A stretch of DNA of 63,990 nt, counting the filler, from Jimgerdemannia flammicorona (taxonomy: Eukaryota): assembly GCA_003990765.1 (NCBI GenBank). It is 3 parts of 3 records of this genome, joined end to end, with 100 filler letters (N's around TTAATTAATTAA, not from the genome) between each part and the next. Parts side by side here need not be neighbours in the genome. Positions count along the whole stretch, not along the records: positions 1 to 21,335 come from RBNJ01001478.1; positions 21,436 to 42,769 come from RBNJ01001479.1; positions 42,870 to 63,990 come from RBNJ01001524.1. One strand, 5' to 3'. The notes under the pieces were generated by a model that did not search any database, was not told where the DNA came from, and saw only the letters and a list, made by a program, of their open reading frames with translations. Shown piece after piece: positions 1 through 63,990 of the stretch (position 1 is its first letter; each line of letters opens with the position of its first letter). A program made the translations under genes and the position numbers.

Positions 1-284
1 CCCCTGCATTACCAACAAGCCCTGAGAAGTAACATACATAACTCTCTCTCTCCCTATATGTGGACTGTTATAAGCCCATTATGCACTGGCATGGCCTTTG
101 AGATTTCTCTGTTATCCTTGCATGGACATAGTGTATAATTATCCCATTTTCTACAATTGAATAATGGTTCCACAGTTTTATAAAGAACTACATTCTATCA
201 TCAACCTTTCTCTGCTACAATTTATGTTATACACACTTTTACAACACACTTTCAAGTTGTTTATTGGAGAAAGGTATTAAGGCA

Positions 285-2320
285 ATGTCAACCAGCAAGT
301 GAGCTGACACATATACTAGGTTGGACAGACCTGGGGCCTTTGACTGGCAATATGTTGGGAGAGGGTATGGGTTTGGGATGAGATTCTTCAGTGGCTCAAG
401 TGGGCAGAGCAGCTTGGGCAGTAGAGGTGGCACTGGTGGGGGGGCTGGAGGGCAGCAGGGAAGGAGCTTTGCAGACATGTTGAGGACTGGAGGTTGGCTG
501 ATAGGAGCTCACAGTGGTCCAACAGGAGGGAAGGGGAAGCAGAAGATTGGAGATACTGGGGGTGCTGGACTTTTACCAGTGGGAGGTAGAGGAAGTGGAG
601 TAGCTGCTGGGGGATAGTGGTGGGACTGCTGATGGTAGCATGACTGAGAATCTGGAAAAAAATCCAGATGTGACTACTGATGATAGGGCTGGACAGATGG
701 GCCCAAAGTAGAAGGGGGACCTGTCTGATAGTGTGATGGGGCTGGCAGTGGCACTATTACTCAAGAAGTCGATTTCAGAGTTTGCAGCTACCTCGTGCTT
801 CCAGGGTTTAGTGGTGACTGCAAGGATGGTTCTGGAGCTTATCTCATAGCAGGTGGCTGGGGCAGCTTTGATGAAGTTTCTGAAGGGGCTGGAGGGGGTT
901 GAGGTGGGCTTTGAGAAGGTGGGCCCACTGGATGAGGTGCTGAAGACTAGAGTGGTGGTTGGGGAAATAGTGGTTCCTATGATATGATGCCTTTGGTGAG
1001 ACTCCAGGGTAGTATAGTTGCTGGTGAAGGGGGTGCCTACAGTGATGAAGGTTGAGACTAGGAGGAGGGTAGAGGAGGTGATAGTGGAGTATGGTGACAT
1101 AGTGAATATTGGCTTCCAGGTATGGGAGGGGACTACAATTAGAATAGGAGATGTAGATATCAGGATTCGACTGACAGGGAGAGAGGCCACAGAGAAGGTG
1201 AGTGACTGGCCCTTGGTATTGATGTGGGGGGCATTTGTTGGCAAGGTGTCAAGAGTGAAGGAGAGTAAAGAGAAGGAGGAGAATTTGTTGGAAGTATTAG
1301 AGGAGTTGAGTGGTGTAGTTAAATGGAGAGTGAAGGCCTGGAAGCTCTATGAGAAGTTGACACACCTGGAGATTATTGATAGGAAGTATGTTCACACTGA
1401 TAAGTAGCAGTGGGAGAGAGCTCAAGGGTGCAAGAGGCAGCAGGAGCTGCTGGTGAGCATGAAAGGAGGGGCGAAGATAGAGGTTGAGGGCACTGAGAAG
1501 CCTGAGGGCATAGAGGGGAGTGTCTGGGCTGGCAAGAGTGGGGGTATTGGAGAGGAGGGCCTGGGAGAAGCTGAGAAGGTGCCACATAAGGACCTGTTCA
1601 CTGATGGCATATTTGAAGTATGGGACCCAGTTGTGGAGGACACTCCCTCTCTGATCAGGCAGAGTCTGGCTGTAAGGGGTCAGGGAGTGGAGGATGTATT
1701 GATGAAGGGTGCTTAGAGGGTTCACTTTGGAGTTTCTGATGTGGTGAAAGGTGGCTGAGTGGTGGCTATAAGTAAGGTAGCTGGCGAGGATGAGCTGGTG
1801 GATATCCTAGAGGAGAGATGGGATGAGACTGCCAGTGTAGGGGCAGACATCATGATGCTTGATGCCAGAAGGCTGAGGACACCAGGAGGAAAGAAGGTGG
1901 GGAACCTACTGTGGATGAGCAAGGTGATAGATAATCTTGTAGCCAAGGAGTTGGGGAAAGTGGACCTGTGTGTGATGTCAGAGGAGTATTGGGCATAGAT
2001 CCTATATAGAGATAGGATAGTAGAGGCAGATTCTTGCAATTTTCCTGGAGAAGGAGGGATATGAGGTTGATAAGGCAAGAGAGGCTGAGCTAGTGGTTGT
2101 TGCTGGTGAGTGAGCTGCCTACTGTTGGGCTGAGTGGTATGGATTGCAACTCTGGTAGAAGACATGCCTGGAGTATCATGAAGACTTCAAGGAAAAGGAG
2201 GATGGGGCACTGGCTGAACTTCTGGTAGGGCTGGAGGCCCAGGCAACTGAAGAGAAAGTGCTGGCTACAGAACATGATTTGGACTTGGCACAGGAGAAGT
2301 TATATGCAGATTTGTAGAGG
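285..2320 (+). pseudogene. LINE ORF1 relic
   Basis: AFDWQYVGRG, NPDV and EYGDIVNIGFQVWEGT motifs also present in LINE copies 2 and 3; many stop codons. Confidence 0.75.
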
Positions 2321-2348
2321 ATGTGATTGATCAATAATATTATTCCTT

Positions 2349-4134
2349 ATAAACAGTATAACTAATATTTTCTCTCTAAATATGAATGGGTTAAGGGGAT
2401 CTGGGTAGTATAGAAACAATTTTACTTAGCTTAAAGGATTGGAGGCTGATCTCATTTTACTGCAGGATGTGCAGTATGAGGATGAGGATGATCAAGAGGA
2501 GTGGACTAGAGAATGGGGAGGAGAAGCTGCTTGATTTGGTAAGATAGTGATTCTAGTGAAGAAGGGTAGAGGAGACTTGGGCAGAGTCAATAGCTAGGGA
2601 GGCCAGTTGGTCTGGAGAGATTGGCAGCAGCCAGGGTGAGAGCTGGTGAGAGTTGGCTCCTACTATTGCCCTGCAGTTAGAAGTGAGAGGGTTGCATGGA
2701 TTAGGGACCTGCTGGAGGAGGGTATTCTCTTGGAGAAAGGAGTAGATGTTCTGGGTGGTAATTTTAATATGGTTCAGGATCCACAATTGGATAGGACAGA
2801 TGAAGGGAGTAACATAGGTGGGAGGAGTGGTGGGCTAGATGTATGAGAGGAGGTGGAAAATCTTAGCTCTTTAGAGAATAAGGGCCAAATGTGCTGGGGT
2901 GATAAGAGGGTCTATACACATTGGGTGAATGGCTTGGGTATGAGGATTGACTGGATTCTGATGGTCAAATGCTGGGGAGTTGATATTTGGAAGTCTTTGG
3001 AAGAGGAGTAGTGCCTATGGTCTGATCACTGGGAGCTATTAGGGCAGGAGCAGTTTGGGGGGAGTGGAGATGGACCTGGACATTGGTACCTTAACTCCTC
3101 TCTACTGGCTGAGAAGGAGTTATAGAACTCATGGATAGAGGACATCTAGGTGAAGATTCATATTTAGAGGCATGAAAGTTTATCAGTGAGTATTTATTAG
3201 ATGAGATTGAAGGAGGTGACAAGGGTTTATTGGAGAGGAGCTGGTAGAGAGGCTGAGAGACAGCAAAGGAAGCATATAAGGTATGCTTTGAATAGGCTAA
3301 AGAGATTGCAGATGGAATGGGTTGATTTGCTTTCTTCTGAAGAGGTGGAGGATTGGAGGTTAGAGCAGGCAAAATTGAAGATGGTAGAGCTGCAATAGGT
3401 TTTGAGAGAGGAGAAGGAGATTCATTTCAAGAGAATGGCTGTCAGGCTAAGGTGGCAGGGGCTTGAAGAGGGAGAGCAGCCTACTAGGTATTTGTTTAGG
3501 CTCCTCAAAGCTAGGAGGGTAGGCATTGGTGGGATGGAGTCCTTAATGCTAAGAGAGATATGGTGTATAGCACACAACAGATCTTGGGGGTTTTGAAGAG
3601 ATGGTGGGGTTTGTGGAGTAAAGAGGAAGGGGGTACTGATGAGGAGGCAATTGGAGACTTGCTGGAGGAGTGGGAGCCACCACAGGTAGAAGAGCTGGGT
3701 GACTTGATCTTACTGATCAAAGAAGAGGAGATCTGGAGAGTTCTTGCAGCGACTAAGCTTGGGACAGTGCTAGGGGAGAATGGGTTACCTTGGGACTTCT
3801 GGAAGAGGATGGTGAAAGTCCCTGAAGTATTAGGTGAAACAACTGCCCTCTGTGACCACATTCTTATGAATAGCAAGTGGGTTGGAGAGCAAGACTTGAG
3901 ACTGGTGGCCTTATTGTACAAAGACAAGGGGAGAAGGGAGGACTGGAAGAACTAGAGGCTGATTATGCTTCTAGATATAGACAGGAAGATAGTGACTAAG
4001 GTGATTATTGCGAGGCTACAGAAGGTTGCCCAGCAGGTGCTGGGTGAGGAGCAGCAGGGCTTTGTAGGAGACAGGCTTATCAGAGACAGGACTGTCTAGG
4101 TGCATGGCATTATTGAAGAGGCTCAGGCTTGTAG
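2349..4134 (+). pseudogene. LINE ORF2 N-terminal half (APE endonuclease and start of RT)
   Basis: IFSLNMNGL, LLQDV, GGNFN, RIDWIL, SDH (APE); LGENGLPWDFW and KN*RLIMLLDIDRKI (RT). Confidence 0.88.
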
Positions 4135-6228
4135 TATAAGTACATAACCTCCAAGCTATCAAAATCATATGTCACCCTCTGAACAAGCCACCAAAATCAC
4201 ATGCAACCTCTGAACAAATCTGGAAATCACCTGCTTAGTCATGAAGCTGAGTTAAACCAAAGTCACAGTACACAAAGCTGAGTCAAACCAAAGTCACAGT
4301 ATATAAGCTGAGTCAACATAAAGTTACAGAATACAAGATTCATACAAATATAATCTTACCAATCAGGACTAAATACATATATACCAAGCACCAAGATGTG
4401 ACAAAATAAAGAACCAAAACAAACAACAACCACAACTTCTGAACATATACAAACATGACCACTAAGATCTACAACCACATCCATACTAACATTTGGAATG
4501 CCATTATCAACCAAGCTACACCCCCTCTGTCCCTCATGAATATCCATAGTCTAGCACTTCTCTACTTTGTGGAAGCCCAATAGAATGCCCTGAATATGCT
4601 TAGCAAGGCCTACTGAATTAGACAAATCTCAAGCTACTACCAGATCAGCCATCTCCTGGAAGATATGGTCGAACACCACCATAACACAGACATTACCCAG
4701 ATGTCTCAACATCAGAAACTCATTGCCTGTAAATACTGAGAACTCTTCTATGAGTATAGCACCTTTATTCCCCATCTCCGAGTTATTATTACTGAAATGG
4801 TTACTACTCTGTCCTATGGTCAAATCAATGACATGATACAAAAACTCAACTACAAGTACCTCAAGTATATCCAGACTACAGACAGAACCTTTCCACACCC
4901 TAATGACCATATCCTGCAAATACCTCAAGTTGGATATACTATGAAGGATGTCTATGATATAATCTGGTTCAACAAAGATAAAGCAGAAGACAATGATCCC
5001 TCTGATACTGACATGACCTCTAGTCAAGAATCTCTGCCAACTCTGATCACTCTGCCAACCTTGTCAATAAACTTACAACAGTTTATAACCACCTACGAGA
5101 CCTATTGGGACAATAACCACTGGCACGAATACCAACCTACATTTACCCCCGATTACTTCAACTACAATGAAGAGACCAGGGAACACAACCTATACCTCCA
5201 GACAACTCTCAAGATCAAACCAACCACTCCACCACCTGAGTATGAGCAATATGAACTATAGTCGCCAGCTTACTACAACCCTGTGACTCATAGTACTGTA
5301 ATCTATAGAAGATATGCAGATAGTGAATCCAATGAAAGTGAAGATGATGCACCCCTCCTTCACCCACCAATGCCTTATCCAGCATATAAGACAGATGATG
5401 CTATCCTGTAGGACGGTAATGAAGTCTCAATATATTATTACCTTAGCAAACAAGGAGAAGTAATCCACAAACTACTCTTCCTAGATGACTACTTTATCAG
5501 AGATGATGTCATTGATAGTGATGTTATTATAGACTACCCAGATAGTATCTAAACCTATAAATAGCTTAGCAGTCATAGTATAGTTAGATTAGTCTTATAC
5601 AACATAACTGTGAACTAACTCAGCAGTCAGACAATCTCTTGATATGTCAGATCACACTTATACTATGTGACTGCATTCTGACTCAGCAAGGCACTAAGTG
5701 CTATATCCATATTCAGCATAGTCCAGATAGCCCCTCACTAGTATAAATACTCCCTCCTCCAGACCTCAGAATCTCAGATCCAGACACCTAAGAACACTTC
5801 TGAATACTTCCCCACAATATCCCTTTACATAACTACTCCTAGTATAGCAATATTATGAATAGTGAATAAACCTATTTAATAACCCACAAATCACTTTTAA
5901 GTAAATCTGCTCTCCATTAGGTCCCACCCCTAACCCTATTACAAAATTTCCTAATTGGGTATTGTCTGCAGCAATACACCAATTCAACTAAGCTGGTCTT
6001 AGTTTCTTGAACTTCCTGAAATATGGAAAATCCTGAACATCCAGAACTAGTCTGAAAAAGGACTTTGGTTAAGACATCAACCTGATCTTGAAATCAATAA
6101 GCATAGAGGATATACTCTATATAAAATTGATCTTGACCTTAAGAAAATGGTCTTCCAGAATATCCAGAACTTCCAGAAAACCCTTTCAGAACTATGTAAT
6201 GGTTACTCTAAAAAGCAACCCTCTTACA
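4135..6228 (+). repeat. 5' LTR of family A
   Basis: Colinear with 18542-20635. Starts TA (TG in the other copy), ends CTTACA; TATAAATA ~5742, AATAAA ~5865; three ~29-bp tandem units at ~4225-4330. Confidence 0.95.
4455..5552 (+). pseudogene. LTR-encoded accessory ORF (~365 codons), family A 5' LTR
   Basis: One frame MTTKIYNHIH...YYQISHLL...IACKY*ELFYEYSTFIPHLRV...acidic tail; interrupted only by stops explicable as transitions. Confidence 0.75.
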
Positions 6229-6231
6229 ACT

Positions 6232-6243
6232 TGGTAGCAGTAG
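6232..6243 (+). promoter_or_regulatory. Primer binding site (tRNA-iMet-like)
   Basis: TGGTAGCAGTAG three bases after the LTR end. Confidence 0.75.
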
Positions 6244-6249
6244 TTTACA

Positions 6250-7170
6250 ATCTAATTCTGTTTCAAGATGCTTCCTTACCCCACTACAAACCCCTCTGAG
6301 AATTCCTATAAGTTGGTATAAAGCCCAACCTCTGAACTGGAATTTATCCTGAACCATCTGACAATCTGGAGAGAATTGAACCTGACATAAGAACAATTTG
6401 ACCTCTACATCTGCAACAAGTGGGACAAACTTTACTCAAAGAAAGAAGTACTCCAATTAAATCAACAGATAGGTGAAACCCTATTCACTGAACTCCTTGC
6501 TCTACACCCAGCAAGTCAAGATAAAGAAGGTCTTATAGAAGCCTTCTTTACTCTTCTCAATAAGAGTTTTATCAGCTCTACAAATCTGAGCAACCTAGGA
6601 CAACTATCAGCAGTCTTTCTAGCCTTAGTCTCTTATGAAGCCCAAGCCTCTGTAGCCAAGTGACTCAACTCTACCAACTTTCACTGCACCAGGACCAAGA
6701 CTGTGTTATACTACCAATTCCAGAACAATAAGGCCTGCCATATTCTTAAAGAAGAAGCAAGAGAAACCCTTCATCAACTACCTGACCCTGAACCAGAAGC
6801 AGGCCCAGCTACAGCTCTACCTGAACCAGAAACCAATACTGAACCAGAACTTGACTTTGAATTAAGTCCATCTGAAATCAGATATACAACTGATTCTGTC
6901 TACTTTGACACTGAGCAGACCCAACTATATAAGGACCAAACTGAAGAGAAGGAGGAGTATCTTAGTGAATTCGATCCCAGATATACCACTAAAGGAGACA
7001 TACCTTCATCAGGAGAAAATACACTAACACAGCAACAGACAGCTATCTATCAAGCTCTTACTCCAGATCCACAACTATTACTCCAGTAACTTATACAGAC
7101 TCAAAGAACTCTATCATACTCTGTACCAGTACCTCAAGTAGTACCAATAACACTACTACCAGTAGTCTAA
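6250..7170 (+). pseudogene. Extra ORF upstream of gag, or long gag N-terminal extension
   Basis: ~300-codon frame (ELEFILNHLTIWRELNLT*EQFDLYICNKWDKLYS...PEPEAGPATALPEPE) broken only by isolated TAA/TGA. Confidence 0.55.
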
Positions 7171-7179
7171 CCACCCTAG

Positions 7180-8200
7180 TAAACAATATAACAAGCCAAC
7201 ATATTCTAGATCTCACAGCCCAGATAACCATAATGGCAACAACTATTACTGCCTTAGCTGAACAGATCTGATCTACCAAAAATCTGAGCCTACTTACCTT
7301 CAATGGTACTGCATAAGAAGTCCAAAGCTTCATTAGTATAGTTGATACTAACTTTGAAGCCAATCAATGGACCAATGAGTGAGTTGCTGACCACCTTCTG
7401 ACAAACAACCAAGACCACACTCTGGAACAACTCTTTGCTACCACTACAGCCTATGTCTGCCAAGTTATTACATTCTTCTGAGAACTTGCTGAAGAATGGT
7501 AGTGAACCCTTCCTGAAAAACCCCTCACATGAAATACCTAACCTGCAGTAGTTGCCCAAAATGCAGCAAACAATGCCCCAGAATATGAAGCCCATCCTGT
7601 AGCCCCTGGACTAAAACAACTTATGATTGCTCAATATCACAGTGAAATCATGATTGCCAAATCTTGAGTAAAACTCTGCAATCTCAAATTTGATATATAT
7701 GGCAAAGAAGAATTTTTGAAACCTTCTATACAAAACTTGAGTCACTTCTGAACACTGTTGGTCTAAGATACATTGCCAATGATGAAGCATGAAATAGTAC
7801 AAGAGCAGACTATCTATTTGATACACTACCTGAGTGGCTTACCAGAAAAATCCAAGAACAAGGCCACCCAGTTAGTTGTGACTACCAACAATGGTGCCTA
7901 GCAAGAATCAAGACCATGGTCAAGCGAATTCTAACAGCTGGACCAATTCTGCCCCAAAGACAATTTAACAATAAAGAAAAGACTTAGACTAAGAAAGAAG
8001 AACCCAAGTATGAAGCATCCTGAACTCCCTCAATATTCACCTCATGGACACCCAGAAATCATGAATCCACCCAGCCAAGTATTTTCAAGAAACTCACTGA
8101 AGGAGAAAGGAATGAACTTCAAAGAAGTGGAGCATGCTTCTATTGCTGAAAAACAGGACATATGGCCAGTGTCTGCCCCAACCAAAAACCCTGAACAGCA
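7180..8200 (+). pseudogene. gag: gag, family A
   Basis: LLTFNGTA*EVQSFI capsid-like start; CCHC knuckle CFYC*KTGHMASVC at ~8134-8175. Confidence 0.8.
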
Positions 8201-8254
8201 ATATAAGCAACTGTTACTACTCTGCACTACCTCAATAACCTGACTACCAGAATA

Positions 8255-8665
8255 CTAGATTTTGTCAAGTTAAGACAAACTGCTAAAGCCCCAACCAAAG
8301 AAAGTCAAAAGGCAGCTAGATATAACCTGTATACAGCTGAAGAAGCTACAGTTTCTAACTGAGAAGTCAAGCAAGTCTAACAGGAATCAACATACAAATC
8401 TCTGAAGGACATATTGGAAGAATATGCTGTTACAGCAGCCTAATATTGAAGAGACTCTCAGTAGAAGGAGGAGTCATTGACAAAGATTATACAAGCAAAA
8501 TTATTGTCCTCATCCAAAACCATAGTTGGACACCCTTCAAGATCCCCATAGGTTTCTGCATTACCCAGATCCTATTTGAAAAAATTGAGTCAACTCTGAC
8601 AGTCAAAGAAGTCCCTGAACTACTACCCACCATCCAAGGATCTAAAGGATTTGGCTCATCAAACA
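8255..8665 (+). pseudogene. dUTPase domain, family A
   Basis: AARYNL, TGINI, SSL, GGVIDKDY, ITQI, QGSKGFGSS motifs. Confidence 0.9.
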
Positions 8666-8879
8666 AGGCCCCAGCCCAACCTATGATGAGCAAAGAAGAA
8701 CAATTCTACAAGAAAATTGAAGATAGATATGTACCAAGTGGCTGATACCCCCATGGTATTAGAATGTACTCATCCCGAATAATTGATGATTACTTCTCTT
8801 ATGTCAATAAATTGACTAAAAGAAGAACCAACAGAAGGAAAGCTCCTATAACTGAAATCACCACCATTGGATCAGATAA

Positions 8880-11253
8880 ACTGCTTACACTCCAAGCTTT
8901 TGTTAACTGAGCACCTGTCAAGATTATGATAGACAGCAGTGCCTCAGGCAACTTCATCAATGAAGAAACAGTCAACAGACTCAAGGTCTTCACCTCTTCA
9001 GTACAACAAACCCAAGCAGTTGCTACAGCTAATGGAATCTCACATATTATTAGCAAGGAAGTCTGTAATTTACTCTTCTGAATTAGTGACTACTGAGTAC
9101 ATGTTACCCTCTAAATTGTACCACTTCCTGACAATGAGATCATTCTTGGAACCCCATGGTTGAAACAAGAGAACCATATGATTGATTGGGTAAACCATTC
9201 TCTGACCATCAAAAAAGGATACCACAACTTCAAACTGTAAGGTAAAAAGGACCCACTCAACTCTAGTGACCCTGGACTAAAGATCACCTATATCAACAAA
9301 CTATAACTCAAGAAATTGGCCAAGAAATGTCCTCTCTTTGCCATCTCCATCCACTTATCCAAAGGAGAACCTGAGAACTCTGAAGAAGACTTTTCCAAAG
9401 TTGACAGCCATGTCAGACCCCTACTCTAGAAATTTCGAGATACATTCCCAAAGAAACTTCCAAAAGGTCTACCTCCTAAATAAGCAGTAGACTATGCCAT
9501 CAAGACTATTCCAGATACCAAGCCAGCCTTCAAGTCAATCTACTACATATCACCAAGAGAAATTAATATACTCAAAAATGAAATCAATGAACTCCTAGAA
9601 TAAGGATTCATCAGACCCAGTGTATCACTCTATGGTGCATCCATCCTCTTTGTTGTCAAGAAAGGAGGAGACTTGCAAATGTATATTGATTACTGTGATC
9701 TTAATGAACAGACCATTAAGAACTATTGCCCACTACTCAGAATTGATGAAATATTTGATAGGCTTACCAACCCACAATTCATGAGCTCTTTTGACCTGTG
9801 AAATAGCTATTGACAAATTGCCATGAAAGAGGAAGACATCTATAAGACAGCCTTCTAAACTCGCTATAGACATTTCAAATTTCTGGTTATACCCTTTGGC
9901 TTAACTAATGTCCTAGCAACCTTCCAGACCCTGATGAACACTATCCTATACTCATATCTGGACAAATTCATTGTTATCTACATTGATGACATCCTAGTCT
10001 TTAGCAAAACTCTAGAGGAATATCTTGAATACCTTGAGCTAGTACTACTGAAACTCTGAGAAAACTGACTCTTTGCAAAACTCAGCAAGTGTGAATTTCT
10101 TCTAAAGGAAATTTAATTCCTTGGACATATTGTTATACTCAATGGAATCAAAGTGGACCCCAGCAAAATCCCTGCAATCAAGGATTGGCCCAGACTCAAG
10201 AAGCTGAAGGACCTCCAGTCATTCCTGAGATTAGCAAATTATTACAGACAATTTGTTGCCAACTTTGCCAAAATTGCTACTACCCTTACCCAAATGACCA
10301 AGCACAGTAAGAAAGAAGAACAACTCTGGACCATGAAACAAGAAAAAGACTTCAACAATCTTGCAAATTGGGGACCCAAACAAGATACAGCCTTTTAAGC
10401 ACTGAAGGATGTATTGATAACCACTCTAGTACTTCAAGCAGCAAACTCTACCCTACTATATGAAGTTACTACTGATGCCTCTGACCTAGCCCTTGGAGCA
10501 GTACTTATGCAAGAAGGACACCCTGTGGCCTACCACTCTCGGAAGTTCAATGATACTGAAATCAACTATGCAACTCATGAAAAGGAAATGTTAGCCATTG
10601 TAGACACTCTGATCAAATGGCAATCATATCTAGAAGGAGTACACTTCACTGTATTGACTGACTACAAGTTATTAGTTAATATCAAGACTCAGGCTACCCT
10701 TTCTCAAAAGCAAGCCAGATGGATGAAAGTTCTCACCAACTTTGATTATGAAATCCAGTATCACTCTGATAAGGAAAATATTATTGCTGATATAATCTCC
10801 AGACCACAAATCAAAGAAGTTATCCAAACCCTCACCTTGATTACAAACTCTATTATAGAACAAATTATCACAGCATGCGCTGATGATAAAGAAGCTCAAG
10901 TACTCCAAGAAATTTTGAAATATAATGATGCTGACAAGTATATCTGGTACAACCAATATCAACTCAAGGATAATATAATCTACCATAAGGACAGATTATA
11001 TGTTCCAAACAACTGAGACCTCTAAAGAACTATTCTATTTGAATGTTATGATGCCCCTACTACTGGATATTTAGGATTTGACAAATGCTATGAAGTTATC
11101 TCCTAAAACTTCTATTGGCCCCATATGGCAGATTAGCTCAAGATCTATATCACTTCTTGTGATGCCTGCCAATGGAACAAGTCCTCAACCTTAGTAAAAC
11201 CTAGTCTATTCCACCCTATCCCAGTACCATCTGCTAATTGGAAACAAATCTCT
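8880..11253 (+). pseudogene. pol: pol family A: aspartic protease, RT, RNase H, integrase zinc finger
   Basis: IMIDSSASGNFI; PFGLTN, YIDDILVFS; TTDASDLALGAVL, HEKEMLAIV; CDACQ. Confidence 0.92.
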
Positions 11254-14200
11254 TTTTTTTTTTTTTTTTTTTTTTTATAGTCCCTTGGACTGCCCTTGAT
11301 TACTACCATTTATAATTCTAACAATACAATATCACCCCAAACTCTCAACTAATGCCCCGCGGACCCAATCCTCCCCCCTTGACCTCCTCCTGCCTGAGCA
11401 CAACCCAATCACCCACTATCTGAATCCTCCCACCACTCTTCTGGGAGATACACTGTACCAAACCCCTGCAATTCCCCCCACCCAGCCTCCACCCTTGCCA
11501 CCAGCTATTCAAAATGTCCAATAATAACCATTCCCAACATGCCACCTTGTCCCCAACCCCAACCCACTGTCTCTCCTCAAATACATGAACCCAATGCCCA
11601 GCCAACCCAACCCACATGGCCAGAGCCCAACCAAGGGTCAGCTATTTGTCCCCAACCCCACCCACCAGTCTCTAGCAGAGCTCTCTCCATCTCCCCCCTT
11701 CCCCTCCCTCTAAGGCACACAGCCTTAACTGGTCCATGATACATCTCCAAAACTCCTCCAAAACCTCACACTCGCCAAGCCAATGTTCAGGTGTTTGTAC
11801 CACTCCTCCCTCCTGACCAATGTTGAAACATTCCTCACACTCAAATACTCCACCATCCACCAAGTGCCCAGACTAATAGTTCAACATTATATTCTACCAT
11901 AGGACTTGCCACCACACTACCCAGAACTTGGAGGGCAGCCACTGCCTCATCTGTTTGCTCCAAAGCCAGAGTCTATTCCAATCCCACTCCTCACCAATTC
12001 CAACCCTCTGCCAGGCTTTGGGCCATAGGTCTCCACTCAAGCCCTACAGACACTCCATACCCTTGCCAAGCTGAAAATCCTCCACTGGAACACCACCCAG
12101 TAGAAGCCTGTCCCACCACCATATCTACAGTCCCCAATTCTCCTCAGCTTCATCACCTCGCCACCGAAGTCTAATTTTCTTAGTACCATTCACCACCCTC
12201 CACCAAAAGCCCATAAACTGCATCCTCCTGCTCCCATCCATGGTCACTATCGTAAACAGATCACCAGAGTCACCACAAGGGAAATACTGAACCTCCCACA
12301 CCCTCTGCATGAGTGGCACCCACTCCCAGCCCCTTAGCTCACTCGCCCTCCTCAACCACCAAGCTCTCAAGCAGTGAAGCTGCTTAGTAAAGTCAACTAA
12401 ACCCAGCCCACCTCTTTCCATGGGCAGTGTGAGCACCTCCCAACCCACCTGGCTTCACTGCCCTCCCCAGATCTATGACCTTGCCATCTTCAACAGCCCC
12501 CTGACCACCCAAGTTGAGAAATCCAAATGATACTCCATATACTACAGCTTCAGCATCCAATACATATTCAGCACCATCACCCTTCTGGCTAAGAACATAT
12601 GCTGACCTCCCCATCATAGCAGAACATTTCCCTACTCCAGAAGTTGTTGATTCCACCATGTACAGGGAAGAAGAGATCTGAATACCAAGAAGTAAATCTC
12701 CAAATACCACACTGGTTCACCAGCTGACACCACTGTCCCAATTACATCACCACCAATAATTCCAGCACTCAGCACCAGAGTCTCGCATTTGTGCCAGTTT
12801 AGTTTAGCACCAGAACCCCTCTCATACCATTCCACAGACCTCTGTAACTCCCCCACATCTATCAAGGAGCCCAGCCCGACCACCATATCATCAGCAAAGG
12901 CCCCCACCTTCCAATTAATCCCTAAAATGTCCAAACCCCCAATCTGATGCTGAATCCTGTCCAATAGGGGCTCCAAGGAGAGGGCATACAATATGGATAA
13001 CAAGGGGTCCCCTTGCAGCACCCCACGCCCCAGGGGAAAGGTCACCCCCCTGTGGCCATTGATGACCAATGCTACCTGACTGTCCTCCAAGAGGCTGATC
13101 AATGATCCTCAGAACCCCAGGGGGATACTAATCCATTTCAGTACTCCCTCTAGCTAGATCCTCTACACTCTATCATAAGCCTTCTCTTGATCCAGAAATA
13201 CCAACTGGCCATCCACTTCTGTAGCCTGGGTACCTTCAATCACTCCATATACCCAAGCTGTCCCATCGCGAATCAACCAGCTACTGACAAACCCATGCTG
13301 CTCTACACCAAGCACTTGCTGAGCAATTCCTTGCAGCCTCATCACCAAGATCTTTGTCACCAGTTTGCAGTCCATGTCGAGTAGCATGATCAGCTGCCAG
13401 TTCTTCAAATCTTCCTACCTCCCCTTATTCTTATAGAGCAAGGAGACTAGCTCTAAGCGCTGGCCCCCAATTCAAGTACCAGACTGAAGAACCTCATCAC
13501 ACATAGTGGTCATTTCCTCTAGCACCTCACCCACCTTCTTCCAAAAATCCCAGGGAAGTCTATCCTCCCCAGAGCCATCCCCTTACTCATTGAGGCCACA
13601 ATCTTGCAAATTTCCTCTCTACTCACTGGGTCCCCCAAAGCCCCTAGGCCCATCGCAGGGTCCAGGTGCCAATCCCCCAGCTGCCTTTCAATGTCCAAAG
13701 CATCCACTCCTCCTTCCTCCTCACTTTATAGATTCTCCCAATGGGTTCTCAGTATACCCAGAATCACTGGAGTCCCCACCACTAGCTCGCTATTTGCATC
13801 CAGAACTCCCTTCCACCACTGCTTCATTCATCATGCTTGTAACAACCACTTCAAAAACTTAGTAGGCCTCTCCCCCTCCTCAAGCCCCTGCCACCACAGT
13901 CAGGCCACCATCCCCTGCAGCCTCACCTCCTCCTCTCTTCATAATACTCCTTTAAGCTCCTCCACCTCCTTTCAGATTCTCACAATATGCCAATCAGTTA
14001 CCTCCCCATCTTCTAGCACACCTGCCCATCTCTCCATGAGTACCACCAGATGCTGTGAGGCCCACAGCACCTGCCACCATTGCTGGGCACACCTTCCTTT
14101 CTCTGCTTCCCTCCAATATCCCTGAGCATTCACCTTCAGTCTCCTCCAGCAGTCCCCAATCCCCAGGCCCCATTCCTGCCACCTTTCGATATTCCTGACA

Positions 14201-17030
14201 ACCTCCATTTCCCAACTCTCCTATAAAGCCCTATCCTCCAATAAGGAAAAATTTAGCCACTAATGTCCAGACCCATCCTCACTTCCCCCAAACCTCCCCC
14301 CTCAAAGCAGCCCCCAGTGATCAGACTATGGACACCAAACTACCTCTAGCACCATCCAGACATCTGCTCCCCAACACTCCGCTGTCAAAACCCAGTCAAT
14401 CCTGGAGCCCAGCCCTGCTGCTCAGTGGGTATACACCCACCAATTGTCCCAAAACTGTCTTCCCAAGTCCACTAAAGAACTCAATCTCTCTGTCTCCAAC
14501 CAGTCACCCAACCCACCACTCTTGCTCCATATGTCTCTCCCTCCATCTGTTCTATCCATCTCCTTATCTCATACTATGTTGAAATCACCCCCCATGTAGT
14601 CCAACCCAACCTCTCCCAAGACACTGGCCTCTTTCAACCTGCGAATTCAATCCACTCTCTCCTGAGCAGTAACAGGACCCAACTATCAATGAGCCCCATC
14701 CAGGCCTCTTCCATACTCCCCACACCACCCAAGACCCCCAATGTCCAATGTCCCCAATATCCCCCATCCCTTTCTGAATGAGAATACCCACTTTCTCCCT
14801 CCATACCACTGCCCCCCCCCATTCCTTAGTCCAATCCTGTAAATCCACATCCACCTCATAATGAACATCCTGTAATAAGAAGAGGTCTACATCTAGTCCC
14901 TTAAGCCATCCAAATATATACTTCCTCCTAGCCACCTCCTGTAACCTATTTATGTTCAAAGAGAATATCCTAGTTGTACAGTTCATATTGAAAGAATGTT
15001 GCAATAGAGACCCCAGTCTAGTATTCCATGCTCATCTCATCTCCAGCCAGATTCAAGCACTGTTCAGCTTCCAAGTCACTCTCTGCATTAGCCTGAGCAT
15101 CCAGTGCCTCCAAGATTTCCTGATATTCCACCCCATCCACTACCTTCATCTCTAACCAGTAGTCCATACAGACTGCATGTCACTTCTCCAGTCCCTTCCT
15201 TAAGTTCCACAAGTATGATGCCCTGTCACTCACAATCCTCCTAAGTTCCTCTTCTCTCTGATCATTGACTTGATATTCAACTGACTCCAGGAGAACAGTC
15301 AGGATCTCATTCCTCATCTTCCTCGGCACCTCCTCCCTCTATAGGATCTCCTCCCAATACCTCTCTTTAATAACTCTGAAATCCTCTCCCTCCAGCTCTT
15401 CTGCTACTACCCCTTCCAGGGTCTTCCACATCCACTTCTCCTCATCTACCACCTCCACTGCACCCAGAATGATTTGCCCCCCATCCACCTTGGAGTCCAC
15501 CAGTGTGCTCCTCCTCACTGACTCGTCCCACTCCTTATCTGGCACATCCAGCAGCTCCTCCTCTCCCTCAGCTCCACCTGGGACACTATACTGAGAGCAT
15601 ACACCTTTGCTCATTTCTACATCTGTCTCCATATTGCCTTCCCTCTCCTCCTCCACTCCAATCCAAGCCCCACCCCAGGCCCTTTCACTCCCCTCAGCCC
15701 AGATGCTCTCCTGTAATCCTGTAATCCCCTCTCCTGAGCTTCCACTAGCTCTACCCCCACTCAACTTCACCAGCAGCTTCTTCTGGATTTTCCTCCCCTG
15801 CATCTTCTCCCAGGCCCCCCTCTCCATCTGGACCCTCTTCCTATCTACCTCCCCCACCACCATCCTGGCCTCAAACTCCTTCCAGGTCAATCTCCTCCTT
15901 GCAACTGCCCCTTCCAGATCCTCCAGAGCCTCTAACAGGTCTTCCTCCTCCTCCTGGGTCCCCTTCACCCTCGTGATCTTGTACTCTACTAGTCTCCACC
16001 TCAGCATCACTAGCTAGTCCCTCAACTTCCCCATATTCTCCTTCCCAGCCAGCCTTACCCTGACATCAACATCACCAGTCCGAAGCTCTGTACCCTCCCA
16101 GACCTTGAACCCAATATCCACAATCTCTCCATACTCCTTGAATGCCTCCACAACCAACTCCCTGATCCTCTCCTTCGATACCATAGAGAGATCCAATACT
16201 ATCAACTGCACCACTTGGGGGTTCCAGCATATGCACTTGGCCATAGGGACCACAACCCCACCAACTGTCACCCCCTTCTCCAAGGCTGCCAGTAAGGTGT
16301 CTTCCTCCTCAAACTCCACCTCAACCCCTTCCTTCTCCTTCAAAAACCTCACCAATACTGCTCCCTTTGCCTCCTGTATCACCAGCTCCAAAATCATCCT
16401 CACCATCACCACCAAGCCCTGGAAACACATTGTGACCATGAATTCCAACCTTGACTTCTTGAGTAATGGGGCTGACACTATGCCTGTCACCTCATCTGCC
16501 AGGTCCCTGGGCCTCATGCCTACTCTCTGTCCTGAATTGTCAACCACCATCACATCTGGATTTTTTGCCAGATCCCCAGTCACAGCCCCATCAACAGTCA
16601 CATCTCCAGCCCCTACTTCTGCTCCTCTCCTACCATCTGAAACTCCCCTGGGCACACCTCTCTGTCCCTCAGCAGCAGCTATTGATGTCTTCCCCAGGCC
16701 TAGTCAACCATCTAGACTAGAGGCCATCTTCCCCATTCTGACCTTATCAGCAAAGGTCAACCTCTCCCCTCCTCTCTGCCTCAGACTGCCCCTCCCTCTA
16801 CCACTGGGGCCTTGGCTAGCCATCGAGGCCCCCAGCATCCCCAAACCATCTCCCCTCCTCCCTACCTGCTGCCAGCCAAAGGCACCGCTATCCCCCTGAA
16901 GAGTATGCTCACCAGTTCTATCATTGCCATCCATGTTGATAGTCATCAGATACCAAAAATGTAGTACAAAGTATTATCTGAGTCTTGTGTCACCCAAATG
17001 TTACTGGTGAAAGATGGATTTCGAACTTCT
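11253..17030 (-). mobile_element. L1/Tx1-like LINE copy 2, full length (~5.8 kb), inserted in family A integrase
   Basis: Poly(T) at the left end; 17-bp TSD attggaaacaaatctct (11237-11253) / attgggaacaaatatct (17031-17047); ORF1, APE (IFSLNINRL), RT (GVLQGDPL, AFADD), C-terminal CEEC..EHWLGEC. Confidence 0.93.
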
Positions 17031-18114
17031 ATTGGGAACAAATATCTATGGACTTCATTGTACAACTACCCTGAACTAAGAATAAGAAAGATGCAATTGT
17101 TGTCTTCATGGACTATCTCAACAAACAAGCTCACTTTGTATCAACTACCACTACTGCAACAGCACCAGACATAGCTACACTCTTATTCAATAACATCTTC
17201 TGCTATCATGGTCTTCCCAAGATCATTATTAGTGATCGAGACCCAAAGTTCACCAGCCATTTTTGGAAAGCCCTCCATGGATACCTTGGAACAAAACTTG
17301 TACTATCCACAGCCTTTCACTCTGAAACTGATGGCCAAACTGAAAGAATGAACCAAACTCTGGAACAAATACTAAGGAACTATATTTCCTACAGACAAGA
17401 TGATTGGTATGAACACCTCACTGCAGTTGAGTTTGCCTATAATAATAGCAAACAAGCCTCTCTGGGAATGACCCCATTCTTTGCCAATACAGGACAAAAC
17501 CCAAACACCCCTCTGACACTCATTCGAACCACTGATGAACCCTCCACAGTTGAAGCTATTGAAGAATTTCTGCTCCAAATATGTAATCTAAGCCAGATTG
17601 CAATTGAGAATTTATCATGAGCTCAAGAACAACAGTTACAGTATGTTAACCAATACTGCCAAGAAGAAACCTTTAATATCAGAGAAAAAGTTCTATTGGA
17701 CATCTGAGAATACCAAGTTGACAACCTCAAGCACAGACCATCTACTAAACTGAACAGCAAGTTTATTGAACCATTCAAGATCATTACACAAGTCTCTCTG
17801 ACCTCCTACAAACTGGTGCTACCAGACACAATTAAGATCCATCTAGTCTTCAATGTTCAATATCTCAAGCAATATAATGAAAGTAATGATGAGCTATTCC
17901 CAAACTGGACCACCAAACCACCTGCATCTGTCATTATTAATGACCAAGAAGAATATGAAGTTGAACAAATCCTCAACAAATATAGCCACAATAATCACCC
18001 TGAGTATCTTGTCAAGTAGAAAGATTACCCAATCCACAATGTAACCTGAAAACCTAAGTCCAATCTCCAGAATGCTACTGACTTAGTTCAGGAATATGAT
18101 TCCTTGAACAACTA
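17031..18114 (+). pseudogene. Integrase core and chromodomain, family A
   Basis: ISMDFIVQLP, IISDRDPKF, TDGQTERMNQ; EYEVEQIL...YLVK*KDY...T*KPKSNL chromodomain. Confidence 0.92.
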
Positions 18115-18527
18115 AAACCAAATACTCCACACCTATCAGTATATACTATATATTATCCTTCTAAACATTATAATTTCATGAGCAAAAATCAAGAACTCAG
18201 CAAGTCAAGACAAAGAATACTGACTCTCTGAAAAAATAACAAAACTGAAAGCAAGTCTATTCTCCCCATACTACTGGTGGAAAACAAGGCATAGACATTT
18301 AAGAAGATTCCTTAGAGGAAATTCTCTAGCAGTGAATAACATCAGAATCACTTCTAGCACATGGCATTGAATACATGACCCTTTAACATGTGAATCCAAC
18401 ATATTAGGCAACTGTACTATGAGCATGCCACTTTCTGAAAAAATGAACTTCATCAGACTTTTGATCTCCCAAATAGTATAACAACACTAGAACAAATTAG
18501 AAAGCCCTGATGAGGATATTAAAAGCT

Positions 18528-18541
18528 AAGAAGGAGAGAGT
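18528..18541 (+). promoter_or_regulatory. Polypurine tract, family A
   Basis: AAGAAGGAGAGAG directly before the 3' LTR. Confidence 0.8.
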
Positions 18542-20635
18542 TGTAAGTGCATAACCTCCAAGCCACCAAAATTATATATTACTCTCTGAACAAGCCACTG
18601 AAATCACATACAATCTCTGAACAAATCTGGAAATCACCTGCTCAATCATGAAGCTGAGTCAAACTAAAGTCATAGTATACAAAGCTGAGTCAAACCGAAG
18701 TCACAGTATATAAGCTGAGTCAACATGAAGTTATAGAACACAAGATTCATACAAATAGAATCTTACCAATCAGGACTAAATACATATATACCAAGCACCG
18801 AGATATGATGAAATAAAGAACCAAAACAAACAACAATCACAACTTCTGAACATATATAAACATGACCACTGAGATCTACAACTGCATCTATGCTGACATT
18901 TGGAATACCATTGTCAACTGAGCTATACTCCCTCTGCCCCTCATAAATATCCATAGTCTAGCACCCCTCTACTTTGTGGAAGCCTGATAGAATGCCCTGA
19001 ACATGCTTAGTAAGGCCTACTGAATCAGACAAATCTCAAGCTACTACCAGATCAGCCGCCTCCTGGAAGATATGGTCAAATACCACCATGATATGGACAT
19101 TATCCAGATGTCTCAACACCAGAAACTCATTATCTGCAAACACTGAGAACTCTTCTATAAGTATAGCATCTTTATTCTCTACCTCTGAGTTACTACTGTC
19201 AAAATGGTTGCTACTCTGTCCTATAGTCAAATTGATGACATAATACAAGAACTCAACTACAAGTACCTTGAGTACATCCAGACTACAGACAGAACCTTCC
19301 CACACCCTGATGACTATATCCTGCAAATACCTCAAGTTGGATATGCTATAAAGGATATCTATAATATAATTCGGTTTGACAAAGATAAAGCAGAAGACAA
19401 TGATCCCTCTGATGCTGATATGACCTCTAGCCAAGAATCTCTACCAACCCTGATCACTCCACCAACCTTGCCAATGAACTTACAATAGTTCATAACCACC
19501 TACGAGACCTATTGGGACAATGACCACTGGTACAAATACCAATCTACATTCACCCCCGATTACTTTAACTACAATAAAGAGACTGGAGAACACAACCTGT
19601 ACCTCCAGATAACTCTTGAGATTAAACCAACCACTCCACCACCTAAGTACAAGTGATATGAACTACAGCTGCCAGCTTACTACAACCCTGTGACTCATAG
19701 TGCTGTAACCTATAGAAGGTATACAGACAGTGAATCTGATAAAAGTGAAGATGATGTATCCCTCCTTCACCCACTAATGCCTTATCTAGCATATGAGACA
19801 GATGATGCTATCCTGTGGGATGGTGATGAAGTCCCAATGTATTATTATCTCAGTGAACAAGAAGAAGTAATACATGAACCACTCTTTCTAGACAACTACT
19901 TCATCAGAGATGATGTCATTGATAGTAATATTATCGAAGACTATCCAGACAGTGTCTAAACTTATAAATAGCTTAGCAGTTATAGTATAGTTAGATTAGC
20001 CTTGTATGACATAACTGTGAATTGACTCAGCAGTCAGACAATCTCTTGATATATCAGATCACACTTGTACTATGTGACTACATTCTGACTCAACAAGACA
20101 CTAAGTACTATATCTATATTCAGTATAGTCCAGATAGCCCCTCACTAGTATAAATACTCCCTCTCCCAGACCTCAGAATCTCAGATCCAGACACCTAAGA
20201 ACACTCTTGAATACTTCCCCACAATATTCCTTCACACAACTACTCCTAGTATAGCAATATTATGAATAGCAAATAAACCTATTTAATAACTCACAAATCA
20301 CTTTTAAGTAAATCTGCTCCCCATTAGGTCTCACCCCTAACCCCATCACGAAATTTCCTAATTGGGTATTATCTGCAGCAATACACCAATTCAACTAAGC
20401 TGGTCTTAGTTTCTTGAACTTTCTGAAATACAGAAAATCCTGAACATCCAGAACTAGTCTAAAAAAGGACTTCAGTTGAGACATCAACCCAATCTTGAAA
20501 TCAATAAGTATAGAGGATATACTCCATATGAAATTGATCTTAACCTTAAGAAAACAGTTTTCCAGAATATCTAGAACTTCCAGAAAACCCTTCCAGAACT
20601 ATGTAATGATTACCCTAAAAAGCAACCCTCTTACA
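18542..20635 (+). repeat. 3' LTR of family A
   Basis: TGTAAG...CTTACA, same length as the 5' LTR. Confidence 0.95.
18862..19959 (+). pseudogene. LTR-encoded accessory ORF, family A 3' LTR copy
   Basis: Colinear with 4455-5552; most stops lie at different codons in the two copies. Confidence 0.75.
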
Positions 20636-21335
20636 TGTGGACTAGATGGTAGACTGGTCTTCTTGGACCAGGAGAAGACCTATGACCATGTTTAGTGAGT
20701 ATGGCTGGGTAAGGTGCTGGATAGAATTGGTATGCCCCCATGGTTTAGAGCCTCTATATTGAATTTGTTGGAGGGTAGCAGGGCAGTACTGATGTATAAT
20801 AGTTATAGAGATTTAGCATTTCTCTTAGGAAGAGAAGTTCCTCAAGGAGACCCACTGTCTCCTATTCTCTATATCCTTTCTTTAGAACCTTTGATAGATA
20901 GGATATGTCAGAAGGTGGAAGGGCTCTCTATGTATGGTGTGGTGTGGAAGGTGGGGGCCTTTGTGGATGATATGGTGGTTGGACTTGGGTTGGTGGTGGA
21001 CATAGAGGCACTCAAGGAAACAGTGGATTGGTATGAGATATACTCTGAGGTGAAACTCAACTAACATAAGTGTGAGATGATGGTGTTGGAAAATGGGCTG
21101 GTGAGTGGGGACATCATTAGAACAATTGTTCCTATAGGAGAGGTGGTGCAGTATCTGGGTATCTTCCTCTCAGTATATAGATCTGTCTTATCATGAGTAT
21201 GGTGGGAGAGGAGGGTAGCCATTTAGGGGGAGGTCCTTTACAGTTGGAGGGGCTACCACATCTCCCTGGTAGGGTGGGAATCAATTCTGAATGTCTACTG
21301 GTTTCCCAAGCTATGGTATATGACATATTACCTGG
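20636..21335 (+). mobile_element. LINE copy 1, RT continuation (cut by contig end)
   Basis: FLDQEKTYD, VPQGDPLSP, GAFVDD. Confidence 0.9.
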
Positions 21336-21435
21336 NNNNNNNNNNNNNNNNNNNNNNNNNNNNNNNNNNNNNNNNNNNNTTAATTAATTAANNNNNNNNN
21401 NNNNNNNNNNNNNNNNNNNNNNNNNNNNNNNNNNN
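21336..21435. other. Artificial contig spacer
   Basis: N44-TTAATTAATTAA-N44, a six-frame stop linker. Confidence 0.97.
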
Positions 21436-21613
21436 ACAGCATTTGCAATCAATGTCACCTCTTGGAAGGCTATCTACATCCCTTTTTATCATCCATTCAT
21501 TGACACTTACCCATATAATCTCGAATACTACTACTGTCATCATAATCGTATTATTCTTTGATAACACCCCCCCCTCCTCCCTTTTTGAACTACAATATAA
21601 AGCTAAATACTAA

Positions 21614-22062
21614 CCGGGTAAAAACAATGGGTTTATATCTCGAGATATTTGATTTAACGATAGGTTGAAAGGTCGTGGCTCGACTGCAGAGGGTGCTACG
21701 ATTGTTGTAGGGTGCTGGATAACAACATGAATGTGCTCATCATTGAGAGGCTCGGGGAAGCACCTCTGTACTTTGAACAATACTGGCAGTTTTTCACCAT
21801 GCAACACAACAGCGATGTCAGAGTTGGGGTTGGCTTGTAATGCAGTGAGCATATTGTTCGGCATGTAGAGGGGTATATTGACCTTCCAGAGAGCGAGGTC
21901 TTTGGCATCACAAACTCCAAGAGTTTGAGGATTCATCTCTTTGATGCATTCTCTAAACTTGCCAATACTGGCATTTTGGTGAATTGTGACAGAAAACACG
22001 CGTTCCGATGGAGGGGTATTACTATGGATAAGACAGTTGAGCGTGATGCTATTGGTTGACAT
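21614..22062 (-). CDS. Crinkler (CRN) gene 1, header exon; remainder lost at contig end
   Basis: LNCLI..FSVTI..LALWKV..HIHVVIQHP ubiquitin-like CRN header; the apparent stop is a G|GTTAGT donor of an intron paralogous to that of CRN-2. Confidence 0.8.
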
Positions 22063-22194
22063 TCTGTGTACAAATAGTATAGCAACTTAGTTAGTGTTAA
22101 TATAAAAGGGTACAGGCTGAGACGAAGTAGTGTTTAGTCTATCAGTTCATACAACTTACTATAGTTGTTGTCATGTTAGAAGAGTTGGGAATCA

Positions 22195-22490
22195 AGTTGT
22201 CGCGTGTTGTTAAACAGTTATGGATCACGCGTTATCCAATTAAAAGGCAGTCATATATGTCCCAGACTCATATAACTGCCTTTTGGCTATCAGTCACTAG
22301 ACCCAAGCCACCTATATAAAGCAGTCAATTATAACGCAACTCCAAAGGTTATGCCATATATTTTTATTGTTAATTATCCTTAGATGATCGTGTACACGTT
22401 TCTCTCTGACACCCGATGTCCCCCCCCCCCCTTTTAATACTGGTCACCACTATACACCATTAAACATGTCGAGAGCCTCCTTATTAAAGA
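22195..22490. repeat. Shared CRN upstream/intergenic cassette (also ~24305-24590; partial at ~25360, ~29450, ~32325)
   Basis: gttgtcgcgtgttg..aaacagttatggatcacgcg block upstream of the CRN headers; 15-bp inverted repeat at 22242-22284 and 24352-24394. Confidence 0.85.
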
Positions 22491-24180
22491 AGTCTTTAGC
22501 ATTCTTGCTATCGATCACATTGTCTTCTGCCATCTTGATGAGAGTGTCAAATGCAGGACACCACAAACTCCATTGAGCTTGTATGTCACCTAATATTGCA
22601 TCAAAAGATTTGCGATCTTTGGCTGGCGGTGGCATATTGGTGGATGAAACACACCCTCCTCCCTTCTCCTCTTCTTCATAAGACGAGTCTGCAAATGATG
22701 GCGAGGTCGGTACATCTAGTATGAATGTAGGTATATGTGAGGTGCTATAACTCACAATAACAATGTGGTATCGAGGTGAACGGTGATAGTTACACGGAGT
22801 ATATTTGCAGTCGTTTTACCGACACATCCATGTGTATGAGTTGGTGCTTTTGCGACCCACGCTCATTGTTGTAATCATGGACAATGTTCGTAATAAACAG
22901 CCTTTCACGCAATCCCATTTTCCTCCACTGTTTACGATCCAATGTCTTTTGGAATGAAATAGCACAGATCATACCTTCTGAGTCAATGTCATTTGATTGG
23001 TTTTCGATATATATTCTGAATAATAAAATAACATTTGAGAGACTAATAAACAGATGGACAAGTTGTGTTTGAGTATATCTTTGTGCATTCTCATTATACT
23101 TACAGAGTTTGGGGAATTTTTGTCTGTGAGGATGATGATAGAGCCTTAGGTTTAGCAATCTTTCGCGATGATACTATTTGAAGGGCGACATAATTGTTAG
23201 ACGATATGCATAAATGCATACCATACGATATAATATTGTACTTACCAGGCAAAACAACCCTAATTGGATTCGCCTGTTGAATGTTATAATATTGAGTGAG
23301 GACACTGAAATCGTACTGTTTCAGGAGGCTGTCATCCAAAACATCATCCTGTTTGGTGTCGGAATGTATGATATAGAGGACTAGTGCTGGTGCGTCACAG
23401 GTGACATCCAATGGGTTTGCCATCTTGATTGCTTGTCAGAGATCATCAATATCAGCACCATTAAAGTTTACAAGTTTGGTTGCGTAATTGCCTGGAAGTT
23501 CAATGTGATACCAAATGGATGGCATTGTTGGTGCTAATAAAGCGATATATAAGTTAGTATCATTTCACATCTCACAGCTTCAGTAGCACCACCCCCCCCC
23601 CCCTTAAAAAAAGGGGAAAATATAAGTGCACAGCATTTGCAACAATGTCACCTCTCAGAAGGCTATCTGCATCCTTTTTTATCGTCTATTTGTTGACACA
23701 TAACCATCATATAATATATAGTCTCATATTACTACCATCATCATAATCTTATTATTTTCAGATAGCACCCCGCCCTCCTTTTTTTGAACTACAATATAAA
23801 GCTAAATACTAACCAGGTAAAATTGCAGGGTGCTGGACAATGATGTGAATGTGTTCGTCTGCCGGATTGTTGGCAAAATATCTCCCAACCTTGTACAGTG
23901 CAAGTAGCTCCATGCCTTCTAGCACCATTTCGATGTCAAAATCGGTAGTACCCTCTAAGATGGTAACCTTGTTGGATTCGTTGAGAGATATATCGACCCT
24001 CCAGAGTACAAGTTCATTTGCAGCAATATGGTCGAAACGCGGTGCCATCTCTACCTTTATCAACCTTTTGAGAGCTGCGATACTGTGGGTTGTACTGATT
24101 TCAACTTTGAAAGCACGTTTGGATGAAGGCGTGTCGCCTTGGACAAGGCAGTTGAGTATGAGGCTGTTGCCGGCTGACAT
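22450..24180 (-). pseudogene. CRN gene 2: header, second ubiquitin-like header module, degenerate C-terminus
   Basis: Exons 24180-23814, 23533-23246, 23173-23104, 23015-? splice in frame with canonical sites; in-frame TGA at 23438-23436; 3' end uncertain. Confidence 0.75.
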
Positions 24181-24549
24181 TCTGTGTTCTACAAACAGAC
24201 AAACGGTATTGTGTTAGTGTTAATATAAGAAGTACATGGGTTGTCAATGGACAGCATTTAGTCCTTACTGTAGTTGTCGTGTTGTTAAAAAGGATTGAGA
24301 ATGAAGTTGTCGCGTGTTGTCAAACGGTTATGGATCACGCGTTATCCAATTAAAAGGCAGTCATATATGTCTCGGACTCATATGACTGCCTTTTGACTAT
24401 CAGTCGTACAATTAGACTAGACCCAAGCCACTTATGTAAAGCAGTTAATTACAACGCAACTCCTATATATTTTTATTGTTAATTATCCTTAGATGATCAT
24501 GTTACACATTTCTCTCTGACAACTAATGCCCCCCCTCCCTTTTAACACT

Positions 24550-25225
24550 GGTCACTGCTTTACACCATTAAACATGTCAAGAGCCTCCTTATATGACTCT
24601 TTCCCAGCATTATACAGCACTTCAGCGGCATCTTTGACCAGGTCAGAAGATGACTGGTATTCGACCTTGTATGTATGAGAATAGATCTGGTGAAGGTGTC
24701 CATGGAATTACAACTAATGGATGGGGAATAAATAGCCCATTAGTCATCATCATCACTATGCATGGGTTTGTAGAGCACAATGTTATACTTGCCTGGTTTG
24801 GTTGCTTTGCAAGATCATCGTACTGGAGCAATAGGTCGTGGCTCAACAGCATGGGGTGCTGCGATTGCAGAGCACTGGACAATGACGTGAATGTGTTCGT
24901 CTGCAGGATTGTTGGCGAAATATCTCCCAATCTTGTGTAGTGCAAGTAGCTCTGTGCTTTCTAGCATCGTTTCGATGTCAAAATCAGTAGTACTCTCCAG
25001 GATGGTGACCTTGTCAGATTCGTCGAGAGATATATCGACCTTCCAAAGTTTGAGGTCTTTGGCATCGAGAGTTGCACCAACTGTATTGATAATTTCCCTC
25101 TTGATCAACTTCTTGAGAGCTGCGATACTTTGAGTCTTACTAACTTCAACTTCGAAAGCATGTTTGGATGGAGGCGTGTTGCCCTGGACAAGGCAGTTGA
25201 GTGTGAGAAAGTTGTTAGCTGACAT
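24550..25225 (-). pseudogene. CRN gene 3: header with truncated C-terminus
   Basis: LNCLVQG..LKKLIK..LKLWKV..HIHVIVQ; TGA at 24817-24815; ends in the KEALDMFNGV tail shared with CRN-2. Confidence 0.75.
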
Positions 25226-25729
25226 TCTGTGTACAAATGGAAGAGCTGTATGTTAGTGGTGATATATAACAGTACACATACAAATAGTGTTTAGTCTACC
25301 AGTTCACACAACTTACTGTTGGTTGTTGTTGTCTGCGTTAGTTGAAGAGTTGGGGAATCGAGTTGTCGCATGTTGCCAAACAGTTATGGATCACATGTCT
25401 TTCGGTAAGTAGATTGTTACTCAATTAAAATCCGTTAAAAGTTTTAGCTGTTCCCCAAGCAGATAAATGTGACTGCGCCTGCCATCCCTTCATAAATATT
25501 AGATAAATATATGTTTGTGTCTTGAATGTATTGCATGTCAGTTCGAAGAACCCAATATAAAAAGGTGTACAAGAGAGAGGTGGATGGGAGTAAAAACCAT
25601 ATGGTAACGATTGAGCGGGATGGGAAGAGGCCAAGATGTTGGTGTACAATGATTGTATAATTGATCGAGCAATACATGTTTTAACATGCTATCCCTTTGG
25701 GATCCCTTCAACAATTACAACGTCCACTC

Positions 25730-26003
25730 ATCTAATGTGCACTGTCTTTCAAGAAGGATCATTGTCTTTACTATATCGTATCAGCTAGAGTGTCCCCTGA
25801 ACTCAAACGGATATGCAATGACCAGGCCGATTGACACAATACCCAGTTCTGCAACTCTGCTGAACCTGTTGGCAAGACATTCGATGATGTCATTTTTCTT
25901 CGTAGCAAACGAGGCGTGTTGGGTATTGTTGAAGAATATACAGGGTGATATAGTTCTGATGGCCTTTTGGAAGTCAACAGTTGGTCATAGCTTTGAATGA
26001 CAG
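25730..26003 (-). pseudogene. Orphan fragment of a paralogous CRN REase C-terminus
   Basis: TVDFQKAIRTISPCIFFNN...IIECLANRF...VSIGLVIAYP aligns by eye with CRN-4 TIDADLAIRTTSPETFFTN...VKQCLADVY...SSIGVLVVQP. Confidence 0.7.
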
Positions 26004-26085
26004 TTTGGGGTTAAGTGTTTTGGGTGTCATATATGACCACCAATTTTTATTAAACTAGACAAAAGTCACCTTTGTATTACATTTG

Positions 26086-29000
26086 TTAAGTATCCTTAGA
26101 TGATCGGGTTGTACATTTCTCTCTTCCATTACTGATCACGGAACTCGTTCGTTTAGTGGCCGGTAAGGGCTTTATAGTTTTAAATATTGCGATATCCTCA
26201 TCGCTAAAAAACGACCTAGCATTTGTGCTATCAATCACGATTGTTAGCTCCTGCGTCTCCTCGTTGTAGCCACCGACAAGGGTGGTCTTTGATGGCTGGA
26301 CGACCAGCACACCGATGGACGATATGACATCAGGTGGATACACGTCCGCAAGACATTGCTTGACCCGCTCCCTCTCTACAACGTTATTGGTGAAAAACGT
26401 TTCGGGCGACGTGGTCCTGATGGCGAGATCGGCGTCGATCGTCAGGGAAAACTTAGCCTGCATGAACACTGGAATGCATGTAATACTGTCGCCACCGCTG
26501 CCATTCTCGGGTGGATGCACACAGATGATAAATACGATGTCTGGACCCGTTGTATTGGGTGGCATGAGAAACATTTCGCGTGGGTCCTCGAGATATGACA
26601 GCAGATTGCCCCGCCCACAGAGATTCTTGGGTCTGGCATCGCTGTGGCGTCGGAGGATGGTAATCCGGCGGGAGAATACCCGAGCAAGCCACGCGTGTTT
26701 GCCAATGAATCGGGTAAACAACGGATGCACGTCCAGATGTGGCTTCAGGTTCCGCGGATTGTCAAACAGGTCAAAGAGCAGCTCCAGCAGATACTGTTCA
26801 AAGAGATGGCCAAGATGCTGTGGTGCCCAGCGGTCTTGGCCCATTTTCCTGAGCACCATCCTGCTGATAGTCGGGCTGTCGCGTGCGATGCTGTCACTGT
26901 CGAGGCCATCGCGAATGAGCCGAAAGTATGCCATTGCTGCCAATGGCTCCGATAGCCCAGCCACCACCACCACTGTGCCCGCCACACCATCGTTGATGCG
27001 GATGAGCTGTGCAAATCCATACTCTACTGTGAGTGCCTCCTCCTTGGGGATGACAATGTTCTCCGAGAATGCATGGTAGTTGAACACTGCCTCTTCGATG
27101 ACCGGCCATATTTTCGACTCGTCGCATATCAGGGAGAGACAGCCCTCGAGTTGTGAGACCAGGAGGTCCACCGTGCTGTCGCGCCAGTACTGTATGATCG
27201 CATTTGTGACTATCGGCATGGCCATTACTGCAGTGTCCCGGATGGCATTCTCCAGGAATTGGACAGTAAATCGACGACGGCCACGAAGATAGTCGAAAAT
27301 AGACTCGATCTGGTTGTCGGTGAATGGACCAAGGAATCGCTCCACGAACAGGCGCATTTCAGCGATGTCGTCAAACCCGCAGGTGACACTGACAAAGTAG
27401 GTCCTGTCAATTGACGCCTTGCCAATTGTGCTCCCGGTGGCATCCATGAGATGGTCGATGCGGAGCCCTATCTCCGCGAGTATGGTGCACAGGACACTGT
27501 GGCCGCCAACGATTCCCATTACAGTGCGCAGCAGTATTGTGAAGTATGAGCGCTTCGTCGTAGTTGACGTGGTGGAGGGATACATGTCCTGCTGCTTAGT
27601 GATGGCGATCTGCGCCTCGTCCATTGCAACCGGTATCTTTGTGGCCTTGGTATGCTCCAGGATCGCATCAACGGTCTCGAGAATATATATTTGGAGGTGT
27701 TCCGAATCGGAACCTGCAAATACCTTCCAGAGATCGATCCAGAAGTCAGGTGGATCGATACCAACACCACCGGGCAGCAACTGCATCAGGAGCCATATCC
27801 TGGGCGTGAATTTGGATGAATGCATCTGGGTCAGCTTCTCGAGGATATAGAGACGCGCCGCCAACACCGCACGGGCCTTGACGAGTGCTTTGGCATTGTT
27901 ACCGTCTAGTTGGTTGCCCCGTAGCCATGACGACACAGAGGCTTTGTCCAAGTCTCCGGACCCCAGATTCACATCCACACCACCAACGTTGAGCATGAGA
28001 TATATGCCGAATGTCCAGCAGAACAGTTTATAAATGCTGCACATCTTTCCAGCTCTGTTGAATAAAATGCAATCAGATATATATATATATAGCATTCGAC
28101 ACAACATTACGTTGGAATGTCAATACATACCCAGATGTTCCAATCAACATGAGCCACACCTGCATCAGCATCTGGTCATACAGCTCACCAAGCTCATCGC
28201 GATCGATAAATCCCAGGTCATCCTTGCTCTCTGGCAGCGAATGCAGTATCAACAATGGCGATCTCCTGCCATTTACCGTTGGTATCTCGGCATTGTTGAT
28301 GTGCATGGCGCACGGATGATTTTCTGTCCGATACGGCTGCAACAGAAAGCCATCAGCGATTATTGATTCGAACTTTGGTTGCCATCTGTGCCACCAGGCA
28401 TCGGCTCTGTTTCAGATTATTTCGAATGACACGTCTGTCCTGTCGTCCATCGATGCAGCTAGCGATGGCGTGTCCGGCATATCTATTGCAGTATAAATGG
28501 CACACATAATTATTGGTTTTAAATCACACCACCCTGTTGGTTTTATATTATCATTCGTTTATAATATTATAGGTATTATTTACAGGAATATACAATTATT
28601 GAAATATACATTGTACTACAGTTGTCTGCTTTTTCTGACTATAAGGCCATTTCAAATCTCATCGTGTTGGTAAAATCATCTTCCCACCCCCACATATCCG
28701 CACAGCATTCACAATCAAAGTCACCCTCCGAAGACTATCACCGCTCCACCTTTTGTTGAATATATTCAAAGTCTTTTTTTGTGAGAATGCTAGCATACCT
28801 TCAATGTCACTATTTTGCACCCCAGATAATGATGGTTCATGTGGGACATCTGCAAGTAAAATATTGATGATATCAGAATATGATAATAAATTTGACGGTA
28901 ATCGATAGCAATAACCCAACCTCCTCACCTGTGAGCGCTTGTGCAGTCAATTTCGAAATGGGTTCAGTGTATCCAATAATGACGTGAATGTTCTTCTTGT

Positions 29001-29319
29001 TCAGCTCGAATGGAAAACATTCTCCAACTTCAAACAATACTGGTAGCTTTTCACCACCCAATATATCGGCAATGGCAGAGTTGGGGTTGACTTGTAATGC
29101 AGTGAGCATATTGTTTGGTGTATATAGCGGTATATCAACCTTCCATAGGGTGAGGTCTTTGGCATTGCAAACCCCAAGAGTTCGAGGATTCATCTCTTTG
29201 ATCCATTCTCTCAGGTTGTCAATACTTGCGCATTTTGGAATTGTGATGGAGAAAACACGGTCAGGAGGAGGAGTGTCACCATGGACAAGACAGTTGAGCG
29301 TGATGTTGTCGGTTGACAT
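26086..29319 (-). pseudogene. CRN gene 4: header, P-loop NTPase, PD-(D/E)xK-type REase (~920 codons), one in-frame stop
   Basis: Exons 29319-28929, 28849-28799, 28482-28131, 28054-26086 join in frame. Walker A GTSG|AGKM spans an intron; Walker B VAMDEAQ; FE..GPDIVF..FMQAK nuclease motif; TGA at 28414-28412. Confidence 0.85.
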
Positions 29320-31321
29320 TCTGTGTACAAATGGTATAGTAACTTAGTTAAAAGGGTTCAGACTGAAACAACAGTGTAGGTAGTCTATCAGTTCATATAT
29401 ATACGTCCTTACTGTAGTTGTTGCATTGGTGGAAGAGCTGGAAATCGAGTTGTCGCGTGTTGTCAAACAGTTATGGATCACGCGAAAGGCAGTCATATAT
29501 ATATATAGTTGGCGTTAAAGTATGATGTCGGCATTCAGAGGTTTATTTATCCACCCCCACAGTCACACATTGGTAAAACAAAGAGAATCGCTATTATTCT
29601 TCGTATTCGATTTATTCCCTTCACCATTTCCTGTACCTCCCAACATATATCGATACACTAACATGGTCGCTAGTCGTTAGGGTCCCCCATTATCATTTCC
29701 GCCTACTCTCATCTATATCGGTATGATAATTGTTCAACCTCTCTATCGTATTCGAATACCAACAGCCCAAACGTCATGGTGTGACCACCATCCATAATAT
29801 ATCTTCACGCAAACAAAACCAAAGATCCCCCAAGACATGACATGGCTTAGGCCTGGGAACAGATGAGGAGAGTGGGAAGAGGAGTTAGTGAGAAAATCAT
29901 GCGAAGAATTGCCGATGCCATTTATGTGCTCATGTCAGCTCCACCAACATGTCCAACCTATCCTTCTCCATAAACCTACTATGTGTGGCAGACCACAAGA
30001 GCACCGTGAGCAAGTCAGTCCCAACGAAATAACATCCATCCTGGAGACCTGCAATTATAAACTGGACATGCTCAAAAACAGGCATGCATCCGCATCAGAC
30101 ACTGCATCTCAAGTCCAATCCCACATGGCGAATGCTTCAAATCTCTCCCATATCTCCCTTTCATCAGCGTCCTAGCACATTCCTCAGCCGTCTGTGGTGT
30201 GCTAACATCCTCGATCTCCATCGGGAACTTGGACTCCGCCTTGTTCTGCGGGCAAACGATGTGGAGATACAATTTAAGAATGAAGACTGGGTCACATTTA
30301 TGAGGGGGAATCAACAAGTGAGGTTGGGAAGCTCACCTTGGTCTCCTAACTGGGGGAGAGATTGCCGCCAGGGAAGTAAGTGTGGACGTTGATGCCATAA
30401 AGGAGGCGTTTGTTGCGGAGGCTATGGGCGAGACCTGGGGTAGTAGAGAGAATTTTTGTGAAGTGAGACAGAATAACGACAATGATTACAATGAGAATAA
30501 GTGTAGGTGTATATCGCGGTGTGTGTACCTCCGCGCCTGAAATCGCCACCTTTATAACCAAATCCAACACCCTTCTCCCGGAGACCACAAAGACTTACCA
30601 TGGACCACACACTTGGCCGACGCATAATCACTGTACATGATGGCATTCATGAAGGACATGAAGATAATTTTTGCCTTGGATGCCATCAGTGGCTATACTG
30701 CGGGTGGATTCCTGTTGGGGAAAGGGGGCGCGTGAGGAAGGAATAAGTGAACATACACTAAAGGGTACAATGTAGTTGATATGAGGTATGAACGTTCGTG
30801 GGCAGTATAGAGCAGGCTGAGGTAGTTGAGCTTACTGTTCTCGAAATCGTCGAGGGGTTTTGACGAGGAGGAGCTTGGGTAAGGATGTGCCTGTGGAAAG
30901 GGATGGTGGTGTGAGGGAGATGGGGGTGTGCTCATGATGTGAAGGGCACAGAATGACATACCGGCACAGGTGAAAATAGCCTTGGTGGCCTCGTCTATGG
31001 CACGGACGGTGATGACAAAGACCTGATGTTTGTTTGGCCTACAACCAGATTCCAGGAGTTTCAACAAAAATTGTCGTTTCACCATAACGGATACTATTCC
31101 ACGTGAAAATGGACAAAGACACGTACCCTAAAGTCCGCCGCTGCCAGCTTCAACTTGGGTTTCCTCCTTGCGACAAACACTCTGTGCTTCATTAGCTTCA
31201 CCAGTTCGATGGCGAGTGCCCTCCCCAGCCCCGTGCTCCCGATAGTGATGTAATGGTGTTTTCCCTCTGGAAGGAAAGGGACACGTGTGGCAGAATGTTA
31301 GATGGCGTCGATGACGCCACA

Positions 31322-32314
31322 ATGTATAATATAGAGGACTAGTGCTGGTGCATCATAGGTGACATCCGACGGGTTTGCCATCTTGATTGCTCATTGGAGA
31401 TCATCAATATCGGTGCCATTGAAGTTTACAAGTTTGGTTGCATGACAGTTTGGAAGCTCAACGCAATACCAAATGGATGGCGTTTGTGGAGCTAATGAAA
31501 TGATAATGCATGTGTGAGAAAGATGTATAATCCATTTATCTGACTACATAGTAATATTTTTGGCCTTTTATCCATCTTCACGCCATATAACCATACTGTA
31601 TTTTGCGATCATTACCAAAGTCCCCCTATTTTTGTTTTACAAGAGTACTAACATACCTTTGACAGTACTATATTCTGTTTGAGCAAATGATGACGACGAT
31701 CCAGATGGAGCATCATCTGTGAATATATATGTATAACATATTTGGAGATAATAATAGTTGTTATTTAAAAGGGTATTGAACATGGTCGACATATGAATTC
31801 AATACTACCACACCATGCATCATTCACTCTGTTTCCCCACAAGTTTGTAATAATTATATATATCTAAAGACAATTCAAGTACTTACTTCTTATTATCGAT
31901 GACATCTCAGCAATGATGTATAGATGCTCCTTGGAAGGATCGTCTGTGAAGATGTCAGCAATCTTGATCCACGGTCGCAGTAATTTTCCGCTGGTCTTGA
32001 AGTCAAACGTAGGGGTAAGTGTCTGTCGTGAGGTCATTCAATGGAATGTCGACCCTCCAGAGTGTGAGCTCGCCAGCATCAATGTTGGCCATCTTGTTTG
32101 CCTTCTCTGTCTTTACCAGCTTCTTGAGATCGCTAATATAGGTAGTGTTTGTGAGCTCAACTTTGAAGACGTGGTTTCCTGGATCGTCGCTATAGACGAG
32201 ACAGAAGAGCGTTATAGCAGATAAGGACTGTAAAGAGTAATAAAACAATGAGCTGTAAGCCCTCAGAGAGCTGAGTGAGTAAGCAAAAATAAATATATAT
32301 ATATATACCTGCAT
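31322..32314 (-). pseudogene. CRN gene 5: header, linker exon, truncated second header
   Basis: Exons 32314-32309 (ATGCAG), 32227-31887 (LFCLV..LKKLVK..LTLWRV, frameshift ~32010, HLYIIA), 31716-31657, 31491-~31322 (PSIWY module). Confidence 0.75.
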
Positions 32315-32479
32315 TGTTGGTTGTTGTCGCGGGTCAAACATTATAACGACTTGTGTTTTATTATTTCTTGACTGTTTACGTCACGCGGATTACCCAATTA
32401 AAACCCGTTAAAAGTTTTAGCTGCTCCGCAAGCGGATAAATGTGACTGCGATTTGGTTACACTCGTGCACACCTGTGGG

Positions 32480-33338
32480 ATCGACAGACAAGAATGCAAG
32501 CCTGCAGGTTCTTCGCCATGCTGATGAGGCATAAGGTATCAACGTATTCGGGTTTGCCAGTCTCGTTATGTTCGAAAACGAGGGTCCTTGTTTTGCCAAT
32601 GCCCTCCACGCAGTGTCCCATGAAATGAAGCGCAGTAGCGGTCTCGGGCTTGTTCATGAGCAATGCATCCATTCGATTGACGGTCAGTGGAGTCACATAC
32701 TCCAATATTATTTTATTGGTGTTGGCATAGTGCTCGTTAATGAAGTTCTGGAACTGATCGTTTAAGTGCAAATCTGGAAGGTTGGCGTCGGGATGATCTG
32801 GTGAGATGACGGGGTCTGGTACAACGACGACAATATACAGCGGAAGTTTTGGTCAGTTCAGTTTGGCTCGATTCGAGCGGTTGGGGTTTGTGTTATACAT
32901 GCGAGAAAATGCGCATTGGTGGACCAGAAACGCATGGTTGCCCCATGCATACTCCCAGGGGATGACGTCAAGATCGAGATCGCCGTTCAGCTCGAGGAGG
33001 ATCTGACGCTTTGGGTGAGACTGCAATATAACCTGCAGTAAACTCGATGCGTTACTGGATGTATTTGCCGAAAACAGGGCCCAGAACAACTTTTTGCCAT
33101 ATTTTTGGAGTTCCGTTGAGTTGGGTTTCTTGTCGAAGACTTCGGCAGCGATGGATCGACCTTCTTCGATATGTTTAAGGTCGAAGGAATGGCTATAAAT
33201 GAGCTCTGCCTGCTCATCATCAGCGCCGGAAACCTTGATGAGGACCCAGGTCTCTTTAGAGTTATCACGGTTGGTATCCTTTGACAATGATATTTGCATG
33301 TTTGTGAGTGAGGGGGTGTTTGTGTGTTCGTAAGTCAA
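32480..33338 (-). pseudogene. CHAT-domain (caspase-like, clan CD) protease, intronless, truncated
   Basis: GKKLFWALF, LDVIPWEY, LYIVVVVPDP, LPDL, LHFMGH, LVFE, then LAFLS in a shifted frame; TGA at 32855-32853. Confidence 0.8.
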
Positions 33339-34769
33339 GAATGCGTGCTTATGTTTGACAAACTATCTGGTGACCTCGGCCAACAAAAGTCACAGTTCAA
33401 AAAACTTGTCACACAAATTATCTACTTTAAGAAAACATGACATCTACTTTTGGAAAAAAATATGCCATATCGTATCATGAACAAAATATCAAAGAAGAGA
33501 AGTTGAGTATGATTGCTATATATATTTCAATCAAATCTGCATTACCAGCCAAACTTGCTTTCACATAACAGACCAGACTCCTTTCTCTACTACCTTACCA
33601 GTTACAAGGTTTGGTAGGCAACCTTCCGAGTCCCCTTTCCCCTATTATTACCCCCTCTACCTTGGGTTGGTTTGCTGTACCTGCAGGGGCATGGTAGGAG
33701 GAGGGCAATAGTGATGAGTTGCCCCTTTATTGGTGTTGGATTGGTGCTTCCTCCACTTTTTCACAGATTCTGGTGCCTTCAGATGTGTCTGGAGTATACT
33801 TGTTTTGGTGCGGCGCTTTCTTCTTTTTGCCGTCACCAACAAGGTGTTGTCTCAGTGTGTCTCAGGCTATGTAGGGAGTTGGCCAATCTTGGGCATCAAG
33901 TGCTCAGTGTAGGTTATCTGCAGGTCCTCAGTGCCTATGGTAGGGCCCTCTGGCTTTGGTGAGCTTCTTAGCAAGCATGGTTCTGGTATAGGTGACTGCT
34001 TTTCGGGTGTTGTCGGGATGGGAGGGGAGATGGCCATTACAGATAGGAGGAAGGGTGATTATGGTGAACCAGTAGAGTGCCAGGCTGGGGGCGGTTGTCA
34101 GGGCTGGGGCAGGTGCTGTTTTGGTGGGGTCTTTTGATTGATATAGTGTGGTTAGGTAGTAGGTATCACTATCGACTTCTTTTGATGGTCAGCGAGGTTG
34201 GGCCCCAGTCATCAGGGGGGGTCGGGAGGCCCGAGGCTACCCATTTCAGACATCTTGGCTACACTCAACTAGAACTGGGAGCTGACACAGCAATGTAATT
34301 GAGGTCTGCAGGCTTGAGTAGTAGAGTATTGGGGATTTCCTCCTGCCTCACATGTAAGTCCTTTACTTACCTCAACTGGGAGAACCAGGCCCTACCCACC
34401 ATATTGTACTTTGATGAGGGTTTTTTCTTTATCTGTCATTCTCTTTGGAGTGGTAGGGGCTATTCTATTTGGCTCAGGCGTGGCCTTGTACATATGTTGG
34501 GTTCTCGGGCATATGCTTTTGATCATTGGCATATAGTTGGGTTTCTCCTAGTAGTAGAGAGAGCATGGTGTGCAGAATGAGGTGCAGGCCTTTTTGGCCC
34601 TGCTGTGCCTGACATGGTTGAGCTACTGGACAATAGCTAGCCTAGGTTAATGGGGTGGCAGTACTTGGTGGGTGGTGGGGGAGGGTTTTGGCCTATATAG
34701 TCTAGATTTCCTTCCAATAAAAATCTGCGGAACATGAGTCTGTTAAACAAAAAAAAAAAAAAAATCATA

Positions 34770-34885
34770 TAACAGACCTCACATTACAGACCTCACCTCA
34801 TATTATAAACCTTATGTTACAGACCTTATGTTGCAGATCTCACATTATAGACTTCACATTATAGACCTCAAATTACAGACCTTAT
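34770..34885 (+). repeat. Tandem repeat, ~14-bp unit (ttacagacctcaca)
   Basis: About eight degenerate copies visible. Confidence 0.8.
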
Positions 34886-35299
34886 AAGATATCTCACACT
34901 TCAGAAAATTCTACAGTCATTAAAGCAACAAGATTTTTGACCATACAAGCTATAATAGATGAAATCTATAATGATATAAAAGAGAATGAAAAAGATAAGT
35001 TGATAAGACTTACTATTATAATAGTAGTAGTAGTAGAAATAAATCTACAATAGCAGTAACAAATTTAAAACTACTTCAAGAAAAAACTCTAATATCTTCT
35101 AACTAGATATATAATGTTCTTCTAAGGTATAATGATAAGAAATATAAAAAGATTTTATATATTAGTAGAGTTATCTTTAATAAATTATATAGTTTCTAAG
35201 ATAAAAAATTATACTATATTTCAGAATAAGTTATCAAACTCTCAGACTCAAGTCTATATTTAAGTTACTATTCTGCTTAAACATCTCAGTAGACTGATA

Positions 35300-35933
35300 A
35301 TATATATATATTAAACTGGTAGTTTTATTTAGAATATCTAAAAGCTCTATTGATATTTTCTATTTATAGTCAATTATAATAATTATAGACAATCTTGATA
35401 AAAAATATATACAGTAGTCTCAGAGTGGTAGACAATATCATGAAGTCTATGCTAGATTTGAATATCTTACTAGATTTTACAGAATTATTAAAATAATTGA
35501 CTATACATATATTCTATTTTAAAAAACCTCTAAAAAGTATAAAGTAATATATATATTGATTAAGAAAAATGAGATATTTACTCAATGTTCAAGCAACTAT
35601 CAACTATCTTAGCTTCTTTACTAGTTATTATATTAGATAGTTTAGATCATATTATAATAGAAGAATATTAATAAGTTAATTATTCTATAATAATATAAAA
35701 TATATATGATAATTATATTATTAAAGATAATAGATATAAATCTTATATACTATATCTGATCTGTCTATATTTAAAATCAAAGCTATTATATAAAAGATCA
35801 TTAAAGAATATTTAATAAGAAACTATTAAAAACAAAAGTAATAATTAAATATATCTTTGCTTACTTAAAGGTAAAATATACTAATTATAAAATAGTTTAT
35901 TATCTAATATTGAGCTAATAATTATCTTATTAT
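35300..35933 (+). mobile_element. PIF/Harbinger-type DDE transposase relic, heavily AT-mutated
   Basis: IIKIIDYTYILF, LNVQATINY..FTSYYIR*FRSYYNRRI, IIKDNRY match IDGTH / LNVQ..G.PGS.HD / GD.GY after G>A and C>T changes. Confidence 0.6.
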
Positions 35934-36405
35934 TATAATATAGCAGATGCTTACTCTTGAAAGTATATCAGATTTCTATATCTTAAAAACTTGACTGTTC
36001 TGACTCTCGCAGAGTCTCTTGAGTTTCAGGAGAGAGTGAGTGAGTTCAAAGTATATCTGCTTGCAGGCTTACTAGTTTCTTTGCTATCTCTTTGCTTTGA
36101 ACTATTTCAATCTGAGGTTTATTCACTCTAAGATACTGGATTATTTATACAAGTTTTGCTAACTATAAGGTGGCTAAGTAATGGCTCATTTCCCAAGTAT
36201 TGAATCTTTTAACATCTGCTAAGATTCTGCTGATTATGAAGATTCTAACATCTCTTAAATCTTTGCAAATGTTAAAGTTTCTGCACTTTGCAAAATATGG
36301 CTGCTATTTTTATGAGGCTAAGCTATATTGGGAATCGGATTCAGGCACTGCAATCAAATATCTAATTCCTCTGTTTCATGTTACTAATTCAGATCAGCCA
36401 TCACA
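35934..36405 (-). repeat. 3' LTR of family B (~472 bp)
   Basis: Begins TGTGATGG after the PPT on the minus strand; matches 42173-42387. Confidence 0.85.
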
Positions 36406-36446
36406 TCTTCCTCCTGAATAGGTGATTTGTCTCAGGAGCATCCTAT

Positions 36447-36907
36447 TCACTCGAATTCCCAGGCTTCTACAATTTGTATTTCCTTATACTGTGCAATTTA
36501 TATCATTATGTTCTTCCAATGTTATCTCTTGATATATCCAAAGTCTCCTGGGGTTACTCCTCAGAAATGGGCTAAGGCTGGCTCATTGTCTTTGAATAAC
36601 TTATATACTCTTTTTGCAATTGTGATCTGAGTGAGGAGAGCTGACATTCTCTGATCCAGTCTTCTTTTCCCATCTTCGGTCTTGAATTTAGTAGCTATCC
36701 CAACTTGAAGTATTCCTGGAACTCAGTTTGGTTCTAGTAGGCCTTGAAATATGAGATTCGTGATAAGTGTGTTTGTACTATACTCTGGATACTGTCAAAG
36801 GATTCTTCCATTATTAGTGGCTCAGTAGAATACTACTGTCTTTCAATGACTTGCTGGGCCATACTAGTAATTCTGAGGGCAGCAGTATTACTTCATTGAC
36901 TGGTCAT
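36447..36907 (-). pseudogene. Accessory ORF in env-like position, family B
   Basis: ATG overlaps the integrase end; FQEYFKLG*LL...IAKRVYKLFKDNEPALAHF*GVTPGDF with one frameshift at ~36630. Confidence 0.7.
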
Positions 36908-38089
36908 GATACTTCTTGAGTTGGTTTTAGTGGATGGTAGTAGGGATGATTGTGTCTGAGAGTTTTTGTAGCCAAAAGGTGGTTCCTTTTATATCTTATA
37001 CAAGGTAAGGTCCTTCCCACTTGGGCTCTAGTTTTCGTGACCATGAGGCTTCTATCATGTTCCAATATACCAGGACTTTATCTCCTATCTTGATAATCTC
37101 TAGGGGTTTGTGGGTTTTTTCCACATTCTTCCATTGTAGTATCTGTGTCTTCATTTGTAATCCTCAGCCTTCTTCCTGATTTGATGTAGTCTCTGTATTT
37201 CTCCATCCACACATTTCCATACAGCATCCCCATTAGATGTTAGGGTTTCTTGAGAACTTTTTTCTCTGAACAACATTTCTTGAGGGGTAAAGTGGGTACT
37301 TTGTGATCTGATATCTCAGAGAGCAGATAATACTATTGGCAGATAGTGATCCCAGTTTTCATAGTTATTATAGATCTTGGCAATAACATTCTTGAGGGTC
37401 TTGTTAGTTCTTTCTGCTTATCTATTTCCTTGAGAGTAATAGGCTGTAGTCTGAATGTACAGGATCTTATACTTCTTGTAGAGAACCTCAAAGAACTGGT
37501 TTACAAATTCTGTTCCTCTATCTGTAGTTACTTGCATTGGAATCTTGAACTGGCAGATGATTTCTTTGTAGAAGAAATCAGTGATTGACTGTATATTGGC
37601 TTCCTTGAGGGGTCTTGCTTCTATCTACTTCGTAAAAAGGTCTATAATGATAATAATATATTAGTTACCAGTCAGGGTCAAGGGTAGAGGGCTGATTACA
37701 TCCATTGTTATGTGGGCAAATGGTACTAGTTCTATGTGTGCTAATCCTGGGGCTTGGTTTTATTGGTCTTGTTTCTGTTTCTGGCATTTGTTGCAGGTTT
37801 TGACAAATTGTCTGATATTTTTCTCTATTTCTGGCCACTATATCATTCTTCTTACCTTATCATATGTATTCATTCCTCCTAGATAGTCAAGTTCATGTAC
37901 TGATTTCATTGCTTGCTCCTTCTTGTGTTCTGATATGACTAGTAGTTTTCCTTTCTTTAGTATTTATCCATCAGTTTCAAATTGTTTTCATGTTCTATTG
38001 ATAATCATTTGTATCCATTCTTTCAGATGTTGGGGCATCTTTCGCTGTCCTAGATATGTGATAATTTCATAGTAGAGCTCCTTATTCAT
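36890..38089 (-). pseudogene. Integrase, family B (separate ORF)
   Basis: MNKELYYEIITYL, CNKCQK, MDVISPLP, IERTNKTLK, KWEGPY. Confidence 0.85.
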
Positions 38090-40720
38090 AATTGATTTGT
38101 TGGTTAGAGATATTTCAAGGTGTTTGTAAGAGAGTATCTGTATTGGAATTTGTTCTTCCAGGGCAGTATACAATAGTTACATTATAGGCTTATAACTTCA
38201 TTATCTATCTGGTATAGATTCCTTTGGGTTGTCCAGTTATTAGTAGCTAGGTAAGAGCTGAGTGGTCCATCTGAATGGTGAAGTGTCTTTCTACCAGATA
38301 GTAGTGGAACTTTTTCATAGCCCAGATAACTGCAAGGCATTCCAACTTATAGGATTTATATTCTTTTTCAGCTCCTCAGGTTTCTTGGCTTAGATAGGTA
38401 ATGACATACTCCTTTTTGTCTTTCTTTTGAGCTAGAACCACTCTTAGTTCTTGTGTACTTGCATCTGTCTGAAGGATAAATTCTTGGGTCCAATTGAGTC
38501 ATCTGAGGATGGGTGCCTGGGTCAGTCTGACCTTGAGTTCATCAAATGCTTTTTATTATCTATCTGTCTAGTTGAATTTAGTGTCCTTCTTATTGAGTTT
38601 ACAGATTGGACCTACAATATTAGAGAATCCTCTAATAAATCTGCAATAGTAGGAGATAAGTCCTATGAAGGTTTGGGCTTCTATAACAGTAGTGGGCCTT
38701 AGGTATGCTGCTACTGCTTGTATCTTGAGGGGGTCTGTGTGTGTTCCATCTCGATTGATAACATGGCCAAGGTAGGAGATCTTAATTTCTGTGAATTTGC
38801 ATTTCTTGGGCTTGATATACAGGCCATACTTTCTCAGTCTTTCTATTATCTGCCATATATACTGCAGGTATTCCTCAGGTGTCTTACTGTAGATAATTAC
38901 ATCATTGATATAGATCATCATCCATCTTCCCATATCATAGCAGAAGATTTTATTCATTATTTGCTGAAAGCTTACTAGTGCATTGTACATCCTGAATAGC
39001 ATTCGTAGGTAGATGTAGATTCTGTCTGGGATAATGAAGGCTGACTTTTCACTTGCCATCTCTGTGAGTCTGATTTGGTGGAATCCTGAGTATAAGTCCA
39101 AGGTGCTGTAATATTGTGCTTTGTCTCCCAGTATTATAAGAATGTCACTGATGAGGGGCAGTGGTTGGCAATCCTTCTTGGTAACTGCATTGAGCTTTCT
39201 GTAGTTGACACAGAGTCTTGGGGCAAATTCTCCAGATTTGCTTCCTTTTTTTAGGGCTAGTACAACTAGTGAAGACCAGGAGCTGCTGGCTTCTTTGATA
39301 ATACCAGCTTCTTCCATCTACTTGATTTCTTCTCTGAGCCATTCTTAGTAGACTGGTGGGACAGATCATGCTTTTTGGTAAATTGGTTCAGTATCTCCGG
39401 TATCTACCTTATGATAGTAGTGTGGAGTTTTTCCTTTAATATCCTTGAAATCTGTGGCAAGGACATCCTCGAATTTGTGAAGTATTTTCTTGAGTTCCTC
39501 CTTGAGTGAGAATTCATTTCCAATGATATAACTATACTTATTTGTGATTTCCTCCTTCTTATGCTCCAATTCGGTAATCTTGATGCTGGTAAATACCCTC
39601 TTTCTGTAGATCCAAATCCTTTCTTTCCTCTTTTCATTCCTCCAAATTCTTGACTTTTATGATCCTTGGTTATAAGATTGGAAAGATCAACATCTGTGCC
39701 AATCAGTCCTTCTTCTTGACCAGGAATGGGATTGTAGGATTGTGATTCTTAGTAATGAGCAGAATTTCTCTAGTATAGTTTGAATCAATGACTCCTCCTT
39801 CAATCGTAATTTCACTTCTAGCCAGGCTGCTTCTTATCTTGAGGATCCCGACATAATCCTTTGGGATAGTTATTTCTAGTCCAGTTGTGAGTAGGGTGGT
39901 TATCTGGGGTTCTAGTACAGCTTCTTCTACTATAGCAATGTCTATTCTGGCTGCATTTACTTGTATTCTGGCAGAACTGCATCACAGTGGGTCCTTCAAA
40001 TCTTGACCTTGATTTCTTCATCATCACTGTCCTCCAGGAGGGCTGGTGGTTCATCATCTTCCTCCTCCTTCTCTTCTCTGATCTGTTTTTTGAGAGCTTT
40101 CTGTCTTTTTTCCTGGTGGATCTTTCTGATTCTGATGGTGCACTGATACCAATTATTGATGTACTCCATATAGTACATCTTGATTCTATAAGAACAGACT
40201 TCTTGTGGTATATAGCCTTCTGCAATCTTCTTACACTATTTTTCTTCGCTCATCCATCCAACTTCTTTAGAGTAGTTACCATATAAGCTTCCTCTTGCTC
40301 ACTCTCTTCTTCCTCTATGTCAGACAAGACTCCTTTGTTGACATTGATGAGAATTCATATCTTCTGTCTCTGGTAGGTGATTTGTATCTTCTGGACATTG
40401 AGATCGATTACTGTCCTGGCTTTGTGAAGCCATTGATTGCCGATGAGGATGTCATAGTTGGTGGTATTGATTATGATTATATCTACTGAGATAGTTGCTC
40501 CTCCAATCTTGATGGGGACTTCTTGGATCTTTCCCAGAGGGGTGGCTCTTGTGTCATCTGCTGTGACAAAAACCAATTTGATTACTTCTTCAACTTTCTA
40601 GCCTAAATAGTCTGCTGCTTTCTTGCTGAGGAGACATTCTCCTGCTCCAGTATTGATGATGGCTTCAAAGACTCTATCTTCGATTTGGTATGTTGCATAG
40701 GTAGAGGTTTTGTGATTGTC
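38082..40720 (-). pseudogene. pol: pol family B: protease, CPHG-like module, dUTPase (~39600-40010), RT, RNase H
   Basis: IINTGAG, ILIGNQWL; RSSLA, GGVIDSNY, RGKKGFGST; LDLYSGFHQI, YINDVIIYS. Confidence 0.9.
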
Positions 40721-40749
40721 TTCACTTTCTTCTCCTGAGTCCTCTTGAA

Positions 40750-42060
40750 CATTATTGGCCTCGGTTATCTTCTATTCTTGCTCCTTGGTTGTTTCAGCAA
40801 GTCCAAACCTCATTTGTTGTCTGAATGTTGGGATTTCTGCAAGCTGACCAAAGGTTGTATTGACCTTTTATTGGCTAAGATCCTTGAAGATATCATACTT
40901 GAAAGTCTTAGTTTTGTGAAGTTTCTTTTCTTTTTCTCCTTCACTAGCTGGGGTAGTTCCTTAGATAATATCTTGAACTGCTTGCTCCAGCTTCATATCT
41001 TGGTCCATCTCTTCAGCTTGGCTTTCAGTGGCTGTTTCTATCTGCTTTTCTACTAGGTTCTTCTTGGGTCTTCCTGGTGGTCTCTTATAGAGTTTCTTGC
41101 AAACATCCTTTTTGGTAGTCTGAGCAGGATAGGCCTCCCATTCTTCTTCATCAGAATCTCTAATTTCCTCGAAGATAATTGTATTGGCCTGCTTCTTGTT
41201 TCATGTAGCATTGCTTGGTTGAACCTTGCACTTGATTTCACTCATATATTCATAGGAGTAGTGGCCTTCTTCTCTACAGGTATAGCAGGTACCTTTCTTC
41301 TTATTCGAGATAGCAGCAAACTTCTGAACTGGGCAGCAGTTTCTTCCTTAGATTTCTTTCACCATGTCTCCCAGGTAGGCAGTCATTTCAGCAAACCTTT
41401 TGGCAAGTTTCTCCATAGAGTCACTGTTCTTTTGCTACTCTGTAGTTTTTGGCTGAAGTGTGTTTCAATTGATCACTGTAGTAGGGATCACACTAGTTGC
41501 CTTGGGTGTTTCGATTCTGACTCTTATGACTCTTTCCATTGTATAGTCTTGTAGGTGTCTGGCTGTCCAATATTGCTAAGTATAGGTGACCTTCTATAAT
41601 AGATCCAAGACTACTGGTGATGAATGGATGACTATGGCTATCTCTGGGTGAACTCTTTTTATGAAGGTTGTTTTGGCTACTTGATCTCAGATAGCAGCAG
41701 CATAATCTGCAAGGATTATCTGATATCAAATTCTAGTATAGAATGTGTTTGGATTCTTGCTTATTCCTTGGCATGTTGTATTGAGCTGATCCTTCAGGGC
41801 TTGCTTGATCTCATCTGTATAATATGTATTTCGGAGCTAGGTTTTCTGTACTGTCAGTATAGTATTAACATTATTTCCTACATAGGTTACAGCTATGAAT
41901 GCTGCTCTGGCAGGACCTCATAGGCTGAAGGGCATGAGGGCTACTTGCTGTGCTGCTGTCAGGGTCCTTACAGCAGCATACTGCTCAAAATCATCAATGA
42001 AGATAATGATTGATTCATCTGAGGTATACCCATGGAATACTAGTGGTCTCATATCCATTT
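40750..42060 (-). pseudogene. gag: gag, family B
   Basis: MDMRPLVFHGY..FIDDFEQYA; knuckle CYTCREEGHYSYE at ~41245-41290. Confidence 0.75.
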
Positions 42061-42172
42061 TGTCTGAGTATTGTGGCTCAGTTTGTATGATTGTTCGAGT
42101 AGTGGCGGTTATTCATTGTTCAGCTTGAAAGAGAGGGATTTATCTTGAATCACCAGCCAATGGGCACCAAGT

Positions 42173-42387
42173 TGTAATATAGCAGACACTTACTTTTGAA
42201 AGTATGTCAGATTTCTATATCTTGAAAACTTAACTGTTCTGACTCTCACAGAGTCTCTTGAGTTTCAGGGGAGAGTGGGTGAGTTCGAAGTATATCTGCC
42301 TGCAGACTTACTAGTTCCTTTACTATCTCTTTGCTTTGAACTATTTCAATCTGAGGTTTATTCACTCTAAAATACTAGGTTATTTAT
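42173..42387 (-). repeat. 5' LTR of family B (partial, interrupted by a family C LTR)
   Basis: Matches 35934-36148; homology stops where TGTAACGG begins. Confidence 0.9.
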
Positions 42388-42769
42388 TGTAACGGTGACC
42401 CCAGAATGATGACATCAGTACAGGAGACAGCCTTTCTTTACAAGCCACTAGATCAGAGTACAAGAAGATCATACAGCATATGAGATGAGCAACAATGACC
42501 AACTGTGAGTCATTGTGACCACAGCACAAGCATCTTGAAGAATATAAAAGATGGACCAAGGAACCGCAGTAGCAGCAACCAACAAGAACCACCAATCCCA
42601 AAATAGCTCAAAGACTTACCACAAACAAAATGCCTGCTGCCCGCCAAACCTCAAGGTCAAGGAATCATCAAGGTATCTCGGTCGAGGAAAGGATGTTTCA
42701 AGACATCAGAAGAGCCATGAGGACCCACTCAAGAAGGACTCCTAGTGTCAACCTGGGTACTGCAGACCC
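42388..42769 (+). repeat. Family C LTR, 5' part (cut by contig end)
   Basis: Matches the copies at 52553 and 59429. Confidence 0.9.
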
Positions 42770-42869
42770 NNNNNNNNNNNNNNNNNNNNNNNNNNNNNNN
42801 NNNNNNNNNNNNNTTAATTAATTAANNNNNNNNNNNNNNNNNNNNNNNNNNNNNNNNNNNNNNNNNNNN
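42770..42869. other. Artificial contig spacer
   Basis: N44-TTAATTAATTAA-N44. Confidence 0.97.
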
Positions 42870-45800
42870 TTATAGTCACTTGGACTCTGTCTTTATTACC
42901 AGTCTATGAATAAATATACAATATCACTACCTACTATCCGATCCCTATAGGGGAGTCCCTCCCCATCTCTTCATGAATAAAGATCACCCTCTCACCAATG
43001 ACTCCAACTCTCCCACTGCTCTGTCTACAGATTTTCTCAACCAAGCAGCACCTCTAACCTCCCTGCAGCCCCCAACCAAGCTGCTAGCCTGTTGGGGTGT
43101 CTTTCGTAGGTCTCTGCCACTGTGACAGCTAGCTTCCCAAGCTCTGTTGCCTCCCATCCTCAAAAACAAATAGCCAGTGACTGGTCAACCCAACCCAAAT
43201 AGCCAATGCCCAACCTAAGATAATCTACTCCTTTCCTACCCCTCCTACCAATTGATCCCTCAAGTCCTTCCACCTCCCCCATACTTCATCCCTCCTACGC
43301 CTCACCCCCAAGTGGTCTCTGATGACCCACCAAAAGTCTCTCAATACCTCGTACTCTCCTAGCCAATATTCTGGCATCTGTATAAAGCCCCCTTTCTGCC
43401 CTACATTGTGGCACTCCTTACAGTCAAAGCAACCCCTAATGATAAGGTGCCCTGAGTGGAAGTTGAGCATTACATTCCTCCTCAGCATATGCCATCAGAC
43501 TACTCAGTATTTCAGTGGCATCCATTTTCATACTGCAGTACTCCAGATCCAAATACTATGCCAGTCCCACTCTTCTCCAATTCCAACTCCTTGCCAACTG
43601 CTAGGCCACAGATCCTGGCCTGGTTCCCTCTGGCATTCAATTCCATCACCAATGTTAAACTTAAGTAGAGGCATGCCACTCAGCAGTATGCCATCCCATC
43701 TCTACATCACTGGGTCCCAAGCCTCCTCTCTTTCATTCCCTTACCAGTGAATACCAATGCAGTGAGCCCCCTCCACTATCCCCCACTAGAAACCTCTATA
43801 TCACAATTGTGCAGTACTCTGAAGTCCTACCAATGAGAGAAGATCACCAGCTGAGCCTCTCGGTGATGTCTGCCTCTCCCAGACCTTCTGCAGCAGGGGA
43901 ACCCAACCCCCTTCCCACAACTCCACTGCCCTCTTAAGCCACCATGCCCTCAGGCAGTATAGTTGTTTGGGAAAGTCCACCAGCCCAAGACCACCTCTTG
44001 CCACCAGTAGGGACAAGGTCCTCCAATCAATCTGGCTCCATCTGCCAGCCCAAATCTATCCCTTGGCTACCTTCACCAATCTCTTCACCACTCAGGCCGG
44101 GAAGTCCAGATGATAAGCCAAATACCACAGCTTTGGCAGCCAATATACATTCAAAATTAAGACCCATCCTACCAGAGAAAAATGTCTTCCCCCCCAACCC
44201 CACAGGTCCTCCTCCCAAATTCCAATTCACTGCTCCCACCAAAGCCTAGGCAGAACTGATCTATAGACTGACAAATAGATGCCCAAGTACCGCACTGTCT
44301 CACCAGTGGGGACAATTGTTCCTATAATGTCTCCTCCCACCAGGCCATTGCCTAGCACCATTGTTTCACACTTGTGCCAATTCAGCTTCACCTCAGAGTT
44401 CTTCTCATACCACTCCACTGTCTTCTTGAACTCCTCGACATTAGCAATCGATCCCAAACCAATCACCATATCATCCACAAAGGCCCCAACTTTCCACCCA
44501 ATGCTATAGATAGAGAGCTCCATTATTCTTTGCCTAATTCTGTCTATTAGGGGTTCTAGGGAAAGAGCATATAAGATGGGGGACAGTGGGTCCCCCTGGG
44601 GCACCCCTCTACCCAGAGGGAATACTACCCCTCTATGCTCAATACACAGGAGTGCAGCCCTACTCCCTTCCAGTAGGCTGATTATTGCCAACCAAAATTG
44701 GGTCAGAACTCCAATTCTATCTAATACTTTCACCAGCCAGACTTATCACACCCAGTTATAAGCCTTCTTCTGGTCTAAGAAGACTAGTCACCCATTCAGT
44801 CCACAGGCTCTAGCCCCTTCAATAACTCCATGTACCCAGGCTGTGCTATCTCTAATGAGCTGACCACCCACAAATCTCCTCTGCTCAACCCCTACAACTT
44901 GCTGGACTACCTTCTGTAGCCTTGCAACCACCACCTTAGTCACCAACTTTCTGTCCATATCTAGCAACATTATCAGCCACCAGTTCTTCCAATCCTCTCA
45001 CCTTCCTTTGTTCTTATAAAGCAGCATCACCAGCCCCAGATTCTACTCCCCCACCCATCTCCCTGTCTACAATATAGAGTCACACAATACCATCAACTCT
45101 CCCATCACACCTGGGACTTCAACCATTTGCTTCCAGAAGTCCCAGGGTAGGCCATCCTCCCCAGGTACTGTACCAGAGGCTGTTGCAGCAAGAACCTGGT
45201 AGATCTCATCTTCCTTCACAGGCATCATCAGATCACCTAGTCCCACAACTTGTGGTGGGTGCCAATCATCCAATATTCAGTCAATGGCAGTAGCATCCAC
45301 CCCACCCTTCTCCTCACTCCACAATCCACTCCATCACTCCTTCAGTGATCCAAGAATATCCTGTACACTATGCACTAGTATACCATCTGAGTCAAGTACC
45401 CCTTCCCACTATTGCTGTATCCTTCTCACCCTAAGGGTCCTCATGAGAAACTTGGAAGGCCTCTCCCCTTCCTTCAGCCCCTGTCAATGAAGCCTTGCCA
45501 CCAAGCTTTGCACTCTTGCCTCTTTCTCTTTCTGTAGCATCTGTTGTAGTTCCCCAACCTCTATCTTTGCCCTCATTACTCTCTAATCTTCTTCTCTCTC
45601 CACCATTGCCAGACTCGCCTACCCCTCCAGAAGCCTAGCCAATCTAGTAGAAGCCCAGTGCACTCTCTGCCATCACTGCTTCCCTGCCACCTTGCCAGTC
45701 TCACTCCAGTACATCCTGACCATCTCTTTCATCCTCATCCACCAAACCCCAATCAAGGCACCTTCTTGCCACCAGTTCTCCACCCTCAGCTGAATGTCTT

Positions 45801-48728
45801 TAGCCTACTCCTCCCACTAGAACTCATCATCTAACAAGGAGGAATTTAGGCACCAATGTTCAGGCCCATCCCCACTTCCCCCAAAGCACCCCTGTCCCAA
45901 AAGACCCCAGTGATCTGACCATAGACACCATTCCACCTCCAGTGACTTCCAAATATCACAGCCCCAACAGTCAGCTATCAGAACCCAGTTGATCCTTGTC
46001 CTCAGGCCTCTAGCCCAATGCATATACCCTCCTATCCCCCCAGTACTCCCTACCAGTATCTACCAGCACTCCTAGTCTTTCAACTTCCTCCCACATCGCC
46101 AGCCCCCCACTCCTGCTCTCAGCACCCCTTCCTCTATCAGTTCTATCCATCTGTATATCCCGAACCATGTTGAAATCTCCCCCAAGCATATCCACTCCAG
46201 CCTCTACCAGGATCCCACTCTCCTGGAGACCCTTCACCCAATCTACATGCTCCCCCCTTATGGCAGGGCAGTAATAGAAGCCAACTGTAACTGGCTCCCA
46301 GCCTGCACGAATCCATTCCCCCCAGACCAGCCTCTCCCCCCAGCTCCTCACATCTCTTATCTCTCCTCTGCCTTTCCAAACCAGAATCCTGACCTTGCCA
46401 TTTCAAATTGCCATACCACCCCATTCCTTTGTCCATTCTATTCTATCAGAGTCATCCTCATACCTGATATCCTGCAAGAGGAAAAGATCGGCCTCCAATC
46501 CCTTCAGCCAAATAAAAATATTCCTATGTCTAACAGTGCCCCTTAGCCCATTCATGTTCAAAGAAAAAATGTTGGTTGTACTGTTCATACTAAAATATAA
46601 TTTATTATCAGTTGATCTCTACTGCTCTATACTCATCTCCTCCTGCACCATGTCCAGATTATGTTCTGCCATCACCTCCTCCTCTTCAGCCCTCTGAGCC
46701 TCTAATCCCGCCAACAGCTCATTCATCTCCCCATCTGCCTTCTCCTCAAACTCCTTCTGGTACTCAATGCAAGCCTTCTGCCAAAGCTGCAATCTATGAC
46801 ACTTGTTCCAACAGTACTCAGCCCTCTCCCTAGTGACAACCACCATCTCTGCCTCCCGCTCCTTGTCCACCTCATACTCTTCCTCCTCCAGATACACTAT
46901 GAGAATTTCTGCCTTCAGTGCCATCATCACTCTATCTCCCTGCAAAATCTGTGCCCAGTATACATCACTCATCATTCACAAGTCCACCTCCCCCAACTCT
47001 TCTGCTGCCAGGTTATTCATCATCCTGCACATCCAAAGTAGGTTCCCCACCTCCTTCCCTCCAGGGGTTGCCAGCCTCCCTCCATCCAGCATTGTGGTGT
47101 TGGCTCCAATACTTGCAGCCTCATCCCATACCTCCAGGACATCCACCAGTTCCTCCTCTCTAGCTGCCACCACATGTCCCCTATCCATCACCTCTGGAAT
47201 ACCGAATTTCACCTGATGGGTCCCCAGCATTGTCACGTCCTCCACCATCTTGTTTCTGGAAGCTGGGCCTCACCTGATAAGAGGAGAAGGAGTGGGAGAA
47301 TCCTCCCAGACCTTATCCCAAATCTCCAAGGTGCCATCAGTATATGGGTTAATAACCTTCACCTCCTTTGCCTTCCCTGTCTCCTCTCTGGCATTTCCAC
47401 TCCTCTTGCCAGGCCAGACACTTGCTTTGACCTCTGCCACACCCATCATCTTGCTCACATCCTCCTGTAGTCAGTTCCCCAGTTTAGCCAGCAGATCCTT
47501 CTGTCTCTTACACCCCTGAGCCCTTTCTCACTATACCTTGTCTACTCAAATTCTCTTTCCATCCACCACCTCCAGGTGCATTGACTCCACAAAGACCTTC
47601 CAAGCCTTTGCTCGCCACTCCATTGCACTATCCAATTCTTCCAGCACTTCCAATAAATCCTCTTTCTCCTCTTCACTTCCTTTCACCCTCATCACCTTGC
47701 ACAAGATCGCTCCCCAGACCATCACCAAAGGCCAGTCTCTTGCCTTCCCAGTAGCTTCTTTCCCAGTCAGCTGAATCCTCACATCCATGTCCCCAGTCCT
47801 AAGCGAGGTTCCTTCCCAGACCCTGAATCCAATATCCACCACCTCTCCATACTCTGCCATGATATCCTCAACTCTCTTTCTCATTTCTATTACCATCACT
47901 GTGGGCACTCCTTTTACCAGCAGTTAAACCACCCTCGGATCCCATTTCAGATACTTTGCCATTGGAACACACACCTCCCCAACTACTAACCCAACCTTCA
48001 ATGCCTCCTCCAGTGGCTCAGCCTCCTCAAAACCTATCTCTACACCCTTCAGTCCCTTCAAAAACTTCACTGACATGGCTCCTGGCACCTGCTTAGTGAT
48101 AAGCTCCAGCACCATTTTCACCATCACTGCTAAGACCTAGAAGCACAGTGTAACTGTGAATGCCAAAATTGATTTTTTGAGTAACAGGGCCACTGCCAGA
48201 CCCATTATGCCATCTGCCAAATCTCCTTGTCTTCCAAGCCTTAGCCACTCAGCCTCACCAATAGCCATTACATCTGGATTTTTTTCCAGATTAGCAGTCT
48301 TGTCACCATCAGCAGTCCCACTCCCCCCAGCTGCTACTCCCCCAGCTCTACTGCTCCCCTTCCCAAGAACTACTCCCCCATATACCACCACCTTCTCGGT
48401 CTCCTTACCCCTCCTCAGCCAGCCCTCCAGCCCTGATACCTACTGCCTCTCCTTTACCATCTCCACAAAGCTTGCTCTCTCAGACCCTTGTCTGCTACCA
48501 ATACCTCTACCTCTTCTGTATCCTCCTACCAGCAGCCCGCTCATGCCCCCCCCCAGGCCCAGGCCCCTTCCCACCTGCTGCCATTCGAAAGCACTTGGGC
48601 TGCCCTGCCCAGTACACACCTCAGATTGTCTGTTGGTCACCATATTGTTGGTCTCTTTTCTCTAAAAACAATGTTGTAAGTGCCTTCCAAAGGTTATGTA
48701 ACCAGAATGATATTGGAGAAAGATGATT
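42870..48728 (-). mobile_element. L1/Tx1-like LINE copy 3, near full length, inserted in family C protease region
   Basis: ORF1 (AFEWQQVGRG, EYGEVVDIGFRVWEGT), APE (IFSLNMNGL, GGDFN, SDH), RT (GVPQGDPLSP, AFVDD), CKEC knuckle. Confidence 0.92.
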
Positions 48729-49099
48729 ATATAAGGTATGAGTCTCTATTAATGTCCACAAAGGAGTCCTATCAGATATGGAGAAAGGAGATGAAGAGGA
48801 TACAGAGGTCTTCATACACTTGGTGAATAAGAATAAAAACAAGACACCTAAGCTCACAGATGAGCAGTGGTACAACAAGATCATCAATAGCTATGCCTCT
48901 CAAGAAAGATGCCCCCATGGTACTAGGATGTACTGCTCTGAACACCTGAATGACTGCTGGTCTTGTATCAGTGAAGTCAGGAAAATCTGTCAACAGAAAT
49001 ATGAGCAAAAAGTCACTGAAGCAAAAAGGAAAGCTGAAGAAGATGACCAGCCTCCAGAGCTTCAGGCTGATAGTGATAATGAGGAAGAATAAAAATCAG

Positions 49100-49520
49100 A
49101 CATCACCCTCAAGGTCAAGAAGTTTTACCCTGAAGCCAAGATCCCAGAATACAAGACCAAAGGAGCCATAGGGATGGACCTTGCTAGCATTCAAGATGTT
49201 ACTCTTGAACCACAGACCACCACCTTACTTGGCACTGGAATTGGAGTCAAGCTACCAGAAAACCATACCAGAATTATCAAGACCAGGAGCAGTCTGGCCA
49301 AAAGCAAAATCTCAGTTGAAAGAGGAGTAATTGACCCTGATTACACTGGCAAGATCTTCCTCATAGTCAGGAATCACAACTCCACCACCCCATTTGAAGT
49401 CAAGAAGCATGACAGGATTGGCCAGATGCTGATTCATGAAATCAAGAAGCCCAAGATCATAGAAGCCATCAAACTCATCAAGATCAAGAGAGGAGAACAA
49501 GACTTTGGATCTACTGGAAG
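49100..49520 (+). pseudogene. dUTPase domain, family C
   Basis: GMDL, TGIGV, RSSLA, GVIDPDYTG, RIGQM, RGEQDFGSTG. Confidence 0.92.
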
Positions 49521-51008
49521 AGGAGCCTATGCTGCCACCAAGATTACTGAACTTGAGCACAAGAAAGACAAAGATCAGAACAAGCACACATATACCATTA
49601 CCCCTGGAAGAACAACTTCTCAAGATTCTGTATCAGAATGAAGGAATACTTGCTATAGACTTCAGAGATATCTATAATCAAGAACCCAAGTACTATTATG
49701 AAGTTGATACTGGTAATACTAAGTCTATCTACTAGAAAGCCAGACCCATACTACCTGTCTACAGAGAATGGCTGTAAGCAGAACTCAAGGAAATAGAAGA
49801 AGCCAGAATCATCAAGCAAGCTATCAGCCCCTGGATCTCATCCATTGTCCTTGCCCTGAAGAAAGAAAGCAAGCCTGGAGAGTTTGTGCCAAGACTCTAC
49901 ATTGACTACAGAAAGCTTGATGCCATCATCAAGAAGGATAGGCAGCCTTGCCAAATATTCAAGAAATCCTTACTACTCTTGGAAGTGAAGCCAAATACTA
50001 CACTACCTTGGATCTGTTCTCAGACTTTCATCAGATTAGTCTCACTCAAGATGCCAGTGAGAAATCAGCCTTCATCACACCTAATACCACCTATATCTAC
50101 CTGCAAATACTATTTGGAATGTATAATGCCCCAGCAAGTTTTCAGTGAATGATAAACAGAGTCTTCAGCAAAATGGCTCTTTATCTATATTGATGATGTG
50201 ATCATCTTCAGCAACACTGTACAGAAACATGTCAATCATATACAACTAGCTCTCAAGAAGCTCAAGGAGCATGGCCTTTACATCAAGCCCAAGAAATACA
50301 AGTTTGCAGCTCAGGAAATTGCCTACCTAGGATACCTCATCAACCAGACCAGAATCTATACAGACCCCATGAAGATTGAGACTGTTGCAGCCTACCTGAG
50401 ACCCAGAACAACTACAGAAGTTCATGCCTTCCTTGGACTGGCCAGCTACTACAGAAGATTCATCAAAGGATACTATAATATTGCAGCACCTATCTACAAG
50501 CTACTGAAGAAGGAGACCAAATTTGAATAGACCAAAGAGTGCTAAGAAACCTTCAATGATCTCAAGACCAGGCTGACCCAAGTACCTATCCTCAGAAGAC
50601 CAGATTGGAACCTAGAATTCATCCTGCAGATAGATGTAAGTGTTATAGACCTTGGAGCAGTCTTAGCTCAGAAGAAAGATAGATATGAATATATCATCTC
50701 CTATGCAAGCTAAGATACCTACAGAGCAGAACAGAACTATAAGTCATATAAGCTCAAATACTTAGCAGTAGTTTGGACAATAGACAAGTTTTACTACTAC
50801 CTAGCCAGGAAATACTTCACTATTCAAACAGATCATTCTGCTCTTGCCTGGCTATTTCACACTCTAAACTCCAAAGAAATATATACCAGATGGATCTACA
50901 GAATGTAAGAGTATGACTATACTATTAAGCACCACTCAGAAAGAACTAATACCAATGCCAATGCACTCTCAAGGATACCCCAAAACACCCCTATCAAGAT
51001 TACTCAAT

Positions 51009-52187
51009 ATGAATAAGGAACTATACTATGGATTAATTAGCTATCTTTAGCAACAGAAGATGCCCAACCACTTTGAACCCTGGATAATCACTATCATCAA
51101 CTGGACTTAGAAACAGTTTGAACTGGACAACACTGCACTCAGAAAAGGAGGAAAGCTAGTAATATTTAAATACAAGAAGTATCAAGTAATGAAGAAAGTA
51201 CATGAGCAAGGATATCTAAGAGAAACCAATACATATGACAAGACAATAATGGTCCAAGATGGAAGAAGACCTGCACCAATTTATCAAAGGGTGTGATAAG
51301 TACCAAAAATAGAAATAAGATCAGCAAGACCAGACACCCAGATCATTAATAATTGAGCCTATCCCTTTCCACTACATTATAATAGATATCATTGGGCCAC
51401 TACCAGTAATATTATCAGGAAACTGCTATATTATAGTTATTGTAGACCTCTTCACCAAATGGATAGAGGCAAGAGCATTACAAGAAGCCAATGCCCTCTC
51501 TATAGCCAACTTTCTATACCAAGAAATCATCTGCTGCTACAAGACACCGAAGCAAATCGACTATGGCACAGAATTTGTCAATGGATTATACAAGATAATA
51601 TATCAGAAATATAAGATCCAGCACATCAAGACCACTACATACTACCCCCAAGAAAATGAACAGATAGAGAGAACCAATAAGACCCTCAAGAACATCCTAG
51701 TGAAGATCTCAGAGACATATAAGAGTTGGGATAATTATCTCCCAACTACCCTCTCTGTCCTATGAGATATATAGTCACAGAGTACATACTTTACCCTAAG
51801 AGAACTGCTCTTCAGAGAAGAAGATTCTGATAGAACCTCAGCCATAAATCTAGACCTAACTTGGAGACAGGTCAATGCAAAAATCCAAAGACTATACCAA
51901 ATCAGAAAGAAGGCTGAAGATTACATTATCAAGTTACAAGTATTGACAAGAAAGAATGTGGAAAAGAATCACAAGACCCTAGAACCCATCTGAATCAGAG
52001 AAAAGGTCCTACTATATCAAAATATAGTAGAAGTCTCATGGTCACAAAAACTAGAGCCCAAATGGAAAGAACTCTTCTATGTGCAAGATATTAAGAGAAC
52101 TACCTTCTGGCTTAGAAAAATCTCATGAATCATACTGCCTACTATGGTACATAGGAATAGACTCAAGAAGTACCATGAATCTATATA
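51009..52187 (+). pseudogene. Integrase, family C (separate ORF)
   Basis: MNKELYYGLISYL, IDIIGPLP, DLFTKWIEA, QIERTNKTLK, RLKKYH. Confidence 0.85.
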
Positions 52188-52552
52188 AGAGAAGCAAAAC
52201 ATAATGACCACCCACAAGGTTCTAGTCCATGAATCATAACAGCATGTTCCATGACTAGTAGGCTATCTGTCTGGACCATTCTCTAAGAGATATGACACCA
52301 GCAACTACTTATCTGTGAGACTTTCAAAGCCAGAGGAGTTCAAACCATCAACTGATTGATCAAGATCAGAATCAAGCCCTTACTCTATATGAAGGGAGTG
52401 ACCCTTCACCATCATGCCAAAATATAAAGGGAAGATGCTAGCCCATAAACACCACTTTTCAACCCCTTGCCAGAGGTTATAGGATCAGCAAATTTTTCAG
52501 GACTGGACCAATGAATAAGGATACTCAAGAAGATTCTTATTCAGGAAGAAGA

Positions 52553-54061
52553 TATAACAGTGACCCTAGAATAATGACATCAGCACAGGAGATAGTCTTT
52601 CCTTGTAAGCTACCAGATCAGAGTATAAGAAGATCATACAGCATACGAGATGAGCAATGATGACCAACTGTGAGTCATTATGACCACAGTATAAGCATCC
52701 TGAGGAATATAAAAGAAGAATTAAGGAACTACAGTAACAGCAACCAACAAGACCCACTAATTCCAAAATAGCTCAAAGACTCACTACAAATGAAATACCT
52801 GCTGCCTGCCAAACCTCAAGGTCAAGGAACCACCAAGGCATCTCAGTTGAAGAAAGGATGTTCCAAGACATCAGAAGAGCCATAAGGACCCACTCAAGAA
52901 GGACTTCTAGTATCAATCTAGGTACCTGGTGACTCTTACCATTATATCCTCTACTACTATGAAATGGAAACAAGAATTACTATTGCTACCAAATACCTCC
53001 AAATATGGCAGGAGTATGAAATAGAAAACCTCCTCTATCAGGAGTTCTCACAGGCCAGCACTCAAGAGCTACAAGATGCCACTCCTATGGATATACATGA
53101 AATGAGAACAGCTAAGAAGATCTATCAGATCTTCAGACATACACCATGGTCAATCCCCAACTTAGAGTATGTTAGAGTCTCAGATTTCAGAGACCTGTTA
53201 TTCTGCTATATCAATACACTAGAAGCTAGGGTGGCTACAGAAGCCCAGTCCACTATCACTCTCAATAGTGATGAAGTAGAAGACTTCTGGCATCCCATCC
53301 TTCAGGACAACCTAGACCAATTCCTGTAAGGGTTGATCTCAGTATTCCAAGATCTAAACATTCAGGTTAGACCTTCTCAAGACTCCATATTTGTTCCCTA
53401 TTTTATAGAAGAGAACCTCATAGACTGGAGAGCTCCAGACCTCCTTCACACCATCAAACGTAATGATATATATCATTGGCAATGATGTCATCCCATGTGA
53501 CATCGAAGCATGTGAGACACATGACCTATGCAATGATAATGATGAGATAGATAAGGCATTTGTGGACCTTATCTCCTTCGAAGACATCCTGACCTCTGAT
53601 AATGAAGCCTCCATAGTTCTGAACATTCTGCTCTAAGTATCCTAGTTATACTGAATAATGCCAGCACTGGTATTTTGATGTGATACCAAATTATATCAGT
53701 ATCCTGAACCTATATAACCATCAGTACCAACTCTGGAACTTAGCAGTTTTTTCTGTCCTGGAATTTTATTTTAATTATTGGAATTTATATTTAGCTTTAT
53801 ATCTTAGCAACCATTGAATTATATTTTGTATAAATACCCCTCTTATTTCTTCTGAAATAAAGTCAGTTCTGGTTCACTTACATATAATCCTTTACAAGCA
53901 ATCTAATAGATAACAAGACAGTTTAAAGATAAGAAGTTTGAGGACTATAAGATTTTGAGAAGGCACTCCAATAAGAACTTACTTATAACAAACTTGAGTT
54001 AGTCTAAGAGATATATCTTGAAGAGAATCTGGCATATTTGAAGGACTTGGTGACTACTATA
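52553..54061 (+). repeat. 3' LTR of family C (~1.5 kb)
   Basis: Follows the PPT; TATAAATA ~53829, AATAAA ~53856; right end approximate. Confidence 0.8.
52657..53636 (+). pseudogene. LTR-encoded accessory ORF, family C
   Basis: WQEYEIENLL...TAKKIYQIFRHTPWSIPNLEYV...acidic tail. Confidence 0.75.
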
Positions 54062-54748
54062 TGATAATAGATTTAAATATTTGCTACAGATATAAACTTA
54101 TTTCATTAATGATAGATATAAATTCTTTAAATATATATGAGTATAAACTGATATTCTATAAATATAAACTCTTTAATATAAGTATGAACTTATATTTCAT
54201 AGATATAAATAGCTTACAAACAATAAGTAAAGACAAGGTTGAATTTTCAAAAAAGACTATTTTATTTCTTTTTTTATTTATAAATATTTCTGTAAATATT
54301 TTTCTCTGCAAATACTTCTCTTTTACAAACACTTTCTTCTTCTACAAATAGTTTTTTCTACTATATATCCTTTTCTATATTCTACTTATCTCTTCCTTGA
54401 ATCAGATTATTCTTATTCAATAAAAGAAAAATATCAAGGATATTAATTATCTTATTGTCTTTATCTGAGTCAATATCTTTATATAAGTTATGAACTATTT
54501 TATATATATTTTCTCATACTTCTTTTTATTGAAAGTTTTTAGTAAGATATCAGACTAGATAAGTATATACTGAATAAGTATATATTAGTAAACATAAATT
54601 TATAAACTTAAAAATATACTTATAAATATATAAATAATAGCAACTATATAATAGTTAATATGTTTATATTTTTGAAATATATTTATAAACTAAGATTTCA
54701 GTTTAAAGAATATGAAATAGAGCAGTTGCTTTATATAGTTACTATATG

Positions 54749-56938
54749 TGTGATGTATGCAATTGACAATAGAGTACCAGTGACTGCTAAGATCAGACGA
54801 CATAATAGCATAACAATCGAATAGACAGCCTGACCCATTAGGTGATCACCCCAAAAGGAGCAATGATAATCTGAGCCAAAAGAAAGACTACATTATTTAA
54901 AGAACCATACTCCACCTCAGGAATCAGCACCAAAGAACAAGTACCACCACACAATGTCTCCTATCTGCCACCCCAATCAGACCTCCTGTCGCTCTTTCCC
55001 CCTGCCTGGCCCAAAGACTCTAATCCTTGAAGCTATCAAGAAGGCTATTTGGTGCCCAGACACCTCTGAACATCTGAACTTCTACACCAAGGACCTTGGA
55101 CACTTCATCAATTACTGGTACATAATGATCCAATAGCTCAAAGATACCACTGAATGAATGACCCTCTGGCATAATTACAAAATTGGACACCACCTTCATA
55201 ATGAAACCCAAGAAGGTGATCAGGAAGACCTTATTGCCAAAATGTTAACCACCAGCCAGCTAATCAAGAGAGCCCTCCATGTCCACCAAATCTTCCGCCA
55301 TATTCTCTGGGCTATAGCACACTTACAAGGAGTGACTGCTGGAAGTCTTGCCCATCTCTCAACTGAAGATGCAGACTGGATAGAATCAGAAGTAGCCAAC
55401 TCTATTGGTAGTAACTGGGTTGCTGTAGGAAGCCAACAAACTGAGCCCACTCAACCAGGCTTTCACACTACTCCACTCCAAGACAACCATCAAGGTCACC
55501 TAATAAGTCTCATGGAAATCTTTGAAGGACCACCCATTACCATTACAACATCTGTTGGAGCAACCCCAACTACTCACTACCCTGTCAGCTACAATTCACA
55601 CCTCATTATTTGGGAACCAAATCAAGAAGTCCCAGAAGTCTCTACCAACATAGAAACTGAAGGATCTGAGGAAGAAGAAGAGGAGGAACAAAGAATCTAC
55701 CAATTCTCTGTCTGCCTTCAAGCAGTCCAAGGGTTGGAGAATGTCATCAAAGATGATTGGCCACAATTCTACCCCCTCACCTCCTGGCCGGCGCTCTCAC
55801 CCTTTGAAGAACAGGATAAAGAAGTCACAACCCAGCAAGATGATTGGATCACTGACGAAGGGTACTTTATCATTCAGTGATCCCATGTCTGTTTTCTCAG
55901 TCCGGTCAGCCAACGTTTGTCAGCAAGTCAGCAACACCCATTTTCAGTGATACCACCCACAACATCCATATCCAGCACTAGCACTCATCTTATCCCAATT
56001 CGGCACAAACAATTGTCACACCCATTTTCAGCGATACCACCCACAATATCCATATCCAGTACTAGCACTCATCTTATCCCAATTCGGTGCAAACAATTGT
56101 CATACCCATTTTCAGCGAAACCACCACAACGTAGTATACCTTAGCCCCCCCATAGCTAGAAAATTTGTATAAATAACCCTATATCTTAGAGTGAATAAAC
56201 CTCAGTCAGTTTGTGTTTAAAAGTAAAAAGGATTACAGAGAAACCTCACTACCTCTAAGAGACCGGATAAATTCTGAGAACAAGATAACTAGAGCAATGA
56301 TCGCTCGAGGTTTGAGTTAAAGAATTTTCTCTTGCTATAGAAAATGTTCAAGATTTGCCACTAAGGAAAGCTGCACAAAAAACCATTCAGTTCAAGATTC
56401 GCCACTAAGGAAAGCCACACGAAAAGCCATTCAGTTCAGTTTGAAGACCCACCACTAAAGGAAAGCTACACAAAAAACCGCCAACTGCCGCCAAGATCCC
56501 GCCAGCCCAACCGTCATGCATTCAACCCAACCACCGTGCATTTGACCTGACTGTCATGCATTCGACCCAACTGTTGTGCATTCAGAACCAACCGCTATTC
56601 AGACTGCCATTTGAGATTCAAGGCCCGAAAAACCCAGCCAAGGAACCTAAGGATACTAGAACAAGACCACCAGTGAACGAACGACCACCAGAACCCACCC
56701 TCAAGTTAAGAATGAACGTTTGACTAAACTGTTGACCCGAACGATTCTCTACTGCACCATGAACCGTGTACGTTCAAGAAGTAATTCACCCCAAGCCTCC
56801 ACCATATGAATCGGACGAACCGATCATGTGATAATCGACCTATAACCATCGCGAATGCACTCATATCCATTGCACGCTTCACCAAGTGGCACATTGAGCT
56901 ATGCTTGAAGCCACTAGAGATATAAACCACATGCCACA
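54749..56938 (+). mobile_element. Solo LTR, family D (~2.19 kb)
   Basis: TGTG...CACA ends; TSD atatg/atgta (two transitions); TATAAATA ~56168, AATAAA ~56194; internal tandem repeats. Confidence 0.75.
54954..55880 (+). pseudogene. LTR-encoded accessory ORF, family D (~308 codons, two stops)
   Basis: WHNYKIGHHL...RALHVHQIFRHILWAIAHLQGV...acidic tail; stops at 55134 and 55155. Confidence 0.75.
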
Positions 56939-56941
56939 ATG

Positions 56942-57539
56942 TATAATAGTACTTCTAATGAGTCAATTTAATCTGGATTGGATTCAGATTAATTTGGATT
57001 GAATCTCATCCAGATCAACTCAGATGGGATTCAAATCCCATCAGGATGGATTTGAATCAACCATTGTTTTGATTTCCAAATTAGATAATTAAATATTTAT
57101 GTCAATAACTTAATGAATAATCATCCAAATTTAATAATCTTGGTGTCATTTGAAAGCCCTTAAGAAGGCCTATCTAATGATACTAAGAATATTGAAATCA
57201 GATCATGTGTTGCTGAGTTATGAAGGAAACCATCTGAATTGCCAATTTTGGAAATTTCATCAAATAGAATGTTTTTGAATTGCCAATTTTGAAAATTTCA
57301 TCAAATAGAATATTTTCCTTAATATCTCAGCAACGTGTAATCCGATTTTAATGTATTTGGTATCATTAGAAAGGCCATATTAAGGGCTTTCAAATGACAC
57401 CAAGATCATTAAATTTAGATGATTATTAATCAAGTTATTGATGTAAACATTTAATTGTCTAATTTGGAAATCAAAATAATAGTTGATTTGAATCCCATCT
57501 GAATCCAATCTGAATTGACTCATTTGGAGCACTACTATA
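56942..57539. mobile_element. MITE / foldback element, probably Tc1/mariner-type
   Basis: Terminal IR tataatagtacttctaatgagtcaatt / aattgactcatttggagcactactata; ~180-bp internal arms; TA at both ends. Confidence 0.8.
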
Positions 57540-58194
57540 GAATAACTTGCTAAGTCTACCCTTATTATTCTTCAGATAAATGAAATTATTCTAGACTTAC
57601 AAATATTGTACCACTTAATAGTAAGTATGAGTAAGATCTTTTAGAGTTATAAATCTTAGTTAGTCTACATCAGAGAAGATTTAATTGAACTTTTGTCAAA
57701 GACTTTATGAATGTGGAAATAGTAGACTATAATTTGATAGTATAGCTATTTTTTTTAATAAAAATGAAAATAGTTGAGTTTGTTAACTGCTAAATAAATA
57801 TATAAATAGAATATAAATAAAACACTCATTATAGTATAAATTAAACTATTACTGTTTTTGATCTTTAAGTTTACATTCTTCAAAATTTTAATGATAATAT
57901 CTGTTTTCAGATTATTATTATACTTTGGAAAAAGATCTTCAAGGAAAAGGTAATAAAGAAGTATATTTACTACAAGCTTCTAGATTATTTTATTAATCTT
58001 ATATTTCTGATAAAGATTACTAATATCTATGGATCTGCTAAATAATAATATGAAAATTCAATTTATATTTATAAATAAGCTATAATATACAAACTATAAT
58101 TTATAAACTCATTTCCAAAAACAACTTATCTATTTCTTTTTCTGTCTTACTTAATTATCTATTCTATATATCTGACCAAATGAGTCTCTATATC

Positions 58195-58680
58195 ATCATC
58201 TTGAAGTATCTTGTTATCTGAAAGTACCTTATTATCTAGAAGTACCTTATCATTTAGAAATATCTTATCATCTAAAAGTATCTTATTGTCTGAAAGCACC
58301 TCACTATATAGAAACATCTCATTATTATTCTAAATTATAAGCTTAGATTATTCATTATCTCTATCTTATTTACTATTTTTATCTTATTTATTAACTCTGT
58401 CTTCATTTTGATCTTGTATAGTCTTTTGCTATTTGGCTATCTTCTCATTAAAGTTAAAAGCTACAAACTTACTAATATTGATCTTATTTGGGTCTGATGT
58501 AGTCTACTTCTTAGTTTCATGTATCTTCATGATCTGGTATAGTCTGTCTGTAGTCTGCTCTTTGGTTTTATATACCTTTATAATCTATAATCTGTCTATA
58601 GTCTACTACTCTTTGGTTTTATACACCTTTATTGTCTGTAATCTATCTATAATCTACTGTTCCTTAGTTTCACAAAACTG
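58195..58680. repeat. Degenerate tandem repeats (~21-bp units at 58200-58320; ~54-bp units at 58500-58680) in an AT-rich relic
   Basis: Units such as atct(a)gaagtaccttatt and tagtctactctttggttttatacacctttat visible. Confidence 0.65.
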
Positions 58681-59428
58681 ATATAATTTATTCATAGCTT
58701 AATATATATTGTTTATAACTTAGTACTTATTGTTCATACTGAGATATATTTTATTTATCTTAGAATATAATCTGTTATCTTTAGGCATAAAGAGATTGTA
58801 ATAGAGAGAGATAAGAAAAGACACAATTCTTTCAGATAAAGACCTCTATTTATATCTACAATATTCATAATAGACATATGTATATATACAGATATTATCA
58901 GAAAGGCTGATAAGTAATTATAAAGCTTATTTACTTATATTTAGTTAATATGATAAAGTACAAGTATATTAAACAAGTACATATTAAGCAAGTGTACCAA
59001 ATAAATACATTAAGGACAAAAGTACAAAGCTAATTAGATAAAAAATTTTAAAAATTCTATTCTAGGCCAATATGTTTTATGATTATAAACTTACTATTAA
59101 AATTTATATTATTCTTCAAATTCTTCCCTATTTCAAATCTAATATCAATATAAAGCTTTTTTGCTCATATTGTAATCTAAAGTACAAATCTGCCTCAAGA
59201 TTGACTTAATATATCTATAAGATGAATAATATACTTATATAATCAGAATAATAAGTCTATCCTTAAATTTCCAGTTTATTAAAATTTTAGTAACTTTAAT
59301 ATTAAACTACTATTATCTATAAATTCATTCATAGTTCATAAGTTAACCTTAAATTCTATATATATTTTAAGTTTGAGCAATTCATATAAACAAACTTAGA
59401 AGATTTTAAATAATCATACTAAGTATAT

Positions 59429-60595
59429 TGTAACAGTGACTCCAGAATGATGACATCAGCACCAGAGACAGCCTTTCCTTGTAAGCCACCAGATCGGAGT
59501 ACAAGAAGATCATACAGCATACGAGATGAGCAATGATGACCAACTGTGAGTCATTGTGACTACAGTACAAGCATCCTGAAGAATATAAAAGAAAAATCAA
59601 GAAACTGCAGTAGCAGCAACCAATAAGAACCACTAATCCCAAAATAGCTCAAAAACTTACCACAAATGAAATTCCTGCTGTATGCCAAATATCAAGGTCA
59701 AGGAATCACCAAGATATCTTGGTCAAGGAAAGGATGTTCTAAAACATCAGAAGAGTCATGAGGACCTGCTCAAGAAGGACTCCTAGTGTCAACCTGAGTA
59801 CTGCAGACCCTTATTACTTCATTCTCTACCACTATGAAATGGAAACAAGGATCACTATTGCTACCGAATGCCTCCAAATGTAGCAGGAGTACAAAATAGG
59901 AAACCTCCTCTACTGGGAGTTCCCACAAGCCAGTACCTAAGAGCTACAAGATACCACTCCTATAGATATATGCAAAACAAGGACAGCTAAGAAGATCTAT
60001 CAGATCTTCAGGCATACACCATGGTCGATCCCCAACTTGGAGTATGTTAGAGTCTCAGACTTCAGAGACCTATCATCCTGCTGTATCAATGCACTAGAAG
60101 CCAGGGTGGCTACAGAAGCCCAGTCCACTATTACCCTCAACAGTGAAGAATTAGAAGACTTCTGGCACCCTATTCTTCAGGACAACCCAGACCAATTCCT
60201 GCAAGGATTGATCTCAGTATTCCAAGATCTAAGCATCCAGGTTAGACCTCCCCAAGACCCCACATTTGTTCCCTATTTTGTGGAAGAGAACCTCATAGAC
60301 TGGAGAGCTCCAGATCTTGTTCCCGATTTTCCCACCACAGCCGAACATGATGATGTCATCGGTGATGACATCATCCTGCATGACATCAACATATGTGAGA
60401 CACATAATGAAGCATGTGAAAATGATGAATTCGCAGATCTCATCTCCTTCAGTAATGATAATGACAAGGATAAAGCTTCCATAATCCTGAACATTCTGCT
60501 CTAAGTTCTGTGTTACACTGGATAATACTAGCACCGGTATTCTCATATAACATTGGATAATGCCAGCATCAGTATTCTGAGGTGATGCGAAATTG
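59429..60595 (+). repeat. Family C LTR, interrupted by LINE copy 4
   Basis: TGTAACAGTGAC start; colinear with the 52553 copy. Confidence 0.9.
59533..60504 (+). pseudogene. LTR-encoded accessory ORF, family C second copy
   Basis: One frame MMTNCESL...QEYKIGNLL...AKKIYQIFRHTPWSIPNL...IILNILL*. Confidence 0.78.
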
Positions 60596-63500
60596 TTTTT
60601 TTTTTTTTTTTTTTTTTTTATAGTCTCTTGGACTGCCCTTTATTACCGAATCTATAGTGTTTACAATATAAGTCACCCACTCATTCAACCAATGCCCTGG
60701 GGGCCCAACCCACCTCCCTCAACCTCCCCCTGCCTAAGCACCACCCGATCACCCACAACCTGGACCCTCCCACCACTCTTCCGGGAGATACACTGTACTA
60801 AACCCCTGCGGTACCCCCCGCCCACACCCCAACCCCGCCACCAGCTATTCAAAATGTCCAACAGCAACCACTCCCACCGTGCCACCTTTTCACCAACCCC
60901 AACACTATGCCCACCCTCAAATACGTGCACCCAATGCCCCACCAACCCAACCTACATAGCCAAGGCCCAGCCAAGGGTAAGCCACTCGTCCCCAACCCCA
61001 CCCACTAATCGCCGGCGAAGCACTCCCCATCTCCCCCCTCCCTCTCCACCCCCATCCCCCAACCCTAACCGGTAGATTATGCACCCCCAGAACTCCTCCA
61101 AAACCTCACACTCGCCAAGCCAATGTTCAGGCATTTGTAACACTCCACCCTCTTGACCGACATTAAAACAATCCTCGCATTCGAAAACCCCACCATCCAC
61201 CAAGTGGCCAGACCGATAGTTCAGCATCACATTACGTCGTAGGATTCGCCACCATGCCACCCAGAACTTGGGGGGCAGCCACTGCCTCACCTGTTTGCTC
61301 CAAATCCAGAGCCCATTCCAATCCCACTCTTCCCCGATACCAACCCTCTGCCAGGCTTCAGGCCACAGGTCCCCACCTAGGTCTCGCAGACACTCCAGGC
61401 CCTTGCCAAGCTGAAAGTCCTCCACCAGAGTACCACCCAATAGAAGCCTGTCCCATCGCCACATCCGCGGTCCCCAAACCTCCTCGGCCTCATCACCTTG
61501 CCACCTAAGGCCGATCCTCTTAGCACCATCTACTGCTCCCCACCAAAAGCCTGTAAACCGCATTCGCCGGCTCCCTTCCATGGCCACCATTGCAAGCAGG
61601 TCACTGGAGCCACCACATGGGGAGTATCGAATCTCCCACAACCTCTGCATGAGTGGCACCCACTCCTGACCTCGAAGCTCACTCGCCCTCCTTAGCCACC
61701 AGACCCTCAGGCATAAAAGCCGCTTAGTAAAGTCCACTAAGCCCCGCCCACCTCTTTCCAAAGGCAGTGTGAGTACCTCCCAGCCGACCTGGCTCCGCCG
61801 CCCTCCCCAGATCCATGATCTTGCCATCTTCAACAACCCCTTAACTACCCATGGCGGGAAATCCAAGTGATAACCCATATACCACAACTTCGGCATCCAG
61901 TACATGTTCAACACCATCACCCTCCCGGCAAGGGACATATGCCGGCCACCCCAACACGTCAAGACATCGCCCCACTCCAGTAGTTTATGGTCCCACTATG
62001 CCCGGGGAAGAAGAGACCCGAATACCGAGAAGTAGATCCCCAAGTAACGCACAGATTTGCCAGCTGGAACCACTGTTCCAATGACATCTCCACCAACAAT
62101 TCCAGCGCCCAGCACCAGTGTCTCGCATTTGTGCCAGTTCAGTTTAGCACCAGAACCCCGCTCATACCATTCTACTGTCCTCTGCAACTCTCCAACATCC
62201 CCCAGAGAACCCAGTCTAACCACCATATCATCGGTGAAGGCCCCCACCTTCCAGTTCACCCCTAAAATGTCCAAGCCTCCAATCCTACACCGAATCCTGT
62301 CCAGTAGCGGCTCCAGGGAGAGGGCATACAATATGGGTGACAAGGGATCCCCTTGTGGCACCCCGCGGCCCAGGGGAAAGTTCACCCCCCGGTGGCCATT
62401 GATGACCAATGCTGCCTGGCTGTCCTCCAATAGGCTGATCAACGACCCTCGGAATCCTGGGGGGACTCCAACCTGCTTCAGCACTCCTTCCAGCCATATT
62501 CTCCGCACGTTATCATAAGCCTTCTCCTGGTCTAGAAATACCAATCTGCCATCCACCCCTGTAGCCCGGGCACCTTCAATCACTCTATGAACCCAGGCCG
62601 TCCCATCTCGAATTAACCAACCACCGACAAACCCGCATTGCTCTACACCTAGCACCTGCTGAGCGATCCCCTGTAACCTCAATACCAAGATCTTCATCAC
62701 CAGTTTGCGGTCCATGTCCAAGAGCATAATTGGCCGCCAGTTCTTCCAATCCTCTCTCCTGCCCTTGTTCTTAAAAAGCAGAGAGACCAGCCCCAATCGC
62801 TGTCCCCCAATCCAAGCACCAGACCGAAGGACTTCATCACACATAGCCATCATTTCCTCTAGAACCTCATGCACCCCGGTCATCTTCTGCCAAAAATCCC
62901 AGGGGAGGCCATCTTCACCCGGAGCTGTACCTTTGCTCGTAGCGGCCACCACCTTGCAAATCTCCTCGCCGCTCACCGGGTCCCCCAACGCCTCAAGTCC
63001 CATGGCAGGGTCTGGGTACCAATCCCCCAGCTGCCTTTCAATGTCCAGAGCATCCAGTCCCCCTTCCTCCTCACTCCAAAGCTTCCCCCACTGGGATCGC
63101 AATAGGCCGAAAATCGCCGGGGTCCCCACCACCAGCTCGCCATTCTCATCCAAAACCCCCTCCCACCACTGCCTCATTCGTCATGCTCGAAGTAACCACG
63201 ACAAAAACCTGGTAGGTCTCTCCCCTTCCTCAAGTCCCTGCCACCGCAGGCGGGCCACCATCTCCTGCAGCTGCTCCTCTTCCTCCCTCCGCAGCACCCC
63301 TTTTAGCTCCTCCACCTCCTGCCGGATTCACGCAATGTGCCAATCAGTCTCAGCCCTATCCTCCAGCACACCTGCCCACCTCTCCATGAGTGCCACCAAG
63401 TGCCGCGAGGCCCACAGTACCCACCGTCTCCACTGAGCACTCTTTCCTTTCCCCACTTCCCTCCAATACCCCTGAGCCTTCACCTTCAACCTTCTCCAGC

Positions 63501-63990
63501 GGTCACCAATTGCCATTCCTTGATCCCGCCACCTGCCGATATCTCTGACCACCTCTGTTTCCCAACCCTCCCACAATGTCCTATCCTCTAATAAGGAAGA
63601 ATTTAACCGCCAATGTCCAGGCCCATCCTCATTACCCCCAAACCTCCCTCCTCTAAGCAAACCCCAGTGATCCGACCAAGGACACCATACTACTCCCAGC
63701 CCCATCCAGACATCTGCTCCCCAACACTCCGCTGTCAGAATCCAGTCAATCCTAGAGCCCAGTCCTGCTGCCCAATGGGTATACACCCGTCTATCAGCCC
63801 AAAAATGTCTCCCAGAGTCCACTAAAGAACATAGCCTTTCCATCTCCAACCAGGCCGCCAACCCTCTACTTTCACCTCGCACGCCTCTCCCTCCATCAGT
63901 TCTGTCCAACACCTTATCCCGTACCATGTTGAAGTCCCCCCCCATACAGTCAAACCCCACATCTCCCACTAAACCTGCCTCTTTCAATCC
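60596..63990 (-). mobile_element. L1/Tx1-like LINE copy 4 (young, CpG-rich; ORF2 with few lesions; runs off the window)
   Basis: Poly(T); PGEDGLP, NWRPIMLL, FLDQEKAYD, GVPQGDPLSP, AFTDD, CEDC..EHWLGEC; same subfamily as copy 2. Confidence 0.95.

Follow-up and report, generated by a model that had tools for sequence, protein, structure and literature searches.

One protein family in several decayed Ty3/gypsy retrotransposons of Jimgerdemannia flammicorona, mostly within the LTR: a partly confirmed prediction

Do different LTR retrotransposons of one fungus carry the same protein gene, and does this gene lie inside the LTR itself? Accessory genes are regarded as a hallmark of complex retroviruses and, to our knowledge, fungal LTR retrotransposons are usually described as gag-pol only. 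The question arose from a stretch of 63,990 nucleotides of the J. flammicorona genome (three parts joined by filler N's, hereafter the window), in which a shared accessory protein had been predicted for four LTR families, A to D. If a conserved orphan protein is indeed encoded inside the LTR, the LTR would be no mere regulatory repeat and even solo LTRs would have a coding function; the protein would also offer a way into the interplay of retrotransposons with fungal genome defence.

Our results partly confirmed that one protein family is carried by several decayed Ty3/gypsy retrotransposons, mostly within the LTR upstream of the promoter. They support a family that is real, conserved, and so far undescribed, borne by Ty3/gypsy elements and located mostly in U3.

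Elements and their open reading frames

The predicted ORFs were present at their expected positions, except for the start positions in C, and all six copies in the window are pseudogenes. They are sense-strand ORFs that encode neither gag nor pol, they lie inside element bounds (LTR pairs, PPT, PBS), and they are conserved between copies.

Element A (plus strand) has a 5′ LTR of 2.09 kb (4135–6228), 89.5% identical to 18544–20635, and a 3′ LTR at 18542–20635 with the PPT AAGAAGGAGAGAG just before it. The LTR ends are TG(TA)...ACA, the PBS TGGTAGCAG directly follows the 5′ LTR, and the target-site duplication is TGTAG/TGTGG. The element is a chromovirus, as had been proposed: a chromodomain (PF00385, E 1.2e-7, 32 bits vs. 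a cut-off of 25.1) is found at the integrase C-terminus (17954–18100, plus strand). The first ORF copy, A1 (4455–5552, plus strand), has 365 codons and five in-frame stops, and only its N-terminal ~120 aa are family-like. It lies inside the bounded LTR, after the PPT and upstream of the LTR TATA box at 5741, which agrees with the original layout. The core signals of this LTR lie at 5741–5873 (plus strand), namely the TATA box GTATAAATACTCC and AGTGAATAAACCT, which contains AATAAA. The second copy, A2 (18862–19959, plus strand), has eight in-frame stops. Stops 43, 54, and 95 are common to A1 and A2 and hence were in the ORF before the insertion; this copy thus transposed with a broken ORF, and the gene is not needed in cis.

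Element C (plus strand) is represented by three LTR copies. The 5′ LTR fragment (42389–42769), cut by the N run, has TATAAAAG at 42542–42550 and an intact ORF start at 42630 followed by about 47 codons. The PPT (52543–52552) and the 3′ LTR (52553–54066, TATA box at 53828–53840) together span 52543–54066. The copy in this LTR, C1 (52795–53636), is spread over three frames with stops, as delimited by HMM matches at 52804–52926, 52928–53485, and 53472–53633. A further C-type LTR (59430–60595) is truncated at 60596, where it meets the poly(A) end of a LINE on the minus strand, and holds copy C2 (59671–60504), which has three internal stops and is 78% identical to the intact metagenome protein P0005. 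Starts at 52657 and 59533 had been assigned to these ORFs; the real start is that of the 5′ LTR fragment, mutated to ATA in C1 and to ATT in C2. The position of the gene upstream of the LTR TATA box held for C as well, with C1 inside a bounded LTR and after the PPT.

Element B lies on the minus strand. Its ORF (36447–36907) covers no more than the N-terminal domain and is interrupted by one frameshift and seven stops. It follows the integrase, which ends at ~36905, and precedes the PPT, and is thus not in U3. The PPT AGGAGGAAGA (36415–36406) and the 3′ LTR (36405–35933) together occupy 35933–36415; the PPT and the beginning of the LTR are homologous to the corresponding parts of C. This LTR has a TATA box at 36150–36138 and AGTGAATAAACCT at 36127–36115, and its last 216 bp recur at 42172–42387. 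The same domain is thus found before the PPT in B and after the PPT in C, which shows how one kind of ORF, internal ORF3 or U3 ORF, can turn into the other. No chromodomain was seen in B, where the ORF begins at the integrase stop and therefore leaves no room for one, and none of the three frames of 52170–52552 in C (integrase to PPT) matched any Pfam family at E ≤ 1, although a remnant may have been obscured by decay in either. B and C were classified as non-chromoviral, as predicted.

The D unit (54749–56378, plus strand) is a single LTR-like copy with an uncertain 3′ end. It has TATTTAAAG at 54894, a TATA box at 56167–56179, and AGTGAATAAACCT at 56190–56202. Its ORF (54954–55880, plus strand) has 308 codons and two stops, and is 65% identical to the intact 325-aa metagenome protein P0001 (E 7.7e-95). 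The layout is that of A and C, as the original prediction had it, but LTR status is assigned to D by similarity to B and C and from one copy.

The four families had been described as having no evident DNA similarity. This is not so: the pol regions of B and C are 66% identical at the DNA level over 3.1 kb, and A, B, and D have LTR core motifs in common. The 13-mer AGTGAATAAACCT occurs four times in the window (A, B twice, and D) vs. 0.15 expected by chance, and the TATA box likewise clearly exceeds the chance expectation (7 vs. 0.71). The A LTR also has a GTATAAATAC-CC box in common with B, C, and D. With B, C, and D related among themselves and their LTR core signals also present in A, the picture is closer to two lineages than to four families.

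A second set of signals precedes the ORF. Two features are conserved, the TATAAAAG box 65–95 nt ahead of the ATG and the leader GACTYACYACAAACAAA-ATG; they recur in the 5′ LTR fragment of C, in C1 and C2, and in the metagenome contigs L001 and L002, with proteins only about 40%–56% identical. The conservation of this box and leader upstream of the start codon suggests that the gene has its own promoter.

Homology and coding constraint

The family HMM was built from 15 metagenome proteins and included no sequence of the window. It gave 295.6 bits for C2, 258.7 for D, and 235.1 for C1, with the N-terminal helical domain at profile positions ~10–145. C and D are clearly homologous (tblastx E 1e-7; profile–profile comparison with hhalign, probability 99.3%, E 6.9e-21, 199 columns). 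For B, with one frameshift and seven stops read as X in the query, the score was 32.1 bits (E 4.5e-12, Z = 1); none of 2000 shuffles scored as high, the best reaching 8.1.

The shared family predicted for A to D therefore stood for C and D and for the N-terminal domain of B, and was weaker for A, in which only the N-terminal ~120 aa are involved. The N-terminal 150 aa of A1 scored 16.7 bits (E 2.2e-7, Z = 1; 0/2000 shuffles as high, best 10.3), collinear with profile positions 14–134. In a six-frame scan of the whole window (128,000 residues, E < 100) all eight rows were A1, B, C, or D, which makes A1 the sole locus outside B, C, and D. Chance or convergence could explain the A match, with the family confined to the non-chromoviral B, C, and D and the A ORF a different LTR-borne ORF. 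This would agree with the weak score of A2 (3.5 bits, 6/2000 shuffles as high), with the hhalign probability of only 10% between the A-family and family profiles, and with the lack of any match of A to the shallow C or D profile alone (probabilities 1.4% and 0.5%). The C-terminal half of A (247 aa, represented by the intact relative P0014) showed no family similarity (0.2 bits, 474/2000 shuffles as high), and the A site had originally been chosen by eye. Against this stand the A1 score and its collinearity, the hhalign P of 0.003 over 108 collinear columns in the comparison of the A-family and family profiles, the outcome of the scan, the exact 13-mer and the GTATAAATAC-CC box that tie the A LTR to B, C, and D, and the similar placement of the A ORF between LTR start and TATA box; we consider a coincidence rather unlikely. 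Judged by these matches, the chromovirus A probably has the same N-domain as the B/C/D family, and what A and B share with the rest of the family is the N-terminal domain only. The span between lineages claimed at first runs from the non-chromoviral B, C, and D to the chromovirus A, with the link to A only probable.

Intact relatives of 271–342 aa were found solely as metagenome proteins. Word-indexed protein searches gave four, seven, and one matches to them, and a search of 1.84 billion representatives gave 13 matches at E ≤ 1e-3, of which 12 were judged credible. A suggested link to Glomeromycotina proteomes was not supported: all 12 credible relatives are metagenome proteins without an NCBI or UniRef source. 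Since neither Pfam nor the named NCBI and UniRef entries in the collections searched include the family, masking has probably kept it out of fungal gene sets, and transposon annotation would benefit from a profile of it. In contig L001 a purine run and then TG follow immediately after the ORF stop, so the U3 position may not be general.

The family evolves under coding constraint, which was demonstrated for the C/D lineage and bears out the protein-level conservation originally claimed. In the reading frame pN/pS was 0.37 for C2–C1 (0.99 and 1.10 in the other two frames), 0.46 for C2–L002 (1.00 and 1.24), and 0.54 for the metagenome pair L001–L002 (1.06 and 0.96). The control pair of A LTRs, A1–A2, gave 0.46 vs. 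0.53 and 0.83, so that no frame stood out, in line with decay that followed insertion.

The core of the family is the N-terminal helical domain of about 120–150 aa, which in the C/D lineage has the conserved stretch HQIFRH-PW. Longer members continue with a conserved middle part and end in a disordered tail that is strongly acidic. In the predicted structure the N-domain had a pLDDT of 80–97 and the tail a pLDDT below 50. The acidic tail noted at the outset was confirmed in eight of the ten family proteins examined (their last 110 aa have a net charge of −17 to −27), and the overall pI is 4.5–4.9. With its almost neutral charge (+1 to −7 in the first 160 aa), the N-domain does not suggest a classical nucleic-acid binder; a DNA-binding transactivator or an anti-silencing factor had been proposed at first. 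A match to an already described domain would have spoken against the prediction; searches of Pfam, PDB sequences, and folds yielded none. With Pfam-A, 0 of 17 family members matched at E < 0.02 (the best value, 0.026, came from unrelated families), and the window ORFs of the family had no Pfam match. PDB sequence searches gave no family match, and the best fold-search values were a VIA-align Z of 5.2 and Foldseek E values of 1.1 (PDB) and 0.015 (BFVD, TM-score 0.12). Our reading of function therefore draws on composition and analogy.

Possible roles of the gene

On balance, we favor a sense-strand accessory gene that belongs to the 3′ module of Ty3/gypsy LTR retrotransposons. Its place after the PPT, and hence inside U3, in A and C means that both LTRs, and any solo LTR, receive a copy. 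It may form its own transcription unit, starting from the conserved TATAAAAG and leader and ending at the AATAAA-containing signal past the main LTR TATA box, and every LTR would then give rise to an mRNA of about 1.2–1.5 kb. In this reading the protein would work in trans, its N-domain docking on a partner (element DNA or RNA, or a host factor) and its acidic, hydrophobic-studded tail recruiting or titrating host machinery. Acidic C-terminal regions are characteristic of activators. Our best guess would be a regulator that acts in trans and combines a helical N-domain with an acidic tail. Its role would most likely be the activation of the element's own promoter and, second, interference with silencing. 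The module of N-domain gene and LTR core signals may have moved between lineages by recombination.

More tentatively, each LTR might be a self-contained gene with promoter, ORF, and poly(A) signal, present in two copies per insertion and expressible from solo LTRs after loss of the element, whose trans-acting product boosts transcription of the family or blunts silencing, the module being exchanged between chromovirus and non-chromoviral gypsy elements. We offer this as a possibility that we doubt somewhat.

The protein could instead counter host silencing (RNAi, or DNA methylation and deamination) and not activate transcription, its presence in every LTR raising the dose. Transitions account for 138 of the 140 differences between the A1 and A2 ORFs, and such heavy transition mutation indicates that the host attacks these elements. 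The gene is doubled in each LTR pair and would survive in solo LTRs, and the charge of the tail would allow it to mimic or titrate a partner. However, the protein resembles no known suppressor and has no fold match, and the sequence holds nothing that separates such a role from transactivation; we judge silencing suppression as the protein's role unlikely.

Could the accessory gene proposed here be a captured host gene fragment or passenger without a role for the element, persisting by hitch-hiking in U3? All window copies are decayed, element A transposed with three stops already in its ORF, and no host homologue or function is known. A mere passenger is nevertheless very unlikely, given the frame-specific constraint between diverged copies, the conserved upstream TATA box and leader, and at least eight intact ORFs of 271–342 aa and 30%–80% identity in independent metagenome contigs, with none of the 12 credible relatives coming from an annotated genome proteome.

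A particle structural protein (a second Gag-like, matrix-like, or envelope-like product) would suit the place of the gene, where ORF3 or env sits in retrovirus-like elements, and the N-domain modeled as all-helical, but the fold searches gave no standout capsid, matrix, or fusion-protein match (VIA-align Z 5.2; Foldseek E 1.1 in PDB and 0.015 in BFVD), the family sequences inspected showed neither a zinc knuckle nor a long hydrophobic segment, and the overall pI is acidic (4.5–4.9), so this role is extremely improbable.

Comparison with known systems

MMTV sag (the “LTR ORF”) and HIV/SIV nef are accessory ORFs in or overlapping U3. Like them, the ORFs of A and C are sense-strand ORFs in U3 after the PPT, duplicated with the LTR, and neither gag nor pol; unlike them, the ORF of B precedes the PPT. 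Neither sequence nor fold searches revealed any similarity to sag or nef (best BFVD Foldseek E 0.015, TM-score 0.12), which leaves room for a distant relation; the host is a fungus and not a vertebrate, and the elements have no env. The gene also seems to have its own TATA box and would not rely on splicing. If our reading is true, the family is a fungal retrotransposon counterpart of the retroviral LTR-encoded accessory genes. Foamy-virus Tas and Bet are expressed from an internal promoter that is located in env. By analogy, a putative second promoter in the 3′ part of the element may likewise drive a trans-acting accessory protein here, with no homology found between the two systems and with the candidate promoter in U3 and not in env.

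Among retrotransposons, rice Retrosat2 has an ORF0 upstream of gag-pol in the internal region (PMC3485330), fungal chromoviruses have an “add. ORF” (PMC2864245), and brtn of Boty in Botrytis is an antisense ORF (PMC8365987). As far as the available portions of these reports go, the present family resembles them and the plant aORFs as a lineage-restricted ORF beside gag-pol that has no assigned function and diverges faster than pol. The same portions describe no LTR-internal ORF for Retrosat2 ORF0, the “add. ORF,” or brtn (PMC3485330; PMC2864245; PMC8365987), the “add. ORF” being compared by description only.

In bdelloid rotifers, ORF3 genes are common to unrelated retroelement lineages, according to the available part of that report (PMC5408684), which also lists dUTPase among the features of those elements. 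The rotifer ORF3s it describes are recognizable enzymes or env-like proteins in the internal region, whereas the family described here is an orphan, mostly in the LTR (PMC5408684). What the two have in common, within that part of the report, is the same type of accessory ORF across LTR-retrotransposon lineages, which points to modular exchange (PMC5408684).

Retroelements and other genes of the window

The 64-kb window holds nested, decayed retroelements, among which three Ty3/gypsy elements were defined by self-BLASTN and a Pfam sweep (267 of the 271 stop-to-stop ORFs of at least 70 aa; the four omitted ORFs overlap N runs). Element A, on the plus strand, has LTRs of 2.09 kb each (4135-6228 and 18542-20635) that are 89.5% identical, a polypurine tract (PPT) before the 3' LTR, a TGG primer-binding site (PBS) after the 5' LTR, and the target-site duplication TGTAG/TGTGG. 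Its interior encodes dUTPase, RNase H, integrase, and a chromodomain (PF00385, E 1.2e-7), as expected from the original prediction that A is a chromovirus. Element B (42387 to 35933, minus strand) encodes protease, dUTPase, and RT. Element C, on the plus strand, comprises a 5' LTR fragment (42389-42769), an interior with dUTPase, RT, and integrase, a PPT (52543-52552), and a 3' LTR (52553-54066) whose 3' end was set by alignment with the B LTR. There is an additional C-type LTR, C2, at 59430-60595. D is a lone LTR-like unit from 54749 to ~56378; no PBS was seen downstream of its LTR core (56340-56640), and D may therefore represent either a solo LTR or the start of an element that is non-autonomous. 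Tandem ~47-bp repeats (TTCAAGATT-GCCACTAAGGAAAGC...) lie in that stretch and are followed by a second short repeat family.

The four families had been described as having no evident DNA similarity. The pol regions of B and C show 66% nucleotide identity across 3.1 kb (self-BLASTN), and by this measure B and C are related elements, against that description. A is distant from both (RT ~33% identical in amino acids).

A dUTPase domain lies upstream of RT in all three gypsy elements: at 8359-8742 in A, at 39706-39981 (minus strand) in B, where it sits between protease and RT, and at 49093-49638 in C. It is common to the chromovirus and the non-chromoviral lineage despite the low identity of their RTs.

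Four copies of one LINE family, with an RVT_1 domain, were found, at 581-3100 (plus strand), 11253-~16900, 43153-48358, and 60596-63990 (all minus strand). Their GC content is ~50%, their GC skew is extreme (0.4-0.56, G on the sense strand), and the last includes a weak Exo_endo_phos match (63331-63990). The second is inserted within element A and the third within the interior of C; the poly(A) end of the fourth abuts the C2 LTR at 60596 and truncates it. At the head-to-head junction 42387-42389, the truncated B 5' LTR (minus strand, last 216 bp only) directly adjoins base 1 of the 5' LTR of C. Had C inserted into the B 5' LTR, the missing part of the B LTR would be expected past 54066; the sequence there is AT-rich and unrelated. 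Two pairs of 44-base N runs, with 12 bases between members, occur at 21336-21435 and 42770-42869, and the second pair truncates the ORF of the C 5' LTR after ~47 codons.

Between the retrotransposons, six ORFs on the minus strand (21613-33362) have a Crinkler effector N-terminal domain (PF20147, E 5.6e-14 to 2.7e-21). They lie within diverged direct repeats (21770-22258 vs. 29027-29500; 23822-24338 vs. 24864-25394), and the block resembles a cluster of Crinkler genes amplified in tandem. An intact 677-aa ORF (26089-28119, minus strand) in a GC-rich island (52%) had no Pfam match. By Atlas features, its nearest clusters are labelled 'hypothetical protein' and are most frequent in Basidiomycota (score 0.98), and weaker rows are Crinkler-family clusters, most frequent in Mucoromycota (0.92); the ORF may correspond to the C-terminal portion of a Crinkler-type gene.

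The accessory protein family

Every copy of the accessory ORF in the window is dead. The two copies in element A, A1 (4455-5552) and A2 (18862-19959), have five and eight in-frame stops, respectively; three stops are common to both, which argues that the ORF was already broken when the element inserted. B (36907-36447) has one frameshift and seven stops, and D (54954-55880) has two stops. The start codon is lost both in C1 (the copy in the C 3' LTR), whose sequence is split among three frames, and in C2, which contains three internal stops. The only intact stretch, in the 5' LTR fragment of C, runs for 47 codons up to the N run. Between A1 and A2, 138 of the 140 differences are transitions (78 C/T and 60 A/G), and divergence of the A LTRs is 12.8% in the ORF, 8.8% before it, and 7.7% after it; this pattern resembles the outcome of a deamination-type process that mutates repeats.

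The original prediction was that A to D share one protein family. For C and D the ORFs matched each other at E 1e-7 (tblastx), and profiles built from their intact database relatives aligned over 199 columns with a probability of 99.3% and E 6.9e-21 (hhalign); on these alignments, the common protein is clearly real. The other elements were compared with a family HMM built from 15 database proteins and zero window sequences. B, read through with X at the frameshift and each stop, scored 32.1 bits (E 4.5e-12 for one sequence, profile positions 9-144), and none of 2000 shuffles exceeded 8.1 bits; B is therefore a family member with only the N-domain, the N-terminal helical core of ~120-150 aa.

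The sharing is more weakly reflected in A. The N-terminal 150 residues of A1 scored 16.7 bits (E 2.2e-7, positions 14-134), higher than all 2000 shuffles (best 10.3 bits). A2 reached 3.5 bits, as did or exceeded 6 of 2000 shuffles. The A profile against a 17-sequence family profile gave P 0.003 with a probability of only 10% (hhalign), and it had no match with the shallow profile of C or of D alone. The C-terminal half of A, as represented by its intact relative P0014, is unrelated to the family (0.2 bits, 474/2000 shuffles as high). When the HMM was run over all six frames of the window at E<100, the eight rows obtained all fell within A1, B, C, or D. Taking these scores together, we think it probable that the N-domain has a true homologue in A.

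The family has few relatives. Word-indexed searches found four matches for D, seven for C, and one for A. A HMMER search with a C+D profile against 1.84 billion representatives returned 13 proteins at E<=1e-3, one of which, a 1306-aa repeat protein, was judged spurious. The remaining 12 are all of metagenome origin (JGI/IMG, ENA, and one SRC), with none from NCBI or UniRef, and the sole name given is 'hypothetical protein'. Intact relatives have 271, 286, 323, 324, 325, 331, and 342 aa, and metagenome contig L001 has an intact ORF of 291 codons. The 325-aa protein, a relative of D, had no usable match in the Protein Atlas. A scan of metagenome contigs gave 225 pattern matches, two of them confirmed (1535 and 1345 bp); because both contigs are short, they give no integrase or LTR-pair context. 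L001 also has a 33-nt repeat with copies 1311 bp apart, which is not interpretable. Among sequencing runs, the sole match was a soil-metagenome DNA run containing a small share of the words (0.14).

Nei-Gojobori dN/dS ratios were rejected at face value: the neutral LTR pair A1-A2 already gave 0.42-0.46, because nearly all of its changes are transitions. Since plain ratios mislead, the two wrong reading frames of each pair were used as the control for pN/pS. In-frame values were 0.37 for C2-C1 (out of frame 0.99 and 1.10), 0.46 for C2 and the metagenome contig L002 (1.00 and 1.24), 0.54 for L001-L002 (1.06 and 0.96), and 0.70 for D-L002 (1.03 and 1.12). The A1-A2 control (0.46 in frame; 0.53 and 0.83 out of frame) had no frame-specific signal. 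The C/D lineage has evolved as coding sequence, in keeping with the protein-level conservation originally proposed.

An AlphaFold2 model of the family protein P0018 from a 17-sequence alignment (mean pLDDT 63) has a confident helical N-domain (residues ~20-170, pLDDT 80-97), a short beta element, and a disordered tail. The acidic tail originally noted was recovered: in eight of the 10 proteins examined, the net charge of the last 110 residues is -17 to -27. The first 160 residues are near neutral. We found no already described domain in Pfam (0/17 members at E<0.02, and none for the window ORFs) or among PDB sequences (0 matches to the family profile at E<=10). Comparisons of the model gave a best E of 1.1 against PDB (Foldseek), a best Z of 5.2 among 48,161 chains, with two chains at Z>=5, in the chance range for helical models (VIA-align), and a best E of 0.015 with a TM-score of 0.12 against BFVD (Foldseek). 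None of these is a convincing fold match for the predicted structure.

Position of the gene and LTR signals

As originally described, the ORF lies in A, C, and D upstream of the main TATA box of the LTR, that is, in U3. In A it begins 320 bp from the LTR start and precedes GTATAAATACTCC at 5741 and AGTGAATAAACCT at 5861. In C the PPT is immediately followed by the LTR start (52553), the ORF (start-equivalent 52795, stop 53636), and the TATA box (53828). D has the same order, with TATA at 56167 and a 13-mer at 56190, and this order recurs in L002. The B ORF begins at the integrase stop and ends ~30 nt before the PPT (36415-36406), and the PPT and LTR start of B are homologous to those of C; therefore, the N-domain in B is internal, unlike its U3 placement in A, C, and D.

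Four exact copies of the 13-mer are present in the window (one in A, two in B, and one in D) vs. 0.15 expected by chance, and the TATA motif occurs seven times vs. 0.71 expected, five of the seven in A, B, C, or D LTRs. Despite its distant pol, A therefore has LTR core signals in common with B, C, and D, and here too the families are not without DNA similarity. The presence of the N-domain and these signals in both a chromovirus and a non-chromoviral lineage suggests that they were exchanged as a module by recombination.

Putative expression, role, and known analogues

A TATAAAAG box is located 65-95 nt upstream of the ATG, with a leader GACTYACYACAAACAAA-ATGCCTGC. Box and leader are conserved among all three C copies and the contigs L001 and L002, although the encoded proteins share only ~40-56% identity with each other, and D has TATTTAAAG at the matching distance. 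We infer that this box drives transcription of the gene, with termination at an AATAAA-containing signal after the main TATA box; the mRNA would be 1.2-1.5 kb long, beginning ~25-35 nt downstream of the U3 TATAAAAG box and ending at a poly(A) site just after the AGTGAATAAACC signal.

The best-supported account is that of an accessory gene belonging to the 3' module of these elements, located within U3 for A, C, and D and ahead of the PPT for B. The gene probably has its own expression, and its product probably a role in trans. The hydrophobic-studded acidic tail would fit an activator or a decoy. The N-domain, because it is neutral, would dock on a protein or a specific site instead of binding nucleic acids generally. 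From these features, our first guess is a transactivator of the element's own promoter, and our second a counter-silencing factor.

Additional ORFs are already known in LTR retrotransposons. These cases differ from the present family: ORF0 of rice Retrosat2 lies upstream of gag-pol (PMC3485330), brtn of Boty is antisense (PMC8365987), an 'add. ORF' is shown in fungal chromoviruses (PMC2864245), and rotifers have shared ORF3s (PMC5408684).

Searches of the open-access full-text literature found no account of such a family within LTRs of gypsy elements from fungi. As analogues, with no homology found, the nearest by position are MMTV sag and HIV nef, and the nearest by logic are the foamy-virus genes, which are driven by an internal promoter.
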